Assembly: GCA_016876015.1 (NCBI GenBank) | Contig: VGOD01000005.1 | Span: 2,950-66,949 of the forward strand | DNA: 64,000 nucleotides | From: Chloroflexota bacterium | GTDB lineage: Bacteria > Chloroflexota > Anaerolineae > CG2-30-64-16 | Reading direction: 5' to 3' | Shown: positions 1 to 64,000 of the stretch, piece by piece | Layout of the letters: every line of letters starts with the position of its first letter | Position numbering within the stretch: position 1 is the stretch's first letter | Translations under genes and position numbers: made by a program | The notes under the pieces: model-generated | What the model saw: only the letters and a program-made list of their open reading frames with translations | The model's database searches: none | Told to the model about the DNA's origin: nothing

Positions 1-2
1 TC

Positions 3-560
3 TACGGCTTCCTGAGCCAGATCATCCCCTATCAGGACTCCGACCTGGAGCGGCTGTACGTCTTTCTGCGATATCTGGGCGCCAAGTTGCCCCGGCGACG
101 CGGCGGCCCAATCTACCACTTCGATGATGACATACGCCTGGAATACTATCGCTTGCAGAAAATCAGCGAGGGTTCCATTGACTTGAGGCAGGGGTACGCG
201 CAGCGCCTGGATGGTCCGACAGAAGTGGGGAGTGGCCTGGTGCGCGAGCAGCCCATCGCACTCTCGCGATTGATAGACCTTATCAACGAGCAGTTCGGAA
301 CAGATTTCAACCAGGCAGATCAACTCTTCTTCGATCAGATCGTGGAAGTTGCCGTGCACGATGAATCACTTCAGCAGGCGGCCGCGGTGAATCCGGCCGA
401 CAAGTTCGAGCTGGTCTTCCGGGCCTTACTGGAAACCCTCTTTGTGGAGCGGATGGATCAGAACGAGGAGATCTTCGTCCGGTTCATGAACGATCCTGAG
501 TTTCGCAAGACGATCACCGCTGGACTGGCAGCCGCCGTCTACCAGAAGCTGCACGCATAA
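3..560 (+). CDS. hsdR: Type I restriction enzyme R subunit (HsdR), C-terminal end; 5' partial at window edge
   Basis: Frame 3 is open from nt 3 (track ORF 87..560 is its tail). YGFLSQIIPYQDSDLERLYVFLRYL and NEQFGTDFNQADQLFFDQIVE resemble the conserved C-terminal region of HsdR proteins. TAA at 558-560. Confidence 0.55.
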   Translation, partial: YGFLSQIIPYQDSDLERLYVFLRYLGAKLPRRRGGPIYHFDDDIRLEYYRLQKISEGSIDLRQGYAQRLDGPTEVGSGLVREQPIALSRLIDLINEQFGTDFNQADQLFFDQIVEVAVHDESLQQAAAVNPADKFELVFRALLETLFVERMDQNEEIFVRFMNDPEFRKTITAGLAAAVYQKLHA

Positions 561-699
561 AGCCCGACACGACTAATCCCTGGGAAAGCGTCTATCCCCA
601 ACGGAGCGATCGTTGTCTCCCCACGGCCGCCGCCCACCGGTCGAGGCCGGCCGATGGGCCATCTATTCATCACACACCCAGACCCGCGGGCGATGAATA

Positions 700-812
700 T
701 CAGCAGGTGCAAACCCGATAGATCGGGTTGGCGCGGCCCCGCGCCAACCGGCTTCAGCCGGTTTGCACCTGCTTAGGCGGCGGTTTCAACCGCCCGGCCG
801 AACCGCCGCGCG
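700..812. repeat. Structured repeat family, copy C; core 703-772 folds as a perfect four-way (cloverleaf) junction
   Basis: 703-713 pairs with 762-772 (11 bp). It encloses hairpins 714-727, 728-747 and 748-761 with tetraloops taga/gccc/ttca and no unpaired junction bases. 776-800 (ggcggcggtttcaaccgcccggccg) matches the cores of 34859-35075 and 38820-38952. Confidence 0.6.
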
Positions 813-814
813 AA

Positions 815-2647
815 CTACCGCGTCCCGGTCGAGCGGTAGATCAACGACTCGCGGCTGGTGAAGCGATGGCGCGCCCACGTGACCTGGCCGTTCTTGTCCG
901 GCTCGAACATCGGGCCTTTGATGTCGGGCTTGACCATCGCGACCATGATCGGATGGTAGATCGGCACCAGCGCGACATCTTCGACCAGAATCTTCTCGGC
1001 CTGCTGATACATCGTGTTCCGCTTCGCCTCATCACCCATCACCGCGCCGGCGTCGCAGAGCAGCTTGTTGAAGTCCTTGCTGTACCAGGTGTGGCGGCCG
1101 GGCGCGGCAGACTTGTCGGCAATCTCGCCCTTCTCGCAGCCGCCCCATGGGCTGAGCATGTTGCTGCCGTCCACAAAGTCGTACTCATACGGCACCATCG
1201 CGAAGATGAAATCGCCGCTCTTGTTCTTCTTTTGGGCGCGCAGCTTCTCGGTGTAGATACCGTAGTCCAGGTTCTGAATCGTCACATCCACACCGATGTT
1301 CTCCTTCAACATGCCCGCGATGGCTTCGGCCGAAGACACCAGGGCCGGGAAGGCGTTGCGCAGATACAAAGTCAGCTTGGGGAAGCCTTTGCCGCCGGGG
1401 AAACCGGCCTCTTCCAGCAACTTCGCAGCCAACTTGGGATCATAGTTCTGCACCGCCTTCAGCGTCTTGACGCTCTCGCCGGGGAAGCCAGGCGGGTTCA
1501 TCGTGTAGGCCGCCACACCTTGATATTGCAGCGGGCCGCCGATCAGCTTGTCGCGATCCACCGCATGGCTGAACGCCTGGCGCACCTTCAGGTTGTCGAA
1601 CGGCTTGTTCCAGGTGTCGAAGAAGAGGTAGTAGGTCATGAAGTTGGGCCAGGAGATGAGCTGCTTCTTCAACTCCGGGCTTGCCATGATCTGGGCCATG
1701 GCCGAAGGCGGCAGGTCCTGCTGATAGCCGCCGCCGATGGCGTCCAGCTCGTTGTTCTGGTAGGCCGGCCAGCGCGTTTCCACCGCCGTGAGGGACACGA
1801 TGATCTTGTCTATTTGCGGCGGGAAGGGGCCGTTGTACTTGTCGTTGGCGACGAACACCAGCTCTTTGCCTTTAGTGTAGCTTTCCAGCTTGAACGGCCC
1901 GCCGAAGACCCAATTGGCCTTGTCGAACGCCCACGAACCATCGTTCAGGCGATCCTTGACGACGTGCTTGGGCACGACCCACAGATCGCCGAAGATCTTG
2001 TCCAGGTACGGCGTCGGTTGATCGGTCGTCACGGTGAAGGTGTAGTCATCCACCTTCTTGGCGCCCAACTCCTCGGGTTTCTTCTTGCCGCTAGCGACAT
2101 CGCCCCAGTTGACGATGTTCGCCATGCTGTAGAACCACTCGAAGTCGTAGTCGGCGCGCGCGTAGCGCTGCAAAGTGAACACGAAGTCGTCGGCTGTGAT
2201 CGGTTTGCCGTCGCTCCAGACCCTCTTCTTGTCCAGGTAGAAGGTCCAGGTCAAACCATCCTTCGAGGTTTCCCACTTGGTGCAGATGTTCGGCTGCGGC
2301 ACGTAGTTTTTGTCAGGCCGGATGCAGGAGTCGGCCCAGGCGACATAATCGCCCCAGTTCTCGTCGTAGACGCTGGCATCCCAAGTCATCCACTTGGATT
2401 CGGTTTCTGCGTACCGCATCACCTGCCTGGCGAGGGGCGCAGCATCGGCCGGCAGCTTCACGCCGGCGCGATTCACGACGCCCTCAACCTTGGGCGCAGC
2501 CGTTGGCTGCGCAGGCGCCTTGGTGGCCGCAGGCTGCTGCGGCGTGGCCGTCGGCGCTGGCGCGGGCTGCGGCGCACAGCCGACCACCAACGCGACGATA
2601 GACAGCAACGTCAAAACAACCAGAGCCCTCGAAAACTTGTGGTTCAT
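815..2647 (-). CDS. ABC transporter substrate-binding lipoprotein, family 5 (oligopeptide/dipeptide type)
   Basis: 610-aa ORF with a lipoprotein signal (LLSIVALVVGC) and a Pro/Ala linker. Size and sequence are typical of SBP family 5. It is co-oriented with two permease genes. Confidence 0.8.
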   Translation of the reverse strand: MNHKFSRALVVLTLLSIVALVVGCAPQPAPAPTATPQQPAATKAPAQPTAAPKVEGVVNRAGVKLPADAAPLARQVMRYAETESKWMTWDASVYDENWGDYVAWADSCIRPDKNYVPQPNICTKWETSKDGLTWTFYLDKKRVWSDGKPITADDFVFTLQRYARADYDFEWFYSMANIVNWGDVASGKKKPEELGAKKVDDYTFTVTTDQPTPYLDKIFGDLWVVPKHVVKDRLNDGSWAFDKANWVFGGPFKLESYTKGKELVFVANDKYNGPFPPQIDKIIVSLTAVETRWPAYQNNELDAIGGGYQQDLPPSAMAQIMASPELKKQLISWPNFMTYYLFFDTWNKPFDNLKVRQAFSHAVDRDKLIGGPLQYQGVAAYTMNPPGFPGESVKTLKAVQNYDPKLAAKLLEEAGFPGGKGFPKLTLYLRNAFPALVSSAEAIAGMLKENIGVDVTIQNLDYGIYTEKLRAQKKNKSGDFIFAMVPYEYDFVDGSNMLSPWGGCEKGEIADKSAAPGRHTWYSKDFNKLLCDAGAVMGDEAKRNTMYQQAEKILVEDVALVPIYHPIMVAMVKPDIKGPMFEPDKNGQVTWARHRFTSRESLIYRSTGTR

Positions 2648-2749
2648 TGTGCTCTCCTCCAGTGTGTGGGATTCGTGCGTGTGCGCCTCTCGGGGTTACC
2701 AGCCCTCCGGCTCGGCTTGATGTGGATGCGTGGTGGAATTCACCTCCCT

Positions 2750-3736
2750 CTAGTTCTCGCCGATCATCTTGGGGTCCAGGGCATCGCGCAGGCCATCCCC
2801 CATCAACGTGAAGCCCAACATCGTCAGCGCGATCATCAGCGCCGGGAACAACGCCAGATGCCAGTAATAGGTCATGTTGGTGATGCCATCCCGGCCCAAC
2901 ATCTGCCCCCAACTGGGCATGGGCGGGTTGATCCCCACGCCGAGAAAGCTGAGCGATGCTTCGGCGAAGATGGAGATCGGAATGCCGAAGGTGAGCGCGA
3001 TGATGATCGGCGCCAGCGCGTTGGGCAACAGATGCGCCCGGAAGATGCGCCACGGCCCCGCGCCGATCATGCGGCCGGCCTCGATGTATTCCTTCTCACG
3101 CAGCGACAGAAATTGGGCGCGCGTCAGCCGCGCCACGCCGATCCAACTCGTCAGACCAATGGCCAGCATCACGTTCCAGAAACCTGCGCCCAACCGGGCC
3201 ATGATCAGGTATGCAAAGAGCAGCGTCGGGATGGCCGACATGATGTCCACCAGCCGCATGACCAGGAAATCCACCCGCCCCCCACGCCAGCCGGCGACGC
3301 CGCCCAGCGGGATGCCGATGGCCAGGGCGATGAATTGGGCCAACAGACCGATGGAGAGAGAGATGCGCGCGCCGTAGACGACGCGGCTGTACAGGTCGCG
3401 GCCGTTGAGATCGGTTCCCATCCAAAACTCGCGGCTGGGAAAAGCGCCGACCGGACCGTAAAACCCTTTGTTATAGGGCGTTTTGGCGATCAGCGGCTGC
3501 GGCGTGCGGCCAAGGGGGAGCGCAATGAACCAATCGTCGGCGCCAATGGCCGTCACCGCCAACAGGGTGACAATGACCATCCCTATCAGCGCCAGTTTGT
3601 TCCTGGCAAACCGGCGCACCGCATCGCGGAAGAGGCTGCGCGGCTGACGCGTGATGTCGCCGCCTGCGTAGTCGAGGGCGCCCCCGGACGGCTCCGTCGT
3701 GCGAGTACTGGGATCGCTGTCTTGTTCAGCGTGCAT
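2750..3736 (-). CDS. ABC transporter permease (DppC/OppC type)
   Basis: 328 aa with multiple TM segments. EAA loop YIEAGRMIGAGPWRIFRAHLLPN. Confidence 0.85.
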   Translation of the reverse strand: MHAEQDSDPSTRTTEPSGGALDYAGGDITRQPRSLFRDAVRRFARNKLALIGMVIVTLLAVTAIGADDWFIALPLGRTPQPLIAKTPYNKGFYGPVGAFPSREFWMGTDLNGRDLYSRVVYGARISLSIGLLAQFIALAIGIPLGGVAGWRGGRVDFLVMRLVDIMSAIPTLLFAYLIMARLGAGFWNVMLAIGLTSWIGVARLTRAQFLSLREKEYIEAGRMIGAGPWRIFRAHLLPNALAPIIIALTFGIPISIFAEASLSFLGVGINPPMPSWGQMLGRDGITNMTYYWHLALFPALMIALTMLGFTLMGDGLRDALDPKMIGEN

Positions 3737-3753
3737 GATAGGCGCCTCGTAGC

Positions 3754-4674
3754 TCAGTTGTAACGGATGCGCGGATCAACGAGCACGTAGAGCACGTCGG
3801 TGATCAGATAGGTGACGGCGATCAACACCGCCCATAGCATCGTCAGGCCGATGATCATGGGATAGTCGCGGTCGAACGTGCTGGTGACCCAAAACTTGCC
3901 CAGCCCAGGCACCCGGAAAATCGCCTCGATGAAGATCGAACCGGTAATCAGATCGGGAATGAGAGGACCGAAGACGGTGAGCAGCGGGATCATGGCGTTC
4001 TTCAGCACGTGGCGCTGGACGATCCAGCGCTCGCTGAGTCCCTTCGCACGGGCCGTGCGGACATAGTCGGCGCGAATCGCCTCGATCACGCTGGCGCGCG
4101 TGTAGCGGGCGATGGTCGCCATGGGCGCCAGCGCATAGGCCATGACCGGCAAGATCCACTGGCGGGGCGAGTCCCAACCGCCCGTCGGCGCCCACTTGAG
4201 GGCCAGGGCAAAAATCAGGATGAAGAGGATGCCCCAGACGAAGTGCGGCATGACAAAGCCGAGCGTGGAGAAGAAGGTGATGAAGTAGTCCACCCAACTG
4301 TTCTGTTTCAGCGCGGCGATGATGCCCAGCGGCAGGCCGATGGTGAAAGCCACCAGCAACGCCATCAGCCCCAGGTGCATCGTGATCGGCCACGTGCGGC
4401 TGATCAGGCCGATCACGGACTCGTCGGGGTGTTTGAACGACATACCGAAGTCCAATCTAACCACGCCCGAGAGCCAGGTAAGGTATTGCTGCCAGACCGG
4501 CTTGTCGAGGCCGTAGCGCGCCTTCAACGCCGCGAGCTGCTCGTCCGAAAAGAGGCGCTGGCCATACTTCCACGGCCCGCCGGGCACATCGTGCATGAGG
4601 GCAAAGGTGATGATCGAAAGAATGAGCAAGACCGGGATCAACCCGGCCAAGCGCATCAATACATACCGCGCCAT
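3754..4674 (-). CDS. ABC transporter permease (DppB/OppB type)
   Basis: 306 aa. OppB-like N-terminus MARYVLMRLAGLIPVLLILSIITFALM. EAA loop YVRTARAKGLSERWIVQRHVLKNA. Confidence 0.85.
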   Translation of the reverse strand: MARYVLMRLAGLIPVLLILSIITFALMHDVPGGPWKYGQRLFSDEQLAALKARYGLDKPVWQQYLTWLSGVVRLDFGMSFKHPDESVIGLISRTWPITMHLGLMALLVAFTIGLPLGIIAALKQNSWVDYFITFFSTLGFVMPHFVWGILFILIFALALKWAPTGGWDSPRQWILPVMAYALAPMATIARYTRASVIEAIRADYVRTARAKGLSERWIVQRHVLKNAMIPLLTVFGPLIPDLITGSIFIEAIFRVPGLGKFWVTSTFDRDYPMIIGLTMLWAVLIAVTYLITDVLYVLVDPRIRYN

Positions 4675-4812
4675 CCGTTTCTCCTCTTGTTTGTGTATGG
4701 CAAACAGTCAATCGAACCGCAGTAGACAAGCCAGCAGGCAAGACGGCGATGTATTGAGCTGCTGAGGGGCAAAGCCAACCAGACAGGCGATGTGGACAAG
4801 CTGAACGATTGG

Positions 4813-4840
4813 ATTATAAGGACATTTGCGAGATTGTCAA
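4813..4840 (-). promoter_or_regulatory. Consensus sigma70-type promoter of the ABC operon
   Basis: Minus strand: TTGACA (4840-4835), 16 nt, TATAAT (4818-4813), about 140 nt upstream of ATG 4674. Confidence 0.5.
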
Positions 4841-4854
4841 TCTCCCGGTCGTGC

Positions 4855-5262
4855 TCAGAACCCGCGCAAGTCGGTGCTGGAGCGTCGCGGTAGGCCCTGT
4901 TTGGGTATGCGTCTGAGCCCCACGTACTCCAGGCCGTGCCCCGCGCAGAATGCTCGCTTCTCTGACCGGTCGCCATCCTCCTTCACCAGGTAGATGTCTG
5001 GCCGCAGGCGTGCGATCTCTGGCTCGGCGTCCAGCCACCCCCAGCCGGTCGAGATCAGCGCCTGCTTGACGTAGCGAATCGCCTCGACCAGGTAGCGCCG
5101 CTCCGCCTGGGGAAACTTCGGCGGCTGGCCCGTCGCCCGGCGCACCAGATCATCCGACCAGAGCAAGACATGGAGGTCGCCCAGCTTGCTGGCTTTCTCC
5201 AGGAAGCGCACATGGCGGGAGCAGAGGTTGTCAAAACCCCCGACAGCGATGATGGTAATCAT
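4855..5262 (-). CDS. Cytidylyltransferase-like nucleotidyltransferase (TagD-like fold, degenerate HxGH)
   Basis: MITIIAVGGFDNLCSRHVRFLEKASKLGDLHVLLWSDD matches the G-x-FD-x-x-H-x-x-H start of the cytidylyltransferase family, but with CSRH. FPQAERRYLVEAIRYV resembles the following conserved helix. Confidence 0.45.
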   Translation of the reverse strand: MITIIAVGGFDNLCSRHVRFLEKASKLGDLHVLLWSDDLVRRATGQPPKFPQAERRYLVEAIRYVKQALISTGWGWLDAEPEIARLRPDIYLVKEDGDRSEKRAFCAGHGLEYVGLRRIPKQGLPRRSSTDLRGF

Positions 5263-5296
5263 CTGTCACTACCTTAAACGTGACATCGCTCATGGG

Positions 5297-5470
5297 TTAC
5301 GCGGTCACGGCCGCCACATCACTCCGATCAATCGCCTGGAGCACAACCCGCGAGGCATCGGATATCTCAATGCCGATGGGTTGACCGTCAGCATCGAACT
5401 CGACCACGATCCCCTCGACCGTCTCGACGAAGTGATCCTCATCGCCCTCTCGAAGTATCTTTTCAATAAG
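5297..5470 (-). pseudogene. DUF2283-like small ORF without a canonical start codon
   Basis: My translation of the minus frame ending at TAA 5299-5297: LIEKILREGDEDHFVETVEGIVVEFDADGQPIGIEISDASRVVLQAIDRSDVAAVTA. The frame is open back to a TAA at 5545-5543, but it contains no ATG/GTG/TTG. Confidence 0.35.
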
Positions 5471-5582
5471 TGGGGGCCGACGGGGGTCGCAGACCCCCTG
5501 AAAGCAGGCTCGTAGGCGGTCTGTGACCGCCGTTTCCCCGGATTATTGAGAGGATACCTCTCGAATGACCAGATACAAAATG

Positions 5583-5906
5583 TCATGATTCCGATCGTAA
5601 TTCACCATCGGTTTGTCCATAGGTCCACCTTCCACTCCTCAACCGTTCCTGGATCTGATCTCTTGTGATAGGGTGGATCGTAATGATCTCGGCCTCTTCT
5701 GGCGTCTGATCATAGGCGATCATCATCAAGACCCAGCGCTGTCTATGCAACACCTCCAAGACGGCAATCTGACGCAAGCTATGGTGATTGTAAAATCGCT
5801 GCCTGCTCTCGCGATAGATCCGCTCCGGCACTGAATCAGGGATAGCCGGCTGTTGCATCTTGAAGCGTAGATGTTTGCTGGATGTAACCCTCATACGATC
5901 TCGCAA
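5583..5906 (-). CDS. Hypothetical protein, possibly DUF4258-like toxin partner of the DUF2283-like ORF
   Basis: 107-aa ORF directly upstream of the DUF2283-like ORF. WVLMMIAYDQTPEEAEIITIHPITRDQIQERLRSGRW resembles the C-terminal strand-helix of DUF4258 proteins. Weak call. Confidence 0.3.
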   Translation of the reverse strand: MRDRMRVTSSKHLRFKMQQPAIPDSVPERIYRESRQRFYNHHSLRQIAVLEVLHRQRWVLMMIAYDQTPEEAEIITIHPITRDQIQERLRSGRWTYGQTDGELRSES

Positions 5907-6001
5907 CGAGTATACTTGCTTGATGCAAATCTGGCGCTACTTCAACGACCCCAGTATAGCACTTCGCCGCGAAAGCGCCAACGCGCCCCATATCTTCGCG
6001 A

Positions 6002-6910
6002 TCAAGTGCCAATTGTGACGAACAGTGAATTCGACCAGGCCCGCCGGCTGTGTTCGTCCTCGATCTCCAGATACGCGTACTTCCATTCGACGGGTACGGC
6101 AAATCGTGCGGATGTTAGTCGTTGGTGGTCAAAGCTACCCAGGCGTTGTCCCAGGTGGGCTGGCCCGACCAGGCGAACGAATTGGACGGCTGAGGTCTCG
6201 ATCTTGACATGTGTGCCATCGAAGCGGATCGAGCGGAACTCTGGCCCGCACGAGGCGTAGAAGTTGCCGCGGCGGATGGCGTCCAGGAGGCGCGCCGGTG
6301 TGCGCTCGGCCGCGTTGACCATGATCCAGCCGCCGTTCCAGCCGGGATGTTCCGGCCGCAGGTGCGCGTCGTCGGCCGCAAACGCCAGGGTGGCAGGGTT
6401 GCGCTGCAACATGGCGCTCCAGTAGACGACGCCATCCCCTTTCCCGTTCAGCCAGCGGCAGACGTGATTGTAGACCTCGACCCCGTCGAAGGCCCAGCGC
6501 AGCGCATCATCGAAGGAGTTGCCGGTCCAATGCGGATGCGCCAGGATGGTCAGCGCGCCCTGGTCGCGTAGCGCGGCCAGGGCCGCCGCAAAACCCATCT
6601 CGCGCGTGATCCCGGTCAGCTTGCCCAGGCCGACGACGTGATAGCGCGCGCCGGTTTCGTCGTGGCCATCCAACTCGATCCCATCTAGCCACAAGATGTC
6701 ATCTCGCGGACAGGTCTCGTTGACGGCCGAAGCGACCCAGTGATCGGTCGCGCACAGAAAGTCGAAGCCGGCCGACGCGTACATCTCGGCGGCTTCGGCG
6801 CAGGTCTTTCCACCGTCTGAGTTGGTTGTGTGGAGGTGGGTATTGCCCTTGAACCAGCGGCCACCCGTGTCGTAGCGAAAGCGGCGTTCAGTTGAGTTGG
6901 TCGTCATCAT
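6002..6910 (-). CDS. PHP-domain metal-dependent phosphoesterase (CehA/McbA-like)
   Basis: KGNTHLHTTNSDGG, FLCATDHW, LAHPHW and AADDAH are the His/Asp motifs of the PHP superfamily. Confidence 0.65.
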   Translation of the reverse strand: MMTTNSTERRFRYDTGGRWFKGNTHLHTTNSDGGKTCAEAAEMYASAGFDFLCATDHWVASAVNETCPRDDILWLDGIELDGHDETGARYHVVGLGKLTGITREMGFAAALAALRDQGALTILAHPHWTGNSFDDALRWAFDGVEVYNHVCRWLNGKGDGVVYWSAMLQRNPATLAFAADDAHLRPEHPGWNGGWIMVNAAERTPARLLDAIRRGNFYASCGPEFRSIRFDGTHVKIETSAVQFVRLVGPAHLGQRLGSFDHQRLTSARFAVPVEWKYAYLEIEDEHSRRAWSNSLFVTIGT

Positions 6911-7077
6911 GTTTTACTTTCTCGCTTTATGGGTCTTAATTCATATGGAAGTAGGTGCTATGACTGTCCTGGAAGCCGAGTTGGTAGAGATCAAAGCGCG
7001 TCTCGCCTGGCTGGAGGCGATAGTAGCGCGGTGGGTGTCTATGCTACTCGACACTCACGAATGGAGCCGCCTGCGCT

Positions 7078-7480
7078 GTGACCTATCTTCTGGACACGGA
7101 TACCTGCGTCTAATGGCTACGCGGACAATCGGCCGTCCATCATCATCTTGCCGCCGTCGGGCCGGATGCGATCTACATCTCAACTATCACACTCGCAGAG
7201 CTGCACTACGGCGCCGAATGCTCGCAGCAAGTGGCTGAGAACCGCCGGGCAATCGATGACTTCTGCAGCGGGCTTCATCTCGTGGGTGGTCAGCACGGAT
7301 GTCGCGCTGGCCTTCGCCGAGATCAAGGCTCAGCTGCGCCGACAAGGCAGCCTGATCGAGGACTTTGACCTTGTCTTGGCCGCCACAGCGCGCGTCCGTG
7401 ATCTGATCCTGGTCACCAACAATGCATCCCATTTCGCGCGGATCGCTGGTCTGACTATTGAGAACTGGGCCGAGTCTTAG
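7078..7480 (+). pseudogene. vapC: vapC-type PIN toxin gene, inactivated (in-frame TAA plus frameshift)
   Basis: GTG 7078 MTYLLDTDTCV, then TAA at 7111-7113. The frame continues AVGPDAIYISTITLAELHYGAECSQQVAENRRAIDDF and shifts near the G-run 7284-7286 into VSTDVALAFAEIKAQLRRQGSLIEDFDLVLAATARVRDLILVTNNASHFARIAGLTIENW. Confidence 0.6.
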
Positions 7481-7557
7481 GGTCGGTAAAAGTATTACTT
7501 CCTGCTTTGGCCGGTCTCTGACCGAGCCAACGGCGGAACTTGTCCATCTGCGTGTCC

Positions 7558-8070
7558 TTACGCCGCTCGCACCTTCACCTGAAATCCTCCCGCCACCGGC
7601 GCCTCTGACACCACGTACAGATACCCCCCGCCGCAGCCCGAATACATCGCGCCGGCATAGCGCGCCTGATAGTAGCGCAGGATCGCCATCAAGTCAACCG
7701 TGATGGTCGGGTGGCGGACGGTGTGCGGCAGGAGCGCCTCCCAGCACGCCAGGTACTCGTTCATGGACGCGCCGAGCGCCCGGCTATCCATCGCGCAGAT
7801 CGCATCGTAGCAGTCTTTGCCGCTCTGCCCCAGCCGGCGAACCCATTCGGGATCGAGATTCTTGACGCCGAGGGGGCCGTAGCCGGGGGGCCGTTGCATC
7901 ACCGGGATTATCCAGATGACGCGTTCCAGCCAGCGCGCAACCGCCGGATCGTTGTTCGATTCGATGTGCGCTGGAAAGTAGCCGCCCTCGTGATCGAAGC
8001 GATAATCCAACCGGTTGACGCCAGGGATAGCGGTCGAGCAGGTCGCGGGCCTGACTGATGATGGCGTCAT
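7558..8070 (-). pseudogene. GHMP-kinase family gene, C-terminal fragment only
   Basis: AMYSGCGGGYLYVVSE is GHMP motif III. No N-terminal PxGSGLGSS motif is present. The upstream sequence switches to an unrelated PIN-like fragment. Confidence 0.45.
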
Positions 8071-8197
8071 CCAACTCGATGAACTTGTATTCTGCGATGC
8101 AGTGGGAAGTAAAGGCCTGCGTAGCGAGGGCGCAGGCGGTCGCCGGGACCGAGCCTTCTCGTTTGCGACGCGTCAGCATACTGTACATTTCGACCAT
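8018..8197 (-). pseudogene. PIN-domain gene fragment (N-terminal/middle part)
   Basis: ALATQAFTSHCIAEYKFIELDDAIISQARDLLDRYP resembles the central helices of VapC-like PIN proteins. The frame then degenerates into Arg/Gly-rich sequence. Confidence 0.3.
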
Positions 8198-8217
8198 CGT
8201 GATCCGCGCCGTTATGA

Positions 8218-9216
8218 TGGCGTGTCCCGCGATCGGCGGCGTTCTGGCGGCCGAAGCTGCGCAATTGCCTGACCAAGCACTTTCATCCCCTCGCTGGCAA
8301 AGCGCTGCCGGCCATCGTCGTCGGGCTGATTGCCCGCATCGGGCGGATCAAAGGGCAACGCGTCGCCCTGCCGACGGTCATCGTCCGGCCAGAGACGGCG
8401 GATGCCTCGGAAACCGCGCTGCAAGCGACGCTGCTGGCGCGCGTCAAAACGTCCTTAGCCGCCGATGACATGCCGGTGTTCGATGCCGGCTTCAGGATCA
8501 AGGCCCTGCAGGCGGCGGGCCTCACCCGCTATGTAGTGCGGTTGGCCGAGAACTTCACCGCCCGGCGCAACACGCTGCCGCCCGCCAAAGGCCCCGCCGC
8601 CGAATACGGCGTCCTGGTCCGCCCACTGGCCCGCACCCGCAAAGGCAAGCTGATTCCGGCCACGCCGCCGGATCGCACCGAACGCTGGACCGCAGATGGC
8701 CTGGCGTTCCGTGCCGAGTCCTGGGACGACTTGGTGCTGCCGGAGGTCAAAGTCAGCGCCACCGCAGCCACGTTCAACGTCGCGGCGATTTATGCCCCGC
8801 GCTTTTGCACGCCCTGGCTGCTGGCGTCACCGGTCAAGCTTACCGGGCCGGCCTGGCGGGGCCTGTATCGGGACCGTTGGCCCGTGGAACAGCTGCCCCT
8901 GGCGGGCAAGCAAATGCTCGGTGGGGCGCGCCAGTTTGTCTCTGCGCCCGAGTCGCGCTACCGCCTGCCCGAACTGATTCTGTTAGCGGGCGCAGTGGTG
9001 ACGTACCTGGCCGCCACCGCCCCCGCCATCCCGCCCGGCTTTTGGGATCGCCACCCCAAACCCACGCCGGGGCGGTTCCGGCGGGGCTTGGCGGGCCGGC
9101 CTTTCCCCGAAAGTTACCCCTTGCCAGCACGACTTCGGAAGAAGGCCAGCGTTTTTGCCCATTTGGCGGTCGGGATCCTGGCCCACCGGCGAACCAAACG
9201 GGTCGCGACCGCCTGA
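8218..9216 (+). mobile_element. DDE transposase fragment (IS4/IS701-like), 5'-truncated
   Basis: Frame 1 is open from 8218 with no start until M at 8470. LYRDRWPVEQLPLAGKQMLG is a typical DDE-transposase R-W-x-(V/I)-E motif. About 330 aa without an N-terminal domain. Confidence 0.5.
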
Positions 9217-9409
9217 AAACCGGCCCGGGGAGCTGAAATCGGGCCTTGGACGCCTTCCCAGAAACCACTATGCTGTTTCTGGCGGCTTCCACTTGCGTTG
9301 GCCCCGCCCGGTCCAGCGCAGATTGACCGGAAACTAAAGAGTATAGCGTATCACACCTCCTGCGTCAAACGATGCATGGCTGTGGCTGCAAATTCGTCGT
9401 CTCAAGAGC

Positions 9410-9500
9410 AAGAAAATGTGGTACACTGTAGCACGATTGCTCCGCACGAATCAGCACTGGGAACCATCGTCATTCATCACACAAACCAGGAGGCTACCCC
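9410..9500 (+). promoter_or_regulatory. Leader/promoter of TFL copy 1
   Basis: Extended -10 TGGTACACT at 9419-9427. SD aggagg at 9489-9494. ATG at 9501. Confidence 0.4.
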
Positions 9501-9554
9501 ATGGACACGCAGAAAAACTTCTTTCAACTGGTGGGCGATTGGCTGGCGGCGTGA
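9501..9554 (+). pseudogene. TFL copy 1: cytoplasmic-tail codons ending in a premature TGA
   Basis: ATG 9501 MDTQKNFFQLVGDWLAA, then TGA 9552-9554 where copy 2 has CGA (Arg). The same frame continues into 9630..10721. Confidence 0.6.
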
Positions 9555-9629
9555 CAGACCCGCCGCGCGGCAACCGCCCGGCCCCACTCAGACCGCCGTC
9601 TGACCGGCTGGCTGCCGACGCGCGGCAAC

Positions 9630-10721
<1,092 letters not shown>

Positions 10722-10835
10722 GGGTTGGATTGCAGGGAGCGGGATATGACAACGAATCCACGGGATTGATCGAATCTGTCTCATCGGCGCTGGGATTCGG
10801 TCAATCCGGCTGATTCGCTGTCGTATGCGAAGGGG

Positions 10836-10908
10836 TCTGGATCACGAAGCCGCGAAGCTAACGCGAAGATCACAAAGCACGAAGGTCGCGAAGGCGATCG
10901 CCGCGAAT
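10836..10908 (+). repeat. CGAAG-rich 3'-flank element, copy R1
   Basis: tctGGATCACGAAGccGCGAAGctaaCGCGAAGatCACAAAGCACGAAGgtCGCGAAGgcgatcgccgcgaa. Related copies at 16551, 16736, 19588 and 21768. Confidence 0.7.
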
Positions 10909-10911
10909 CGG

Positions 10912-11340
10912 TTATTCCAGCGGAGGATGGATCCCGGCCATGATCCAGATGCGGCGGGCCTGTATCAACCAATCGCTGTTCAAGTACAATGTTGCGATGG
11001 TGGCCCGGCCACAGGGGGTACGACCGATCATGCGCAGGCCGTCCGCGCTCCACGCGAAATGATCGCGCCAGGCCTGGAGGTGCGGGTTGAACAGCGGTAC
11101 GCTGGCGCCGCTTTGGAGATCTTGGCCTTCTATGCGAGCGCCCTTGAACTCGTTGCAACGGTAACAGGCCAGGCAGAGGTTGGCGCTATCGGAAGCGCCG
11201 CCTGCGATCAGGGGGATGATATGATCCAGCACCATCGCGACGCCCGCCAACTCAGGGCTGCGACAATAGCTGCAACGAGAGCCGGCGCGTGCGGCGATCT
11301 GACGGCGCAGTGTGGCGGAGATCTTATGGCGCGTAAGCAT
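10912..11340 (-). CDS. HNH endonuclease (copy 1 of 3)
   Basis: CSYCRSPELAGVAMVLDHIIPLIAGGASDSANLCLACYRCNEFKG is a CxxC...H...N...CxxC HNH core. Paralogs at 15265..15700 and 29844..30269. Confidence 0.8.
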   Translation of the reverse strand: MLTRHKISATLRRQIAARAGSRCSYCRSPELAGVAMVLDHIIPLIAGGASDSANLCLACYRCNEFKGARIEGQDLQSGASVPLFNPHLQAWRDHFAWSADGLRMIGRTPCGRATIATLYLNSDWLIQARRIWIMAGIHPPLE

Positions 11341-11755
11341 GGATGGGGCCCGGCGGCAGCGGTAACGTATGCCCCCGCCACTTCAGAACCGCCAGGGCGT
11401 AAGAGCGGCGTAAGACAAACCGGTCAGCCTCGGCCCGTAAGCGCGCCAACTCCTCACGCTCGGCCTCGTTCAACGCGCCGGTTTCGTTTTTACGCAAGAG
11501 ACGCCGGTGGCGCCGCCATTGATCGGTCGGCAGCGCCGCAGAGGCGATCTCCCATAGCTGCTCGTCACTCGAACTCAACCAGGCGACCAACTCGTTTTGC
11601 AGCTCGGCGGGCAGATCATCCACGGTGGGCGGCAGGTTGCCGCGAATGGTTTGTGACGCCACTTCTTCCAACGGACGGCGTAGCACAATCGCCATGCGTT
11701 GCAGACGCCGGTACGAATCTTCGGACAGACGGAGTGTTATCGTTTGGAGAGTCAT
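11324..11755 (-). CDS. RHH-like ~140-aa partner of the HNH gene (putative antitoxin/regulator)
   Basis: Overlaps the HNH start. ITLRLSEDSYRRLQRMA is an RHH-like N-terminus. Paralogs at 15666..16121 and 29425..29847 share LP.(E/D)L..EL...L.......R...LL.......L...E..EL..L......VLRR..A.A.L..RG. Confidence 0.55.
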   Translation of the reverse strand: MTLQTITLRLSEDSYRRLQRMAIVLRRPLEEVASQTIRGNLPPTVDDLPAELQNELVAWLSSSDEQLWEIASAALPTDQWRRHRRLLRKNETGALNEAEREELARLRAEADRFVLRRSYALAVLKWRGHTLPLPPGPIHAYAP

Positions 11756-11775
11756 TGCATCCTCCGATAGCCTGT

Positions 11776-11804
11776 ACTCTACTCAGGAATCAGCGTTTTG
11801 TCAA
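11776..11804 (-). promoter_or_regulatory. Promoter of the RHH-like/HNH operon (conserved TA-promoter family)
   Basis: Minus strand: TTGACA (11804-11799), 17 nt (aaacgctgattcctgag), TAGAGT (11781-11776), about 20 nt before ATG 11755. Confidence 0.55.
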
Positions 11805-11844
11805 GAAGGAATTTTGTGCTAAATCCATCACGCGCACAGCCGCG

Positions 11845-11938
11845 AAATATGGTGTACTGTCTTTGACGTGCAAACGTTTTGCGCCAATCTTGCATATATT
11901 GCCATTTGAACCCCACGCTCAAACCGGAGGATTATCCC
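11845..11938 (+). promoter_or_regulatory. Leader/promoter of TFL copy 2
   Basis: TGGTGTACT at 11850-11858. Hairpin gcaaa-cgt-tttgc. SD ggagg. ATG at 11939. Confidence 0.4.
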
Positions 11939-12817
11939 ATGGACTCGCAGAAAAACCTGTTCATCTTGTTCGGTGAGTGGCTGGCGGCGCGACAGGCTCG
12001 CCGCGCGGCGACCGCCCCGCCCCATGCATCCCGCCGCCTGACCAACTGGCTGCCGACGCGTGGCAATGTGATCTTCACCCTGGCGATGATCGCGCTACTC
12101 ATCGCCGCCCAGTCAGGGGGCGCCCTGCCGGTGGGCCGCGCGCCGGCCGCGCCGGAGGCGGCCTCGACGGGCACGATTGCCTACCAGGGCCGGCTGGCCG
12201 ATGCAACCGGCGCGCCGCTGACCGGCACGTACAACATGATCTTCCGCCTGTACGACGCCGCGGCCGGCGGGACGCCGCTGTGGGGCGAGCCGTGGACGGG
12301 CTCGAACGGCGTGAAGGTGAGCGATGGGCTGTTCAACGTGATGCTGGGCAGCCTCGCCCAACTCCCAATCTCCCAATTTACCAATTCCCAATCCTTGTTC
12401 CTGGGCATCACGGTGGGGACGGATGACGAGATGCAGCCGCGGGTGCAGTTGGGGAGCGTGCCGTTCGCGGTGCAGGCGTTGACGGTGCCGGATGGGAGTG
12501 TGACGACCGCGAAGATCGCGAATGGAGCGGTGACCTCTGCCAAACTAGCCAGTAGTATCAATGTGCAAAACGATCTCATTGTCAATGGCACATCCTATCT
12601 TGCCAAAAAGGCTTCGGCCAGCAATGTACAAGATACAGGCCCTCTCGAAGTTGGTAGCCGAGCTATGTGGACTGCGGGCAAGATCAACGGGACTATTGGG
12701 TTCCCCGGGTATGGAATCCAACACGGTCAAATTGCCTGGGTTCCAGGCAGTGGTTTCTATCTGATCGACTCTTCAATAGGCGCTCCGTCGGGTGATTTTG
12801 GAACAGGGGGTGCATGA
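11939..12817 (+). CDS. TFL family copy 2: intact tail/anchor/stalk, head B probably cut by an IS fragment
   Basis: [58 protein letters not shown], then a stalk about 93% identical to copy 1 by eye. The ORF ends 34 nt before the IS1-like fragment. A head-A tail relic lies beyond the IS. Confidence 0.6.
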   Translation: MDSQKNLFILFGEWLAARQARRAATAPPHASRRLTNWLPTRGNVIFTLAMIALLIAAQSGGALPVGRAPAAPEAASTGTIAYQGRLADATGAPLTGTYNMIFRLYDAAAGGTPLWGEPWTGSNGVKVSDGLFNVMLGSLAQLPISQFTNSQSLFLGITVGTDDEMQPRVQLGSVPFAVQALTVPDGSVTTAKIANGAVTSAKLASSINVQNDLIVNGTSYLAKKASASNVQDTGPLEVGSRAMWTAGKINGTIGFPGYGIQHGQIAWVPGSGFYLIDSSIGAPSGDFGTGGA

Positions 12818-12850
12818 GTGGATTTACACGTAAAAAGCCTGTAGGTAGCC

Positions 12851-13339
12851 CTACACGACAGCGTGGAGTTGCCGGGCTGCCGGTTTGAAGAACAGCAACT
12901 CGCGCACGGACCAGACATGGTCGGTCAAGTCGGCGGCCATGGTCGGCGTGGCCCCCAGCGTGCTGTGGATCGTGCAGAAGTTGTAGACGGTACCCGACCA
13001 GAACATCTCACTGCGCAGGCGGGTACAGCCTTGGGCCAGGTGACGGGTACGGCGTGCGAGCGCAGGCAGGCGGGCACGGAAGGTGGCGTTCAAGCGTTCG
13101 ATGAAGGCGGTGTTGATGCGGCCCAGTTCACATTGACTGAGGGCGATCAATTCATCGACGCGCTCGCGACAGCCATGCACGACGCGGCGCTCGACCGCCG
13201 CCAACACCCGCCCACTGTGGTGTTTGACGACCTGCACAATGTGGAGGTCGGCCCAGGGGAGGCGCGGCGGTCGGCCGACCTTGCCACTGCGCACGACATC
13301 GGAGAACGCGCGCAGGATGACTTTGGGATAGGCGGCCAA
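12851..13339 (-). mobile_element. IS1-like DDE transposase, C-terminal fragment
   Basis: INTAFIERLNATFRARLPALARRTRHL...YNFCTIHSTLGATPTMAADLTDHVWSVRELL is the typical (I)ER-N...R...L.RRT tail of IS1-type transposases. Only 162 aa. Confidence 0.5.
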
Positions 13340-13352
13340 GCCATCGGTAGGA

Positions 13353-13467
13353 CGCGATTACTTCGTGGTCAAGGCGTGCGAGGGTGATCCGAACGTGGCC
13401 TTCGCCTGGCGGTTGAGTGCGACGCGCAAGGGATATGCCGGGGTGCGGCTGGAAGAGGTCAAGTGGT
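13353..13467 (+). pseudogene. Relic of head-A 3' end (orphan fragment)
   Basis: Translates [37 protein letters not shown]. Aligns to 10608-10721 of copy 1. Confidence 0.75.
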
Positions 13468-13842
13468 GAGCTTTTGGCGCACGAACGTAAGCACCTGGCG
13501 GATGGCGTGCTCCGGGTTGGGATCCAGGTGGCTCTCGACCACATTGCCCTCGCTGCCATCGTGAAAGTGCCGGGGGAAGGTCGCCACGTGCCGCCACCAG
13601 TCGTGCGGGGCATTGTCGTGGCGGTAGAGGTCGCCAGCCGCAATCAGCCGGCGTTCCCAATGGTAAGAATAGCGGCCGCTGCTGGACAGGAACACATCGA
13701 GGAGGGAATGATCCACCAGGTCGAGGCGTAATTTGAGTGGATCGCCGGTCGGCAAACAAAGCACCTGTGCGCTGACGACGATATCGGCGAATTCGGCGGC
13801 CGCGATCTCACCCAGCGCGTTGTAGGTCGTTAAGCTGGACAT
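13459..13842 (-). CDS. TumE-like (DUF6516) putative toxin
   Basis: [42 protein letters not shown] matches the Y.YHW...R.DNAPH....FPHH.H signature. Paralog at 24702..25190. Confidence 0.5.
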
Positions 13843-14095
13843 CCAACTCCTCCAGGCGCTCGGTCAGGTTTTCGGCGGCAATCAGGTCTTCCCAGGCCGG
13901 ATGCTCGACCACGACGCCGTGGGCGATCCTGGCCTCGAGATCGGTCAATGAGGTGGCGCCGTAGCGGCCCAGGATCTCCAGCTTGAGTTGCATGGCCTGC
14001 CGTTTCTTGTCGTGCAGATAGCTGACCAATGCCTGGCGGAACAATTCCTCTTCGGGAAGACCCTGCGATGTTGCAATTTTCGTAAGCGTTAGCAT
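13808..14095 (-). CDS. Partner (putative antitoxin) of the TumE-like gene
   Basis: ATG 14095 MLTLTKIATSQGLPEEELFRQALV overlaps the downstream TumE-like gene. Distantly similar to 25183..25461 (LEILGRYG vs FEVKFG region). Confidence 0.4.
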   Translation of the reverse strand: MLTLTKIATSQGLPEEELFRQALVSYLHDKKRQAMQLKLEILGRYGATSLTDLEARIAHGVVVEHPAWEDLIAAENLTERLEELDVQLNDLQRAG

Positions 14096-14154
14096 GCGTC
14101 CCTTCGTCCTTCGTGATCTGCGGGTTGCAATCACAGCAACCATCGGTCATTACG

Positions 14155-15075
<921 letters not shown>

Positions 15076-15270
15076 CGCGATGGAGTTTCGAATGTGGCCT
15101 TCGCCTGGCGATTGAGCGCGACGCGCAAGGGGTATGCGGGGGTGCGGCTGGAAGATGTCAAGTGAGGGTTGAATTGCAAGGCGCGGAATATGACAACGAA
15201 TCCACGGGATGGATCGAATCTGTCTCGTCGGCGCTGGAATTCGGTCAATTCGGCTGATTCGTTGTCATAG
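15076..15270 (+). pseudogene. Relic of head-A 3' end plus its 3' flank, directly after the copy 3 stop
   Basis: [24 protein letters not shown], then gagggttgaattgcaagg...ggtcaattcggctgattcg. Aligns to 10630-10825 of copy 1, about 88% identical by eye. Confidence 0.75.
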
Positions 15271-15700
15271 TCCCGATGTCGGCGGGTGAAGCCCGGCGCG
15301 CACCCAGATCGAACGCGCCACCACGATAAGAGGATGGTTGAGATGCAGCGCCTCGATGGTTGCGCGGCCGCATGGCGTCAGGCCGATGACCTGGGCGCCA
15401 TCCTGGCTCCACGTGAAATGGTCGCGCCACACCTGACGGCGGGGATGGAACAAGGGGACTTCCGCGCCGGTTGCCGGGGTCTGCGCCGCGAAACCGGGCC
15501 TGCTTGTAACCGTTGCACGAGGAACAGGCGAAACACAGGTTGTCCACATCCGCCGAGCCGCCCAGGGCGCGTGGGAAGATGTGATCCACTTCACCGGGCA
15601 GCCCGTTAAGCCACTCGGAGGTCTGGCAGTATTCGCAGCGGCCTTGCGCCCGCTGGCGGACCAACTCACGCAGCGACTTCGGAATCATCGGTCTCATCAT
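15265..15700 (-). pseudogene. HNH endonuclease (copy 2 of 3), frameshifted
   Basis: The N-terminal half (CEYCQTSEWLNGLPGEVDHIFPRALGGSADVDNLCFACSSCNGYKQARFRGADP) is in the frame of 15245..15700. The C-terminal half (ATGAEVPLFHPRRQVWRDHFTWSQDGAQVIGLTPCGRATIEAL) is in the frame of 15265..15669. The switch is at the GGGG run 15476-15479. Confidence 0.7.
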
Positions 15701-16121
15701 CCGTGGGGACTGCCCCGAACCGCGCGGGACGCACAGGATACCCGCGTTCGGCCAGGATCGCCAACGCTTGGGCGCGGCGGAGGACGGAGCGATGATAGGC
15801 AGCCAGCAGGGCGGTCTGTTCGGCCGCCTCCGTTGGGGTCAGCGTGCGCTCGCCAGCGGTATGATTGAGTTGTTGGAGTCGGTGTTGCTGGGCCGGCGCA
15901 AGGGAAGGGTGCGTCGTCGCCTGCAAGGCCCGATCGCTCAACAAGCGCATGGCGGCCAGTTCGCCGGCCAGGTCGTCTGGCAAGCCCGCCGGCGCGATCA
16001 GCGTCGCGTCGATGGTGTTGGCAAGCACTTCATCCACCGAGCGGTAAGTCAGCTCGGCTGCGCGCTTGAGCTTTGCTATGATCGGAGGCGCCAATCTTAC
16101 GGTGATCGCTTGTTCTAACAT
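15666..16121 (-). CDS. RHH-like partner of the HNH gene (copy 2 of 3)
   Basis: ATG 16121 MLEQAITVRLAPPIIAKLKRAAEL. C-terminal LLAAYHRSVLRRAQALAILAERGY, as in the paralogs. Confidence 0.55.
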   Translation of the reverse strand: MLEQAITVRLAPPIIAKLKRAAELTYRSVDEVLANTIDATLIAPAGLPDDLAGELAAMRLLSDRALQATTHPSLAPAQQHRLQQLNHTAGERTLTPTEAAEQTALLAAYHRSVLRRAQALAILAERGYPVRPARFGAVPTDDETDDSEVAA

Positions 16122-16138
16122 CGCTGCTGCTCCAGACA

Positions 16139-16166
16139 TTGACGATAATACGGAACGAAGTATACC
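16139..16166 (+). promoter_or_regulatory. Candidate promoter of TFL copy 4
   Basis: TTGACG (16139-16144), 16 nt, TATACC (16161-16166). SD aaggag at 16201-16206. ATG at 16213. Confidence 0.35.
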
Positions 16167-16212
16167 GCAAGCTTGCATGAAAAGCCAATTAGCTTCTCGA
16201 AAGGAGTTCCCG

Positions 16213-16545
16213 ATGTCATCCCGACGTTATTTCAACCTGCGCATCCCGTTGCCCAATGGCCTTGGTTGGCTGCGGCGCCTGTTGCCCACCCCCGGCAACG
16301 TGATCTTCACGCTGGCGATGATCGTACTGCTGATCGCCGCGCAATCGGCCGGCGCGCGGCCACTGGGCCGCGCGCCGGCCGCGCCCGAGGCGGCCTCGAC
16401 TGGCACGATCGCGTACCAGGGCCGGCTGGCGGATACGGCCGGCGCGCCGCTGACGGGCACCTACAACATGACCTTCCGCTTCCCAGGCAACACACAGATC
16501 ATTGATGTTACGGGCTTGTATCTAGAGTATACAGCTCAACCATGA
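16213..16545 (+). pseudogene. TFL family copy 4: divergent tail, intact TM, stalk truncated after TYNMTFR
   Basis: [44 protein letters not shown]...[28 protein letters not shown], then unrelated FPGNTQIIDVTGLYLEYTAQP*. Family homology ends near 16479. Confidence 0.65.
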
Positions 16546-16550
16546 AGCAA

Positions 16551-16644
16551 GTTCGAAGAGCGCGAAGGCAGTCGCTGCGGATGCGATCTCCGTGCTCTTC
16601 GCGCTTCGTGTCTTCGCGTCGCTTCACGTCTCCCGTGATCCAAA
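16551..16644 (-). repeat. CGAAG-rich element, copy R2a (mainly reverse orientation)
   Basis: gcggatgcgatctccgtgctcttcgcgcttcgtgtcttcgcg...cccgtgatccaaa is nearly identical to the right arm of 19588-19687. It starts 6 nt after the copy 4 stop. Confidence 0.65.
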
Positions 16645-16735
16645 TCTCCCGCACAATTCTGGAGGGATACCATGAAACACACACAACTCGGTCGCATGTT
16701 GGCCGTCGTCGCCAGGATGGTAGTGCGGTGAAGAG

Positions 16736-16810
16736 GTCTGGATCACGAAGCCGCGCAGCAATCACAAAGATCGCGAAGCACGAAGGACGCGAAGGTGGTC
16801 GCCGCGAAGT
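16736..16810 (+). repeat. CGAAG-rich element, copy R2b (forward)
   Basis: tctGGATCACGAAGccgcgcagcaatCACAAAGatCGCGAAGCACGAAGgaCGCGAAGgtggtcgccgcgaag. Confidence 0.65.
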
Positions 16811-16820
16811 GCGGCTTCGA

Positions 16821-17171
16821 TCAGGCGGTGGGCAGGCCGAGATGGAGGGCCAGGGCTTGATCTACCCGCGCCATCGTCTGGGGGATCAGGCGTCCCATCT
16901 TGCGGATCAGGCGCGTTTGATCCAACGTGCGGATGTGAAACACCAAGGCCACGCCGTCCATCGCGAGGCCCGACTCGGCGGCGGAGATCGTAATCGTGAA
17001 CAGGAAACGTCCGGCGCGCAGGTTCGAGGTGAGCGGGACGATGGTGACGGTGGGGATGCGTTCGTTAGCCAGATCACACTGCACAACCAGGACGGGCCGC
17101 GTGCCGGCCTGCTCGAAGCCGACTACCGGATCGAGGTTTGCCATGAAGACGTCCCCGCATTGGATGCGCAT
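16821..17171 (-). CDS. mazF: MazF/PemK-family toxin (mRNA interferase)
   Basis: GDVFMANLDPVVGFEQAGTRPVLVVQCDLANERIPTVTIVPLTS is the classical MazF N-terminal motif. Confidence 0.8.
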   Translation of the reverse strand: MRIQCGDVFMANLDPVVGFEQAGTRPVLVVQCDLANERIPTVTIVPLTSNLRAGRFLFTITISAAESGLAMDGVALVFHIRTLDQTRLIRKMGRLIPQTMARVDQALALHLGLPTA

Positions 17172-17453
17172 TCAGGCCACGATGCCTTGCTCGGTCCGCA
17201 GCAGGGCGGCGTTCTCGGCCGGCAGCCAGACTTCGTCGGCCAACTCATCGGCCAACTCGGAATACATGGCAGCCAGGGCGTCATAGTCCTTGGCAAGTTT
17301 CTGTTGTAATGCGCGACGGCGCGCCGCGGTGATATATGCGCGGACGGCTTGACGAACAAAGCTGTCCAGGTTGACGCCCGGCTGGACGCCTTGAATTTCC
17401 GTCACCAGCGAGTCTGGCAGCTTGACAAGTGTGTAGTCGGCGAGTAGGGGCAT
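17172..17453 (-). CDS. Antitoxin of the MazF module (RHH/MazE-like)
   Basis: 93-aa ORF abutting the mazF start. Acidic C-terminal half (YSELADELADEVW). Confidence 0.5.
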   Translation of the reverse strand: MPLLADYTLVKLPDSLVTEIQGVQPGVNLDSFVRQAVRAYITAARRRALQQKLAKDYDALAAMYSELADELADEVWLPAENAALLRTEQGIVA

Positions 17454-17476
17454 GGTCTGTTACTCCTCCGTCATCG

Positions 17477-17839
17477 TCAGGCTTTCCTGGCAACCAACTC
17501 GCGCAGCAAACTGCGGATGCGATCAAGAACCTGCGGAGTTACCTGACCGAACGTCCTGGTCACGATGGCCTGCGACAAGGTATAGAGCTTATCTACCCGG
17601 ATCGTGCCCGGATGGTTGAGCTGGCCTTGCTGCAAGTCGCTCGACGCGATGACGAAACTGTAGTCCACCCGCGCCGGATTGGAAGTCATCGCGACCACGA
17701 CGACGTCCGTTGTGAGGCGATTGTAGGCATCGTTGGATATGACCACGACCGGTCGCTGTTTGTGCGTCGAGAGATCGGTGAATGGGATCGGCACGAGCAG
17801 GATGTCACCCTGGCTAGGCATGGTTCCAGTCCTCGTCAT
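17477..17839 (-). CDS. Second MazF/PemK-family toxin
   Basis: GDILLVPIPFTDLSTHKQRPVVVISNDAYNRLTTDVVVVAMTSNP. The start may be the internal Met at 17821. Confidence 0.75.
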   Translation of the reverse strand: MTRTGTMPSQGDILLVPIPFTDLSTHKQRPVVVISNDAYNRLTTDVVVVAMTSNPARVDYSFVIASSDLQQGQLNHPGTIRVDKLYTLSQAIVTRTFGQVTPQVLDRIRSLLRELVARKA

Positions 17840-18020
17840 CCAGGGGGTTGTCCCAGAAGCTCAAGCTGCTTTCGGCAGCCGCCAGCAAATCATCGAAACG
17901 CTCGGCCGGCTCCTCGACGACAAAGACCGTGATGTGCGCGCCGGAAGGAAAAGGGACGCGTAACTCGATGTGCCCGTTCGCTGGCACGCGTAGATCGTAT
18001 TTCAGGGCTGTTTGCAGCAT
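17814..18020 (-). CDS. Antitoxin of the second MazF module
   Basis: 68-aa ORF overlapping the toxin start. Acidic tail FWDNPLDDEDWN. Confidence 0.45.
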   Translation of the reverse strand: MLQTALKYDLRVPANGHIELRVPFPSGAHITVFVVEEPAERFDDLLAAAESSLSFWDNPLDDEDWNHA

Positions 18021-18074
18021 AGGTATGACCTCTGCCCAATCTGATATGGGCTGATTCTTGACTGGCGCTGGCTT

Positions 18075-18103
18075 ATTCTAGCATGCCGGCCGCAGGCTGG
18101 CAA
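18075..18103 (-). promoter_or_regulatory. Promoter of the second MazF operon
   Basis: Minus strand: TTGCCA (18103-18098), 17 nt ending in TGC, TAGAAT (18080-18075), about 55 nt before ATG 18020. Confidence 0.4.
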
Positions 18104-18199
18104 ACGCAGAGGGCCAACGGCTGAGATGAGTGAGATCAGCCAAGCGGAAACTAACCAGATGCGCACGATCCTGGCGCGGCGCGGGTTGCGACTGGGGAT

Positions 18200-18335
18200 G
18201 ATCGTGAAATCCGCGCACATTCATCGCGCGATCGGCCACAAAACGTGGTATACTGCCGTTGTTGCGCAATCGCCTTGCGCCGTTCATGCGGGTGTTGACA
18301 ATCGAATCCCACACCCAGGCAAGGAGGCCCATCCC
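18200..18335 (+). promoter_or_regulatory. Conserved TFL leader (copy L5): extended -10 promoter plus structured 5' UTR
   Basis: Near-identical copies at 24262-24389 and 25560-25689; partial copy at 23165-23260. TGGTATACT at 18246-18254. Hairpin gcgcaa-tcgcc-ttgcgc at 18264-18280. SD aaggagg. ATG at 18336. Confidence 0.55.
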
Positions 18336-19663
18336 ATGGATTCGCAAAAGAACTTCTTCCAACTGTTGGGCGATTGGCTGGCAACGCGGCAGACCCGCCG
18401 TCGCGAGGCCGCCGCCCAGCCTCGCTCACCCCATCGGCTGTCCGGCTGGCTGCCCTCCCGCGGCAACGTGATCTTTACCCTGCTGATGATCGCGCTGCTG
18501 ATTGCCGCGCAGACCGTCGGCGCGCTGCCAGCGGGGCGTCCGCAAGGGGGCGACCACAAAGGGATCGCCCCTACGGCCACGTCTACCGGCACGATCGCCT
18601 ACCAGGGCCGCCTGGCCGACGCCGATGGCAATCCCCTCACGGGCACGTACAACATGATCTTCCGCCTGTACGACGCCGCGACGGGCGGCGTGCCCCTCTG
18701 GGAGGAGCAGTGGACCGGCTCGAACGGGGTGAAAGTGAGCGACGGCCTGTTCAACGTGATGCTGGGCAGTCTCGCCCAACTCCCAATCTCCCAATTTACC
18801 AATTCCCCGTCCTTGTTCCTGGGCATCACCGTGGGCACGGACGACGAGATGGCCCCGCGCGTGCAGTTGGGCAGCGTGCCGTTCGCGGTGCAGGCGCTTA
18901 CGGTGCCGGATGGGAGTGTGACGACGGCGAAGATCGCGGATGGCGCGGTGACACAGGCCAAACTGAGTTCCCAACTTACTGTACCCTTTGAAGGCCGACC
19001 TGGCAGCTACCCCTATGTCGTGGGGATGTCGCAGTTCTTGCTTACCGCCAGCCATTATTGTGGGGGTACATGCCCACAGAACATCCCGATCCGGACAAGT
19101 GCCCGGTGACCGATCTCAACTACCACTTCAATCTGAACATGTTGGCTCACAACGCCGACGGTCACATAGATGCGGCCAACAACATGCCTGGCCGATTTGC
19201 CTACGGCTACACATACGCCTACTTCCTGACCAACTCAGGTGCAGCGCGTACTATCAACGTGAGTTTCGGTACTTGCAACGACGTGGGGATCTATGTGCTG
19301 ACCGGAGCAGTGAACGGCAGGAGTCTGGGAACAGCAGGCGCCAAGCAGTATCATCGTACCCCCGGTAACAGCGATGGCGGATTGGGTTGTCCATGCGCTC
19401 ACCCTATGGCTTCGATAGCGATTCCGTCCGGAGCTTTTCGCCTGATAATTCTGACGCGCGGCAGCGATTGCACATCCTATCTTGGCTGGCCTGATGGCCC
19501 GATCAACTGGATCGCCGATAATAGTCTCAGTGTTGACTGGGATGGTCTGCGTACGTACTTGGCGAGCAATAGATTGGACGGGAGGGTGTTTGGATCACGA
19601 AGGACGCAAGGATGGTCGCCGCGGATGCGATCTTCGTGCTCTTCGCGCTTCGTGTCTTCGTGA
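18336..19663 (+). pseudogene. TFL family copy 5: intact tail/anchor/stalk, head D split by a frameshift at a G5 run
   Basis: [59 protein letters not shown] plus stalk. The first frame stops at 19109. Head D continues in the frame of 19058..19663 (YMPTEHPDPDKCPVTDLNYHFNLNML). The switch is at GGGGG 19062-19066. The last ~25 codons lie inside repeat R3. Confidence 0.6.
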
Positions 19664-19687
19664 GCCTTCGCGCCTCCGTGATCCAAA
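19588..19687. repeat. CGAAG-rich element, copy R3 (hairpin form with terminal inverted repeats)
   Basis: gtttggatcacgaaggacgcaaggatggtcgccgcg + gatgcgatcttcgtgctcttcgcgcttcgtgtcttcgtgagccttcgcgcctccgtgatccaaac. The termini tttggatcacg / cgtgatccaaa are inverted. Confidence 0.7.
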
Positions 19688-19736
19688 CGCCTTCCCAATC
19701 AGCCATTCGGTCATTTCAAGGAGTGAGGAACTCCCT

Positions 19737-20357
19737 ATGCTCACATTGACCTTTGCCGGTGACGAGTCGGGCGACGTGAGCTTTGCCTTCGGCAAAGGCG
19801 CTTCTCGCTACTTCGTCGTGGCGGCCATCGCAACGGCCGAACCAGACGCGCTGCGCCAGCTTCTCGCAGACGTGCGCCAGGCATCGGGCCTACCGGCCGA
19901 GTATGAGTTCAGCTTCAACGCATTGTCGTCGGCGCCGCTGCGGGAGCGTGTGTTTACGGCTTTGGCCGGCGCGGATTTCGAAGTCTGGGCGGTGGTCGTT
20001 GACAAGACCGCCTTGCCTGACCCTTTCAAGGTCATGCGCCGGCTGGACTTCTACCTGTACTTCGTGACCGAGCTTATCCGGCTGATTCCAGCAGACAAGC
20101 GCGAGGGTGCAACGTTGATCCTGGACGAGTTCGGCTCAGCTACGACCCAGCGGACGGAACTCCGTCGCTTCATGGCTGCGCGGAACATCCCACGCCATTT
20201 CAAGCGTATCGTTGTCAGGCGCTCGAGGAGCGAGCCTTTGATTCAGGTCGCGGACCTGGTGGCCGGAGCGATTCTGCGCCGCGACGCGAAAGGCGAGGCT
20301 GACGCCTACGACTATGTGGAGAAGAAACTGCGCCAGGTGCTGGAGTTTTGCGGGTGA
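19737..20357 (+). CDS. DUF3800-domain protein
   Basis: ATG 19737 MLTLTFAGDESGDVSF. C-terminal EPLIQVADLVAGAI. Both are DUF3800 hallmarks. Confidence 0.65.
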   Translation: MLTLTFAGDESGDVSFAFGKGASRYFVVAAIATAEPDALRQLLADVRQASGLPAEYEFSFNALSSAPLRERVFTALAGADFEVWAVVVDKTALPDPFKVMRRLDFYLYFVTELIRLIPADKREGATLILDEFGSATTQRTELRRFMAARNIPRHFKRIVVRRSRSEPLIQVADLVAGAILRRDAKGEADAYDYVEKKLRQVLEFCG

Positions 20358-20595
20358 TACAAAAGTAACCCGCCCCGCTAGCCCGATCCTTCGCAAGAGA
20401 AGGGGGCAGGCCGCCACACTCGGCGACTTTTCGCGGGGCGGGAGAAAGCCTTGCGGCTTTTTACCGGATCGGAAGGTTCTAACCTTCAGACATACTGTAT
20501 CAGGAAACTGGCGGTCTGTCAAGAGCAAAATGGGCGAAATCGAGCCAATTCGCTCAACGAATAGCCATCCATCCAACACAAAGGAGAACAAGCTC

Positions 20596-20730
20596 ATGGA
20601 CACGCAGAAAGGTTTCATCACCCGCTTCGGAGAATGGTGGGATGACAGCAGGCTCATCGCCGCCAGACCGCACCCAGAGAGCGGTCGTCCGGTCGGCTTG
20701 CCGGCTGGCTGCCCTCCCGCGGCAACGTGA
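20596..20730 (+). pseudogene. TFL copy 6: cytoplasmic-tail codons, out of frame with the body
   Basis: ATG 20596 MDTQKGFITRFGEWWDDS. There are 86 nt before the shared cggtcgtccggtcggcttgcc, against 84 nt in copy 7. The tail frame stops at 20728-20730. Confidence 0.6.
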
Positions 20731-21731
20731 TCTTCACCTTGGCGATGATCGCGCTACTGATCGCCGCGCAATCCGCGGGCGCCTTGCCGTTGGGGCGACC
20801 ACTTGCCGCGCCGACCGCCGCGTCCACCGGCACGATCGCCTACCAGGGTCGCCTGGCCGATGCTGCCGGCGCGCCCCTGACCGGCACCTACAACATGATC
20901 TTCCGGCTCTACGACACCGCGGCCGGCGGAGCACCGTTGTGGGAGGAGCAGTGGACCGGCTCGAACGGCGTCAAGGTCAGCGACGGGCTGTTCAACGTGA
21001 TGATGGGCAGCCTGACCCCGCTCCCAATCTCCCAATTTACCAACTACCAATCCCTCTTCCTCGGCATCACCGTGGGCACGGACGACGAGATGGCCCCGCG
21101 CGTGCAATTGGGCAGTGTGCCGTTCGTGGTCCAGGCGCTCACCGTATCGGATGGAAGTATCACGACCGCGAAGATCGCGGATGGCGCGGTGACACAGGCG
21201 AAACTCCTCTTGAATAGCGGCCTGGAAATGTCCGGCGATTTGGAGGTGAGTGGAAACTTAATGTTGGTTCCAGGAAGTAAGCGGATACTCTTCTCCGATC
21301 CAGGGAACTACGACTTCAGCATTGTTCACAACGGTGGCTCCTCGCTGGATTTTCGGCTGCCGGAGTATCCAGGTGGTGAAGTGACGGCATTGCGAATCCA
21401 AAACGGAGGAGGCGTATCAGTACCTACGGGCGATCTCTACGTACATGGCGAGATAGATTCATCGACCAATGTCTTGCTGCGGTATGCCACAGTGACAACT
21501 GATGGCGATGGACGAGCTTCCATCGGTGCATACCTGACCGTGTTGAAACCTGCGCACTTCTGGATGCAGTGTATCTCAAGTGAGCAATACTGGAATGCTG
21601 ACTACGATTTCAACTACAACCCCACAATCGGACAATTGAGCGGACTATATCCCAACTGCAAAGTAGTCGTGTACTATGTAAATGCCCCCAGTGGGCAGGG
21701 GAATCCAGCATCTTCACCGCCAAACTGGTAG
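20727..21731 (+). CDS. TFL family copy 6: TM anchor, stalk, head E
   Basis: GTG 20727 MIFTLAMIALLIAAQSAGAL. Stalk [30 protein letters not shown]...[25 protein letters not shown]. Unique head E (LEVSGNLMLVPGSKRILFSDPGNYDF...). Confidence 0.65.
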   Translation: MIFTLAMIALLIAAQSAGALPLGRPLAAPTAASTGTIAYQGRLADAAGAPLTGTYNMIFRLYDTAAGGAPLWEEQWTGSNGVKVSDGLFNVMMGSLTPLPISQFTNYQSLFLGITVGTDDEMAPRVQLGSVPFVVQALTVSDGSITTAKIADGAVTQAKLLLNSGLEMSGDLEVSGNLMLVPGSKRILFSDPGNYDFSIVHNGGSSLDFRLPEYPGGEVTALRIQNGGGVSVPTGDLYVHGEIDSSTNVLLRYATVTTDGDGRASIGAYLTVLKPAHFWMQCISSEQYWNADYDFNYNPTIGQLSGLYPNCKVVVYYVNAPSGQGNPASSPPNW

Positions 21732-21767
21732 CTCGAAGTGGGGGAAAGGGAATTGGCTGAAGTGAGA

Positions 21768-21872
21768 GTTTGGATCACGAAGCCGCGCGGTGAACGCGAG
21801 GGCCTGGATCACGAAGCCGCGAAGTGAACACGAAGATCGCGCAGCACGAAGGACGCGAAGATGGTCGCCGCG
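21768..21872 (+). repeat. CGAAG-rich element, copy R4
   Basis: gtttGGATCACGAAGccgcgcggtgaacgcgagggcctGGATCACGAAGccGCGAAGtgaaCACGAAGatcgcgcaGCACGAAGgaCGCGAAGatggtcgccgcgagg. Lies 37 nt after the copy 6 stop. Confidence 0.7.
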
Positions 21873-21910
21873 AGGCGGGAGCTGCCCCAAACGGTCCGTA
21901 CCCGGCATCC

Positions 21911-22390
21911 CTATGTCTGATCGGCGTCGGGGTTTTGCAGCGATTCTTGTGCCAGCCTGGCCAACGCCTCGCCCGCTGTCAAGCATGAAAAGCGGTTAGC
22001 GATGTCCTGATAGTACTGGTCATACGTGATGATCGCCTGGCAGCCGTTGTGATACGCAGTGGCAACGTGCGCCTGATCGGAAGCACCTTTCAGGGGGAAT
22101 CGGCGGCTCAAGATGATACGCTCCATGCGGGTCAGCAAAGGCGCCAGAAGTAGCTCGTGTCCCAACAACTCATGGAAGGCCAGGCGGGTCACGCGCGGCG
22201 CTTGCTCGACCGGAAAGTTGCCATAGCAGAAGGCGCACAATTCCTGGAGAGCGTAGATGGAAACCACCGCCTCCAGTCGGCCGGCGTCCAAGGCATCGAA
22301 CAGCGCTGCTATCTCGGCGTAGCGATCCGGATGGCGCTGTTGGCCGAAGAGGAAGAGGATGACGGCAGTGGTATCCAGGTAGACCTTCAC
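21911..22390 (-). CDS. PIN-domain toxin (VapC-like)
   Basis: MKVYLDTTAVILFL (first Asp), YALQELCAF, ASDQAHVATA, IITYDQYY. Confidence 0.65.
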   Translation of the reverse strand: MKVYLDTTAVILFLFGQQRHPDRYAEIAALFDALDAGRLEAVVSIYALQELCAFCYGNFPVEQAPRVTRLAFHELLGHELLLAPLLTRMERIILSRRFPLKGASDQAHVATAYHNGCQAIITYDQYYQDIANRFSCLTAGEALARLAQESLQNPDADQT

Positions 22391-22599
22391 GCTAACGCCG
22401 ACGTCAGAGGAGAAACCAACTCGCGGGACGGCCTCAACCCCTGCCAGAGCGCGTCAGCCATGAAGTCGGCCAACATCAGCGCCAGCATCGTGACTCCCTG
22501 ATCTTCCAGCAGGTTGCGCGCTCGCACCTTGGCCTCTTCGGTCGCTGCTAACAGGTCGTCGGCCTGGAGATATTGCAGATAATCGGCTAATCGCTGCAT
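22387..22599 (-). CDS. Antitoxin of the PIN module
   Basis: 70-aa ORF overlapping the PIN start by 4 nt. Confidence 0.45.
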   Translation of the reverse strand: MQRLADYLQYLQADDLLAATEEAKVRARNLLEDQGVTMLALMLADFMADALWQGLRPSRELVSPLTSALA

Positions 22600-22620
22600 G
22601 GTGTGCTGCTCCTTACTCTT

Positions 22621-22649
22621 ACTCTACTCGGGAATCGGCGTTTTGTCAA
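22621..22649 (-). promoter_or_regulatory. Promoter of the PIN operon (conserved TA-promoter family)
   Basis: Minus strand: TTGACA (22649-22644), 17 nt (aaacgccgattcccgag), TAGAGT (22626-22621). SD aaggag. ATG at 22599. Confidence 0.55.
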
Positions 22650-22676
22650 AGCGCCAGCAACTCCTGGTCGGCAGGC

Positions 22677-23045
22677 TCAGCCATCGGCGGGCATTCGGTT
22701 CAGAGCGATGTAACGCTCGATCTCGGGGCGGTGATCGTCGTAATAGCTGAGCGCATCGAAAATCTGCGCCAGACGCAGGTGGGGCAGCTTGCGGACGATC
22801 TCTTCCGGTGCGTCGCCGAACTTCCAGTGCTCGACCACGGCGCGCACCGGCGTGCGTGTGCCCTTGATGATCGGTTCGCCGCCCAGGATGGTTTCCACGT
22901 GTGTGACATAGGGGTGGCCGGCCGGCGCAGACGGCATCACCGCCGTGAACTGGGTGGACATCCAATCCCGCAACTGATGGAGTTGGCGCTCCATGAGGCT
23001 CAAGCGGCTCACCACCATCTGAACGTCAGCAACCGATTTGGACAT
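22677..23045 (-). CDS. DUF433-domain protein (antitoxin-like, no cognate toxin adjacent)
   Basis: ILGGEPIIKGTRTPVRAVVEHWKFGDAPEEIVRKLPHLRLAQIFDALSYYDDHRPEI matches the DUF433 pattern. Confidence 0.65.
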   Translation of the reverse strand: MSKSVADVQMVVSRLSLMERQLHQLRDWMSTQFTAVMPSAPAGHPYVTHVETILGGEPIIKGTRTPVRAVVEHWKFGDAPEEIVRKLPHLRLAQIFDALSYYDDHRPEIERYIALNRMPADG

Positions 23046-23110
23046 CGTGAAGCTCCTGCTGCTTGTGGCTGAAACTCAAAACCGGAAAACGGGTTCGGAC
23101 CTGCGCCGAT

Positions 23111-23139
23111 ACTCTATCAGGAAATCGGAGGGGTACCAA
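23111..23139 (-). promoter_or_regulatory. Promoter of the DUF433 gene (same family, degenerate -35)
   Basis: Minus strand: TTGGTA (23139-23134), 17 nt (cccctccgatttcctga), TAGAGT (23116-23111). Confidence 0.4.
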
Positions 23140-23164
23140 GTGGGAATTTGCAAGGAAAGAAATG

Positions 23165-23260
23165 CGCGCAAATTCGTCGCGCGATCAGCCACAAAGTGTG
23201 GTATGCTGTCGTTAGCGCGCCATCGCTCTGTGCCAATCACTCAGGCATTGACAAGGAGTT
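23165..23260 (+). promoter_or_regulatory. Orphan TFL leader remnant (L9) without a downstream TFL gene
   Basis: ttcgtcgcgcgatcagccacaaagtgTGGTATGCTgtcgttagcgcgcc aligns to leaders L5/L7/L8. Homology is lost where the PIN gene 23241..23699 ends. Confidence 0.5.
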
Positions 23261-23699
23261 GCACAAAGGCGCCCACCCGCACGAGTTGGATCCCATTTTG
23301 GCGCAGGAACTCCACGATGTTGGGATCATCGTGCAGGTCTTTGTCTTCGCTGACCAGGTGAGTTGCCTGCCCCAACAGGGCCAACTCGATCAGATAGTTA
23401 TCTCGAGGATCGCGGCACAGGGTCAGGCGACCAACAGGCTGGACGAAAACGCTGAGGGTGTAGAGGCGTGCGAGCAGTCGCCGCCGCCGACGGGGGGTGA
23501 CGCCATAGCGACGGGCAAAGCGCGGCCGGCTCAAAACGCGGTGAATCTCGTCCAGATGGCCGCGTGAGGAAATCAGAGCGCACTGTCGGCGGCGAAGCGC
23601 AGTGAGCAGGAGGGCGCTGGCGCCAGTCGAAGAGAGCACGCCCCGCACAACAACGTTGGCGTCTACGACGAGACGAAAGAGGGTCGCCTCAGTCGGCAT
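23241..23699 (-). CDS. PIN-family toxin component
   Basis: LVVDANVVVRGVLSSTGASALLL...RGHLDEIHRVLSRPRF...CRDPRDNYLIELALLGQATHLVSEDKDL is typical of the 'putative toxin component, PIN family' group. Confidence 0.7.
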   Translation of the reverse strand: MPTEATLFRLVVDANVVVRGVLSSTGASALLLTALRRRQCALISSRGHLDEIHRVLSRPRFARRYGVTPRRRRRLLARLYTLSVFVQPVGRLTLCRDPRDNYLIELALLGQATHLVSEDKDLHDDPNIVEFLRQNGIQLVRVGAFVQLLVNA

Positions 23700-24135
23700 C
23701 TACAGCCCATTCGTCCAAGAGCGCGTCGAGCTCGTCGCTTAGCCGGGCGCGCTCGTCCCCCGACAACGACGATGCTTCGGCCAGGGCAGCCTCGACATCG
23801 GCCACGATCTCCGCAGGGCTGAACTGAGCGGCGCGGCTGCGAATCACGGCCAGGGTCGCGTCGAAGTGTTCATCCAGGGCGCGCTCCTGGGCCGGCGTCA
23901 CACGCAGCGGCGGCCGAACCGCGTCCGGAGGCTGTTGGCGCAACCACTGCTGGGCCTGCGCCTGCATGGCAGATACCCGCTCCAGATCTGGCCCGACGGT
24001 GGACGCAGCCTGCGGCAACGGCAGGACGACGACCAGCACCTGTTGTCGCTCAGGCAACCCAAGCCCTCGAGCCGGTCGCAGTACGCCATCCTGGTAGGTA
24101 GCAGTGACAATTTGACGCAACATAGCACCCTTCAC
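23689..24135 (-). CDS. Antitoxin of the PIN module (DUF104-like N-terminus)
   Basis: IVTATYQDGVLRPARGLGLPERQQVLVVVLP. Overlaps the toxin start. Confidence 0.5.
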   Translation of the reverse strand: MKGAMLRQIVTATYQDGVLRPARGLGLPERQQVLVVVLPLPQAASTVGPDLERVSAMQAQAQQWLRQQPPDAVRPPLRVTPAQERALDEHFDATLAVIRSRAAQFSPAEIVADVEAALAEASSLSGDERARLSDELDALLDEWAVDAD

Positions 24136-24227
24136 TCTGAATCTCGGTTGATGGGCACACGGTTTTTGCTCGATGCCCAGGCAAGACCTGCACCCGTCGC
24201 CACAGAAGGGTTCGACCCTACGCCTGT

Positions 24228-24256
24228 ACTCTACAGGGGAATCGGCATTCTGTCAA
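24228..24256 (-). promoter_or_regulatory. Promoter of the PIN operon (conserved TA-promoter family)
   Basis: Minus strand: TTGACA (24256-24251), 17 nt (gaatgccgattcccctg), TAGAGT (24233-24228), 93 nt before ATG 24135. Confidence 0.5.
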
Positions 24257-24261
24257 GGGGG

Positions 24262-24389
24262 AATTGTCCTACATTCATCGCGCGATCGGCCACAAAACGT
24301 GGTATACTGCCGTTGTTGCGCAATCGCCTTGCGCCGTTCATGCGGGCGTTGACAATCGAATCCCACACCCAGGCAAGGAGGCTCATTCC
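24262..24389 (+). promoter_or_regulatory. Conserved TFL leader (copy L7)
   Basis: Near-identical to 18208-18335. TGGTATACT at 24300-24308. Confidence 0.55.
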
Positions 24390-24698
24390 ATGGACACGCA
24401 GAAGAACTTCTTCATTCTGTTCGGTGAGTGGCTGCAAGCGCGGCAAGCTCGTCGCCAGGCGTCGCCCCATGATCGGTCGTCCGGTCGGCTTGCCGGCTGG
24501 CTGCCCTCCCGCGGCCACGTGATCTTTACCCTGCTGATGATCGCGCTGCTGATTGCCGCGCAGACCGTCGGCGCGCTGCCAGCAGCGCGACCGCAAGGGG
24601 TCGCCCCTACGGCTGCGTCCCCCGGCACCATCGCCTACCAGGGCCGGCTGGCGGATGCGGACGGCAACCCGCTGACGGGTACGTACAACGTGATTTAA
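24390..24698 (+). pseudogene. TFL family copy 7: tail, TM and first ~35 stalk residues only
   Basis: MDTQKNFFILFGEWLQARQARRQASPHDRSSGRLAGWLPSRGHVIFTLLMIALLIAAQ...[25 protein letters not shown]. Homology ends near 24695, abutting the 3' end of 24702..25190. Confidence 0.65.
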
Positions 24699-24701
24699 GA
24701 G

Positions 24702-25190
24702 CTATGCAGGCAACACGGTGCGTTCGATCTCAGCGATCAGAAACGGCAGGTTGGGGCGGGTGAAGCTCAGTTCCGGCGCGGGGATGCGGTGGTGTTTGAT
24801 ATCTGGCGGAATGTGCTTGTGATGCGGGTCGGTGCTGGCCAGCGTCCGATCATGGGGGTGCGGGAAGGAGTCGTACCAGTAGAGTTTGTCCTTGTGGGTG
24901 TAACTTGCCGGGCAGTACTGGACAGCGGGGGGGAAGTCGGGCGCATCCGGTGTGGCGTGCGGCCGAGAAACTTCGTAGCCGTAGCCTTCGATCAGGCCCA
25001 GCTCGAAGTTGAGAAACTCCTGCACGCAGAGGATGATGGCGTGATCGAACAGGATCAGCCCCTCAACCCGGCCAAACAGGGCGCCAGAGGGCACGTACAC
25101 CAGCGTAGAGCGGCGGATGCTGGCGTGGCGGGCGGGAAACGAGTAGATAAACGCCTGGTACGCCGCTGGCGATGAAAGCGGGTCAGGCAT
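24702..25190 (-). CDS. TumE-like (DUF6516) putative toxin, second copy
   Basis: KLYWYDSFPHPHDRTLASTDPHHKHIPPDIKHHRIPAP. Probable start is the Met at 25190. Confidence 0.5.
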   Translation of the reverse strand: MPDPLSSPAAYQAFIYSFPARHASIRRSTLVYVPSGALFGRVEGLILFDHAIILCVQEFLNFELGLIEGYGYEVSRPHATPDAPDFPPAVQYCPASYTHKDKLYWYDSFPHPHDRTLASTDPHHKHIPPDIKHHRIPAPELSFTRPNLPFLIAEIERTVLPA

Positions 25191-25461
25191 ACGCCAGTTC
25201 CAGATTGCTCTTGATCTGGATTGCGATCGGCTGCCGGCTGATGAGCTGCTGGTACTTCTCATCCAGGCTCAGCCAGGTCTTATACAGGGCCAGCCACTCG
25301 ATGAATTCCATGCGGTATTCGTCCAGCGCGTCGAACTCAGCCAGATCGCCGCGCAACATGGCGCCGTGAAAATCGTGGGATTTCACGCCGAATTTGACCT
25401 CGAAGCGGCCCAGAGCCGCTTCCAGCCGGCGAATGTCATTGAGCAGGTCATGGAGAGACAT
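25183..25461 (-). CDS. Partner (putative antitoxin) of the TumE-like gene
   Basis: ATG 25461 MSLHDLLNDIRRLEAALGRFEVKFGVKSHDF. 8-nt overlap with the toxin start. Confidence 0.4.
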   Translation of the reverse strand: MSLHDLLNDIRRLEAALGRFEVKFGVKSHDFHGAMLRGDLAEFDALDEYRMEFIEWLALYKTWLSLDEKYQQLISRQPIAIQIKSNLELAYA

Positions 25462-25487
25462 GATACAGCATCTCGCTTTCTGTAGCG

Positions 25488-25516
25488 ATTCTAGCACAGG
25501 TCAGATATGCCGTCAA
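25488..25516 (-). promoter_or_regulatory. Promoter of the second TumE-like operon
   Basis: Minus strand: TTGACG (25516-25511), 17 nt, TAGAAT (25493-25488), 27 nt before ATG 25461. Confidence 0.5.
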
Positions 25517-25559
25517 TGACAAACTCATCATCTGCCGGCCCGCGTCGGTCGCGGCGAAT

Positions 25560-25689
25560 GAACTCCGCGCACATTCATCGCGCCATCGGCCACAAAACGT
25601 GGTATACTGTCGTTGTTGCGCAATCGCCCTGCGCCGTTCACGCGGGCGTTGACAATCGAATCCCACACCCAGGCAAGGAGGCTCATTCC
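25560..25689 (+). promoter_or_regulatory. Conserved TFL leader (copy L8)
   Basis: Near-identical to L5/L7. TGGTATACT at 25600-25608. Confidence 0.55.
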
Positions 25690-25761
25690 ATGGACACGCA
25701 GAAGAATCTCTTACCGATTATGCTTATTTCCGGGCATCACTGGACAAATGACGTTTACTGA
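25690..25761 (+). pseudogene. TFL family copy 8: only the first ~6 codons remain
   Basis: ATG 25690 MDTQKNL, then unrelated LPIMLISGHHWTNDVY*. Followed by IS debris. Confidence 0.55.
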
Positions 25762-25811
25762 GATATCCTGGGGTTGCTACAGGATCACAGTGACTCAAGG
25801 AGCCCCTTTCC

Positions 25812-26359
25812 ATGCTACACCCCCGAGTTCTGCAAGAACAGATCGCTCGCAGCAACGAGAATGCGCATCGGTTACGCTGTCGCCTCTTGTGCGACTTGGT
25901 GGATGAGTTTTGTCCGCCACCGGCTGTGCGTCACGGACCTGGGCGTCCCACCGTCTTCAACGACAGCCTGGTCATGAAGATGGACCTGTTGGGACGCCTC
26001 AGCGGTATCCGTGGCGAGACGGAACTGTGGCGCCACTGGACCCGCTTCTATGGCTGGCTGTTGCCGCACTTGCCCAGTCAGTCCTGGCTGTGGCGGCGTC
26101 TCGACCAGTTGGCCCCCAAACTGGAGCAGCTACGCCCTTGGAACAATGGCTGCTGGAGCAGTATCGACAGCGCATCGAAACCACCGGCTCACAACTGGTC
26201 GACCTGCTGTATATCGAAGACCTGGGCGCCAAGACCGACCGCGGCCTCGCCAAGCGCGTCATTGGTGCTATGACTGCCTTCACGCTCGGCATCTATCTGA
26301 ACTTCCTGCTGGAACGCGAGCTTCTGGCCGTCAAGTCGCTGTTCGCCTACTTAGCATAA
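25812..26359 (+). mobile_element. IS982-like transposase remnant (internal deletion and frame change)
   Basis: N-terminal part GRPTVFNDSLVMKMDLLGRLSGIRGETELWRHWTRFYGWLLPHLPSQSWLWRRL. C-terminal part, in another frame, QRIETTGSQLVDLLYIEDLGAKTDRGLAKRVIGAMTAFTLGIYLN. The catalytic DDE core is missing. Confidence 0.5.
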
Positions 26360-26438
26360 TCGGTAGGAGGTATGGTATACTCAGCAAAAACCTGGAGGAC
26401 TAACCATAACGAGCATTTGGGGTCTCAAATCGCGCAGT

Positions 26439-27248
26439 TTGATCTCCGTGCCGTTGGATATTCCTGACGTCACGGTCCTCCGCAAGGGGCGGGCCAACTT
26501 CGTCGCCATCATCACCAGCCAGCAAGCCGACGGGCACGTGGCCCTCTTGGCGGTCTTGTCCGATCGCCAAAAGGAAACCGTGCGCCAATTTCTGGCAACC
26601 ATCCCCGCACGCTTGCGACCGACCCTGCACACCGTCTGCACCGATATGTGGGACGGCTCTGGCAACGCCGTCAAAGAATTCGCCGCCGCGCATGAAGACG
26701 TGACGCTGGTGGTGGTCATTGATCGGTTCCACGTCGCCAAGCCCTACCGCGACGGCGTCGATCAGCTCCGCCAACGGGACTGCCGGCGCCTCAAGGCGGA
26801 ATTGCCTGCCGCCGAGTACGCCGAGATCGAGGACGTGATGTGGCCGCTGCGCAAAAACCATGCGGACTTAACGCCGGAGGAACGCCAGCGCCTGCGCCGG
26901 CTATTTGGCTATGCCCCCGCCCTGAAGGTGGCCTATACGCTGCGCGAGGAACTCACGGCCATCTTCGAGTTGCCCTTGACTCCGGCGCAGGCCCGCCACC
27001 GTCTGCTCAAGTGGGGCGCCAAAGTCCGCCGCAGCGCCCTAACCTGTTTCGACGCCTTCCTCAAAACACTGACCAACTGGCTGGATGAGATTGTCAACTA
27101 TTTCGCCGCGCGGCGCAGCAGCGGTTTCGTGGAGGGCCTCAACAACAAGATCAAGACCCTGAAGCGGCGTTGCTATGGGATCACGCGCGTGACCCCGCTC
27201 TTCCAGCGGCTATACCTGGATCTGGAAGGTTACCGCCGCTTTGCCTAA
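26439..27248 (+). mobile_element. ISL3-family transposase, N-terminally deleted
   Basis: SSGFVEGLNNKIKTLKRRCYGITRVTPLFQRLYLDL is the ISL3 hallmark. VCTDMWDG and VIDRFHV are present. Only 269 aa, and the zinc-finger/HTH region is absent. Confidence 0.7.
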
Positions 27249-27266
27249 GCGGAGCACCCCCTATAT

Positions 27267-27473
27267 GTGGCCCTATCCCGCAAAATCCCAAAGAGCCCGG
27301 ATGACTTGACCGGTGTTCTAGCGCGGTCGCGGCGTGCGTATCAGATGTGGGTCCCGGCAGATGAGCGCGCCGACTGCTGTCTGGAGTGCGGCGAGTGCGA
27401 GCCGAAGCGCCCGCAAGGGATCGCAATTGTCGAATGGCTGAAGAAGGCCGATCGTTACTTGACGGCCTTGTGA
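27267..27473 (+). pseudogene. Gene fragment (Cys-rich C-terminal piece, possibly of an Fe-S oxidoreductase)
   Basis: 68-aa ORF with CCLECGECEPKRPQGIAIVEWLKKA, wedged between the IS remnant and the TIR gene. Weak call. Confidence 0.25.
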
Positions 27474-27511
27474 CCTGATCATCCATCGCTTGTACGCGAT
27501 GAGGAGCGGCG

Positions 27512-29149
27512 ATGTCCGAACCAGCCGATACTCGTTGCCAGGTCTTCATCAGCTACCACGAGGCTGACCGGGCGTGGGTGGATCGTTGGCTGCTGCCGCG
27601 GCTGGAACGCCACGGCATCGCCGCGCTGGTGGATTACCGCGATTTCCCTATCGGCGCACCGCGGCTGCAAAACATCGAGCAGGCCGTGGACGGCAGCGCC
27701 CGCACCATCGTGGTGTTGTCGCCCGAATGGGTGCAGAGCGAATGGAACGTGTTCGAAGCTCTGCTGGTGCAGACGCAGGACCCTGCCGCGCGACGACGCA
27801 AGCTGTTGCCCATCGTGTTGCGCCCCGCAGATCTGCCCCCCTCCCTTTCGGCCTTGGAGAAGCTCGACCTGACTGCCGAACGGCATTGGGAGCAGCAATT
27901 TCCGCGGCTGGTCCGCGCCATCCAGGATTCTGTGCCCGTGCGGTTTCCCGTGACCGCGCGCCGGGCTGGGGATGCGACTGCGTGGGCGCAATGGGCGCAA
28001 CGCTACCGGCGTCCGCTGCGTCGCGGGCTGGCGCTGGTTCTCATCGCCTGGTGTCTGCTCTTTGCGCTGCTCCAATGGCCGCCCTTCCAACCGCGCACCG
28101 GCTGGCAGGCGCTCGGCGGTCTGCCCGTGCGGGGCGCGTGGCGACTGGCGCACAGCGGACCGACCCTCCTCATCGGCACCGATACCGATTTCCTCGGCTG
28201 CAAGGCGCTCGACACCGGGCTCTGGCGCAGCACGGACGGGGCCAGGAGCTGGGCCGCGATCCCCGCGCCGCTAGAGTTCGAGCGGCCCGGTCAAGGGTGT
28301 GTGCTGGCGAGCATCGTGGACTTCGCGTCCACGGATGCCGCGCCGTCGCGCATCTATGGCGCCACTTCGGATGTCGGGCTGCTGGCCAGCGATGACTCTG
28401 GCCAGAGTTGGCGCCGGTTCGAGATAGACGCCCTGCCGCAGCGTCTGACGGGTGTGGCTGTCGCGCCGGAAGATCCCGACCGGGTTTTTGTCTCGGCGAG
28501 GGAAGGCGGCCTCTACCGTTCGACCGACGCCGGTCGCACCTGGCGCAGGCTCGATGGGGCCGCGACGTGCGGTGCGCGGAGTCTGTCCGCGTCCCTCAGG
28601 GTCGGCGCCATCCTGACCGCGGCCGACAGGGTATACATCGGCAGCCCGGACGTTCACGAACGCGACCCGCGGCCGGACGCGGGCCTCTACGTCAGCCACG
28701 ACGGCGGCGACTGCTGGCAGAGGATCCACGATGCCGAAGGCCGCTATCGCTACCGTGCCCTGGCGGCTGCGCCAAACCCCTCCGACGGGCTGGTGGCCCT
28801 GACGTTCGACGCGCACGCGGCGTCTTGCGCGGCAAGCGTCCACCTCTGGCTGCTTCACGCGACCCCCGGACAGCAGCGCATCCTGTGGGAGTCGCGGCAC
28901 ACGGCCGTGGCCCTGGATGTGGTCGCCGCGCCAGCTCCCACCTGGTACGTCGTGACCGACCTGGGCGAGATCTTTCGCGGCGGCCTGACGCAGGCTGGCG
29001 GCGAGGCGTTGCCGAGTATCCCGCAATGCGTGCTGTCCTGCGTCACCGACCTGGCATCCGATTTCGAATCCGGCCCACCGCTGCTGTTGGCTCAGGGCCG
29101 CGTCTTGCGACTGGGGACCGTGCCGTGGTATCGTCGCGTGTGGCCCTAG
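27512..29149 (+). CDS. TIR domain - TM helix - Asp-box (BNR) beta-propeller protein
   Basis: TIR: CQVFISYHEADRAWVDRWLLPRLERHGI...RTIVVLSPEWVQSEWNVFEALL. TM: LALVLIAWCLLFALLQW. Asp-boxes: STDGARSW, SDDSGQSW, STDAGRTW, SHDGGDCW. Confidence 0.75.
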   Translation: MSEPADTRCQVFISYHEADRAWVDRWLLPRLERHGIAALVDYRDFPIGAPRLQNIEQAVDGSARTIVVLSPEWVQSEWNVFEALLVQTQDPAARRRKLLPIVLRPADLPPSLSALEKLDLTAERHWEQQFPRLVRAIQDSVPVRFPVTARRAGDATAWAQWAQRYRRPLRRGLALVLIAWCLLFALLQWPPFQPRTGWQALGGLPVRGAWRLAHSGPTLLIGTDTDFLGCKALDTGLWRSTDGARSWAAIPAPLEFERPGQGCVLASIVDFASTDAAPSRIYGATSDVGLLASDDSGQSWRRFEIDALPQRLTGVAVAPEDPDRVFVSAREGGLYRSTDAGRTWRRLDGAATCGARSLSASLRVGAILTAADRVYIGSPDVHERDPRPDAGLYVSHDGGDCWQRIHDAEGRYRYRALAAAPNPSDGLVALTFDAHAASCAASVHLWLLHATPGQQRILWESRHTAVALDVVAAPAPTWYVVTDLGEIFRGGLTQAGGEALPSIPQCVLSCVTDLASDFESGPPLLLAQGRVLRLGTVPWYRRVWP

Positions 29150-29278
29150 CCGGGAACGCGTGAACTCGCGGTGTGGGTGACAGTGCGCGCGCCACGCTGT
29201 GCCATATTCGACAACGGGCTTGCCGATTCATCGCCGCTGTGCTACACTGATGGCGTTAGAATGGTAGGAGGCGGCGCG

Positions 29279-29428
29279 ATGCCGTTCCAGGCGAATGAGT
29301 TATATGAGATTCAGGATCATATCTTCGAGGGGCTAACGTACCAAGTCTATTTTGCGCTGCAGGAAGCCAGTCAAGATGCGCTGTGGGAGCGGATCTTTGC
29401 CGAGGATGACGAGAGGAAAGGCCTATGA
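29279..29428 (+). CDS. Small hypothetical ORF (49 aa) translationally coupled to the next gene
   Basis: ATG 29279 MPFQANELYEIQDHIFEGL. The stop overlaps ATG 29425 (ATGA). TGCTACACT -10 at 29240-29248 upstream. Confidence 0.3.
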   Translation: MPFQANELYEIQDHIFEGLTYQVYFALQEASQDALWERIFAEDDERKGL

Positions 29429-29847
29429 CATTATCAACAATCTCAGTTCCGGTACCCGAGCCACTCTATCGCCGGCTCGAACGCGTAGCGACTCTAACGC
29501 GCCGCTCGATTGCCGACACGTTGGCATCGGCGATCACGGTCGTGTTGCCTTCCGCATCTGATCTACCCGAACCCCTGGCAAACGAGTTGGCGGGTATGAC
29601 GTGGCTAAGCGATGCCAAACTGCGTGCGGCGACGCGGCCGACGTTCGCACCGCAACAACAGAAGCGGCTCAGCGAGTTGAACGACGCAGCGGATGAACGG
29701 CCATTGACTGAAAGCGAGCAGTCTGAACGCGCCCGATTGCTGGCCGAATACGAACGTTCGGTCTTGCGGCGGGCGCAGGCGTTTGCGGTCTTGACTCAAC
29801 GTGGGCATCGGACGCCCAAGTACGTGGAATTGGCACCAGTGCGATGA
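29425..29847 (+). CDS. RHH-like partner of the HNH gene (copy 3 of 3)
   Basis: ISVPVPEPLYRRLERVA...LLAEYERSVLRRAQAFAVLTQRGH. 4-nt overlap with the HNH gene. Confidence 0.55.
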   Translation: MTLSTISVPVPEPLYRRLERVATLTRRSIADTLASAITVVLPSASDLPEPLANELAGMTWLSDAKLRAATRPTFAPQQQKRLSELNDAADERPLTESEQSERARLLAEYERSVLRRAQAFAVLTQRGHRTPKYVELAPVR

Positions 29848-30269
29848 GTCCTGCTACGACTCCCAGAGGACTGCGCCAGTGGCTCGCGACGCTTGGCGAG
29901 CGGTGTGAGTATTGCCACACATCGGAATGGGTCACGGGCATTCTATTGGAAGTAGATCACATCCTGCCGAGCTCCCAGGGTGGCGAGATTAGCGAGTCGA
30001 ATCTGTGCCGTGCTTGCTCAACGTGCAACACCAACAAAGGTGATCAGACCTGGGCGGTTGATCCGGCGACTGGTCAGCGGACACCCTTGTTCGATCCGCG
30101 TCAGCAGCAATGGGCCGACCATTTTGCGTGGAGCGCGGATGGGGCGCAGATTATGGGACTGACGGCTTGTGGTCGGGCTACTGTTGAAGCGTTGAGCATG
30201 AACAATCCGCGCATCGTGCGGGCGCGCCGGTTGTGGGTGGCCACCGGATGGCATCCGCCGGTCGAATGA
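29844..30269 (+). CDS. HNH endonuclease (copy 3 of 3)
   Basis: CEYCHTSEWVTGILLEVDHILPSSQGGEISESNLCRACSTCNTNKG...PLFDPRQQQWADHFAWSADGAQIMGLTACGRATVEAL. Confidence 0.8.
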   Translation: MSPATTPRGLRQWLATLGERCEYCHTSEWVTGILLEVDHILPSSQGGEISESNLCRACSTCNTNKGDQTWAVDPATGQRTPLFDPRQQQWADHFAWSADGAQIMGLTACGRATVEALSMNNPRIVRARRLWVATGWHPPVE

Positions 30270-30290
30270 TTGCGGCATTCCAGGCGCGAT

Positions 30291-30319
30291 TTGACTCGCA
30301 CATTCACTTCTGGAATACT
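30291..30319 (+). promoter_or_regulatory. Candidate promoter of the STAND gene
   Basis: TTGACT (30291-30296), 17 nt ending in TGG, AATACT (30314-30319), about 190 nt before ATG 30507. Confidence 0.35.
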
Positions 30320-30506
30320 CTTATCGTTGTCCCTGGTATCGGTAATTGTGAGGCCGCGTCGCTCGCCGGTCTCTTCAACGTTTCCTCTTTGATGCGCACG
30401 CAGACTCCTCATGGCCCGTGGGCGCTTGTGGCGGTCTGATAGGCTTACTTGATCAGAAGCCAGAGACGCCTGCAGTCGGTATGGTCCCGGACCGCGGAGG
30501 TGGACG

Positions 30507-32513
30507 ATGTTGGTCCCGGCCAATTCTCATTGGGACAGAGAGGCGATTCGCGATCTGCTGATGGCGGCGTTCAGCGCCGAGGAATTGACCGCGCTCTGCT
30601 TCGACCACTTTCCTCTCGTCTACGAGGACTTTGCGGCTGGCATGAGCAAGGGGCAGATGGTTCAGCGGCTCCTCGACCACTGTGTCCGCCATGATCAGTT
30701 AGAGACGCTGCTCGCTTGCGTGCAAGAGCGAAATCCCCAGCAGTACGCAAAGCACGCTGTCCCTCTCGAATCGCAGTCTCAAGCTTCCTCTGCCTATCAC
30801 CCTTCGGTGTTGCCAGAACTGCCAGATGAGTTGCGCAGCCTGGTGCTGCGTAATCGCGCTCAAGAGCTCACGCTCCTGATGGATCATATCACCACTCATC
30901 GGCTGACGACGATCACCGGCATGGGTGGGATCGGCAAGACGACGCTGGTCCGCACACTGGTTGACCTGCGGCCGGCCGACGCGCCTCCTCCGATGTGGGT
31001 CAACTGCGCCGATGAGCCGGCCGCGGACCTGGACAGCTTGTTGTGCAAGTTCGCCGGCTATCTGGCCTGGCCCGATCTGCTGGCCTATAGACAGGAGCGC
31101 CGGCCGCCCGGCCGTGGCGACATCGCGCGCCTGACCGACCGGCTGCTCGAATCCGCGCTTCTGTGGCTCGTCTTTGATAACCTGGAGAGCGTTCTGCACG
31201 CCGAAGGCGGCTTTCGTGATGCCGGGGTGGAGTCTCTTTTCGAGATGCTGTTGGCGCGCCGGCATCAGGCTCATGTCATCATGACCAGCCGCATGTTGCC
31301 GGTGTTCTGCAATCCAGGCGTCGCCGCGACCGGCCTCGGCAAGAGCACTCTGGCGCTGAAGGGGTTGTCGCAGGCGGACGGGATTGCTTTGTTGCTCAGC
31401 GCGGGCCTGGCGGAAGGGGCTGGCGCCCAGTTGGCAGAGCTGGTGCGGCGCGTGGACGGGCACCCGTTGATGCTGTGGCTGGTGTCGGCCGAAGCGCAGA
31501 TGTGGGGCGTGGCGAAGCTGCTGGTGGAAAGCGCGGTGTGGCAGACGAGCGACATGGGGAAGTTCGCCCACCAGTTGTTTGCACGGCTGCAACCGGCGGA
31601 GCAGCGCCTGCTCACGTTCTTCTCCGTCTTTCGCCAGCCTCAGCCGCCGGCGTTGCTCGTGATGCTGGCCGGGGGCGGCGCTGCGGGCCAGCAGGCGTTC
31701 CGGCTTCTGAACCGAAAGTCTCTGCTAAGCGTGTCTCGCAGCGGCGATCCCCCCCTCTATGGTTTACACCCCCTGGTGCGTGAATATGCTGAGTCCGAGC
31801 TAGAGCCGGCGCAGCGCAGCCAGGCGCATCTATTGGCCTACGAAACCTATCGGTCCCTCCCTTTGTCCTCTGCTTCTGAATGGCGTGATCTCGACGCCAT
31901 CAGTCCGTTGCTCGAAGCGCATTATCATGCCGTTCAGGCCGGCGCGCTCGACCGGGCGGCGGCGATTCTATTGGAGTACGCCCTGCCAGACTATCTGGAG
32001 CAGTGGGGCGCGCAGGATCGGCTGATCAAGCTGTGTCGCCAGACTTTCGGCGCCGTGCCCAAAGGAGCGTCCTATGCGGACTACCTGCGCGGCGCGGGTT
32101 ATGACAGGTTGCAGAACCGGGAGGTGGACACCGCGGAACGCGCACGACTGCATCGCCAACTGGGCAAGTGCGCACGTTTCCTGGACGATTATGAACGCGC
32201 GCTGGAGTGCTATGAGCAAGGAATTGCCTTGCTCAAACAGAAGCGAGACAACCGAGAAGTGGTTCGTCTCGACCATGAATCGGCCTTTGTCCTTCGACGG
32301 TTGGGACGGCGAAGCGAAGCGTTGGAACGGTGCCGGCGCGGGCTGCAAGCCAGCGAAGGAGCGCGTGATCGGGAAGCCAAGATGGACAGGGCCGAATTGC
32401 ACATGCGGGCTGGAGTCATCCTGCTGGATGATGCGCAGCCCGTATACATTTCTGGCCGTGGTGGATCACGGCAATGGATGGTCAACAAGCGGCATGGACG
32501 TGTCGCCCACTGA
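30507..32513 (+). CDS. STAND NTPase: N-terminal effector-associated (EAD/death-like) domain, NB-ARC P-loop, TPR repeats; 3' end truncated
   Basis: REAIRDLLMAAFSAEELTALCFDHFPLVYEDFAAGMSKGQMVQRLLDHCVRHDQLETLL (EAD-like). Walker A: GMGGIGKTTLV. Walker B: LWLVFDNLE. TPR-like helices up to about 32440, then an unrelated 24-aa tail. Confidence 0.7.
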   Translation: MLVPANSHWDREAIRDLLMAAFSAEELTALCFDHFPLVYEDFAAGMSKGQMVQRLLDHCVRHDQLETLLACVQERNPQQYAKHAVPLESQSQASSAYHPSVLPELPDELRSLVLRNRAQELTLLMDHITTHRLTTITGMGGIGKTTLVRTLVDLRPADAPPPMWVNCADEPAADLDSLLCKFAGYLAWPDLLAYRQERRPPGRGDIARLTDRLLESALLWLVFDNLESVLHAEGGFRDAGVESLFEMLLARRHQAHVIMTSRMLPVFCNPGVAATGLGKSTLALKGLSQADGIALLLSAGLAEGAGAQLAELVRRVDGHPLMLWLVSAEAQMWGVAKLLVESAVWQTSDMGKFAHQLFARLQPAEQRLLTFFSVFRQPQPPALLVMLAGGGAAGQQAFRLLNRKSLLSVSRSGDPPLYGLHPLVREYAESELEPAQRSQAHLLAYETYRSLPLSSASEWRDLDAISPLLEAHYHAVQAGALDRAAAILLEYALPDYLEQWGAQDRLIKLCRQTFGAVPKGASYADYLRGAGYDRLQNREVDTAERARLHRQLGKCARFLDDYERALECYEQGIALLKQKRDNREVVRLDHESAFVLRRLGRRSEALERCRRGLQASEGARDREAKMDRAELHMRAGVILLDDAQPVYISGRGGSRQWMVNKRHGRVAH

Positions 32514-33471
32514 AAGAGTATACAGCCCGAGCTTGAGGACGTATCCTCATGGGGCCTTTGCCTTCGACGACCATGTCAGTGGGGCTTATCTCACTACCGC
32601 CGATCTGGAGCGCGCGTTTCGCGAAATGACGAATCAGAGCGAGAATCCGGTGGATGTCCTATACTTCGATGCCTGCCTGGTCGCAATGATCGAGAACCTG
32701 TATCCGCTGCGCAACTCCGTTCGCTATGTCGTCGCGTCGGAGAGCGAGGTTTTCGCGAGCTATCCCTACGACAAGTTTATGTACAGCATCACAGCCGATA
32801 CCCAACCGGCCGACCTGGCGAGGGCGGTGGTTCAGCAGTATCATGATTCGCTGTCGGGGACGTGCAGATACCCGCGGCAGATGGCAGCCATTGATCTCGC
32901 CGAAATGGAGGCAATCGGTCAGGCCGTGCGCAATCTGAAATCCGCACTACAGAGCGTGAGGTATACGTATCGAGACCAGATTAAGGCGAGCTATGACTCT
33001 GCCCAGAAGTTCGACTCGAACCTCGATCTGCGCTTGACCAACAGCGACTCGTTCATAGACCTGTATGATTTCGCCCGATGGGTCGCGCAGAGAATCCCTG
33101 CTCCGGTCGTGAGTTCAGCAGCCCAGGCCGTGATGGAAGCGATCGGCGATGACCCCGGCAGCCAGGCGATTCTGGCAGAGCAACACCTGAGCGACATCTA
33201 CTGGCAAAACGGGGCATACTGGAACCTGGAGAATGCCCACGGCATCTCCATCTACATGCCTTTGGGGGAAAGGGACTGGCTGCTCGACTTCTACGACAAG
33301 CAGGAGCTGTCATTTGTGACTGATACGGGCTGGGATGACCTGGTTCGGAGTCTGGTGGACATACTCAAACCACCAGCAGGCCCGACGCCCGTGCCTGTGG
33401 ACCCCGCCAATCGTCCCGGTCCGCTCTTCTTGTGCGCCGACCGGATCTATGCGCCGCTCATCCTGAAGTGA
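32440..33471 (+). pseudogene. Clostripain-family (C11) cysteine peptidase, 5'-truncated and out of frame with the STAND gene
   Basis: YTFLAVVDHGNGW (catalytic His region) and VLYFDACLVAMIENL (catalytic Cys) are present. The N-terminal ~150 aa of the domain are absent. There is no start codon at the homology onset. Confidence 0.6.
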
Positions 33472-33498
33472 TGAAATCGTGTTCGCTGCTCGAGATGA

Positions 33499-34380
33499 TC
33501 ACTCCCCAGGCTGCAGCGCGACATCGAACTTCCCGGTGCGGTTGAAGCTCACGCGGCCGCCGCTCGGCCGGAGACCCCTGACGACGTAGTAGTAGCTCGC
33601 CTCCCCACCGCCGATGGCGCCCGCATCGGTGCAGGTGATCGTGTCGCCGTTTTGCGTGCAGCCCGGCGCCGGCGGCAGGCCGCTGGCGATCAGCGTCGCG
33701 GGCGGGCCGCCGGCCGCGAAATAGGGCGCGGTGTGTCGCCATACTTCGTAGCCGGTGTAGCGGTCCTGATGTTGCCACGAGAGGATCACATCGCCGGCCT
33801 GCCGGCCGGCGGAGACCAGGCGCGGGGCGGCGATGGTGAGCTGGGCGCCCTGGCCCACGGACGGCTGCTCGGTCACCACCGTGCCCGTGACGGTCGCCAG
33901 CAGCGTCTGGCTTACCGCCACCGTGGCCGATCCCTCGCTCAGCGGCAGCAGCCGGACGTAGGCCAACACGCCGCTCCCCGTCACGCCCACGTCGCTCCCG
34001 TGGGAATAGCCGCCGACCATCCACTCTCCGCCAGCGCCGAGCGGCCCCAGGCTGCCCGGCGTGCGGCCGGTCGAGCCGAGGAACTCCCCAGCGGTCACGG
34101 CTTCAAGCTCGATCGCAGCAGGGTCGAAGCGGAGGAGCAATTCCCAGCCTCCCAGGCTTTCCGCGGCCGCCGCCTGGATCGTCAAGGTGAGCGCCTCGCC
34201 CGCGACCGCGGTCGCGGACGCGGGGACCAGGCTCACGCTGGCCGTGGCTGCGGGGGCCGCGCGTGCGCCGGCCAGCCGCGCCCCCGGTTCGCTGGCCCGC
34301 CACGATGCGGCGACAACCAGCACGGCCGCCGTCAGAACGATAACGGCGAGAGAGAAAGCGAGACGGATGCGAGTGTTCAT
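33499..34380 (-). CDS. Secreted cohesin-domain protein with an FN3-like C-terminal module
   Basis: ATG 34380 MNTRIRLAFSLAVIVLTAAVLVVAA (signal). LTIQAAAAESLGGWELLLRFDPAAIELEAVTAGEFLGS (cohesin-like). C-terminal ILSWQHQDRYTGYEVWRHTAPYF...YYYVVRGL...NRTGKFDVALQPGE. Confidence 0.55.
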   Translation of the reverse strand: MNTRIRLAFSLAVIVLTAAVLVVAASWRASEPGARLAGARAAPAATASVSLVPASATAVAGEALTLTIQAAAAESLGGWELLLRFDPAAIELEAVTAGEFLGSTGRTPGSLGPLGAGGEWMVGGYSHGSDVGVTGSGVLAYVRLLPLSEGSATVAVSQTLLATVTGTVVTEQPSVGQGAQLTIAAPRLVSAGRQAGDVILSWQHQDRYTGYEVWRHTAPYFAAGGPPATLIASGLPPAPGCTQNGDTITCTDAGAIGGGEASYYYVVRGLRPSGGRVSFNRTGKFDVALQPGE

Positions 34381-34611
34381 GCGCTGACTCCGGCATCTGA
34401 TTCTGGGCTCTATGCCCACTCGCTGTACATTGTACCACACTTTTCCCAAACCGGGTCCGCCCCAAAACCCTCCCTCATTTGCCAATCATCCTTCTTTCTG
34501 CTAAGATAGCCTTTGGATTCGGGGGGTGAACTCACCCCCCGTCGTCTTGCTTGGGAACCAATGGTAGAGTCCGAGAGTCTGTTCGTACAAGAGGCTCTAC
34601 AGGAGGACAAG

Positions 34612-34821
34612 ATGCAATTCAATGTCGTGATCGAGCAAGATGAAGACGGCCGCTATGTCGCCGAGTGTTTGGACCTTCCTGGTTGTCTTTCGGAAGGTGA
34701 AACCATGAAAGGGGCGTTGGAGAACATCAGTGAGGCGATCGTCGGCTGTCTGAAGTCGCGCCTCGAATCGCTGTTGCAAGAACAACGGCTCTGGCTCGGG
34801 GCGCCCACGGGGGCAAAGTAG
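34612..34821 (+). CDS. hicB: HicB-family antitoxin
   Basis: MQFNVVIEQDEDGRYVAECLDLPGCLSEGETMKGALENISEAI. SD aggagga upstream. Confidence 0.8.
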   Translation: MQFNVVIEQDEDGRYVAECLDLPGCLSEGETMKGALENISEAIVGCLKSRLESLLQEQRLWLGAPTGAK

Positions 34822-34854
34822 CCGTGCAGATGGATATGGGTGGGGCGCTCCGTT

Positions 34855-35301
34855 ATGCCTAGAACACCGGTCAAGTCATCCGCCACGGGCGACCGAGGCT
34901 TCGTCGTGAGCTCAGCCGAACGGTCGCTGCAACGCTGGCGAAGGCGCCCTGCGGTGACGAGAGCCAGCCGACGCCGAGCCTGTCCTGAGCTTGCCGAAGG
35001 ATCGGCTGTGCAGTGGTGGCAGCGGTTTTCAACCGCCCGACCGGCGGGCTTGGCATTCCTTGACCGACGTTCTAGACTGCCCCGAGCGCGGGGAGATAAA
35101 CATGTGCGGGCTTTCCAAAGAGCCGGCTGGCGTCTGAATCATATTGAGGGCAGCCACCATATCCTCGTGAAGCAAGGCAGTGATATGCACCTCTCGATTC
35201 GGGTGCACAAGGGGCGTGATCTGGGTGTCGGGCTGTTACACAAGCTCGTTGCGAAAGCTGGTCTGACGGATGACGAGTACATCGAGTTTTTCTACAGATA
35301 G
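34855..35301 (+). CDS. hicA: HicA-family toxin carrying an in-frame 213-bp MITE insertion after codon 3
   Basis: ATG 34855 MPR, then 71 foreign codons, then LPRARGDKHVRAFQRAGWRLNHIEGSHHILVKQGSDMHLSIRVHKGRDLGVGLLHKLVAKAGL (HicA core). Confidence 0.7.
   Translation: MPRTPVKSSATGDRGFVVSSAERSLQRWRRRPAVTRASRRRACPELAEGSAVQWWQRFSTARPAGLAFLDRRSRLPRARGDKHVRAFQRAGWRLNHIEGSHHILVKQGSDMHLSIRVHKGRDLGVGLLHKLVAKAGLTDDEYIEFFYR
34859..35075 (+). mobile_element. MITE-like structured repeat, copy A, with 17-bp terminal inverted repeats and CTAG duplication
   Basis: Left end ctagaacaccggtcaag (34859-34875), right end cttgaccgacgttctag (35059-35075). Internal ggcagcggttttcaaccgcccgaccg is shared with copies at 700-812 and 38820-38952. 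Confidence 0.7.
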
Positions 35302-35311
35302 ACGATCGGGC

Positions 35312-38300
35312 ATGACCCGTTCTCAACAAATCCAACGCTGGCGGCGCTATCGCCGCGCGACCGGCGGCCCGCACATCGGCCGCTGGATCGTGCGCCTGGG
35401 CGTCGGTTTTCTTCTGGTCAACCTGGCAATCGTCCTCAGCGTCGTGTTCGGGGCGGCGGCCGCCGCGGGCAGCGTCTACGCGTACTTCGCCCAGGGCCTG
35501 CCCGACCCTAGCGCCATCCAAACCGAACAGGCGATCTACGAAACGGTCAAGATCTACGATCGCACGGGCCAACACCTGCTGTACGAGTCCATTGACCCGC
35601 GGCCGTTTCGCGGCGACCGCACCTATCTGCCGATCAACCAGATTTCCGAACAGTTGCGCAACGCGACGGTCGCGCTGGAGGATCGTACCTTCTACACCAA
35701 CATCGGCGTGAATCCCGAAGGTCTGGCCCGCGCGCTCGTCTCCAACCTGCGTGGCCAGGATGTGCAGGGCGGCAGCTCGATCACTCAGCAGTTGGTCAAG
35801 AACATCCTGATTGCCCCCCAGGAACGCTACCAGATCTCCTATGCCCGCAAGATCAAAGAGGCCATCATGGCCATCGAGATCACCCGCAAGTACCCGGGAC
35901 GAGAAGGCAAGGATCAAATCCTGGAGTGGTATCTGAACTATAACTTCTATGGCAATGCAGCCTATGGCGTCGAGGCCGCGGCGCGCGTTTACTACGACAA
36001 GCCAGTGGCCGATCTGACATTGGACGAGGTGGCCGTGTTGTCGGCCGTGCCGCAGTATCCGGGCCTGAATCCGATCCAGTCTCCGGCCGACGCGTATCGC
36101 CGGCAGCGCAAGGTGCTGACCGCCATGCAGGAGGCCGGCTATCTGACGCAGGCACAGGTGGATGGGGCGAAACGCTACTTCAACACGCGGCTGCTCAATA
36201 GCCTGGTGGAACGCGGATCGCTCAGCCAGAGCGACCTGCCCCTGGTGGCCATCGGCGATAAGCCGGCCACCGCGCGGGCGCTCAATGCGATGGTCAAGGC
36301 GGATTTGCTGGCGCAGAGCGAGGCGGATGCGGCCAAGAAGCTGCCGGGCTCGCTGTGGCAATACGTGCGCGAGAGAGCCGATGAACGCTTCGAGGTGCCG
36401 GCCGACGCGCCGCATTTCGCCCTCTATGTCCTGCAGCAGTTGCAGAACAAATATAACACTCCCGAAAACCCTTACTTCATCTGGGAGCATGGTCTGCGGG
36501 TCTATACTACGCTGGATTGGGACTTGCAGCGTCACGCGGAATGCGCCGCGCGCAGCCATATCGCCTCGCTGCAGCAACGGCCGCCCAAGCCGTGCCAGCC
36601 CGGCCTGGAGAACTTCCTGCCGATCCCGCTCATCAGCCAGGGTCATGAGTTCGACCACGAGGTTACGAACGCCTCGGTGGTCGCCATCCGTCCCAATACC
36701 GGCGAGGTGCTGGTGATGGTCGGCAGCCTGGACTACTTCGACAAGAGCATCGATGGCCAGGTGAACGTCGCGTTGGCATCTCGACAGCCTGGCTCGTCCT
36801 TCAAGCCCTACACGTACCTGACCGCCTTCGAGACCGGACGCTTTTCGCCTTCGACCATGATCATGGATGTGCGGACGGTCTTTCCCGACCCCGGCAATCC
36901 GCCCTATGTGCCGGAGAACTACAGCCGCATGTATCGCGGACCGCAGATGGCGCGCTGGGCGCTGCAACGCTCGCTCAACATCCCGGCGGTCTGGTTGATG
37001 GATCAGGTGGGCATCGCCAACGTCATCAAGACCGCGCGCCGGCTGGGTGTGAACAGCCTCAACCGGGAGCTGAACACCTACGGCCTCAGCCTGACCTTGG
37101 GCGGCGGCGAGGTGGCGCTGCTCGATCACACCTATGCCTTCGGCGTTTTCGCCAACGGCGGCGTGATGGCCGGCCAGCCGACGTCAACGGCGCGGCAGCG
37201 TCCGGGCTATCGCAAGCTCGATCCGGTCTTCATCTTGCAGGTGCAAGACAAAGACGGTCGCGTCCTGAATCAGTATACGCGGCCCACCACCGAACGGGTT
37301 GTGGAGCCGGCGCTGAACTACATGCTGATTGACGTGATGACCGACCATAACTCGCGGCTGGGAGCGTTCGGCGCCGCGGCCCAATATCTGATCCTGCCTG
37401 ACCGGCCCGTGGCCGCGAAGACCGGGACGACCGATCGTTTCGTGGACGGTTGGGCATTGGGCTTCACGCCCCAATTGGTCGTGGGCGTCTGGACCGGCAA
37501 CAGTGACAACAAGCCGATGAAGTATTCGGATGGCTCGCTGACGGCCGCGCCGATCTTCAACGCGGTCCTGAAGCAGGGGATGGAGGGCGCGCCGGTGCTC
37601 AAGTGGGAGCAGCCACCAGGTCTCGAGCGCGTGCAAGTATGTGTGCCGTCGGGTCTGTTGCCCACGCCCGAGTGCAAGCAGACCACCACCGACCTGTTCC
37701 TGGCGGGCAAGGCGCCCAAGCAAAAGGACACCTTCTACCAGGCTGTCGAGGTGAACAAGGCCAATGACAAGCGTGCATCGGCCTGCACGCCGCCCGACTT
37801 GGTGGAAAGGCGGATCTACCAGGTCTATCCGCCCTCGGCAGCCGACTACGTGCGCGCGAACGGCATCCCGCAACCGCCGACCGAGATTGACGGCCCATGC
37901 GGCGCGGCCGAGGTGGTTGGCGATGTGGCCATCGGCAGCCCACTGATCGGCGCGCGGCTCAAGGGCAAGGTCGCGATCAGCGGCAATGCGCGCGGCCATG
38001 ACTTTCGCACCTACAAAGTCGAGATCGCATCCGAGGCTAAGCCGGATCAGTGGATCCCCATCGGGTCTGAGCACGGCCACCAGGTCACCAATGGCCAACT
38101 GGAAACCTGGGATACGACCGGTTTCGAGGGGCTATACACGCTGCGCCTGGTCGTCATGCAGCACAATGGCGGCGTGCAGACCAACGAAATCCGCGTGGTG
38201 GTGGACAACACCCCGCCCAAGGTGCGCATCGTGCACCCAGATCCCGATCGCCGCTACATCATGGAGGACGACGAACTGGTCAGCATCACCGCCGATGCCC

Positions 38301-38872
38301 AGGATACCTGGGAGATGGATCGCGTTGAGTTCTACTTCGATGGCAACAAGCTCGGCGAGAGCACGGTGGCGCCCTACAGCATCCGGTGGACCATCACGAT
38401 GTCGGATGTGATGCCGGTTTTTGCAGGGCCCACTATCACCGAGACGCGCGCGATCACCCTGCCGGATGGCGCGATCGTGCAGAAGATCGTGACCGTGCGC
38501 GAGGTGAAGATCGAGGAATACGTCAAGCCCGATGGGACTAAGGCTCAGCGGCAGATCTTGCTCAGCGATGTGGCTCCCGGCGCCATTCTCGATGCGGGCG
38601 TGCTGACCGAGACTCACACGATCTATGTGCGCGCTTTCGATCGCGCCGGCAACTGGGCTGAGAGCGAGCCGGTGCGCATTCTGGTGGGCCACAAGCCGAA
38701 GGACAAAGAGAAGCCGAAGACGGGCGTGCTGTGGCCGGAGATCACGGCAGTCGCGCTGGCGCCGCGGCCAGGAGATCACCCACCGGCCGCAGCCGACCGG
38801 TCGCGGCCGTCGTGCGCTATCGGGCGGTTAGAAACCGCTGCAACCAGCGCAAAGCCGATCTTCGTCGGCTGA
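35312..38872 (+). CDS. Class A penicillin-binding protein (GT51 transglycosylase plus transpeptidase) with long Ig-like C-terminal extension
   Basis: EDRTFYTNIGV, GGSSITQQLVKN, RKIKEAIMAIEI (GT51). SSFKP (SxxK) and KTGTT (transpeptidase). N-terminal TM. The last ~17 codons lie in repeat copy B. Confidence 0.85.
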   Translation: MTRSQQIQRWRRYRRATGGPHIGRWIVRLGVGFLLVNLAIVLSVVFGAAAAAGSVYAYFAQGLPDPSAIQTEQAIYETVKIYDRTGQHLLYESIDPRPFRGDRTYLPINQISEQLRNATVALEDRTFYTNIGVNPEGLARALVSNLRGQDVQGGSSITQQLVKNILIAPQERYQISYARKIKEAIMAIEITRKYPGREGKDQILEWYLNYNFYGNAAYGVEAAARVYYDKPVADLTLDEVAVLSAVPQYPGLNPIQSPADAYRRQRKVLTAMQEAGYLTQAQVDGAKRYFNTRLLNSLVERGSLSQSDLPLVAIGDKPATARALNAMVKADLLAQSEADAAKKLPGSLWQYVRERADERFEVPADAPHFALYVLQQLQNKYNTPENPYFIWEHGLRVYTTLDWDLQRHAECAARSHIASLQQRPPKPCQPGLENFLPIPLISQGHEFDHEVTNASVVAIRPNTGEVLVMVGSLDYFDKSIDGQVNVALASRQPGSSFKPYTYLTAFETGRFSPSTMIMDVRTVFPDPGNPPYVPENYSRMYRGPQMARWALQRSLNIPAVWLMDQVGIANVIKTARRLGVNSLNRELNTYGLSLTLGGGEVALLDHTYAFGVFANGGVMAGQPTSTARQRPGYRKLDPVFILQVQDKDGRVLNQYTRPTTERVVEPALNYMLIDVMTDHNSRLGAFGAAAQYLILPDRPVAAKTGTTDRFVDGWALGFTPQLVVGVWTGNSDNKPMKYSDGSLTAAPIFNAVLKQGMEGAPVLKWEQPPGLERVQVCVPSGLLPTPECKQTTTDLFLAGKAPKQKDTFYQAVEVNKANDKRASACTPPDLVERRIYQVYPPSAADYVRANGIPQPPTEIDGPCGAAEVVGDVAIGSPLIGARLKGKVAISGNARGHDFRTYKVEIASEAKPDQWIPIGSEHGHQVTNGQLETWDTTGFEGLYTLRLVVMQHNGGVQTNEIRVVVDNTPPKVRIVHPDPDRRYIMEDDELVSITADAQDTWEMDRVEFYFDGNKLGESTVAPYSIRWTITMSDVMPVFAGPTITETRAITLPDGAIVQKIVTVREVKIEEYVKPDGTKAQRQILLSDVAPGAILDAGVLTETHTIYVRAFDRAGNWAESEPVRILVGHKPKDKEKPKTGVLWPEITAVALAPRPGDHPPAAADRSRPSCAIGRLETAATSAKPIFVG

Positions 38873-38952
38873 ATCCAGTCGCCGCAGGGCGACTTTGCAG
38901 AGGTGGCAGCGACCTCGGTCGCCCGTGACGGATTACTTGACCGGTGCTCTAG
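38820..38952 (-). mobile_element. MITE-like structured repeat, copy B (reverse orientation, one end degenerate)
   Basis: The reverse complement starts ctagagcaccggtcaagtaatccgtcacgggcgaccgagg (compare 34859-34898) and contains gcagcggtttctaaccgcccga. Confidence 0.6.
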
Positions 38953-39035
38953 TGGCGTCATCGCGAGTGCAGCGAAGCAGCGTCTCGGCGTTACACCAAT
39001 CTACCAATCCACCAACCTACCATCTCCCAACCGCC

Positions 39036-39878
39036 ATGCCGCACATCTTGATCACCAACGATGATGGATTCGAGGCTCCTGCGCTGAGCGCCCTGGCCCG
39101 CGCGTTGCGCGAATTGGGGTCTGTCACCGTCTTTGCGCCCGACCATAACTGGTCTGCCGCGGGGCACACCAAAACGATGCACAAGCCGCTGCGCATCAGC
39201 CAGGGGCCGCCCCTCGACGGCGCGCCGCTTCTTGTCACCACTGGCACGCCGTCTGATTGCGTGGGGTTGGCGCTGCTGGGGATCGTGCCGGAGCGGCCCG
39301 ACCTGGTAGTGTCTGGCATCAACCAGGGTTCCAACATGGGGCACGATGTGACCTATTCGGGCACATTGGCCGCGGCGATGGAAGCCACGGTATATGGCAT
39401 TCCGGCCATTGCCGCCTCGCAAGAGCTGGGCGACGGGTGGTCGGGGGATTGGAGTTTCGCAGCGGGCGTGATCGCGACGCTGGCCCGCCAGACGCTGGCC
39501 CATGGCTTGCCGCACAACTGCTTCTTGAACGTCAATTTCCCCGCGCTCCCGGCAGACCAGGTGCGCGGCATCCAGGTGACACGGTTGGGCCAGCGCGTCT
39601 ATCGCGATGTGTTGATCAAGCGGCTGGACCCCAAAGGCCGGCCGTATTACTGGATCGGCGGCGATCCGCCGGCCGGCGAGCCGGAGCAGGGCACAGACAT
39701 CGGCGCGCTCGCGCACGGGTATATCTCGGTGACGCCGCTGAATCTGGACATGACCGACCAGGCGCAGTTGGCGATGATGAGCCGATGGTCGCTTGACCTG
39801 CAAATCCTTGAAACCCGCCAAGTGCCAGGCACTTCTGAAGTGCCTGGCACTTGGCGGGCATTTTCTGAACAGTCTTAA
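39036..39878 (+). CDS. surE: 5'/3'-nucleotidase SurE
   Basis: MPHILITNDDGFEAPALSALARAL...SGINQGSNMGHDVTYSGTLAAAMEA. The C-terminal ~20 aa are encoded by a palindrome. Confidence 0.85.
   Translation: MPHILITNDDGFEAPALSALARALRELGSVTVFAPDHNWSAAGHTKTMHKPLRISQGPPLDGAPLLVTTGTPSDCVGLALLGIVPERPDLVVSGINQGSNMGHDVTYSGTLAAAMEATVYGIPAIAASQELGDGWSGDWSFAAGVIATLARQTLAHGLPHNCFLNVNFPALPADQVRGIQVTRLGQRVYRDVLIKRLDPKGRPYYWIGGDPPAGEPEQGTDIGALAHGYISVTPLNLDMTDQAQLAMMSRWSLDLQILETRQVPGTSEVPGTWRAFSEQS
39815..39857. repeat. Perfect 18-bp-stem palindrome inside the surE 3' end (terminator/REP-like)
   Basis: ccgccaagtgccaggcac (39815-39832), ttctgaa, gtgcctggcacttggcgg (39840-39857). Confidence 0.7.
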
Positions 39879-39896
39879 TCGAAACAGGAGGACTTC

Positions 39897-40817
39897 ATGA
39901 CCACACTGGCGTACTTTGAGGGCAAGATCGTGCCGATAGACCAGGCGAAGCTCAGCATCCGAGCGCACGTCGTCAACTACGGCACCGGCGTCTTCGAGGG
40001 CATCCGGGCATACTGGAATGCCGATCACGAGCAGCTCTACGTCTTTCGCCTGCAAGAGCACTACCAGCGCCTGGTGCAGGGCGCGCGCGTGTTGCGCATG
40101 CAGTTGAGCCTGGATGCCGCTCAGATGAGCGATCTGACCCTGGAACTGCTCCGCCGCGAGGGTTTTCGCACCGATGTCTACATTCGGCCGCTGGCCTACA
40201 AGGCCAACGAGATCATCGGCGTGCGCCTGCACAACCTGCGCGATGAGTTCTGCGTCTGGTGTGTGCCCTTCGGCAAGTACATCGAGAAACAGGACGGCGC
40301 AAAGGTCTGCATCTCCTCGTGGCGGCGCAACGATGACAACGCTATTCCGCCGCGCGGCAAGGTCGCTGGCGCGTACGTCAACTCCGCTCTGATCAAGACG
40401 GATGCGCAACTCAACGGCTTCGATGAGGCGATCGTCCTCAACGCCGATGGGCACGTCTCGGAAGGAAGCGCCGAGAATTTCTTCATGGTGCGCGGGGGCA
40501 AGTTGATCACACCGCCGGTCACAGCCAATATCCTGGAGGGCATCACTCGCCAGACGGTCATGCTGCTGGCCAGAGAGGAGCTGGGTCTGGAGACCGTCGA
40601 ACGCGAGATTGACCGCACAGAGCTGTACATGGCCGACGAAGCGTTCTTCTGCGGCACAGGCGTCGAGATCACGCCCATCGGCTCGATAGACCACCTGCCT
40701 TTGGGCGGGGGCGGCGTCGGCCCGATCACCCGGCGGGTGCGCGATCTTTACTTCGGCGTGGTATGCGGCGACGTGGAGAAGTATCGGCATTGGTGTGCGC
40801 CGGTGTATCGTCAGTAG
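39897..40817 (+). CDS. ilvE: Branched-chain amino acid aminotransferase
   Basis: 306 aa. YFEGKIVPIDQAKLSIRAHVVNYGTGVFEGIRAY...GAYVNSALIKTDA...EGSAENFFMVRGGKLITPP...GITRQTV are class IV aminotransferase motifs. Confidence 0.85.
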   Translation: MTTLAYFEGKIVPIDQAKLSIRAHVVNYGTGVFEGIRAYWNADHEQLYVFRLQEHYQRLVQGARVLRMQLSLDAAQMSDLTLELLRREGFRTDVYIRPLAYKANEIIGVRLHNLRDEFCVWCVPFGKYIEKQDGAKVCISSWRRNDDNAIPPRGKVAGAYVNSALIKTDAQLNGFDEAIVLNADGHVSEGSAENFFMVRGGKLITPPVTANILEGITRQTVMLLAREELGLETVEREIDRTELYMADEAFFCGTGVEITPIGSIDHLPLGGGGVGPITRRVRDLYFGVVCGDVEKYRHWCAPVYRQ

Positions 40818-40925
40818 GTCGGGAAGCAAGTAGACAAGGAAACCAGCAGAGAGTAGACATAAGCAAGCAGGGCGCTGGATGCCGGGTTGGTGTGTCTGCT
40901 TCTTGGCTGACTGCCCGTTCACGCC

Positions 40926-41822
40926 ATGACCTTCAAGCCTGTTCCCCGTCTTGATCGTTGGTTTGCATTGCTGGTCATCCTGGCCGTGCTCGGCCTGGAT
41001 GGGGTGGCAGCGCGGGCGGTGATGGGCCGGCCGGTGGATGGCGGCAGTTTCTTGCTGGCCTTGTGGGTGCTAGGCAGCCTGCTGGTCGTGGTTTACCTGG
41101 CCTATCGCACCTTTTGTGCGTTCACGCTGGAGTATTGGGTTGATCGTGATGGTGTGACGCTGGTGTGGGGCTTCACTCGCCAGTTCGTGCCGATGGCTGA
41201 GATTCAGCGTGTTCAACGCGGAGACGCCGCGGTGCGCCTGAAGCAGGTGCGGCCCTGGCACTGGCCCTATCCAGAGCGCCGGCGACGCTGGGGCGTGCAG
41301 GCCGGCGTAATCAACGCCTACGCCACGCTTCCGTTGCCAGAGCAGACGATCCTGGCGACGGCGGACGAGGCCTATGGCCTTTCGCCGGCCGAGACCGATC
41401 GGTTCTTGGCGGCCCTGCAGGCGCGCCATTCCCTGGGTCCGGTGCGATCGCGGCGCACAGAGTTGCGTTATCCGCCGCTCTGGACGTGGCCCTTGTGGCG
41501 CGATCGCAGCGCCCTCTTTCTGATTGGCGCGGGGCTGCTGGGCGTGCTGCTGATCTTCGGTATGTTGTGTTTTCGCTATCCGGTCTTGTCGGCGGACCTG
41601 CCGCTGCACTTCGATGTAAATGGTATTCCCGACCGCATCGCGCCGAAGTCGGGGCTTTTCGCCCTGCCCATCATCGGGCTGCTGACGTGGACTGTGAACC
41701 TCGCGCTCGGCGTCTGGCTCTATCGCCGCGTTCAGCCGCAAGGCGCCTACCTGTTGTGGGGCGGCGCTCTTGCAGTGCAAGGGATCGCCGGGCTGGCGCT
41801 GTTCAACCTGATGCGGTGGTAA
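40926..41822 (+). CDS. Membrane protein with bacterial PH-like and DUF1648-like regions
   Basis: Several TM helices. DRDGVTLVWGFTRQFVPMAEIQRVQR (bPH-like). LPLHFDVNGIPDRIAPKSGLFALPIIGLL (DUF1648-like). Confidence 0.45.
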   Translation: MTFKPVPRLDRWFALLVILAVLGLDGVAARAVMGRPVDGGSFLLALWVLGSLLVVVYLAYRTFCAFTLEYWVDRDGVTLVWGFTRQFVPMAEIQRVQRGDAAVRLKQVRPWHWPYPERRRRWGVQAGVINAYATLPLPEQTILATADEAYGLSPAETDRFLAALQARHSLGPVRSRRTELRYPPLWTWPLWRDRSALFLIGAGLLGVLLIFGMLCFRYPVLSADLPLHFDVNGIPDRIAPKSGLFALPIIGLLTWTVNLALGVWLYRRVQPQGAYLLWGGALAVQGIAGLALFNLMRW

Positions 41823-41858
41823 TGGAGAATATTACACTTCTGTTCTGAGAGTATCATC

Positions 41859-42602
41859 ATGTCAGAGGCAAATCAACCCGAACCCCTTCTGAGCATCATC
41901 ATCCCGGCGTACAACGAGGCGAGCCGGCTGCCGAAGTCGTTGGATCAGATCGTACAGTTCATCCAGCAACAGACTGCGGCGATGGAGGTGCTGGTGGTGG
42001 AAAACGGCAGCGTTGATCGCACCACGGAGGTCGCGGAGCGTTACGCAGCCAGGTATTCGTTCATTCACGTGCTCCACAGTCAGAAGGGGAAGGGCGCGGC
42101 CGTGAAGGCCGGCATGTTGGCCGGCCGCGGGCGGTATCTGTTCATCTGCGATTCCGATCTCTCGATGCCCATTGAAGAGGTGAGCAAGTTCTTGCCGCCC
42201 CTCTTGACAGACCACGATGTGGCCATCGCCTCGCGCGAGGGACCGGGCGCGCGGCGCTACGGCGAGCCGGCCTATCGTCACCTGATGGGGCGCATCTTCA
42301 ATTTCATCGTGCGCGTGTTGGCCATCCCCGGTTTTCAAGACACCCAATGCGGCTTCAAGAGTTTTCGCCGCGCAGTCGCACGCGATGTCTTTCCCTCCCT
42401 GACGATGACCGGCTGGGCGTTCGACGTGGAGGCGCTGTTCATCGCGCTGCGTCGCGGCTACAAGATCGTCGCCGTGCCGATCAACTGGTACTTCGACGCT
42501 GACAGCCGCGTCGACCCCATTCCAGATACCTACCGCATGGTGCGCGATGTGTTGCGCATCCGGCTGAATGGCTGGCGAGGGGTGTACGACCGAGGACGAT
42601 AG
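41859..42602 (+). CDS. Family 2 glycosyltransferase (dolichyl-phosphate glucosyltransferase-like)
   Basis: LLSIIIPAYNEASRLPKSL...LVVENGSVDRT...FICDSDLSMP...QCGFK. Confidence 0.8.
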   Translation: MSEANQPEPLLSIIIPAYNEASRLPKSLDQIVQFIQQQTAAMEVLVVENGSVDRTTEVAERYAARYSFIHVLHSQKGKGAAVKAGMLAGRGRYLFICDSDLSMPIEEVSKFLPPLLTDHDVAIASREGPGARRYGEPAYRHLMGRIFNFIVRVLAIPGFQDTQCGFKSFRRAVARDVFPSLTMTGWAFDVEALFIALRRGYKIVAVPINWYFDADSRVDPIPDTYRMVRDVLRIRLNGWRGVYDRGR

Positions 42603-42700
42603 CGCGGCCTCTGGCCACGGCCAGTGAAAACGGGACGCGGACACCCGTCTACAGCGTCGGGTGCACGGCAAGCGCGGACGAGCGCTGATGGTTTGTCTTC

Positions 42701-42730
42701 TCCGCGTTTTTCCGCGTTCATCCGCGTCCT
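42701..42730 (+). promoter_or_regulatory. Three phased direct repeats TCCGCGT (10-bp period) upstream of the GH gene
   Basis: tccgcgtttt / tccgcgttca / tccgcgtcct at 42701, 42711 and 42721, ending 29 nt before GTG 42759. Confidence 0.35.
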
Positions 42731-42758
42731 ATTTTCAGGACAGCCGCGGAGGTGAGCT

Positions 42759-45700
42759 GTGCGTCTGCGATCATTCCTCCTGCGTGGTTTGCGCGTGCCG
42801 GCCACCGTGTTGGCGCTGCTCGTTCTGTCTGGCGGGCTGCCGCTGGGCAGTGGGCAGCCCCTGGCGGCCAGCCCTGGTCAGCCCCAAACCGACCAGACCG
42901 GCTGGTTCCCGTTCGTCCTGCCCTGGGACGACGCCGCGCCGACCCTGACCGACGCCTCGGACCTGCTGCTCGACGCGGCCGGTCAGGATCCGGCCAGTTT
43001 GATTGACGTCCGCGGCCGCGTCGTGACCACGGCCGACGGCCATTTCGCGTTCAGCAACACCGGCCGCCGGGCGCGCTTCTGGGGTACGAACCTCACCTTC
43101 AGCGCGGCGTTTCCGCCTTCGCCCGATTACCCGCCGGCCCCAGGCGAGTTCGGCGACGTGCACGCGGCCGAAAAACTGGCCAGCCGGCTCGCCAAACTCG
43201 GTTTCAACGCGGTCCGCCTGCACCACATGGATCACAGTGGCCGGCCCGCGGGCATCTGGCTCGACCCCTGGCAGGATACCCTGGCGCTTGACCCGGTGCA
43301 GTTGGGTCGGCTCGACTATCTGATCTATCAGCTCCGGCGCCACGCCATCTACGTGGACCTCAACCTGCACGTCAGCCGCCAGTTCACGCTCAACGACGGC
43401 GTGACCGATGCGGATCGGTTTGACCAAACCCACAGCCCTTACAACCAGGGCGCCACCCTCTTCGACCCGGTGATGATCGCGCTCCAGCAGCGTTACGTGG
43501 GGCAACTGCTCGCTCACGTCAATCCGTACACCGGCCTGGCCTACCGGGACGACCCGGCCATCTTCACGGTGGAGACCACCAACGAAGATTCCTTCGGACG
43601 GTCGTTTGCCGGCGACGCCCTCAATTTCGACCCCGCGGACCCGCGCAGCTTTCCGGCCTTCTACAGCCAGGAGCTCGACGGCTGGTCGCGGCTGTCGGCC
43701 GCGGGGCCGCGGATCAACCGGCTGCGCAACCCCGGCTTCGAGGCCGGTTTCGATGACTGGCATCTCTGGGTCGCCGGCGCCAGCCAGGCTGCCGCCGAAA
43801 CCGCGGCCGGCGGCCTGGCTGGCGGTCAGGCGCTGCGGGTAGCGGTGACACAGAGCGACGGCGTCCCCTGGCACGTGCAGTTGATCCAGGCGGGCCTTGC
43901 GTTGCAAGAGGGTCGCGCCTATCGCTTGAGCTTTGCGGCGCGCGGGGATGCGCCGGGGACCGTCTATGCCGCAGTGATGCGGGATGCCGCCCCCTGGGAT
44001 GCGCTCGGCTGGTCTGCGGCGCTCAACCTCACGACGAGTTGGGTGACACGCACGGTCGAATTCACTGCGACCGAGACGGTCTTCGGCCAGGCGCGGGTCT
44101 CGTTCGACCTGGGCGCGACCACCGGCGTGTACTGGTTCGACCAGTTCAGCTTTCAGGAGGTGGACGCGTTCCGCGGCTGGCAGGGCTGGCTGGAGGATCG
44201 CTACGGCAGCACGGCCGCACTCGCGGCGGCCTGGGCGCCCGCGAGCGCGGCGCCCGAGACGGAGCTGCTGGCCAACGGCAGCTTCGAGGCCGGGCAGACG
44301 GCGTGGGACACGAGCCTTCATGAGGCCGCGCGCGCGACCTGGACGGTGGACGCCACGACCGCGACATCGGGCACGCACTCGCTGCGCGTGGATGTGACGC
44401 AGGTGGATGGCATAGATTGGCACGTCCAACTCGGCCAGGGCGGGTTGGCGGTGCAGACGGGGCAGCGCTACCGCCTGCGCTTCGATGCGCGGGCGAGCGC
44501 CGCGGGGGCCATCGGCGCCAACGTCAAGCAGAACCATGCCCCCTGGGGTGGGCTGGGCTTGTGGGGTACAGCCGAACTGACCACCGCCTGGCAGACCTTC
44601 GAGTTCATTTTTCGGGCCACAGCCGATGACGCCGATGCCCAGGTCGGCTTCGACATCGGCCAGGCGGTCCTGGTCATCTGGTTCGATGCGGTCAGCCTGA
44701 CCCCCTACAACCCGGTTGGCCTGCTCCCCGGCGAGAGCCTGGAGGCGGGCAACGTCCGTCGCATCCGCCGAACCGAGCTAGAGGCTTTCACCCCGCAGCG
44801 TCTGCGCGACACCCTGCACTTCTACGACGATGTGCAACGCGCCTACTTCACGGAGATGCGCAGCGTCATTCGATCAGTCTTCTCTGGACTCGAGCCTTCA
44901 GGCGGTCTCGTGCGCGAGCGGGAGCAACCGGCTAAAGCCTCGAGTCCGACGCGACAGGCTACGATTCTCGGGTTGGAAGCCGAGCGTCTTGCGTCAGGCT
45001 TTCCCCTCAACACCGGCACCGCCAGCGACAATCTGACCGACATCTCTGCGATGGCGGATTTGGACTTCGTGGACAACCACTACTACTGGGATCATCCCTG
45101 GTGGCTCGGCGTCCCGGCCTGGTCTCCCACGGGCTGGATCATCAGCAACCAGGCGTGGGTGAACTCCCCCTTCGCCGGCCTGTTCGACACCGCGGTCGCC
45201 GCGGTCAAGGGCAAGCCGTTCACGGTCACCGAGTTCAACCAACCTTTCCCCAACCGCTACGCGGTCGAAGCGCCGATCTTCTTCGCCACGGTCGGGGCTT
45301 TCCAGGATTGGGATGGGGTGTTTCAGTTCGACTATGCGAGCGATCAGAACGACTACGACGCCACGCGGGTGATGAACTTCTTCGATCTGGCGGGCAACCC
45401 GCTGGCGACGGCCATGATGCCGGTGGCCGCGCGCCTTTTCTTGGGTGGGGCGATCGCCCCGGCGCCGGCGCAGACCGATCTGTCTTTCACTCGTGCCGAG
45501 CGGTACGACAGCGCGGCCTATGGCTGGAGCGGCGGCCTGGGCGATTTCTTGCGCCAAGCTAAGGGCGCGGCGGACGCAGCCTTGTTCGGCGGCCGGCTGC
45601 GCATCGCTGATCTGGACGCGGCGACGCCGGTCACGCCATCTCTGCCGGCGCCGGCCGGCCCGATCTATCGCAGCGCGGGCGGACAGTTGACGTGGGATGT

Positions 45701-46544
45701 CAGCGATCCGGCCCGCGGGGTTTTCACTTTCGATGGGCCGCAGGCGCAGGGCGCGGTCGGCTTCATGGCCGGCCGCAGCGTGGCGCTCGCCAACCTGGCG
45801 CTGGCGGTCTCGCCGAATACGGCGCAGTTCGCGGCCGTCACCCTGCAGAGCCGCGACGGGCTGCCCCTGGCGACCTCCACGGCGATGCTGCTGGGCGTCT
45901 TCACGCGCGTCGAGAACACCGGCCAGGTCTGGAACGCTGGCGAGACCTCACTGGACGATCGTTGGGGCGCTGCGCCCGCGCTGATCGAGCCGATCAGCTT
46001 AACGCTCACGCTGACCGTGACGAACCCCGCGGCCGTGCAGCTCTGGGCGCTAGATGCGACAGGCGCGAAGCTGGCGGCCATCCCGATGCAGGTGGTCGGG
46101 CCGGCGCAGGCGTGGTTCACGATCAACACCGCCGTATCGGGAAGCGTCTGGTACGCCGCGGGTCGGCGACAACGCACCCTGCTGCCGTGGGTAGGCCGAG
46201 ACGCCGCGGCCACAGGCCAGCAGACAGTCTACTTTGCGGTGGGCCGGTCTCTGGCGGCGCCCGCGCTCACGGCCGGCCGCGAGGGACAGGACGTGAGCCT
46301 GAGCTGGCCGCCTGTGCCCGGCGCGAAGTTGTACCAGGTGTACCGTGCGGTCAACGCCCCGTATTTCGTCCCGACCACGCCCTATTCGATCACCTACACA
46401 CCCGTCTTCCGTGATCTTGGTGCGACCGGCGACCCGGCTGCCAATTTCACCTACATAGTGACCGCGGCCAACCGCTTCGGCGAATCGGCCATGGGGAAGC
46501 GGATTGGCGAGTTCGACTTCGCCCTGGCGGCCGGCCAGCCGTGA
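42759..46544 (+). CDS. Secreted multidomain glycoside-hydrolase-like protein (GH5-like TIM barrel, two CBM4/9-like modules, FN3-like C-terminal module)
   Basis: Signal MRLRSFLLRGLRVPATVLALLVLSGG. FWGTNLTF, FNAVRLHHMD, VETTNEDS (GH5-like). NPGFEAGFDDWHLW and NGSFEAGQTAWDT (CBM-like). C-terminal LSWPPVPGAKLYQVYRAVNAPYF...FTYIVTAAN...KRIGEFDFALAAGQP. Confidence 0.55.
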   Translation: MRLRSFLLRGLRVPATVLALLVLSGGLPLGSGQPLAASPGQPQTDQTGWFPFVLPWDDAAPTLTDASDLLLDAAGQDPASLIDVRGRVVTTADGHFAFSNTGRRARFWGTNLTFSAAFPPSPDYPPAPGEFGDVHAAEKLASRLAKLGFNAVRLHHMDHSGRPAGIWLDPWQDTLALDPVQLGRLDYLIYQLRRHAIYVDLNLHVSRQFTLNDGVTDADRFDQTHSPYNQGATLFDPVMIALQQRYVGQLLAHVNPYTGLAYRDDPAIFTVETTNEDSFGRSFAGDALNFDPADPRSFPAFYSQELDGWSRLSAAGPRINRLRNPGFEAGFDDWHLWVAGASQAAAETAAGGLAGGQALRVAVTQSDGVPWHVQLIQAGLALQEGRAYRLSFAARGDAPGTVYAAVMRDAAPWDALGWSAALNLTTSWVTRTVEFTATETVFGQARVSFDLGATTGVYWFDQFSFQEVDAFRGWQGWLEDRYGSTAALAAAWAPASAAPETELLANGSFEAGQTAWDTSLHEAARATWTVDATTATSGTHSLRVDVTQVDGIDWHVQLGQGGLAVQTGQRYRLRFDARASAAGAIGANVKQNHAPWGGLGLWGTAELTTAWQTFEFIFRATADDADAQVGFDIGQAVLVIWFDAVSLTPYNPVGLLPGESLEAGNVRRIRRTELEAFTPQRLRDTLHFYDDVQRAYFTEMRSVIRSVFSGLEPSGGLVREREQPAKASSPTRQATILGLEAERLASGFPLNTGTASDNLTDISAMADLDFVDNHYYWDHPWWLGVPAWSPTGWIISNQAWVNSPFAGLFDTAVAAVKGKPFTVTEFNQPFPNRYAVEAPIFFATVGAFQDWDGVFQFDYASDQNDYDATRVMNFFDLAGNPLATAMMPVAARLFLGGAIAPAPAQTDLSFTRAERYDSAAYGWSGGLGDFLRQAKGAADAALFGGRLRIADLDAATPVTPSLPAPAGPIYRSAGGQLTWDVSDPARGVFTFDGPQAQGAVGFMAGRSVALANLALAVSPNTAQFAAVTLQSRDGLPLATSTAMLLGVFTRVENTGQVWNAGETSLDDRWGAAPALIEPISLTLTLTVTNPAAVQLWALDATGAKLAAIPMQVVGPAQAWFTINTAVSGSVWYAAGRRQRTLLPWVGRDAAATGQQTVYFAVGRSLAAPALTAGREGQDVSLSWPPVPGAKLYQVYRAVNAPYFVPTTPYSITYTPVFRDLGATGDPAANFTYIVTAANRFGESAMGKRIGEFDFALAAGQP

Positions 46545-47016
46545 GGAGGGCGGTCAGAGGTTCATGAGTACCTGCAACGAGTTCCTATTGCCCATCGGCC
46601 GGCCGCGTTTCAGGATCACGGACAAGCATCTCGACGCACAACCTTGAACCGCGTCCATGTTTTTTGCGCGATCGTGTAGGCTGATGTATACTGCCTCTAG
46701 CACTTTGAGTCGCTTCGTCATGATGCAACATATCTGACCGATCCCTATGATCGACTCTTCACCCGGTGCCTGAATGCTCAGGCTCCGGACTTCACGACCT
46801 CGAATCCAGCCTTGCCTTCAAAGGCAAGCTCGTCTGATCACCGCCCGTCTGGAGACAGGGGCCCTTGTCATCATGAGACACGAGTGAGGCTGCTCCATCT
46901 CGCCACAACATAGAACCCCATAGCTCACAGGTGTCTATCAAGCCGCCTTCTGTCACTTCAGAAGATAGACCACGCGACTGCCCCTTAGCCGGGGTCATCA
47001 GGACAAGGAGGATCCC

Positions 47017-47856
47017 ATGGTGAGCATAGTGGATTCAGTGCGTCAGCAGGCCGACAAGGCAGCTTTCGAAGCGGACAAGTTGATTCGTATCCGACGCGAG
47101 CAAGCCGTCATTGACCAATTGCGACGTGATGTCAAGACTCAACTTGATGCGCTCGGACAGACAGTTCTGACTGTTTATCGCAGGCGCGAAGTTGATCACC
47201 CAGAACTGACAGCGATCGGCCAACGGATTGACGCGTTGGATGGCCAGATCAAGCAGCACGAAAAGACCATCGAGCAAATCCGGGCCGAACAGTTGACCGC
47301 AACGCCATCTCAGCCCACCCAGCCCTGCCCGCGCTGCCGCAAGCCGGTTCCCGCCATAGCCACTTTTTGCCCCCACTGTGGCGCCTCCATCCCCAAGCCA
47401 GCCCCTGGCGGCACGCCTTGCCGCAACTGCGGTGTCTTGATACCGGCGAATGCCGGTTTCTGTCCCAACTGCGGCGCCAAGAAGGTCGCCGAGCCTTCGC
47501 CGGTCCGTTGTGTCAACTGTGGAGCCATTCTGACAACCGGCGCGTCGTTCTGTCCTGACTGCGGTACGCGCGTCGGACAGGTAGTCGCGTCTGTGATTCC
47601 AGCCACCATGGCGCCCACCAGCCCCGCGCCCTCTATTACCGTGCCCGCGCCTCCAGTGCCAGTTGCGGAAGGCGCCTCTGTGGCAGAGACCGAGACTGTC
47701 CCTGGTGGCTCGGACATGCAGTCACCAACTCAAGATCAGACCGAACCGGAGCCGATCGCTCCGGCAGGGCCGGCGGGGAAAGCTTGCTCCAACTGTCAGG
47801 CCAGTTTGCCGCAGGAAGCCGTCTTCTGCCCCGATTGCGGTACTCGCCTGGCGTGA
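47017..47856 (+). CDS. Cytoplasmic coiled-coil protein with four zinc ribbons
   Basis: CPRCRKPVPAIATFCPHCG, CRNCGVLIPANAGFCPNCG, CVNCGAILTTGASFCPDCG, CSNCQASLPQEAVFCPDCG. No TM helix. SD aaggagg. Confidence 0.7.
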   Translation: MVSIVDSVRQQADKAAFEADKLIRIRREQAVIDQLRRDVKTQLDALGQTVLTVYRRREVDHPELTAIGQRIDALDGQIKQHEKTIEQIRAEQLTATPSQPTQPCPRCRKPVPAIATFCPHCGASIPKPAPGGTPCRNCGVLIPANAGFCPNCGAKKVAEPSPVRCVNCGAILTTGASFCPDCGTRVGQVVASVIPATMAPTSPAPSITVPAPPVPVAEGASVAETETVPGGSDMQSPTQDQTEPEPIAPAGPAGKACSNCQASLPQEAVFCPDCGTRLA

Positions 47857-47883
47857 ACAGTATGGTGTGAGAGGAGGCTCTCG

Positions 47884-49482
47884 ATGCGTTGCAGCAATTG
47901 CGGCACAGAGAACGCCGAAGGCATCGCTTTCTGTATGAACTGCGGTACACGCCTGTCGTCGCTCGAACCATCTCAGTCGCGGACACAATCTTCCCCTAAA
48001 GCGCAAGGACTGCTGAATCGTCGGCTTTTGCTGTATATCCTGGGAGTTGTCGCGGTGCTGGCTCTCGTCGCCGTCATCGTTCGTCTCCTCACAGCGCGAC
48101 AGACTGGCATCGCCGTCACCCCCAAGCTCATCATTTCACAGAGCGAACGCGCCGGCCTGGTCTTGCAGACGTTGGACCTATCGGGTGCTACCAAACCCCT
48201 GCAGTTGGCACCTTTGCCGAGCCTTGACCTGAATGGACTGTCGGTTGATCGCGGCGCCTACCAGGATGGCTCATCCGCGCGATACCGGCAACGATGGACC
48301 TGGAGCCAGGCTTACGTCAGCCCGGACGGTAAGTATTGCTTGCTGGCCGTCAGGGAGGTCGGCGCGTGGACGCTTCTGCGCTTCAATCTGAATGACGGCG
48401 AGCCGCTGGAATTCCTGCGGGAGGCGCAGAACATCCAGGTGTTTGTGGACGCTTCCAGCCAACGATTCATCGTTCAGACCTCGACGCGGCGAGGCAGGAA
48501 CGTCCAGATCGGTGATCTGGCGGCGGGCAATCTGACCACGTTGATCGAGGGCGCTGATGAAGCTTCAGCCCGACCCAGCGCAGACTGGCAGTCTGTGGCT
48601 TACACTGCGCGCTATGGCGGCAACAGCGCCTACTATATGACTGGCATTGACGGACGTCAGTCTCGCGCCCTGGTGTCTTCTTCTGCAACAGCGGCGCCTT
48701 TCACCAGTGACGGCAAGCACGTGTATTTTTCGGCCGATGACACGCTGTACCGCAGGAACATGAACGGCGGTCTGCCCGAACGCCTGCTCACCGGCCGTGG
48801 CGGAAACCTTTCCGTCATTGGCGTCAATCCGCAGGGCGACCGGATATTGGTGATGGCGACGGGCGGCGGCGCTTCAGACCTGCAATTACTGCGCAGCGAT
48901 GGGAGCGAGCGCGTGAGCCTGGTACGCAATGTCAAGAGCGTCAAGGGCGCGGCGTTTTCGGCCGACGGTCAACGCCTCTTGGTCTGGACGAACGAAACGG
49001 ACGGCGACAGTCTACTGCTCTTCGATGGCCATGGCCAAAGCCAGCGAGCGGTCTTCCGAGCAGCGCAAAGCACCTTGATGCAGTGGCTCGCCAGTAACCG
49101 ATTCCTCTACGCGCTGCAAGAGCGTGATGGTCTGATGACGCTATATACCGAAACCGTTGATGGCAAGGAATCCAAACGCCTGGCCGAGGGGTATCAGAGA
49201 GTTGACCAGGTGGCGTCCAGCCCGGCCGGTTATCTTGCCTTCGCAGGCGTCAAGGATGGCAAAACGTTGCTGCACTCGATGAAACTGGGCCAGTCTCAAC
49301 CACAGTCGATTGATGAGACGAAGGGCCGCTTTGTATCCGTATGGCTGGCGCCTGGCGGCCGGGTCGTGTACCAGGTAGATGACAGCAATCGGTCGAGCAT
49401 CTATGTCGCGGATAACGATGGCAAGAACAGGCGCCTGCTGGCCGATAACGCTACCATCGTGGCCGCCAATCTTTATCGTTGA
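47884..49482 (+). CDS. Zinc ribbon - TM - TolB-like (PD40) beta-propeller protein
   Basis: MRCSNCGTENAEGIAFCMNCGTRL. TM LLLYILGVVAVLALVAVIV. Repeats such as VSPDGKYCLLA, FTSDGKHVYFS, FSADGQRLLVW. Confidence 0.7.
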   Translation: MRCSNCGTENAEGIAFCMNCGTRLSSLEPSQSRTQSSPKAQGLLNRRLLLYILGVVAVLALVAVIVRLLTARQTGIAVTPKLIISQSERAGLVLQTLDLSGATKPLQLAPLPSLDLNGLSVDRGAYQDGSSARYRQRWTWSQAYVSPDGKYCLLAVREVGAWTLLRFNLNDGEPLEFLREAQNIQVFVDASSQRFIVQTSTRRGRNVQIGDLAAGNLTTLIEGADEASARPSADWQSVAYTARYGGNSAYYMTGIDGRQSRALVSSSATAAPFTSDGKHVYFSADDTLYRRNMNGGLPERLLTGRGGNLSVIGVNPQGDRILVMATGGGASDLQLLRSDGSERVSLVRNVKSVKGAAFSADGQRLLVWTNETDGDSLLLFDGHGQSQRAVFRAAQSTLMQWLASNRFLYALQERDGLMTLYTETVDGKESKRLAEGYQRVDQVASSPAGYLAFAGVKDGKTLLHSMKLGQSQPQSIDETKGRFVSVWLAPGGRVVYQVDDSNRSSIYVADNDGKNRRLLADNATIVAANLYR

Positions 49483-49517
49483 GCGTCAACAGTCCTGTCA
49501 GTCTCAAGGAGGAAGCA

Positions 49518-51776
49518 ATGTTCCGCAGCCTCTTGGCCCGATGCCTGCTCATTACGATTTGTCTGCTGGCGCTTCTGCCGGTTCATGCTGCCCGCGCCGA
49601 TGAAGGCGTCTGGACGACTACCACAATCGCCTCTCTAGGCCCCCGCAGCCTGGCGATCAACCCAGAGAACCCGGGCATCGTGTATGCGTTGGCGTCGCAG
49701 TTGTTGGTCAGTCGCGACGGCGGCGCTGCGTGGGCGGTGGCGCCTGAAAGTCAGGCTGGCATCACACAACTGGTCTTCGATCCGTTGACGCCGGCCATCA
49801 TGTATGCTGTCGCCAACGGTCAACTGTTGAAACGCACCAGCGCCAGCCAGCCTTGGGCCCCGGTCGCGCCCGGTGTGTTGCAAGGCGTAACGAGCGTGAC
49901 GGTCAACCCGACCAATCCCAATCAGTTGTGGGTCGTCACCGGAACAGGCCTCTTTCGCTCCAACGATGCCGGCGTTTCCTGGGCCAGCGGTAAAGTGCCG
50001 GCGACCGGTCAGATAACTGCCTTTGCTTTGGGTCGGCCTGATCCAAAGCGCCTCTACGTGTGGAGTTCCGGTCAAGGTTTTTTCTACAGCCAGGATGATG
50101 GTGCAAGCTGGGTCAGGACCGGCAAAGGACTCGAAGGCAAAGGTGACCTAGAGATACTCCAGGTGGACGGTGCGACGGCCGGAGCTCTATATGCCCAGGT
50201 CAGGGGCGTGCTTCTGGCGTCTTCAGACCACGGCGCGAATTGGGCGCCGGTCACGCCGGCTGACCGCAACTACTACTCTAGCAATTTGTTGTGGACAACT
50301 GGCGACGGAGGCACCCTCTACACGACCAACGGCGCCATACTACATCGCAGCCGCGACCGCGGCGCAAGCTGGCAGGCCCTCCAACCGCCCAATTTCCGCA
50401 ACGTCGCTGCGCTGTTCGTGGATCCCAGAAGCCCCGCGGTATTATACGCGCTGGCCGATGGCACAGTGCTGAAGAGTTTCGATGCCGGCGCCAACTGGAC
50501 GCCGCCGCCAAAGCCCAGTCCTCAAATCATTGCTGCCCATCCGGCCGATCCGGCCATCCTGTTCGCGAATGGCGGCGGAGCCTTTCCTCAGGGGGCTTTG
50601 CGCAGTGGGGATGGCGGAGAAACGTGGGCGCGAATGACAGGCTGGCCTGAAAACCTGACATGGAGCGTAAGATACTTCACCCCCGGCAACCCGAATCGTA
50701 TGCTCGCCGGCGCCGGCAACGCGCTGCTGGTAAGCGCCGACTCAGGGCAGAGTTGGCAATCCACCGGAATGCCTACCACAGGCGCGCCACGCGCAATCGC
50801 CACGCAGCCGGGCAATGACGCCGTAATAATGGTCTCACTCGGCCAGGTGATCTTGCGCAGCGATAACAGCGGCGCGGCCTGGGCGTCGTCGCAGTTACCC
50901 AACAATGTGGCAGTCAACGCCTTGTGGATCGCGCCCGACAACGCGCGCCGCGTTCTGGCGGCCACGAATGCCGGCATCTACCGATCGGAAGACGGCGGCG
51001 CCACCTGGCAAATCGTGACGGGTTTGCCCCAGGGGAACTACGCACAACTGTGGCCTGGCGTTCAACCCGGGCAAGTCTACACCAACGGCGACAGAGGCGT
51101 GGCGGTCAGCGACGACGGCGGTCAACGCTGGAGCAACCAGGGCATCAGCCTCTCACCGGACAGATACCTCCAGGTGTGGCCCGATTGGCGCGACCCTGGC
51201 GTGCTGTACACGGTATTCCAGAACAGGGCATACGTCAGCCCCAATCGCGGACAGCATTGGGTACCCCTGGGGTCAGCCTTGCCGCGCCAGGTGCGTACCC
51301 TGGCGGTTGATGGCGCGACACCCCGCCACCTGTACATCAGCGACGACGCGCTCAACCTGTGGCGGTTCACGCTGCCGGCCATTCCACCCACACCCACCGC
51401 GACGCCGACGCTCACTCCAACTGCGACGCGCACGCCCTTGCCGACCCCGACCGCGACGCCCACGGCCACCTATACGCCTACCCCGCGGCCGCAGGCCAAG
51501 GTAATCGTGCTGACACCGCCGACGCCACTGCCCGTTTCGACGCAAAGTGGCTCCTCCAGCGGAGGCCCCGGCCTGCTGCCGATCCTCTTGGGCGGTGGCC
51601 TTATCATCGTTCTCGGGGCTGGCGCGTTCCTGTGGTTCCGCAGGCGTTCGGCAGTGACCCCGGTGGCGCCGCCGTCAGCCACGACGCATGTTGCATCCGT
51701 GTTCTGCCCGCATTGCGGTCAACCTAACCCCGGTGGAGGGCGTTTCTGCATGTCCTGTGGTAAGTCGTTAGTCTGA
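49518..51776 (+). CDS. Signal peptide - Asp-box (BNR) beta-propellers - PT linker - TM - C-terminal zinc ribbon protein
   Basis: MFRSLLARCLLITICLLALLPVHAARA. At least 11 S-x-D-x-G-x-x-W boxes (SRDGGAAW ... SDDGGQRW). PTPTATPTLTPTATRTPLPTPTATPTATYTPTP. TM LLPILLGGGLIIVLGAGAFLWF. FCPHCGQPNPGGGRFCMSCG. Confidence 0.75.
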   Translation: MFRSLLARCLLITICLLALLPVHAARADEGVWTTTTIASLGPRSLAINPENPGIVYALASQLLVSRDGGAAWAVAPESQAGITQLVFDPLTPAIMYAVANGQLLKRTSASQPWAPVAPGVLQGVTSVTVNPTNPNQLWVVTGTGLFRSNDAGVSWASGKVPATGQITAFALGRPDPKRLYVWSSGQGFFYSQDDGASWVRTGKGLEGKGDLEILQVDGATAGALYAQVRGVLLASSDHGANWAPVTPADRNYYSSNLLWTTGDGGTLYTTNGAILHRSRDRGASWQALQPPNFRNVAALFVDPRSPAVLYALADGTVLKSFDAGANWTPPPKPSPQIIAAHPADPAILFANGGGAFPQGALRSGDGGETWARMTGWPENLTWSVRYFTPGNPNRMLAGAGNALLVSADSGQSWQSTGMPTTGAPRAIATQPGNDAVIMVSLGQVILRSDNSGAAWASSQLPNNVAVNALWIAPDNARRVLAATNAGIYRSEDGGATWQIVTGLPQGNYAQLWPGVQPGQVYTNGDRGVAVSDDGGQRWSNQGISLSPDRYLQVWPDWRDPGVLYTVFQNRAYVSPNRGQHWVPLGSALPRQVRTLAVDGATPRHLYISDDALNLWRFTLPAIPPTPTATPTLTPTATRTPLPTPTATPTATYTPTPRPQAKVIVLTPPTPLPVSTQSGSSSGGPGLLPILLGGGLIIVLGAGAFLWFRRRSAVTPVAPPSATTHVASVFCPHCGQPNPGGGRFCMSCGKSLV

Positions 51777-51798
51777 TGATGATCTATCTGCCAGGAGA

Positions 51799-52353
51799 TT
51801 GATGATGACGCGATTCCTTCACAAAAGGGCTGGCTCAACCCGCATCGGAGCGGTCTTGGCGCTGTTTGTCGTGGCTGCCCTGCTCAGCGCATGTGGCGCC
51901 ATCCTGGAGACCGATCTCACCATCTATGCCGATGAGCGGTATGTCACCACGATGACGATCACGGCGCCGGCCGAGACGATCGCGATGATCGGCGGTCCGG
52001 CGGCCATGAAGTCGCAACTGGATCAGTGGGCGGCGGAGGCTAAGGCGCAGGGAGCGCAGGCCAAATGGTACCAGGGCAAAGCCAAACAGGCCGGCAATAC
52101 CGTCTACGTGCTCGAGATGAGCGGAAAGGGCTTCCAGTCCAAACTTATCCAGGGTACCTTTCGCCTGACCTGGGTGGATTACCAGGGACGCAAGGCGGTC
52201 AAATTCGAGATGTCGCCGCAGTCGCTCTCCAGCGGCATGGCGCTGGGAACCATCACGCTTCACGCTGGCGAGGTGCTATCCAGCAACGGCAGGAAGATCG
52301 GCAATGACGCTGTCCGCTGGGACAATCCCTCAGCAACATGCAAGCTATCGTGA
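51799..52353 (+). CDS. Lipoprotein, unknown function
   Basis: Lipobox ALFVVAALLSAC. 184 aa. Confidence 0.55.
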   Translation: MMMTRFLHKRAGSTRIGAVLALFVVAALLSACGAILETDLTIYADERYVTTMTITAPAETIAMIGGPAAMKSQLDQWAAEAKAQGAQAKWYQGKAKQAGNTVYVLEMSGKGFQSKLIQGTFRLTWVDYQGRKAVKFEMSPQSLSSGMALGTITLHAGEVLSSNGRKIGNDAVRWDNPSATCKLS

Positions 52354-52580
52354 TTCCCAAGGGGCAAACGAGCGCTCTGCTGATCGTGGCGATCCTGATC
52401 GTGCTGCTGATCCTGGCGGCCGGCGGCTATTTCGCCTATCGCCGCGGCTATCTGCGGACAAGTAGCGCGGCTGTTCCTGCGCCCGTCTCATCGAGCGGTT
52501 TCTGTCCCCACTGCGGACAGCCAACCCAGGCCGGAGCGCGCTTCTGTATGAGTTGTGGCAAGGAGATCCCGCCGCGCTGA
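52338..52580 (+). CDS. Small TM protein with C-terminal zinc ribbon
   Basis: TM ALLIVAILIVLLILAAGGYFAY, then RRGYLR and FCPHCGQPTQAGARFCMSCG. Confidence 0.55.
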   Translation: MQAIVIPKGQTSALLIVAILIVLLILAAGGYFAYRRGYLRTSSAAVPAPVSSSGFCPHCGQPTQAGARFCMSCGKEIPPR

Positions 52581-52589
52581 TGGCGGGTA

Positions 52590-52620
52590 GACCCTAAAGG
52601 TCTGCGAGACCTTTAGGGTC
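52590..52620 (+). terminator. Perfect 13-bp-stem hairpin (attenuator/terminator-like, weak U-tract)
   Basis: gaccctaaaggtc (52590-52602), tgcga, gacctttagggtc (52608-52620), followed by tct. Confidence 0.4.
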
Positions 52621-52658
52621 TCTGAGTGGATCCGACCTATCAGAAAGGAGTCACGACT

Positions 52659-53609
52659 ATGGCCTGTCCCAAGTGTGGCGTCCCCGACCCCGGCCCAGGG
52701 CTATTCTGCATGTCCTGCGGCTTCAAGCTGCCGGCATCGCCGGTCACGACTGCACCACCGGCAACCAGACCGCTGTCTGCGCCCGCAGCCGCGGCGCCGC
52801 TCGGCCCACCGGGCCCGGCCGCCGGTGTTCGGCCGGCAGCCATGCCCAGCCCTGCACAGCCAGTCTCGGCTCCCGCCGTTGGTCAGATGGGGAGCATGGG
52901 CACTGTGCCGGTCAGCATTTGGGGGCCGTTTGCGGGCTATGGCACACGCGGCCGGCACGTGTCGTGGCTGATCAACGACCAGGGCGACCGCGCCGACGCC
53001 TTACGCGATGCAGCCACCGCGCGCTTCGAGCGCCGAGAGATCCCGCGGGCCACCGTCCAGCGGATGACCCTGCTGCGCCAGGGCATCCTCGTGGACAGCC
53101 GTCCCTACTTCCTCATCCGCCGCGGCCTGGCGACCGCCGGACTCTATATCGCACGGTTTGGGCAGGATCTCTACGTCTCGCAGGTCACTTACTTCAAGGG
53201 GCCAATCAGCAGCATACGCGTCCTGCTCGTTGCGTTGATGGCGCTTTTCATCATCGTCTACCCACCGATATACAACAACGCCCTGAGCAGCGTCAACCTT
53301 AATCTGCTGGGAGGCTCGGTCTCGGGTCTCGACAGCCTCATGACCCTGACTTGTTGTCTTGGCCCTATCTATCTGCTGGACTATCTTGCGTTGGGCCTGT
53401 TAGTCTTGTTCAGCGCCTACAAATGGCTGACGGAAAAAGACCTGCTGGCCGCGCTGCGCGTGCCGCCGAACGAATTCGACACCGACGACATCGTCGCCCT
53501 GGAGAAGTCAGTCGAACAGACGGTGCGTGAAGCGCTGGATGTGGTAGGCATCGAGCAGCGGCTGATGCCTCAAGCAGCCGAGTACGGCATGCGTCGCCGT
53601 CTGATCTGA
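52659..53609 (+). CDS. Zinc ribbon - Pro-rich linker - globular region - polytopic membrane protein; upstream partner of the ATPase
   Basis: ATG 52659 MACPKCGVPDPGPGLFCMSCG. SD aaaggag. TM segments VLLVALMALFIIVYPP and LGPIYLLDYLALGLLVLFSAY. Ends 8 nt before ATG 53618. Confidence 0.6.
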   Translation: MACPKCGVPDPGPGLFCMSCGFKLPASPVTTAPPATRPLSAPAAAAPLGPPGPAAGVRPAAMPSPAQPVSAPAVGQMGSMGTVPVSIWGPFAGYGTRGRHVSWLINDQGDRADALRDAATARFERREIPRATVQRMTLLRQGILVDSRPYFLIRRGLATAGLYIARFGQDLYVSQVTYFKGPISSIRVLLVALMALFIIVYPPIYNNALSSVNLNLLGGSVSGLDSLMTLTCCLGPIYLLDYLALGLLVLFSAYKWLTEKDLLAALRVPPNEFDTDDIVALEKSVEQTVREALDVVGIEQRLMPQAAEYGMRRRLI

Positions 53610-53617
53610 CCCTGCCC

Positions 53618-56374
53618 ATGACTGCAACGCAGACTTACCCCGATCGAGGGTGTGAGACCAGCGGTCGCAACCTGGCGCCGCTGCACAGCTTTGGCGCGCC
53701 CCCGCGCAGCGGCGAGATCGTCGTGCAGCGCACCCTGCTGGGGCTTCAACTGCCCTATCTGCCGGATTTTCTGGCCGACCACACGCTGGTCGGCCAGAAC
53801 GACAGTGAGCGCTTGGCCGAGCTGTTGGAGCGCCAGGTGCAGTTCGTGGCTAACCTCTGGAAATGGCAGAGCGCCGCCTTCAGCCTGCGCTTCATCTACC
53901 GGCCGGAGCAGGCCGGCATCCAGGTCGCGCTGCTGGCGCGCATCCTCAGCCGGCCCGAGTCGGCGGCGATGGCGGCCGAGCAGTTGGGCGCCGATCTGAT
54001 GCGTCTGGCCCAAACTTTCGGCCTGACGGTGCGCCAGGTCGCCACGCCGGCCGACCTGGCCGGCCTGCGCATGCCGGTGCCCAATCCGTCCATCGTCGAG
54101 GTGCGCCAGCGCGAGGAGGTGGTGAGCTTCCCCTGGGCGCAGGGCGACGCCTACGTCGTCTATCCCTACTGGCAGCCGGCGGGCGCTTTTCTGCAGCCAT
54201 GCGAGGCCCTGCTGCGTCTCAGTGCGCCATGCGTCGTCAACCTGCACCTGGAGCCGACCAGCCTGGGCGAGAACGAGTATCGGGCCCTGGTCAACGCCGC
54301 CGCCACCGCCCAGACGGCCGCCGATTGGCAGCGCAGCGCGCACAGTATCGAATACAGCGGTCGCTGGGCCGATCCCCAGGCCGCGGCCGTGGCGCGTGTT
54401 TACGCGGCGCAATTGCGTCGCCTGGCGCAGCCATTCGTCATGGCAGCGCAGGTCGCCAGCAGCGACCGTTTCGCGGCCATGAGCATTGCACAATCCCTTG
54501 GCGCTGCTTTCACCGCACGGCCCATGGGCAGGGCAGACGATGAACTGATTTCCAGCTTTGACATCGTCTATGCAGGCACTGACGCCGACGCTCAAGCCGC
54601 CGCGCGGACGTTGAATCACCTGATCCTGACGCCGTGGGGCCGCAGCCAGGCCGAAGAAAGCCCCGACCTGATCCGGCTCCGCTATCTGGCCGACGCGCGC
54701 GGCGCGGCTGCGCTGTTCCGCTTCCCCATCGCCGTGCGCGGCGGCGTGCCGGGCGTCGAGGTGCGCCAGCCGATGCCAGATTTCGAGCCGGGCGGCCGGC
54801 GGGCGAACGCCAGGCCCGACGAGCTGAACCTGGGCAGCTTCCAGCGCGGCGGCGCGGTCACACTGCGACTGAAAGACCTCTCTCGCCACGGCCTGATCGC
54901 CGGGCTGCCAGGCAGCGGCAAGACCAACACCTGCCTGTACCTGCTTAGCCAACTGCACGAGCGCGGCGTCCCGTTCCTGGTAATCGAGCCGGCCAAGACC
55001 GAGTATCGCGGGCTGGTCCGCCAGCCGGGGTTCGAGGATCTGCTGGTCTTCACCCTGGGCGACGAAACCACTGCGCCCTTCCGACTCAATCCCTTCGAGC
55101 TGCTGCCCGGCGTGCGGCTGGAGGTGCACCTCGAGGCGCTCAACGTTGCCATCAATGCGGCCATGCCCCAGTTCGGCGTGCTGCCATCCATCATCGAAGA
55201 GGCGTTGGAGGCAGCTTACACGAGCCACAGCTGGCGGTTGAGTGATCGCGGCGGCGAAGGGGAGCCGAAACTCTTCCCCACCATGGCCGACTTCTGCCGC
55301 CAGGCCGTGCAGGCGATCGAGGGCCGCGGCTATCGCGGGGAGCTGCACGACAACATCCAGGCCGCGGTCAAAGGACGGATCGGCAGCCTGCTGCGCGGCA
55401 GCAAGGGCAGGATGTTCAACTGCCGGCGCTCGTTGCCGTTCGAGCTCCTGTTCGACCGGCCGGCCGTGCTGGAGCTGGACTCGCTCAGCGACGACGTCAA
55501 GGCGCTGACCATGATGTTCCTGCTGATCCTGTTGCGCGAGCACCGCCAGGGTCAGGCCCGTCGCGCCGGCGAACTATCCGCAGGCTTCCGGCATCTCCTG
55601 CTAATCGAGGAGGCCCACCGCATCCTGGAGAACGTCGCCGCAGTCGGCAACACCGAGGTCGCGGCGGATACGCGCGCCAAGTCGGTGCGGGCCATGACCG
55701 ACTTCCTGGTCGAAATGCGCGCCTACGGCCAGGGAGTGCTGATCGCCGAGCAAAGCCCGGAGAAACTCGCCCCGGACGCGGTGCGCAACACCAACCTCAA
55801 GATCGGCCACATGCTCCCCGGCCGCCAGGATCGCGAGGCGCTGGCCGCCGCGATGATCATGGACCAGGCGCAGGAACAGTTCATGGGCAAGCTGCGCGTG
55901 GGCCAGGCAGCGGTATTCATGACCGGCCTGGAAAAAGCGACCTTCATGACCGTGCCGGACTACAAGGGCGGCGTCGGGTTCGCCGACTTCCTGCCTGACG
56001 CAGCCGTCAAAGGCCACATGGCGAGGTTCTACGAGGCGAATCGTCTGGCCCTCTTGCCGTTCGACGGCTGCCGATTCTGCGGCGAGCCGTGTGAACATCG
56101 AGATGCTATCGAGCCGATAACCCGACGCAAGGAAACGGCTCAACGGTTCCAGACGGCGCTCACCGCCTTCGACGAACGACCCGAGCCGGCCCACTGGCCC
56201 GCCAACTGGCAGGAGGTCGCGGCCGTTTGCGGCGATGCGGCGGCTCAGGCCGGGCGACCGGATCACCAGGAAGCCGCCTATTGTTACCTGGCGCACGAGA
56301 TTGACTTCCCGTTCACCGAGCACATGCGCCGCGCGTTCGTGCGCGCGGTCGAGGCGTTGCCTGCAAGCGGATGA
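53618..56374 (+). CDS. HerA/VirB4/FtsK-superfamily P-loop ATPase with ~430-aa N-terminal domain of unknown function
   Basis: Walker A: GLPGSGKTNTCLYLL. FLVIEPAKTEYRGL (compare HerA/DUF87 D-P-x-G-E-Y). Walker B: HLLLIEEAHRIL. VLIAEQSPEKL. C-terminal CRFCGEPCEH. Confidence 0.7.
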   Translation: MTATQTYPDRGCETSGRNLAPLHSFGAPPRSGEIVVQRTLLGLQLPYLPDFLADHTLVGQNDSERLAELLERQVQFVANLWKWQSAAFSLRFIYRPEQAGIQVALLARILSRPESAAMAAEQLGADLMRLAQTFGLTVRQVATPADLAGLRMPVPNPSIVEVRQREEVVSFPWAQGDAYVVYPYWQPAGAFLQPCEALLRLSAPCVVNLHLEPTSLGENEYRALVNAAATAQTAADWQRSAHSIEYSGRWADPQAAAVARVYAAQLRRLAQPFVMAAQVASSDRFAAMSIAQSLGAAFTARPMGRADDELISSFDIVYAGTDADAQAAARTLNHLILTPWGRSQAEESPDLIRLRYLADARGAAALFRFPIAVRGGVPGVEVRQPMPDFEPGGRRANARPDELNLGSFQRGGAVTLRLKDLSRHGLIAGLPGSGKTNTCLYLLSQLHERGVPFLVIEPAKTEYRGLVRQPGFEDLLVFTLGDETTAPFRLNPFELLPGVRLEVHLEALNVAINAAMPQFGVLPSIIEEALEAAYTSHSWRLSDRGGEGEPKLFPTMADFCRQAVQAIEGRGYRGELHDNIQAAVKGRIGSLLRGSKGRMFNCRRSLPFELLFDRPAVLELDSLSDDVKALTMMFLLILLREHRQGQARRAGELSAGFRHLLLIEEAHRILENVAAVGNTEVAADTRAKSVRAMTDFLVEMRAYGQGVLIAEQSPEKLAPDAVRNTNLKIGHMLPGRQDREALAAAMIMDQAQEQFMGKLRVGQAAVFMTGLEKATFMTVPDYKGGVGFADFLPDAAVKGHMARFYEANRLALLPFDGCRFCGEPCEHRDAIEPITRRKETAQRFQTALTAFDERPEPAHWPANWQEVAAVCGDAAAQAGRPDHQEAAYCYLAHEIDFPFTEHMRRAFVRAVEALPASG
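56299..56374 (+). repeat. Direct repeat DR1 (functional 3' end of the ATPase gene)
   Basis: gattgacttcccgttcaccgagcacatgcgccgcgcgttcgtgcgcgcggtcgaggcgttgcctgcaagcggatga. Repeated at 57501-57659. Confidence 0.75.
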
Positions 56375-56470
56375 TGAGCTACGCGATCCGGGCGATCCAG
56401 GGGGCAGCTGACGCGGCGTGGGGAGCCATGACAGAGGCGGTACGCTCAGTGTGACGGAGTGAAACCGGCG

Positions 56471-56896
56471 CTAAACGCCGGCCAGGGCATGTTGGAGCAC
56501 GCGGCGGGTCAGGCTGGGGCGCTCGTCGGTGGAGGTGGAGGGCAAGGCTTTATCCTTGAGCTCATCTTCCAGGATAAAGTGCGCGTAGGCCCAACTGAAC
56601 GCCTCGTGCAGCGGCACGTCGCGCAGCCCGGCTTGCGGCACGTCGAATCGCTCACCGGCCAGCAGCAATCGCAGCCCCCAGATGACGGCTGGGTAGGTCT
56701 TGTGGAGGTTATAGGCAATCCAGGCAAACGGGCGGTCCTCGCCGTCGCGATAATCTGCCATCAGGTCGAGAATGGATGTATCGCCGTACCCGCGGCTGTG
56801 AATGCTTGTGTCGGTTCGCTGGCGGGTTGGGTCCACGGCGATAGCCTCCACCATACCGGGTTCTTGAAAAAGGAGGTGTAGTTCTCGTCTAGCCAT
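56471..56896 (-). CDS. Hypothetical protein (second gene of the inserted cassette)
   Basis: 141-aa ORF, 8 nt downstream of 56905..57390 on the minus strand. No recognisable motif. Confidence 0.45.
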   Translation of the reverse strand: MARRELHLLFQEPGMVEAIAVDPTRQRTDTSIHSRGYGDTSILDLMADYRDGEDRPFAWIAYNLHKTYPAVIWGLRLLLAGERFDVPQAGLRDVPLHEAFSWAYAHFILEDELKDKALPSTSTDERPSLTRRVLQHALAGV

Positions 56897-56904
56897 ACTT
56901 CACC

Positions 56905-57390
56905 TTACAAGCCAAACTCGCGCGACCGCTTGCCCGGAGCAATGTACCACACCGCGATCGTCTCAGCATCGCGCGCGCCTTTGACCTTGCCGCTTTCCTG
57001 TGAATGAAAGTTGTATAGAAACTTGACACCTTGCCGGAACTTGATGACTGCTGCAACCAACTCGTACTCATGCCCAGGCTGAAGATAGATGCGCTTGTAG
57101 TAAATCAACGTGTCGTCCGGGCTGGCGTAGTCGTAGACCACGATGTCAGGATCTGCCAGAACGTCAGGAAGGCGTGCCAACTCGTCTATCAGGTCAAAAC
57201 GCGATTTGCGCGCCAGCGAATCGTGTGCGTAGGCCAGACCCTCTGCTGTGACGTATACCGGTTCGCCGTGCACGTCGGTGACAACATACGCGACACGCTG
57301 AACGCGTTCGCGGCCTTTGTTGTCCACGACAACGATGGACGCTTCAGCGGCCGCAGGCCGGCGCACGGTTGGTTTCTGTGTGGCTGGCAT
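56905..57390 (-). CDS. Hypothetical protein, possibly Barnase/EndoU/RelE-like (PBECR-type) nuclease
   Basis: LIDELARLPDVLADPDIVVYDYASPDDTLIYYKRIYLQPGHEYELVAAVIKF resembles the core of phage-associated PBECR nuclease domains. Weak call. Confidence 0.4.
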   Translation of the reverse strand: MPATQKPTVRRPAAAEASIVVVDNKGRERVQRVAYVVTDVHGEPVYVTAEGLAYAHDSLARKSRFDLIDELARLPDVLADPDIVVYDYASPDDTLIYYKRIYLQPGHEYELVAAVIKFRQGVKFLYNFHSQESGKVKGARDAETIAVWYIAPGKRSREFGL

Positions 57391-57395
57391 ATCTT

Positions 57396-57424
57396 ATCAT
57401 AGGCGCAATTCGGATTTCTGTCAA
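57396..57424 (-). promoter_or_regulatory. Promoter of the inserted cassette (near-leaderless)
   Basis: Minus strand: TTGACA (57424-57419), 17 nt (gaaatccgaattgcgcc), TATGAT (57401-57396), 5 nt, ATG 57390. Confidence 0.5.
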
Positions 57425-57500
57425 GACGCATATCGGAGAAACGCCCGTGCCACGCGACATATCTGACATCGAAGCCGTGGAGCACACTATCAAGCTGGGC

Positions 57501-57659
57501 GATTGACTTCCCGTTCATCGAACATATACTGATCGGAAATGAATTCAGTGCATTAAAGTCAAGCCGAGGCCTCGACGCCAATGCACTCATTTGATTTCCG
57601 AGCAGTATATACGCCGCGCGTTCGTGCGCGCGGTTGAGGCATTGCCTACAAACGGATAA
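57501..57659 (+). repeat. Direct repeat DR2 (displaced old 3' end of the ATPase gene, itself split by a small MITE)
   Basis: gattgacttcccgttcatcgaaca + 85-bp insert + tacgccgcgcgttcgtgcgcgcggttgaggcattgcctacaaacggataa. Aligns to 56299-56374. Confidence 0.75.
57525..57609. mobile_element. 85-bp palindromic MITE-like insert
   Basis: tatactgatcggaaatgaattcagtgcatt ... aatgcactcatttgatttccgagcagtata, with central palindrome cgaggcctcg. Confidence 0.55.
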
Positions 57660-57683
57660 CCTCAGCCATGAAAGGAGTTTCCC

Positions 57684-58265
57684 ATGAAATGCCCGAATTG
57701 TGGCGCACCTGATGCTGGACCTGGGTCGTTCTGTATGGCCTGTGGCGCAAAACTATCAACGGCAACCACGGCAGTATCTCCACAGGCGCGGACGCCTTCA
57801 TCGGCGCCGAGCGGAGAAGCGACGTCTCCCCCAGGCGCTCCACAGCCAATAGATACGCACTCTAGCCGTTGGTGGCTCGGGGAAACTCAAGACGGTGTCG
57901 CGCCAGTTGTTCTGCCGACGGCGATCACTACTACCTCAACTGGTCCATTGAAAACAATCCATCGCATCGCCATCGGCTCCGTCTTCAAAGTTACCTTTGT
58001 AATCTACGCTCTACTCCTCGGTCTCTTCGGCTGTCTCTTCATGGTGCTCCCTGGGCTGTTCGGCGCTAGCCTACTGGGTGGTTTGGCCGGACGGGATAGT
58101 GACCTGGCCTTGCTGGGCGGCAGTTTCATCGGAATCCTAATCTCCTACGTCTTGCTCGTCGCGCTTGGCGCGTTCCTGCAAGGCATCTTCACGGTGATCG
58201 CCGCGTTCATCTACAACCTCGCCGCGCGTTGGGTCGGCGGCATCCAGGTTGAATTGCAGGAGTAG
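57684..58265 (+). CDS. Zinc ribbon - Pro/Ser linker - 3-4 TM membrane protein
   Basis: MKCPNCGAPDAGPGSFCMACG. Hydrophobic C-terminal half (VFKVTFVIYALLLGLFGCLFMVLPGLFG...). Confidence 0.65.
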   Translation: MKCPNCGAPDAGPGSFCMACGAKLSTATTAVSPQARTPSSAPSGEATSPPGAPQPIDTHSSRWWLGETQDGVAPVVLPTAITTTSTGPLKTIHRIAIGSVFKVTFVIYALLLGLFGCLFMVLPGLFGASLLGGLAGRDSDLALLGGSFIGILISYVLLVALGAFLQGIFTVIAAFIYNLAARWVGGIQVELQE

Positions 58266-58272
58266 CAGAGCG

Positions 58273-58482
58273 ATGCCGATAGAGCAACTGGCCGTCGAAG
58301 CCCCCATCAGCGCCGCCAGGCTGACGGCGAATACGATCAAGGACATCTGGTCGGTGATGGACGCCGCCGCGGAGAAGCCCGCGCCGACGCAGTATCTCGG
58401 CGCGAAGGCGATCCAGGCCATTCAGGGCGTAACCGACCAGGCGCAAAAAACTGTCAATGCCGCGGTCAGCGCGGCGTCGTAA
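58273..58482 (+). CDS. Small hypothetical protein
   Basis: ATG 58273 MPIEQLAVEAPISAARL, 69 aa. Tightly packed between neighbours. Confidence 0.35.
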   Translation: MPIEQLAVEAPISAARLTANTIKDIWSVMDAAAEKPAPTQYLGAKAIQAIQGVTDQAQKTVNAAVSAAS

Positions 58483-58494
58483 ATAGGAGGTCTC

Positions 58495-58872
58495 ATGGCA
58501 TCCGACACGAAAGACGCCCAGGACGCCCAACGTCCCAGCGATACCGGTCAGACGCAACCGCGCCTGAACCGGCCACAAACCGAAGCAGGAAGACGCGCAA
58601 TGCAGGGAGGGGACAGCGACCTCGCGGGCCACCAGGAGCGTCTGAATCAGGTCAAGACCGAAGCCTCGGCTCGCGACGCAGCGGAACGCGCGGCGTTGGA
58701 GCGCAAGAAAGCTGAGGAATCCCCCGATGCTGCCAGCCAGACCGATCGCCGACACGCTATTGGCGACGCAGGGTTGGCGGAAAAAGTCGAGTCCGGCCCA
58801 GAAAAACGAGAGAAAGAAGTATTCACAGGCCCGCCGGAGGCACGCGAGGGCCATCGCAAACCAGAAGGATAA
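58495..58872 (+). CDS. Disordered Lys/Glu/Asp-rich protein sharing an N-terminal motif with 60188..60994
   Basis: MASDTKDAQDAQRPSD...EAGRRAMQGGDSD versus MPKDTQDSKAPRD...DKGRRAMQGAPDD. Confidence 0.45.
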   Translation: MASDTKDAQDAQRPSDTGQTQPRLNRPQTEAGRRAMQGGDSDLAGHQERLNQVKTEASARDAAERAALERKKAEESPDAASQTDRRHAIGDAGLAEKVESGPEKREKEVFTGPPEAREGHRKPEG

Positions 58873-58909
58873 CGGCTCCTTCGCCACACAAGCATCTCGA
58901 GAGGCGTAT

Positions 58910-60172
58910 ATGGCTACTTTTGCTCGTCGCTATGCACCCGCGTGCATCGTGGCGCTGCTGTTGTGGATCGGCGTCGGTTCAACTGTTTGGGCAGCGCCCG
59001 TTATTCCCACCTGGCGCGAACGCCTTTGGTGCGATGCGGCCGCTCAGAAACATAGAGGGTTGGAGTACTGCACCGCGGCGGCGGGTCAGGTGCATGTGGT
59101 TGTTGTGGATCTACAAAGTCCCGGCATCGGGCTGGAGTATGTCATCGCCGAGGGGCTGAACAAGACTGGCCAGTTCGGCGAATGTCAAGATGTGAACGTT
59201 CCGGCATACGGCCCCGTGCGCGGCGGATGCGCCGACAAAACCAACCCCGCCTATTATCCGGTGATGCCGTTGGATCGGGCTGTTGAGATCGGCAAGAGCC
59301 GCACTACGAACCTGGCGGTAGTAATCAACAGCGACTATGGCGCCGGCGACCAGGGTAAACCGGGCGAGTTTCGAGGGCACGGCCCCGAAGGGCTGACGGT
59401 TGTGCGCGGTACCCGCCTGGATGGCCCGACCAACGGCGACAAAGATATCAACGCCATCAACCGTCCCTGGCTGGCTGTCAGCCGTGATGCGCCTCTACGA
59501 GCCGAACTCAGCCAACTTGCGCAAGACGACGGTGGCAAGGCCGCCTGGGTCTATACCGGCGTGGGCGGCGGGCCGTGGTTAATCCGCAGCGGTGTCATTC
59601 AGACTGAAGACATCCAGACCTGCCGGAACTGCCCCGGCTCTTGCTACGAAGGCGCGGTTCAAACCGCAGTCGGACTCTCCCAGGATCACCGTTGGCTGTT
59701 TCTCGTGATAGATTCCCGCAAGGGCAAGCTGATGGACACGGCGCAGTTCATGCGCGAGCAACTGGCCGCCTGGGATGCTATCAAGTTCGACGGCGGCGGC
59801 TCCTCGCAACTGTGGTACAGCGGCCAGTTCATCGCTCGCGGCGATGGCCGCCAGCTTTCACAATACCTGGCCGTCATTGCGCCGCCCGGTTCCGGTATTC
59901 AGGATACCGTTCCCTCGCCTTCTCTGACCGATCAGTTGAAGGCGCTGATCGAGCGCCTGCGCCAGACCGCCGAGCGCCAGCTTGACAAGTGGCGCCAGCA
60001 AGCCGAGGAGGCGGTGAGGCGGTGGGTGGCGGAGCTGGAACGGCAAGCGTCCGAGTGGCTCCAGCGGGAACTGGAGCGCCAGGTACAGAGCCTGGTTGAG
60101 CAGGTCTGCGGCAGCGCGCTGGCACCGATGGCGTTGGTTGTCTGGCTGACAACGCGGCGTCGCAGAAGATGA
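58910..60172 (+). CDS. Phosphodiester glycosidase (DUF2233/NAGPA-like) with signal peptide, C-terminal coiled coil and TM anchor
   Basis: ATG 58910 MATFARRYAPACIVALLLWIGVGSTVWA. VVVVDLQSPGI, AVVINSDYG, GGGPWLIRSG, RTAVGLSQDHRWLFLVIDSRKG, AIKFDGGGSSQLW. C-terminal ALAPMALVVWLTTRRRRR. Confidence 0.6.
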   Translation: MATFARRYAPACIVALLLWIGVGSTVWAAPVIPTWRERLWCDAAAQKHRGLEYCTAAAGQVHVVVVDLQSPGIGLEYVIAEGLNKTGQFGECQDVNVPAYGPVRGGCADKTNPAYYPVMPLDRAVEIGKSRTTNLAVVINSDYGAGDQGKPGEFRGHGPEGLTVVRGTRLDGPTNGDKDINAINRPWLAVSRDAPLRAELSQLAQDDGGKAAWVYTGVGGGPWLIRSGVIQTEDIQTCRNCPGSCYEGAVQTAVGLSQDHRWLFLVIDSRKGKLMDTAQFMREQLAAWDAIKFDGGGSSQLWYSGQFIARGDGRQLSQYLAVIAPPGSGIQDTVPSPSLTDQLKALIERLRQTAERQLDKWRQQAEEAVRRWVAELERQASEWLQRELERQVQSLVEQVCGSALAPMALVVWLTTRRRRR

Positions 60173-60187
60173 TCGTGAGGAAGTACG

Positions 60188-60994
60188 ATGCCGAAAGACA
60201 CGCAAGATTCGAAGGCTCCCCGTGATATCGCCGAAGCGAAAGCGCCAGCCGAGGCTGCGCCGCCCAAGCTGAGCGATAAGGGGCGACGCGCCATGCAAGG
60301 GGCTCCAGACGACGCGGCAGAGAAGACGCTCGATCGGGGCGAGATGCGCAGCGTGACGGCACAGGCCGACCGCGAGGTGTCGCCACCGAAGTCCAAGCGT
60401 CCGACAGAAAACCAGATCACAGCCTATCAACACAAAATGCAGGGGCAAATTGCAGAGGAGTCGCTCAACTCAATCGGCGCTGAATCGTTCAATGACTTCA
60501 AGCCTAACGCTCCGGTGTACGACGCCCTGCTGGCTGAGAAGGGGGGATTCGAGGCGGCCTCGGTGAAAACGCACATGCCTTCGCAGAAACATCCTGACGC
60601 CTATCTGGCACATTATGCGCACGATCTGCGCGTCGCAACGGGCGCAACGGAGGCCAAGAGCGGAAAATACGCAGGCATGACTGGGCCGACCTTTGCCGCC
60701 GAGGCGCTGAACAGCCTCGACGATCTGCCAGACGCCCTCAAGAACATCCCGCCCAAGCAGATGGAGACGCGGCTTAAGCAAAACGCCAGTGTGCGTATTC
60801 CTGCGGACCACGTTGGACGCGCCCGCACCTATGTATTTAAGCAGGCGACAGCCCGTCCTGTGCAGTATGGCTTGCCGGCCGGTGCCGGCGCCGACGAGGT
60901 ACAGCAACTCGCTGACCGGATCAAACCGTTGCCGGTAACATCCGACCAAATCAAGGCCGCCGTGGGCAGGCGGCGCCAGGCGCTGAGTGGGTGA
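60188..60994 (+). CDS. Hypothetical protein: disordered N-terminus plus globular domain, possibly PD-(D/E)xK-like
   Basis: GQIAEESLNSIGAESFNDFKPNAPVYDALLAEKGGFEAASVKTH has the spacing of G..E / D / E..K nuclease-fold motifs. Weak call. Confidence 0.4.
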   Translation: MPKDTQDSKAPRDIAEAKAPAEAAPPKLSDKGRRAMQGAPDDAAEKTLDRGEMRSVTAQADREVSPPKSKRPTENQITAYQHKMQGQIAEESLNSIGAESFNDFKPNAPVYDALLAEKGGFEAASVKTHMPSQKHPDAYLAHYAHDLRVATGATEAKSGKYAGMTGPTFAAEALNSLDDLPDALKNIPPKQMETRLKQNASVRIPADHVGRARTYVFKQATARPVQYGLPAGAGADEVQQLADRIKPLPVTSDQIKAAVGRRRQALSG

Positions 60995-61022
60995 GAGCGC
61001 GTGGCCGGTCCCGCAAAATACA

Positions 61023-62339
61023 ATGGCTGATCAACTACTCTTCTGTCCCCACTGCGGCATGCAGCAACTCAAAACAGACGCGCGCTTCTGCCATGTCTGC
61101 GGGCAGCCGATCCCAGCGGTATCAGCGCACGCGGCCGAGCCTATTGTGCTCGCGCCCAAGCGACCGCGGCGGCTGAGCGCGTGGTGGCTGTTGCCCCTGC
61201 CCCTTGTGGGGGTTATGGCGTTGGTTCTCCTGGCCTGGGAACCAGCGCGCAGTCGGGTTGCTGACCTCCTGGCGGGCATCCGGCCGGCCGCGACCGCACC
61301 AGCCAGTCGTGAGCCAGACACTTCCGCACGAGCAGCATCCGGCGACGCGACCAAAGGCCCGACTCAGGGCGTCTCCGTGGCACCGACGGAGACGCCTGCC
61401 GCATCACCGACCGTCGCTGTTCCGCCGAGTGCCACCCCGCAGCCTTCGGTAACGTCGCTTCCAACCGCGACACCGCCGCCGACGGCAACGCTCGTGCCAA
61501 CGGCAACGCCCTTTACCGCCGTTACCAAACCTGAAATCGTTCACACCGGCTCCCTGGGGCTGATCGCTTTTTACTCAGAACGCGATGGAAACGCCGAGAT
61601 CTACATCATGGATGCCAACGGGGGGAATCAACGACGCTTGACTTCCGACCCCGCAAGCGACCTGTATCCGGCGCTTTCCCCCGATGGGCGGCGCATCGCG
61701 TTTGTTTCGCAACGCGATGGTAACTCCGAAATCTACCTGGTGGATTCGGACGGCAGCGATCTTGTCCGCATCACCAACGACGCGGCAGAGGACCGCTTGC
61801 CGGTCTGGTCGCCTGATGGTAAGCGGATCGCGTTTTCATCAGATCGCTCGGGCAATGCGAACCTGTATGTCATGGATGCCAACGGCCAGAACCTGGTTCA
61901 ACTAACATCTGGCCCAGAGCGAGACGGCCATCCAACCTGGTCCCCTGATGGTGCCCGGCTGGCGTTCAACACCGGCGACGAGCCGGCGTCATGGGAGATC
62001 GAGACGATCTCTGCTGCCGATGGGGCGCGCCGACGTCTGACGGAAAATGGTGTGATCGATTGGTCGCCCAATTGGGCCACGAATGGCAGCAAGATCTTGT
62101 TTCTCTCACGACGGTCTACGCAAAACGCCATCTACGTCGTGGCGCCCTACGGCGGCGAGGAACGCAAGGTGTTCGATGGCTTGGAGTCCATCTGGGGCGC
62201 CGTTTGGTCTCCGGATGGTCAACACATTGCGTTTACATCCAACGAGAGCGGGCGCGATGAGATCTACGTGATTCGCTCCGATGGCAGCGATCTCCGACAG
62301 CTAACCTCCGAAGGAGGCGCCTACCCGAGTTGGAGGTAG
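61023..62339 (+). CDS. Zinc ribbon - TM - PT linker - TolB-like (PD40) beta-propeller protein
   Basis: MADQLLFCPHCGMQQLKTDARFCHVCG. TM WWLLPLPLVGVMALVLLAW. SPDGRRIAFVSQRDGNSEIYLVDSDGSDLVRITN and four or more similar PD40 repeats. Confidence 0.8.
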   Translation: MADQLLFCPHCGMQQLKTDARFCHVCGQPIPAVSAHAAEPIVLAPKRPRRLSAWWLLPLPLVGVMALVLLAWEPARSRVADLLAGIRPAATAPASREPDTSARAASGDATKGPTQGVSVAPTETPAASPTVAVPPSATPQPSVTSLPTATPPPTATLVPTATPFTAVTKPEIVHTGSLGLIAFYSERDGNAEIYIMDANGGNQRRLTSDPASDLYPALSPDGRRIAFVSQRDGNSEIYLVDSDGSDLVRITNDAAEDRLPVWSPDGKRIAFSSDRSGNANLYVMDANGQNLVQLTSGPERDGHPTWSPDGARLAFNTGDEPASWEIETISAADGARRRLTENGVIDWSPNWATNGSKILFLSRRSTQNAIYVVAPYGGEERKVFDGLESIWGAVWSPDGQHIAFTSNESGRDEIYVIRSDGSDLRQLTSEGGAYPSWR

Positions 62340-62392
62340 TAGCGGGTAGCAATACGGAAGCGATACTCGCTCAGTGACGGCGAGGAGCATAG

Positions 62393-63740
62393 ATGACCGA
62401 TCAGAGCCTGTTCTGCCCCTACTGTGGGGCACAGCAATTCAAGACGGAGGCCCGGTTCTGCCATGTCTGTGGGCAGCCGATCCCACGACCACCGGTAGGG
62501 CAGACTGCCCCGCCTTCGCGAAGAGGGGGTCGGGGGGTGGGTTATTTGCTCTTGCCGCCCATCCTCGTCCTGCTGCTAGCCGCCGCAACCTTTGCCTGGC
62601 AGCGCGGGCTGTTGGGATTGTCCGCGCGCTCTGCGCGCGCGGACGCCTGCAGCGGTCTCTGGTGGGTCAGCCCGCGCGTTGACCACGCCAGGCCAGCCAG
62701 GCAGCACACGCGGTGCGGCATCACCGTCGGTCTCACCGATCGAACCAACGCAGGCCAGCCGTCCGACTCCGTTGCCGGAGACGCGATTGCCCGTTGCCAC
62801 CGCTGCCCCGCCGCCGAGCACGCAACCTCCCCCCGGTACGGCCACTTCGCCGCCGACAGCGACGCCACTTCCGACTTCAACGCCCACGGCGAAGGCGAGA
62901 CCGGCCACGCCTACCCCGATGGTAGGGAAAGTGATTTTCGGCAGCGATCGCAGCGGCTTTGCCCATGTCTTCACGGTGGATGGCAATGGCAACGGCCTGC
63001 GCGCCGTCACCGGCGGCAACGAGTACTTCTGGGATCCGGTCCTGAGCAACGATGGCGCGCAACTGGCGTTCACCTCGAAAGTAGGAGGCAACACGGAGAT
63101 CTTCGTCGCCTATCGCGATGGGGGGTCCCGTCGCGCCATCAGCAATCATCCGGCCGAAGATGATCATGCATCGTGGTTTCCCGGCAACACGGGTCTGGCG
63201 TTTGCCAGCCGTCGGGATGGCCCGTGGGAGATCTATCGCATGGCCGCGGATGGCTCGAACGTGCGGCGTCTGACCTTCAACGGCGGCGACAACCGCTTCG
63301 TAGTCGTGTCGCCCGATGGCAGCCGGATCGCCTATGTCGCCCAGGGTGGACCGCATCCCAACGTTCAACTCATGCTGATGAACGCCGACGGCAGCGATCC
63401 GCGTCCTCTATTGACCTACAACTCGCGCCGGCAGCGCGATGATCCAGGACGTTTCATTTATCGGCCCGACTGGTCGCCCGATGGCGCGCAACTTGCCTTC
63501 GGCGCGGACGACGACGATGATGGGCTGATCAGTGTACTGGTGATCGCCGTCGCGACCGGCCAGGCGCAGCGCCTGATCCAGGATGGCAACAGCCCTGCCT
63601 GGAGTCCTGATGGGCAGCGGCTGATCTACAAGCCGGCCGGCGACCGGCAAATCCTGTACGTCGCCGACATCAACGGCACCCCGCTCTACCAGTTGACCGG
63701 CTCCGACTACAACGCCTGGTCGCCGGACTGGGCGCGCTGA
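62393..63740 (+). pseudogene. Tandem paralog of 61023..62339, frameshifted between TM and linker
   Basis: MTDQSLFCPYCGAQQFKTEARFCHVCG plus TM are in the frame of 62393. The PT linker and PD40 repeats (SNDGAQLAFTSKVGGNTEIFVAY...) are in the frame of 62592..63740. The switch is near the GCGCGCGC tract 62621-62641. Confidence 0.6.
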
Positions 63741-63764
63741 GGAATTGACCGAAGGAGACACGTC

Positions 63765-64000
63765 ATGACAGCACCAAACGTTTGCCCCAAGTGCGGCGCG
63801 CCCGTGTCCGAAACGGGCAGCCGATTCTGCATGGCCTGCGGCACGCCGCTGACGCCGGCCGCGCCGTTGCCTCAGACGCCGCAAACGCCGGTTCCCGTTC
63901 CTGAGGCGGCGCAGCCCAGGCCCGATATCAGGCCGGTCAAGGCCCCCGTTGGCGACAAACGGCCGCCATCTCCCCCGCCGGTGGTCAAGCCGCGTACGGG
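63765..64000 (+). CDS. Zinc-ribbon protein with Pro-rich linker, 3' partial at window edge
   Basis: ATG 63765 MTAPNVCPKCGAPVSETGSRFCMACG. SD aaggag. The frame is open to nt 64000. Confidence 0.6.
   Translation, partial: MTAPNVCPKCGAPVSETGSRFCMACGTPLTPAAPLPQTPQTPVPVPEAAQPRPDIRPVKAPVGDKRPPSPPPVVKPRT

Follow-up and report, generated by a model that had tools for sequence, protein, structure and literature searches.

The type VII secretion variants of Gram-positive bacteria carry kinase, phosphatase, FHA and DUF5050 accessory genes (PMC11217815). Secreted polymorphic toxins have a classic layout of their own, in which SUKH-1 and WHH/GHH genes occur as pairs (Zhang et al. 2012, PMC3482391). The locus described here occupies the last 17 kb of a 64-kb window, the whole stretch of Chloroflexota DNA that was analyzed. 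In its relatives, kinase, FHA, PP2C and propeller genes parallel the accessory genes of the type VII variants (PMC11217815). In agreement with the sequence-only reading, none of the secretion, conjugation, pilus or defence systems described so far was found to match the gene set, and no published description of such a system was found in the literature. Judged from sequence, and with a probability of about one half, the locus encodes an undescribed membrane export system in which a VirB4/HerA-type ATPase would serve polymorphic toxin-like proteins with a new N-terminal leader. The cluster extends past the window end; what lies inside it would be the left and central portion of the proposed envelope machine. 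Its features are as follows.

g01, 47017-47856, plus strand: soluble protein, N-terminal coiled coil of ~95 aa, then four zinc ribbons (four Zn_Ribbon_1/DZR stretches; Pfam Zn_Ribbon_1 5.6e-26)
g02, 47884-49482, plus strand: N-terminal ribbon (Pfam Zn_Ribbon_1 1e-7), one TM segment (residues 48-66), extracytoplasmic DUF5050/TolB-like beta-propeller (Pfam DUF5050 2.6e-8, weak; NCBIfam TolB partial match 1.8e-14)
g03, 49518-51776, plus strand: signal peptide, BNR/Asp-box Sortilin-like propeller (NCBIfam F510_1955 200 bits, cut-off 175), Pro/Thr linker, TM segment, C-terminal cytoplasmic ribbon
g04/g05, 51799-52580, plus strand: single core gene; lipobox lipoprotein, LppM-like ectodomain (Pfam LppM weak, 8.8e-4), TM segment, C-terminal ribbon
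g06, 52659-53609, plus strand: N-terminal ribbon, low-complexity linker, novel alpha/beta domain, TM hairpin, conserved C-terminal helix (PPNEFDxDD...)
g07, 53618-56374, plus strand: 918-aa VirB4/HerA-class P-loop ATPase
g08 and g09, 56471-57390, minus strand: cassette of two inserted genes; g08 (56471-56896) is an immunity or antitoxin candidate, g09 (56905-57390) weakly PBECR3 RNase-like (Pfam PBECR3 2e-5, below cut-off)
Decayed copy of the ATPase 3' end, 57502-57657, plus strand: broken up by an inverted repeat with 40-nt arms
g10, 57684-58265, plus strand: N-terminal ribbon, then polytopic DUF3566-like membrane domain (Pfam DUF3566 7e-6; three TM-like segments)
g11, 58495-58872, plus strand: small hydrophilic protein, 125 aa, AMQG leader
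g12, 58910-60172, plus strand: secreted phosphodiester glycosidase (Pfam NAGPA 2.8e-18), C-terminal TM anchor; a TM segment at each end
g13, 60188-60994, plus strand: AMQG-leader protein, 268 aa, conserved C-terminal domain
g14, 61023-62339, plus strand: ribbon, TM segment, Pro/Thr linker, PD40 (TolB-like) propeller (Pfam PD40 1.9e-49, ORF start 60987)
g15, 62393-63740, plus strand: g14 paralogue (ribbon, TM segment, PD40; Pfam PD40 2.3e-19), frameshifted at ~62625-62641
g16, 63765-64000, plus strand: 5' part of a ribbon protein (Pfam Zn_Ribbon_1 1.4e-8), cut by the window end

A six-frame scan of the window found 12 zinc ribbons of the type C-x2-C-x(10-11)-[F]C-x2-C, all on the plus strand from 47326 to 63839 and distributed over nine plus-strand ORFs (47.0-64.0 kb), the same count and ORFs that had been listed earlier. 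The same scan gave zero ribbons of this type in the remaining 47 kb, and this window is the one source of the background ribbon density for Chloroflexota; three loose CxxC...CxxC matches outside the cluster are without the ribbon signature. The chance that 12 random motifs would all fall in the last 17 of 64 kb is P = (17/64)^12, ~1e-7. The gaps between genes had been reported as 8-80 nt; one of them, 58266-58494, is 229 nt. The sequence-only reading had placed the ribbons in the cytoplasm by the positive-inside rule and the order of domains. The bias is clear for the proteins at 49518, 52338 and 61023 (in the last of these, the TM segment at residues 53-71 has four K/R before and two after) and neutral for those at 47884 and 62393, so that cytoplasmic placement of the latter two is based on domain logic.

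The 918-aa HerA/VirB4-type ATPase recognized earlier holds up under Pfam and Foldseek. g07 has an N-terminal alpha/beta domain of ~400 aa, a Walker A GSGKT, a Walker B IEEAH and a C-terminal 4-Cys domain, and gives a Pfam HerA_C/DUF87 P-loop match. The best Foldseek matches of its model are full-length TrwK/VirB4 (6.5e-13), next HerA, DndH-C and TrwB. The alignment with TrwK/VirB4 is collinear over ~900 columns, with a TM-score of 0.64-0.67 on the VirB4 C-terminal domain; for the N-domain, the likeness to VirB4 is low by global TM-score (0.26-0.30), and g07 gives no match to the Pfam CagE_TrbE_VirB model. Full-length homologues with 46-81% identity occur in Anaerolineae, Caldilineales, Ardenticatenaceae, Promineifilum and Thermoflexales, and the signature LPDFLxDHT ... 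C-x2-C-x3-5-C ... WC is kept across phyla. Directly before the ATPase gene, ~1 kb upstream, a g06 family member is found in ~30 of 36 loci. The g06 alignment (A2) has 55 invariant columns, four Cys among them; its AF2 model (pLDDT 77) has no PDB fold match and the protein no Pfam family. g06 is the core ATPase partner, with N- and C-terminus both cytoplasmic. The other core gene, g04/g05, encodes the lipoprotein that had been proposed (lipobox LSAC), and the separate genes at 51799 and 52338 turned out to be one frameshifted gene. ORFs 51799-52353 and 52338-52580 are joined across a frameshift between 52320 and 52338, and the orthologues, directly upstream of g06 in ~19 loci, are single ORFs of ~258 aa.

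Seeding with the ATPase gave ~48 Chloroflexota loci, ~705 kb in total. A lack of synteny in other genomes had been set beforehand as the refuting outcome; a recurring core of lipoprotein-TM-ribbon protein, ribbon-2TM hairpin protein and VirB4/HerA-class ATPase was found syntenic in most of these loci. The cluster is real and conserved across Chloroflexota, not a chance aggregation. Accessory families that recur at deep divergence are the multi-ribbon protein, ribbon-PD40, ribbon-beta-helix, ribbon-DUF3352 and ribbon-FHA-ABC; relatives' loci also hold Ser/Thr kinases (15 in all), FHA (8) and PP2C (3) genes, PD40/DUF5050 propellers, LysM, YkuD and Peptidase_M14. Fusions tie the ribbons to the machine: six loci have a ribbon fused to the ATPase N-terminus (L032, L033, L035, L041, L044, L058), and in one genome (P0281/L009) an Asp-box propeller-TM protein is fused onto the g06 domain with both ribbons deleted at the junction. 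The ribbons fit the part of a putative cytoplasmic joining module in a trans-envelope assembly, and the fusions lend support to the docking role that the sequence-only reading had proposed for them. Ribbons are dispensable in some members (the partner proteins of L015 are without one), and homologues in other phyla have none.

The most informative feature, absent from the sequence-only reading, is that the GRRAMQG proteins form a leader-bearing polymorphic family of putative cargo. That reading had noticed the motif in two disordered proteins, and it is present in both; it is part of an N-terminal leader of ~42 aa, M-x-D-T-x-D ... L-S-x-x-G-x-x-A-M-Q-G. A first-round HMM, built from four sequences, found more than 20 further ORFs. 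The refined HMM, which differs from the first in having been refined on the same loci it searched, found 35 ORFs at E<=1e-3 in the ATPase-seeded loci, the part of those genomes that the search covered. Thirty-two of the 35 share the strand of the ATPase and start 0-5 kb downstream of it; within these loci none is opposite the ATPase strand and none is in other phyla. The leader-family proteins are hydrophilic and without a signal peptide, and at least 17 C-terminal families, unrelated to one another, were counted among 33 of them. These include HNH nuclease, peptidase and acetyltransferase domains, and among the matches are Tox-GHH (8e-19), Peptidase_C39_2 (9e-8), SprT-like zincin, ParB_N-like and GNAT. 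Several leader genes are followed by immunity-like or chaperone-like genes, being coupled with a YbjN protein in L016 (5e-7), with a SUKH-1 protein in L022 (1.4e-4, below cut-off) and, with a 4-nt overlap, with small ORFs in L021 and L038. Among ATPase loci of other phyla, the homologous ATPase of Acidobacteriota L062 has a WHH/colicin-DNase toxin (5e-17) and SUKH-1 (4e-21) after it; SUKH-1 also occurs in L052, and DUF4258 in Microcystis L048.

Within the 64-kb window the leader matches only 58495 and 60188, neither of which has a recognizable toxin domain or an adjoining immunity gene; directly after 60188 comes a ribbon-PD40 gene. g11 (leader HMM 1.8e-13) has no signal peptide and no Pfam family, and represents a conserved small-cargo type that follows the ATPase in L005, L006, L007, L008, L001 and L010. 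g13 (8.2e-16) belongs to a family with members in L018, L027, L030, L032, L033 and L035, where the gene often comes first 3' of the ATPase. Its C-terminal domain has the invariants E90, N107, Y111, D112 and S125-V-K127; PDB, Pfam and PHROG searches gave no match to it, and the nuclease fold suggested for 60188 was not recovered.

In the proposed mechanism the hairpin protein g06 would hold the ATPase oligomer at the membrane, in the way that VirB3 does for VirB4. The ATPase would recognize the AMQG leader and power export of AMQG proteins, in the window the products of 58495 and 60188, over a single-membrane envelope, serving antagonism between bacteria. Ribbons would act as cytoplasmic joining modules through which the proteins with ectodomains (propellers, beta-helix, NAGPA-type wall enzyme) are recruited to the ATPase complex, as would be, in relatives, the Ser/Thr kinase, FHA and PP2C regulators. 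With its coiled coil and four ribbons, g01 is a candidate cytoplasmic hub. No channel-forming component was identified.

A HerA-class ATPase combined with nuclease or peptidase effectors that vary is also typical of cytoplasmic anti-phage systems, as are diverse effector domains. The locus might then be a membrane-associated anti-phage or abortive-infection system, in which the ATPase, on sensing or translocating invader DNA, sets free or switches on AMQG nucleases, peptidases and acetyltransferases, cytoplasmic effectors tethered to it by the leader. PADLOC partial matches to mad8 (1.7e-13) and HerA models, Foldseek matches to Sir2-HerA and DUF4297-HerA defence complexes, and nearby conflict genes (AbiEii in L001; TIR, EAD7 and Peptidase_C11 upstream within the window) point this way. 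The idea is nevertheless somewhat unlikely, for PADLOC gives no system or partner-protein match, the ATPase has conserved membrane-hairpin and lipoprotein partners with extracytoplasmic proteins all round, and pairing of SUKH-1 with WHH/GHH is the classic arrangement for secreted polymorphic toxins (PMC3482391). ATPase identity also follows taxonomy and each genome gave one locus, a pattern that differs from the patchiness of defence islands. Such apparently vertical, single-copy conservation would suit a housekeeping complex for envelope biogenesis or morphogenesis under Ser/Thr phosphorylation, for example one that assembles or remodels the wall polymers, sheath or septa of filamentous Chloroflexota, with AMQG proteins as regulators or unrelated hitch-hiking cassettes. 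Its neighbours (LppM-like lipoprotein, DUF3566, PD40, LysM, YkuD, Peptidase_M14, NAGPA, kinase, FHA and PP2C) agree. We regard it as unlikely: it leaves unexplained the ATPase-linked leader proteins with polymorphic toxin domains and immunity-like genes, and the Acidobacteriota toxin-immunity pairs beside homologous ATPases, and the conserved core is without a polysaccharide or peptidoglycan synthase.

A DNA-translocating apparatus with a VirB4/HerA-type motor, conjugation-like or a Ced-like device for uptake or exchange within the filament, is quite improbable. VirB4 and HerA DNA translocases are the best structural matches and NCBIfam gives a partial match to the DNA-translocating ATPase CedD (4e-17), but at 62 bits against a cut-off of 600. 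Matches to conjugative plasmids never exceed the P-loop half, and relaxase, coupling protein, VirB6/VirB8 and CedA-type components are absent from the window cluster and the domain censuses of related loci. Hardly credible is a chance aggregation of a lineage-expanded zinc-ribbon family without common function, even though many kinds of Chloroflexota protein commonly carry Zn_Ribbon_1/DZR modules. It was in practice refuted by the synteny test, since the same core recurs in the ~48 ATPase-seeded loci, and core and several accessory families stay syntenic down to 46% ATPase identity. Around the ATPase in the 48 loci (~705 kb), 206 ribbon motifs share its strand against 4 that do not, and both the fusions and the confinement of all 12 window ribbons to 17 of 64 kb speak against it too.

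Around the core, on the ATPase strand, cluster membrane proteins that bear a ribbon and an extracytoplasmic domain. Pfam and NCBIfam recovered the propellers named earlier, PD40 in g14 and g15, BNR/Sortilin in g03 and weakly DUF5050/TolB-like in the 47884 protein, as well as the phosphodiester glycosidase at 58910, a candidate enzyme for cutting wall polymers. The coiled coil of g01 has no PDB match and the protein no TM segment; homologues lie <10 kb from the ATPase in ~15 loci, at varying positions. g03 is syntenic 5' of the core in L005, L008, L010 and L016, g10 lies directly 3' of the ATPase in L008, L013 and L061, and g12 has the same position in L001 and L016. Ribbon-PD40 proteins occur near the ATPase in ~17 loci. 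The L008 orthologue of g16, a 647-aa ribbon/beta-helix protein, shares 62% identity over the part present and is followed by a ribbon-DUF3352 protein. In g15 the frame changes between the ribbon-TM part (62393) and the PD40 part (62592); of the 453-aa L008 orthologue, residues 1-86 align in frame 2, whereas frame 3 matches residues 82-453. The two frameshifts in the cluster may reflect decay of the copy in the window or indel errors in the assembly.

The g08/g09 cassette stands outside the machine. It has its own promoter-like site (57424-57396) and is found elsewhere only in L005, at another position and with 89-91% identity. The segment 56300-56372 is duplicated at 57502-57527 and 57604-57657 with 87-88% identity, the inverted repeat arms lying at 57524-57563 and 57571-57610. 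This duplicate of the ATPase 3' end is the scar left by the insertion of the cassette.

From 47017 to the end of the window, every long open reading frame with database support lies on the plus strand, save for a two-gene cassette at 56471-57390. The domains that the sequence-only reading had assigned to these genes were found again with Pfam and NCBIfam. The genes, named by their start positions, are:

47017, plus: protein with four zinc ribbons
47884, plus: ribbon and DUF5050/TolB-like propeller
49518, plus: BNR/Sortilin propeller, then a C-terminal ribbon
51799 and 52338, plus: lipoprotein with a TM segment and a C-terminal ribbon, split by a frameshift at 52320-52338
52659, plus: g06, a ribbon protein
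53618-56374, plus: 918-aa ATPase with a HerA/DUF87 P-loop
56471-57390, minus: cassette encoding a weak PBECR3-like protein and a second, uncharacterised protein
57684, plus: ribbon protein with DUF3566
58495, plus: first leader protein
58910 (frame from 58727), plus: NAGPA
60188, plus: second leader protein
61023 (frame from 60987), plus: ribbon protein with a PD40 propeller
62393 and 62592, plus: second ribbon protein with a PD40 propeller, split by a frameshift at 62625-62641
63765, plus: ribbon protein cut by the window end

A six-frame scan agreed with the 12 zinc ribbons claimed for nine of these frames and showed them to be of the type C-x2-C-x(10-11)-[F]C-x2-C; the rest of the 64 kb gave three loose CxxC...CxxC matches, none with the ribbon signature. 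The probability that 12 randomly placed motifs all fall within the last 17 of 64 kb is ~1e-7. The ribbons belong to Zn_Ribbon_1/DZR (PF13240/PF12773), a module of ~23 aa with four cysteines spaced C-x2-C-x(n)-C-x2-C. Most copies score at or above the Pfam cut-off, and those of 57684, 61023 and 62393 fall under it with the motif present. The coiled coil of the four-ribbon protein gave no significant PDB match that would relate it to PspA or ESCRT-like proteins.

The gene map needed some revision. 51799 and 52338, taken before as separate genes, are one gene broken by a frameshift, the orthologues being single frames, and 62393 with 62592 forms a second such pair. These frameshifts could be assembly indels or could reflect pseudogenisation and decay. 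The intergenic gaps had been put at 8-80 nt, and one is 229 nt long (58266-58494, between the ribbon-DUF3566 gene and the first leader gene). It has no Rfam match, and transcription of the cargo module may start there independently. The positive-inside signal claimed for every membrane protein is clear in some and not in others. Upstream of 47017 lie genes for a class A PBP, SurE, an aminotransferase, a GT2 protein and a CBM_4_9 protein; none is related to the cluster, so the left border can be trusted. On the right the cluster is cut by the window end and itself extends further.

Full-length homologues of the ATPase number in the hundreds at 50-80% identity, all of them labelled "hypothetical", "ATP-binding" or "DUF87". 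A scan of one genome per species seeded with the ATPase yielded 68 loci, here given L numbers. The nearest are from HGW-Chloroflexi-1 (79%) and Candidatus Amarolinea aalborgensis (77%), followed by Caldilineales, Ardenticatenaceae, Promineifilum, Thermoflexales and Anaerolineaceae at 46-64% identity, and by Cyanobacteria, Planctomycetota, Acidobacteriota, Obscuribacter and Verrucomicrobia at 31-41%. The closest genomes, Candidatus Amarolinea and relatives, are filamentous sludge bacteria.

Synteny was followed by tblastn of each window protein against the loci and by all-against-all clustering of their ORFs. g06 lies directly 5' of the ATPase gene in ~30 of the 36 Chloroflexota loci having upstream sequence. 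Immediately before it, in ~19 loci, is a ~258-aa protein with a lipobox, an LppM-like region, a TM segment and a C-terminal ribbon, which matches 51799 plus 52338. The nearest relatives (L005, L008, L010, L016) preserve the gene order 47017, 49518, lipoprotein, g06, ATPase, 57684, and loci with 48-53% ATPase identity again encode proteins of the ribbon-PD40, multi-ribbon, ribbon-beta-helix, ribbon-DUF3352 and ribbon-FHA-ABC types. Near the ATPase, 206 ribbon motifs are on the same strand vs 4 on the opposite strand (~705 kb of loci). Their density there is 2-7 per 10 kb, where a genome-wide background of roughly 0.1-0.3 per 10 kb may be expected. Lack of synteny in other genomes had been set beforehand as what would refute the cluster; the refutation fails because core and accessory families are syntenic across related loci, and chance aggregation of ribbon genes is effectively excluded. 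Loci outside the Chloroflexota have essentially no ribbon motifs. The locus looks chromosomal and follows taxonomy rather than moving between genomes.

The ATPase has intact Walker A (GSGKT) and Walker B (IEEAH) motifs. From Chloroflexota to Cyanobacteria and Planctomycetota it keeps an N-terminal LPDFLxDHT motif, the P-loop core and a C-terminal C-x2-C-x3-5-C ... WC, three features that define one orthologous family across phyla. The C-terminal cysteines (residues 818-825 and 889, ~56069-56284) form an invariant C-x2-C-x3-C ... C kept in all phyla, a set that may coordinate zinc or an iron-sulfur cluster; by sequence this domain matched none of the solved HerA or VirB4 structures. The AF2 model (mean pLDDT 77.6) has as its best PDB matches in Foldseek full-length TrwK/VirB4 of the R388 type IV system (E 6.5e-13, ~900 aligned columns), followed by the VirB4 C-terminal domain (TM-score 0.64-0.67 on target), HerA, DndH-C and TrwB. 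Sequence and model thus support a protein of the VirB4/HerA class. Membership of the VirB4 family is not supported, because the global TM-scores against TrwK/VirB4 are low (0.26-0.30) and the Pfam model of the VirB4 N-domain, CagE_TrbE_VirB, has no match in the protein. A search of plasmids with the ATPase matched its P-loop half alone to DUF87 proteins of Streptomyces, Rhodococcus, Anabaena and others, in uninformative contexts of "hypothetical" genes with no sign of mobility.

g06 starts with an invariant four-Cys ribbon, which a variable Pro/Ala linker connects to a conserved alpha/beta domain (WGPFAGYGxRGRHVSWL...); two TM helices and a conserved C-terminal helix (PPNEFDxDDIVALEK...) follow, and with this two-TM layout both termini are placed in the cytoplasm. 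It has no Pfam family, and a Foldseek search of its good AF2 model against the PDB was empty at E<=1e-3. In its location and hairpin topology it resembles VirB3, which partners VirB4 at the membrane; the likeness is an analogy, and no homology is claimed. In Planctomycetota and Verrucomicrobia a 2-TM protein of the same layout adjoins the ATPase; its weak match to g06 (hhalign E 0.0019, probability 14%; blastp ~4e-4) is suggestive only.

The ribbons had been proposed to dock the membrane proteins on a common partner. In six loci the ATPase itself starts with a ribbon. P0281, a 934-aa protein of L009 encoded directly 5' of the ATPase, has a signal peptide, a BNR propeller, a Pro/Thr linker and a TM segment as in 49518, followed by the g06 domain. 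At the junction the C-terminal ribbon of the 49518 type and the N-terminal ribbon of the g06 type are both deleted. The fusion has a peptide bond in the place of two ribbons, the pattern expected if ribbons normally join the two proteins on the cytoplasmic side. These fusions bear on the docking proposal, which is partly supported. The ribbons are dispensable for the machine, the partner proteins of L015 being without them and the loci of other phyla having none.

The GRRAMQG motif of 58495 and 60188 is the end of a ~42-aa N-terminal module, M-x-D-T-x-D ... (K/R)-L-S-x-x-G-x-(R/K)-A-M-Q-G. Searching with a first leader HMM, made from four sequences, brought up over 20 more ORFs, and the refined HMM found 35 in the fetched loci at E<=1e-3. 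Thirty-two of these are on the same strand within 0-5 kb 3' of the ATPase, two are further downstream and one is upstream. With the refined HMM the fetched loci gave none on the opposite strand and none in other phyla. At least one leader ORF is present in 23 of the 36 loci having downstream sequence, and 58495 and 60188 are the sole matches in the window. The linkage of leader to ATPase was assessed within the loci fetched by the ATPase, the 42-aa profile being too weak for a global search (a word-indexed search of 5.8 billion sequences returned 1 match).

The leader proteins are hydrophilic, 100-314 aa long and without signal peptides, and their C-termini belong to no fewer than 17 unrelated families. 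Among these are a Tox-GHH HNH nuclease (8e-19), a second HNH-like domain, a SprT-like zincin, a ParB_N-like domain, Peptidase_C39_2 (above the Pfam cut-off) and GNAT. Polymorphic toxin systems are defined by a layout in which a common N-terminal module precedes polymorphic toxin domains and an immunity gene lies alongside (PMC3482391). Across the loci the family carries the shared module on many unrelated C-terminal, putative toxin domains. A candidate cognate immunity gene just downstream is seen in relatives: in L062, in L022, where the SUKH-1 match (1.4e-4) is below the cut-off, and as small ORFs overlapping the leader gene by 4 nt in L016, L021 and L038. The overlap is also found in L022; the L016 ORF encodes a YbjN protein (above cut-off), and those of L021 and L038 were given no family. 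In the window itself there is no immunity gene beside 58495 or 60188, and neither protein has a recognisable toxin domain. 58495 is of a small conserved type that in relatives comes immediately 3' of the ATPase. The family of 60188 is likewise conserved and its alignment carries a D...SVK-type motif, and neither PDB nor Pfam supported the nuclease fold proposed for 60188.

YbjN proteins are encoded at L016:16279-16716 and L003:12519-12944, each beside a Tox-GHH leader protein. The YbjN fold is like that of type III secretion chaperones, and they may therefore be export chaperones and not immunity proteins. A DUF3800 protein adjoins a leader protein in L007 (14019-14636).

Toxin genes also accompany the ATPase in other phyla. 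In the Acidobacteriota locus L062 a WHH/colicin-DNase toxin (5e-17) and SUKH-1 (4e-21) come after a homologous ATPase (~40% identity), at L062:13546-14351; in L052 from the same phylum (ATPase ~40% identity) SUKH-1 is found downstream, at L052:13884-14354; and in Microcystis (L048) a DUF4258 protein occupies the corresponding position. The association of the ATPase family with toxin cassettes therefore crosses phyla.

The boldest reading, at a probability of about 0.4, is an undescribed type of specialised protein secretion system. A membrane-tethered ATPase of the VirB4/HerA class with a 4-Cys domain would export polymorphic toxins by the LSxxGxxAMQG leader, trans-envelope parts in Chloroflexota would be joined through cytoplasmic zinc ribbons, and Acidobacteriota, Planctomycetota, Cyanobacteria and Melainabacteria would have related machines, marked by an ATPase of this family with toxin-immunity cassettes next to it. 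The reading preferred here, ATPase-driven specialised export of polymorphic toxins by the core, is an even call; that this is a new type of secretion system is put forward more tentatively. Chloroflexota are monoderm. The ATPase, tethered by g06 and associated with the lipoprotein, would recognise the leader and drive the cargo across the single-membrane envelope. Ribbon-tagged proteins would supply the extracytoplasmic parts, namely propellers, a beta-helix and the NAGPA glycosidase that could open wall polymers, and in relatives would add control by kinase, FHA and PP2C domains.

The earlier statement that the gene set fits no described system still stands: PADLOC, NCBIfam, Pfam and PHROGs gave no system-level match for any cluster protein, and the literature yielded no description of the ATPase family, of g06 and its partners or of the leader. 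The type VII systems (T7SSa, T7SSb and variants c-j) share the setting in single-membrane bacteria, a membrane-associated ATPase of the FtsK-HerA superfamily, adjoining polymorphic toxins with a common N-terminal module and immunity genes, and a small conserved protein encoded alongside. Their Gram-positive variants repeatedly carry accessory Ser/Thr kinases, PPM phosphatases, FHA proteins and a DUF5050 propeller (PMC11217815), and a Pfam census of the relatives counted 15 kinases, 8 FHA proteins and 3 PP2C proteins. However, the ATPase here contains just one P-loop domain, lacks a TM segment and is not matched by FtsK_SpoIIIE of Pfam, the leader is a short disordered peptide rather than a helical hairpin, and there are no homologues of WXG100, LXG, EssB, EsaA or EccB/D/E. 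58495, 60188 and the neighbour census gave no WXG100 or LXG. Membership of the T7SS was rejected for want of an EssC-type ATPase and of WXG100.

The leader core (58495-58620 and 60188-60313), L-S-x-x-G-x-x-A-M-Q-G(-G), has the spacing of double-glycine leaders. These have the consensus L-S-x-x-E-L-x-x-I-x-G-G and are exported by C39-peptidase ABC transporters. Both have L at -12, S at -11, a hydrophobic residue at -4, G at -2 and often G at -1, a likeness that hints, by analogy, at proteolytic processing after MQG. Unlike double-glycine systems, the core has no PCAT-type transporter, the residue after MQG is often not Gly, and the cargoes are 100-300 aa long.

The main rival to toxin export is a HerA-type defence system with tethered effectors, which is unlikely. 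The known examples (Sir2-HerA/Nezha, DUF4297-HerA, MADS mad8) share the HerA-class core and variable effectors including nucleases, but here there is no Sir2, DUF4297 or NurA partner, the N-terminal domain is ~400 aa and not a HAS barrel, membrane and lipoprotein partners are obligate, and immunity-type genes lie beside the effectors. The PADLOC and NCBIfam scores (HerA_antiphage 17.5 bits vs a cut-off of 800; mad8 1.7e-13) are partial P-loop matches with no partner. An envelope-biogenesis complex is less probable still, with the propellers, the lipoprotein and the glycosidase on one side of the balance and the toxin domains of the leader proteins on the other.

DNA translocation is the least probable of these explanations, a long shot.

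Among known systems the cluster comes closest to type VII systems and to VirB4-centred machines, namely T4SS of monoderm bacteria and the archaeal Ced system. With T4SS and Ced it shares a ~900-aa motor, in which a large N-terminal domain precedes a VirB4/HerA P-loop domain at the C-terminus, TrwK/VirB4 being the top Foldseek match; with T4SS it shares a TM-hairpin protein directly 5' of the motor, in the position and topology of VirB3, and a candidate wall cutter, NAGPA, comparable to VirB1/CwlT-type hydrolases. In contrast to T4SS, it has no VirB6, VirB8, VirD4, relaxase or pilin, and Pfam found no channel, coupling or relaxase parts in the window cluster or among 229 neighbouring proteins of related loci. 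The Pfam VirB4 N-domain model is silent, g06 has no sequence or fold likeness to VirB3, the 4-Cys C-terminal domain is unique to the ATPase here, and the locus is seemingly chromosomal and follows taxonomy. T4SS substrates carry C-terminal signals, whereas the presumed substrates here carry an N-terminal leader. CedD scored 62 bits vs a cut-off of 600 over ~70 residues, short of the equivalog level for Ced. Conjugation was rejected on the lack of VirB6, VirB8, VirD4 and relaxase.

Chloroflexota occur in high numbers in wastewater sludge, sediments and soils, and to our knowledge little is known of their protein secretion or their competition with neighbours. If the toxin-export reading is true, single-membrane bacteria would have a new ATPase-driven route for toxins, one that has a leader and membrane partners of its own and serves a large polymorphic toxin repertoire. 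A function would be gained for a widespread unannotated "DUF87/ATP-binding protein" family and for partner families lacking Pfam models. The common "zinc ribbon plus TM" architecture would have a testable role as a modular cytoplasmic connector, for which fusions point to partner pairs, and the leader motif is a handle for mining new toxin and immunity families.

The minus-strand cassette has been inserted: L008, L013 and L061 have the orthologue of 57684 directly 3' of the ATPase, and in the window the last ~73 nt of the ATPase gene (56300-56372) are repeated in decayed form at 57502-57657 with 87-88% identity, the copy being broken by an inverted repeat with 40-nt arms (57524-57563 and 57571-57610). 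The decayed copy looks like the displaced old 3' end of the ATPase gene, left by the recombination that imported the cassette. A promoter-like site (57503-57530, plus) lies inside it. A scan for promoters and terminators gave counts no higher than in shuffled sequence, its sole informative result being a divergent pair at the cassette. Elsewhere in the window, a DUF3800-IX RNA was matched by Rfam at 20364-20443 on the minus strand (57.6 bits vs a gathering score of 36.8), and 27512-33468 resembles a conflict-system island, with TIR_2 plus BNR (27512-29146), EAD7 plus TPR (30507-32510) and a clostripain-like Peptidase_C11 (32074-33468).

Follow-up and report, generated by a model that had tools for sequence, protein, structure and literature searches.

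Our analysis of a 64,000-nucleotide stretch of a Chloroflexota bacterium contig (VGOD01000005.1; hereafter the window) suggests that a toxin-antitoxin-like operon at 56375-57500 was acquired horizontally and then inserted illegitimately, with duplication of its target, behind a resident ATPase gene. We give this reading a probability of about 60%. Comparison with relatives brings out the insertion, the empty site, remnants of the genes next to the cassette at its home site and a discordant synonymous divergence; we infer the exact recombination pathway.

The host gene (53618..56374, plus strand) was called as an intact open reading frame for a 918-aa HerA/FtsK-like P-loop ATPase, with matches to Pfam HerA_C/DUF87, NCBIfam CedD (partial) and PADLOC mad8/HerA. 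Orthologues in six genomes share 63-79% amino acid identity. The insertion hit the 3' end of this gene, which is present twice. The proximal copy A (56299..56374, plus strand) includes the TGA stop codon and is the functional end, and the ATPase reading frame is kept intact by the duplication. The distal copy B (57501..57659, plus strand; 57501-57529 and 57613-57659) is a pseudo-copy that ends in TAA and is split by a MITE-like insert. A repeat search recovered two direct-repeat pieces, 56299-56325 / 57501-57527 (89%) and 56319-56372 / 57604-57657 (87%). Once the insert is removed, 67 of 76 positions are identical, with no gaps and the reading frame kept, compared with 39/76 for the runner-up 76-mer anywhere in the window. 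The upstream edge is sharp, with 1 match in the next 20 positions. The aligned translations read IDFPFTEHMRRAFVRAVEALPASG (copy A) and IDFPFIEHIRRAFVRAVEALPTNG (copy B), each up to the stop. A preliminary description of this DNA had proposed a ~76-bp duplication of the ATPase end with about 8 substitutions; the alignment bears out the duplication and puts the count at nine.

Both copies belong to the resident lineage, as judged from alignment with relatives. They are each other's closest relatives and have derived states in common against all other sequences. All nine substitutions are GC to AT changes in copy B, and copy A has at these positions the state reconstructed as ancestral for copy B. 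This mutual closeness and the direction of the changes indicate that the proximal end is resident sequence and was not brought in by the donor; copy A differs from the donor-clade ATPase end at 17 of 76 positions. The decay of copy B, 0.12 per site, is close to the age implied by the dS of the cassette. Beyond the stop codon, the sequence following copy A is unlike that following copy B.

Copy B is interrupted by a MITE-like hairpin element of 77 nt (57530..57606, no strand assigned), with a 6-bp target duplication, ATATAC, at 57524-57529 and 57607-57612. The palindromic insert reported earlier as 85 bp is thus a hairpin as described and measures 83 bp. The hairpin is predicted to fold with -37.5 kcal/mol (z = -5). 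The unitig depth of the element is 130-570x vs 14-28x for its flanks, and various flanks are visible as loose ends. The insertion is polymorphic in the source population: the empty allele occurs in runs X2-X7 and in L102, and it is the main contig in X4, X7 and L102. Like bacterial MITEs, the insert is short and non-coding, has terminal inverted repeats that form a hairpin and a 6-bp target duplication, and shows a ~10-20-fold copy excess and presence/absence polymorphism; unlike them, it matches no Rfam family. No further copy was found elsewhere in the window or among 100 fetched loci.

Related genomes keep the empty site, which identifies the cassette at the ATPase end as an insertion. In L015/L006, L007, L017 and L020 the ATPase gene is directly followed by the DUF3566 gene, with neither cassette nor duplication. 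In the window, the stop codon of copy B (57657-57659) lies 24 nt before the ATG at 57684, in agreement with the earlier prediction that removal of the segment would place the ATPase gene directly before this gene. The resident downstream genes (57684..58872, plus strand) encode a DUF3566/zinc-ribbon membrane protein (57684-58265), p77 (58273-58482) and p125 (58495-58872). In sister lineages (L006, L007-10, L021, L101) the cassette sits antisense at the p77|p125 junction, with p77 and p125 as its flanking genes. This home site lies two genes, or ~0.8-0.9 kb, downstream of the window insertion, and it is free of the cassette in L016, L017, L020 and the window lineage.

Remnants of the home site are found at both ends of the inserted block. 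At the left end, a stub of p77 (56380..56454, plus strand; aligned to L006, L007 and L011) retains the last 24 codons and the stop of the 68-aa protein (AIRAIQGAADAAWGAMTEAVRSV) and is non-functional. It is 79-84% identical to p77 of relatives, but only 56% (44 of 78 aligned columns) to the end of the resident p77 in the window. Between copy A and this stub, a post-stop remnant (56375..56382, plus strand; TGAGCTAC) runs into the left junction, resembles the L007 post-stop spacer TGATGACTATCGCC and overlaps a GCGATCC microhomology with p77. At the right end, a stub of p125 (57447..57491, plus strand; aligned with L006 and L009) comprises the first 10-15 codons (VPRDISDIEA...), is 90% identical over its first 21 nt and runs into the right junction. 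The left junction contains a short GCGATYC microhomology, and microhomology is possible at the right one. Window positions 56383-57478 are 91-93% identical to home-site cassette loci; in the same comparison the ATPase gene reaches 78-80%, and DUF3566/p77 61-72% (L015), with partial matches to p77 reaching 81%. The dS to sister lineages is 0.14-0.23 for the two cassette genes vs 0.78-0.85 for the ATPase gene. This gap, together with the home-site stubs, argues for a horizontal origin of the block.

The two minus-strand genes noted previously are genuine conserved open reading frames, and both are under purifying selection, as judged from dN/dS values of 0.1-0.3. The first, geneA (56905..57390, minus strand; 65 homologue clusters; dN/dS 0.29), encodes 161 aa. 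We regard it as a divergent, stand-alone PBECR-type (BECR-fold) putative RNase toxin, in line with the weak PBECR/RelE-like flavour ascribed to it before. The protein itself falls below the Pfam gathering scores of both PBECR3 (E = 2e-5, 24.9 bits vs 30) and PBECR2 (E = 5e-3, 17.6 bits vs 27.1). PBECR3 is matched by 27 of 36 family members, and two relatives pass their thresholds (P0204, 34.5 > 27.1; P0221, 30.7 > 30). Its AlphaFold2 (AF2) model (pLDDT 87.7) contains helices at 49-61 and 65-79 and strands at 83-87, 94-103, 108-119 and 122-131, with extra N-terminal strands. This pre-alpha/alpha/beta1-4 topology has the N-terminal helices followed by a four-stranded antiparallel sheet of the BECR core. 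It was compared with published accounts (PMC5512222; bioRxiv 10.64898/2026.08.28.747851), the latter describing PBECRs as 'pre-alpha + alpha-beta1-4' with added N-terminal strands. Structure searches of BFVD returned phage polyvalent or MuF-type proteins (TM about 0.47-0.50); the PDB gave no match to the model, and tblastn gave none in phage or plasmid collections. According to Iyer et al. (2017, PMC5512222), the PBECR active site combines a His (or Arg) of the N-terminal helix with a C-terminal Ser/Thr. In geneA, helix position 56 is H in the window, R in most relatives and G, E, Q or T in some, and S133, K62, K117, R119, Y126, N127 and Q131 are invariant across the family.

The second gene, geneB (56471..56896, minus strand; 163 homologue clusters; dN/dS 0.10-0.26), encodes a 141-aa putative antitoxin or immunity protein. 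No match was found in Pfam, NCBIfam, PADLOC or PHROG, nor in Pfam for 36 relatives, nor in the PDB by sequence or by fold. Its AF2 model (pLDDT 81.6) has a beta-rich core, a disordered linker and a C-terminal helix, and no DNA-binding or antitoxin domain is recognisable in the profile searches or the model. As the conserved partner of geneA, it would be its cognate neutraliser.

The two genes form one transcription unit. Their promoter, TTGACA-N17-TATGAT (57396..57424, minus strand), matches the consensus at 11 of 12 positions, and the ATG of geneA lies only 5 nt past the -10 box, which makes the transcript near-leaderless. This promoter architecture also precedes the cassette in L002, L011, L049, L056, L060 and L074. 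The promoter claimed in the preliminary description is confirmed; its sharing with the toxin-antitoxin modules of the 9-25 kb island is not, since the exact pattern has no second occurrence in the window, although the island does contain modules of that type. The genes are 8 nt apart, and the pair is widespread in Chloroflexota and is kept across unrelated contexts. As in type II toxin-antitoxin systems, two small adjacent genes with their own promoter are co-transcribed. More than 15 independent deletions or truncations of geneA leave the promoter and geneB intact, an asymmetry that is partly due to ascertainment because the loci were found via geneB. Repeated loss of geneA with geneB kept intact is what a toxin-antitoxin relationship would predict. 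The cassette is probably a toxin-antitoxin-like operon, with an RNA-cutting toxin and its antidote; geneA would be toxic and geneB would neutralise it. Of the two kinds of pair suggested earlier, toxin-antitoxin or abortive-infection, the first fits this picture.

We propose that a donor-type chunk was joined right behind the ATPase stop codon in the window lineage, and that it consisted of the cassette with 24 codons from the end of p77 and 10-15 codons from the start of p125. The joining would have occurred by illegitimate, microhomology-type recombination and not by site-specific integration. Recipient breakpoints staggered by ~76 nt would have doubled the ATPase 3' end, so that the proximal copy preserved the reading frame and the distal copy became a decaying pseudo-end, with the MITE arriving later. 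However, landing 0.9 kb from a homologous home site is improbable for a random illegitimate event, which hints at a homology-assisted or intragenomic step. A purely intragenomic rearrangement of an ATPase-DUF3566-p77-cassette-p125 arrangement would account for the block lying within 1 kb of the home site. In such a scheme, a tandem duplication from ATPase codon -25 to about p125 codon 12 would be followed by a microhomology deletion of DUF3566 and 5' p77 in the left copy and by loss of the cassette from the right copy. The right junction (p125'|ATPase end) does look like a tandem-duplication join, the left one looks as if a deletion had fused the post-stop spacer to p77 at GCGATYC, and DUF3566-p77 evidently moves between strains (L007 vs L015, 66-80%, with flanks at 95%). 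Nevertheless, three events are required, and the third must have removed the right-hand cassette precisely while p77 stayed intact and of a different allele type (62% identity to the donor type). A prior horizontal import is still needed to explain a cassette dS of 0.14-0.23 against ~0.8 for the ATPase gene. We consider this scheme unlikely.

Other loci of the family show how variable such insertions are. Locus-specific flank duplications occur at about 6 of 55 loci and measure 43-430 nt, with 11 nt at L011. In the window, L001/L002, L049 and L056, what is duplicated is the 3'-terminal part of the neighbouring host gene, up to its stop codon. The duplicated targets (ATPase, CHAT and membrane-anchor ends and an MGMT-like gene) are unrelated in sequence. 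The block is bounded by p77 and p125 stubs in the window, by different stubs in L011 and by none in L002. In the window, L006, L001/2 and L011, the cassette is antisense to the host genes on either side, which share one orientation; in L049 and L056 it is co-directional with the host gene. L011-14, with home-site stubs at an unrelated locus, represent a second escape from the home site. It is conceivable, if distinctly doubtful, that the geneA-geneB family as a whole is a mobile unit that has no recombinase and moves in chunks of arbitrary extent, joined illegitimately through host repair or replication, with long and variable target duplications, RecA-mediated excision and re-insertion, and retention by toxin-antitoxin activity. 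The duplications, which often cover the 3' end of a host gene, would then let RecA excise the cassette precisely and insert it again. Killing of cells that lose the cassette would also guard the flanking repeats from collapse, and the 9-25 kb array, in which paralogous genes alternate with antisense toxin-antitoxin-type modules, would be explained.

The stop-codon-ending duplications at four sites leave room for a more specific mechanism. The segment had been interpreted as an element that integrates into gene 3' ends while carrying a replacement end. The insertion, the intact ATPase gene and the recurrence of gene-end duplications hold; site-specific integration and a donor-borne end are not supported. 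In its strongest form, this idea invokes a small non-autonomous element mobilised by an integrase in trans, with attL rebuilding the gene and attR being the displaced original end. The empty site in relatives, the repeats that reach the stop codon at those sites and the antisense geometry shared by several loci are in its favour, but we judge it improbable. As observed before, the ~1.1-kb block encodes no recognisable recombinase: it holds only geneA and geneB, neither of which is recombinase-like in profile searches. Its ends are stubs of former neighbours instead of conserved termini, the proximal copy is resident, the targets have no common sequence, the repeats range from 11 to 430 nt and the orientation is not constant.

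Equally improbable, in our view, is an insertion-duplication by host RecA, in which a circularised fragment carrying the ATPase end and the cassette entered by one homologous crossover inside the 76-nt gene end. The repeats left on both sides would today permit excision and renewed integration that depend on RecA. The 43-430 nt repeats of other loci are of a size that RecA can use (only 11 nt at L011), and two resident-lineage copies are expected from a conspecific donor. But such a donor must already have had the block behind its ATPase gene, which moves the origin back one step, and the post-stop sequences of copies A and B are unlike each other. In the source population the cassette is present in one copy, and near-identical contigs of 8 metagenomes include no form from which it is excised or missing, although contigs do drop rare variants. 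A transposon or insertion sequence is rejected by the lack of a transposase in the block and of inverted repeats at its ends, and by duplications of 11-430 nt across loci.

On the proposed reading, an illegitimate insertion of a horizontally acquired operon, the cassette neatly illustrates the way in which units of this type move, and is not a new kind of mobile element. With integrase-type islands and prophages in gene or tRNA 3' ends it shares the 3'-end direct repeat, the intact gene and the empty site in relatives; it differs in having no integrase, a proximal copy that is not element-borne, termini made of previous-neighbour stubs, unrelated targets and highly variable repeat lengths. Phage 'morons' are autonomous promoter-gene-terminator units placed between two genes. 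The cassette is likewise self-contained, with its own consensus promoter between two co-oriented genes of an operon-like host cluster, but it is chromosomal, contains two genes, runs antisense to its host genes and lies between the copies of a long target duplication. The minimal mobile elements of Neisseria are cassettes swapped by homologous recombination between conserved flanking genes. The p77|p125 cassette resembles them, being present or absent by lineage between the same conserved neighbours with no recombinase, whereas the window insertion is at another junction, was not formed via flanking homology and has a duplication and stubs.

Like toxin-first type II toxin-antitoxin systems (e.g. 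HigBA, with its RelE-like BECR-fold toxin), the cassette has two small co-transcribed genes, separated by 8 nt and served by a promoter of their own, a putative RNase of BECR fold, a patchy mobile distribution and orphan partners once the toxin is lost. Unlike them, it encodes larger proteins (161 and 141 aa), and no DNA-binding domain can be recognised in geneB. Compared with the PBECR/MuF BECR RNase toxins (PMC5512222; PF18810, PF18812), geneA is sub-threshold, stands alone on the chromosome in Chloroflexota, outside any phage or polyvalent protein, and lacks conservation at the canonical helix His/Arg position, and its partner geneB lies outside every described immunity family. At the same time, geneA matches PBECR2/3 with relatives above threshold, its predicted topology agrees, the toxin gene precedes that of its partner as in the order with a downstream immunity gene, and one relative (P0232) is a fusion of MuF (Phage_Mu_F) and PBECR domains.

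The ATPase gene (53618..56374, + strand) encodes a 918-residue protein with a HerA_C/DUF87 P-loop domain and partial similarity to CedD and mad8/HerA. A repeat search located its last 76 nt again downstream, in two pieces (56299-56325 matching 57501-57527 at 89% identity, and 56319-56372 matching 57604-57657 at 87%) whose spacings differ by 83 nt. When this 83-nt insert is taken out, the gene end itself (copy A, 56299-56374) and the downstream repeat (copy B, 57501-57529 plus 57613-57659) align without gaps and in frame, with 67 of 76 positions identical. Similarity is absent just upstream of the copies (1/20 matches), and the runner-up 76-mer within the 64-kb window reaches 39/76. The similarity thus lies well beyond chance, and the duplication that the preliminary description reported is real, although its count of about eight substitutions has to be raised to nine. 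An extension of the repeat by ~25 nt farther upstream was rejected because ungapped identity there is at chance level. All nine differences from A to B are GC to AT changes, and copy A has the state of the relatives at informative sites. Copy B is thus a pseudo-end in decay, and the functional end, copy A, has stayed unchanged. Substitutions in copy B and the first bases of the insert also create a promoter-like sequence on the + strand (57503-57530, TTGACT-N16-TATACT, 10/12), facing the DUF3566 gene that the cassette separated from the ATPase operon.

Copy B is interrupted by a 77-nt hairpin element (57530-57606; -37.5 kcal/mol, z = -5) with a 6-bp ATATAC duplication on either side (57524-57612 overall). 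A palindromic insert had been recognized here before; its length is 83 nt (77 plus the 6-bp duplication) rather than 85 bp. A nearly identical version of this sequence is present in eight lake-water metagenomes. In these, the hairpin element assembles as a separate unitig at 130-570x depth, compared with 14-28x for its flanks, corresponding to a copy number of ~10-20x in the source community, and various differing flanks are visible as loose ends. An element-free allele is the main contig in two metagenome runs (X4 and X7) and occurs alongside the filled allele in four (X2, X3, X5 and X6); an independent contig, L102, with 100% identity across the cassette, is also free of the element. Presence and absence at 57524-57612 are thus polymorphic among near-identical lake-water genomes. 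The element is a MITE, active and multicopy, whose insertion postdates the duplication. No further copies of its arms were found in the window or the fetched loci, and Rfam gave no match in 56200-57800.

The analysis recovered orthologous loci from HGW-Chloroflexi-1 (L006, the same locus as L015), Candidatus Amarolinea aalborgensis (L016), two uncultured Anaerolineae/Anaerolineales (L017, L018), an Ardenticatenaceae MAG (L019) and Anaerolineae SSC4 (L020). The core gene order is ZnR protein, ATPase, DUF3566, p77 and p125, the last two being small genes; L016 and L018 have no DUF3566 at that position. The ATPase-end duplication is present in none of L015-L020. The empty site that the preliminary description proposed to seek in relatives does exist: the DUF3566 gene directly follows the ATPase stop in L015, L007, L017 and L020, with a spacer of ~57-72 nt. 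The cassette itself, consisting of geneA (56905..57390, - strand) and geneB (56471..56896, - strand) in the window, lies two genes farther downstream in L006, L007-L010, L021 and L101, antisense between p77 and p125. This home site is empty in L016, L017, L020 and the window, where p77 and p125 adjoin directly (12-25 nt). No cassette-free excision joint was found in the eight metagenomes. The sole such skip, an X1 contig joining 56331 to 58327, comes from a diverged relative present at low depth (17 mismatches in 112 nt), in which p77 directly follows the ATPase end without DUF3566, as in L016 and L018.

Two further features of this region were observed. Identity between L007 and L015 is ~95% across the ATPase, 66-80% across DUF3566 and p77, and 92-93% again in geneB; the DUF3566-p77 segment (window equivalent 57684-58482) appears to undergo frequent allelic replacement or diversifying selection. 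The ATPase lies within a conserved cluster (window 51700-62500 and L015-L020) rich in N-terminal zinc-ribbon membrane proteins (at 51704, 52502, 52664, 57689, 61023 and 62393) that have a CPxCG...FCxxCG motif in common. A PD40 propeller protein belongs to the cluster as well, and the similarity of the ATPase to mad8/HerA/CedD is weak.

The inserted block (56383-57478) is 91% identical to L006 and 92-93% to L007-L010. For the same loci, identity is 78-80% in the ATPase and 61-72% in DUF3566/p77 (up to 81% in partial p77 matches to L007-L008). The ends of the block carry remnants of the home site: the final 24 residues of a donor-type p77, with its stop, on the left (56380-56454), and the start of a donor-type p125 (VPRDISDIEA...) on the right (57447 to ~57491). 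The left junction lies 8-12 nt past the ATPase stop, after a short remnant similar to the L007 post-stop spacer, and overlaps a GCGATYC microhomology with p77. The right junction abuts ATPase codon -25, with CTGG(G)C at most as microhomology. Synonymous divergence (Nei-Gojobori) between the window and L006 is 0.14 for geneA and 0.23 for geneB, and 0.19 for geneB between the window and L008, the same value as between L006 and L008. For the last 900 nt of the ATPase, dS is 0.85 (window and L015), 0.78 (window and L007) and 0.30 (L015 and L007). Since the cassette values of 0.14-0.23 are far below the ATPase values of 0.78-0.85, the window lineage received the cassette from the L006/7/8 clade well after the hosts had diverged. 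On its own branch, copy B has changed at 0.12 per site, similar in magnitude to the synonymous divergence of the cassette per lineage, so that duplication and transfer were roughly contemporaneous. Values of dN/dS between 0.10 and 0.29 show purifying selection on both genes.

Based on these comparisons, we propose, with a probability of roughly 0.6, that the cassette was acquired horizontally from a sister clade and that illegitimate recombination placed it beside its usual home, with duplication of the ATPase end. A chunk of donor-clade DNA carrying the cassette would have been joined into the window lineage in this way; the distal copy has since decayed and been struck by the active MITE. 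The literature searched offered nothing directly applicable to such a double illegitimate recombination. The preliminary description had favored an element that integrates into a gene's 3' end and brings its own replacement end. We consider such a site-specific element improbable. The block has no recombinase, and its termini are stubs of former neighbors rather than conserved ends. Copy A is not donor-borne: it shares with copy B three derived amino acid states (I, A, V) relative to L006, L007, L016 and L017, and differs from the donor-clade end at 17 of 76 positions, yet exactly matches the ancestral state of B. The cassette-type p77 C-terminus was also considered as an element-borne replacement end and rejected, as it is the donor-clade allele.

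A second escape from the home site was found in L011-L014. Here, the 3' end of an MFS gene contains the promoter, geneB, a longer p77 stub and, upstream of the -35 box, 18 nt of sequence from the home site; the sole direct repeat measures 11 nt, and the original end of the MFS gene lies displaced on the promoter side. A search for further copies, a metagenome scan with a geneB alignment, yielded 80 more loci, and 500 nt on each side of the cassette were compared against shuffles. Significant direct repeats, specific to each locus, flank the cassette in the window (76 nt, ATPase 3' end), L001/L002 (43-53 nt, CHAT-domain gene end), L049 (~55 nt) and L056 (160 nt; both membrane-anchor gene ends), L074 (~60 nt) and L060; ~50 other cassette loci have no significant repeat in these flanks. 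As a background control, tests at random positions within these sequences gave repeats of equal score in 18 of 820 cases. Three of the 18 are cassette sites themselves, and the remaining 15 (1.8% of positions) all fall in intragenic domain repeats or paralogue arrays. Flank repeats are therefore enriched around the cassette, at ~11% of loci against a background of ~1.8%. Because they differ among loci in length, target and orientation, staggered illegitimate joining combined with selection for intact host genes fits better than a dedicated recombinase, a more specific mechanism behind the duplications being a less likely alternative. A constant convergent orientation of cassette and duplicated gene was rejected, as L049 and L056 are co-directional.

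In L060 (314-2637) the duplications are nested. A 103-nt repeat (80% identity; anchor-type gene end and terminator) borders the cassette on both sides, and this block is flanked in turn by a 396-430-nt repeat (91%) containing an entire MGMT-like gene, which suggests that the block moved with its old flanks and made a new, longer target duplication. In L002 (6930-7098), the interval from the geneB stop to the CHAT gene end contains a palindromic, MITE-like sequence of ~150 nt (GAGCGTTGCAGAA...TTCTGCAACGCTC) that the orthologous site in L001 lacks. In the window, six to seven paralogues on the + strand (312-363 aa, conserved 5' 300-400 nt, period 2.1-2.4 kb) form an array at 9400-25800, where they alternate with minus-strand two-gene modules. 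Among these modules are HNH endonuclease pairs (10912-11340, 15245-15700), a TumE toxin (13459-13842) and a PemK/MazF toxin (17477-17839). The antisense-between-repeats geometry is the one seen at the cassette, on a larger scale. Together, the long flank duplications and the array suggest a link between such cassettes and local repeat stability.

The cassette is an uncharacterized PBECR-type toxin-antitoxin-like unit. Profile searches bear out the weak PBECR-like flavor noticed earlier in geneA (161 aa). It matches PBECR3 (E = 2e-5) and PBECR2, both below threshold; PBECR3 also matches in 27 of 36 family members, and two stand-alone relatives exceed Pfam gathering scores. These two, together with a Phage_Mu_F-PBECR fusion, come from a profile search over 1.84 billion representatives, which returned only 51 clusters, many of them 32-110-aa fragments. 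By structure, geneA resembles predicted models of polyvalent and MuF-type phage proteins; tblastn of geneA against phage and plasmid collections found no match. GeneB (141 aa) is well conserved with a confident model, and has no family or fold match. Neither protein matched NCBIfam, PADLOC or PHROGs, or, significantly, the PDB by sequence or fold; weak NTF2-like and CorA matches of geneA in the PDB searches were dismissed as noise. The two genes are 8 nt apart behind a predicted consensus promoter; a search of RNA-seq runs found none that contains the cassette. GeneA has been lost or shortened by many different deletions across loci, each time with the promoter and an intact geneB kept, an asymmetry to be read with the caveat that these loci were found through geneB. 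This decay is the pattern expected for a putative toxin, geneA, and its putative antidote, geneB.

Members of the family occur widely across Chloroflexota (Anaerolineae, Caldilineae and Ardenticatenia), a phylum with, to our knowledge, almost no experimental toxin-antitoxin biology. The transfer is unusually legible: the sequence shows the donor context, the stubs, both junctions and the target duplication, and it allows relative dating. It would represent a small addiction-type cassette hopping within and between genomes without a recombinase of its own. The chief value of the locus is this clear natural history, with the hint that such cassettes go with long local duplications; the flank-duplication pattern recurs and merits a survey. 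The pair adds a candidate toxin-antitoxin family, composed of a stand-alone PBECR-like putative RNase and a partner without a fold match. In its AlphaFold model (pLDDT 87.7), geneA has a four-stranded sheet that comes after two helices, and additional strands at the N-terminus; such a helix and four-stranded-sheet topology has been described for colicin-like and PBECR BECR RNases (PMC5512222; bioRxiv 10.64898/2026.08.28.747851).
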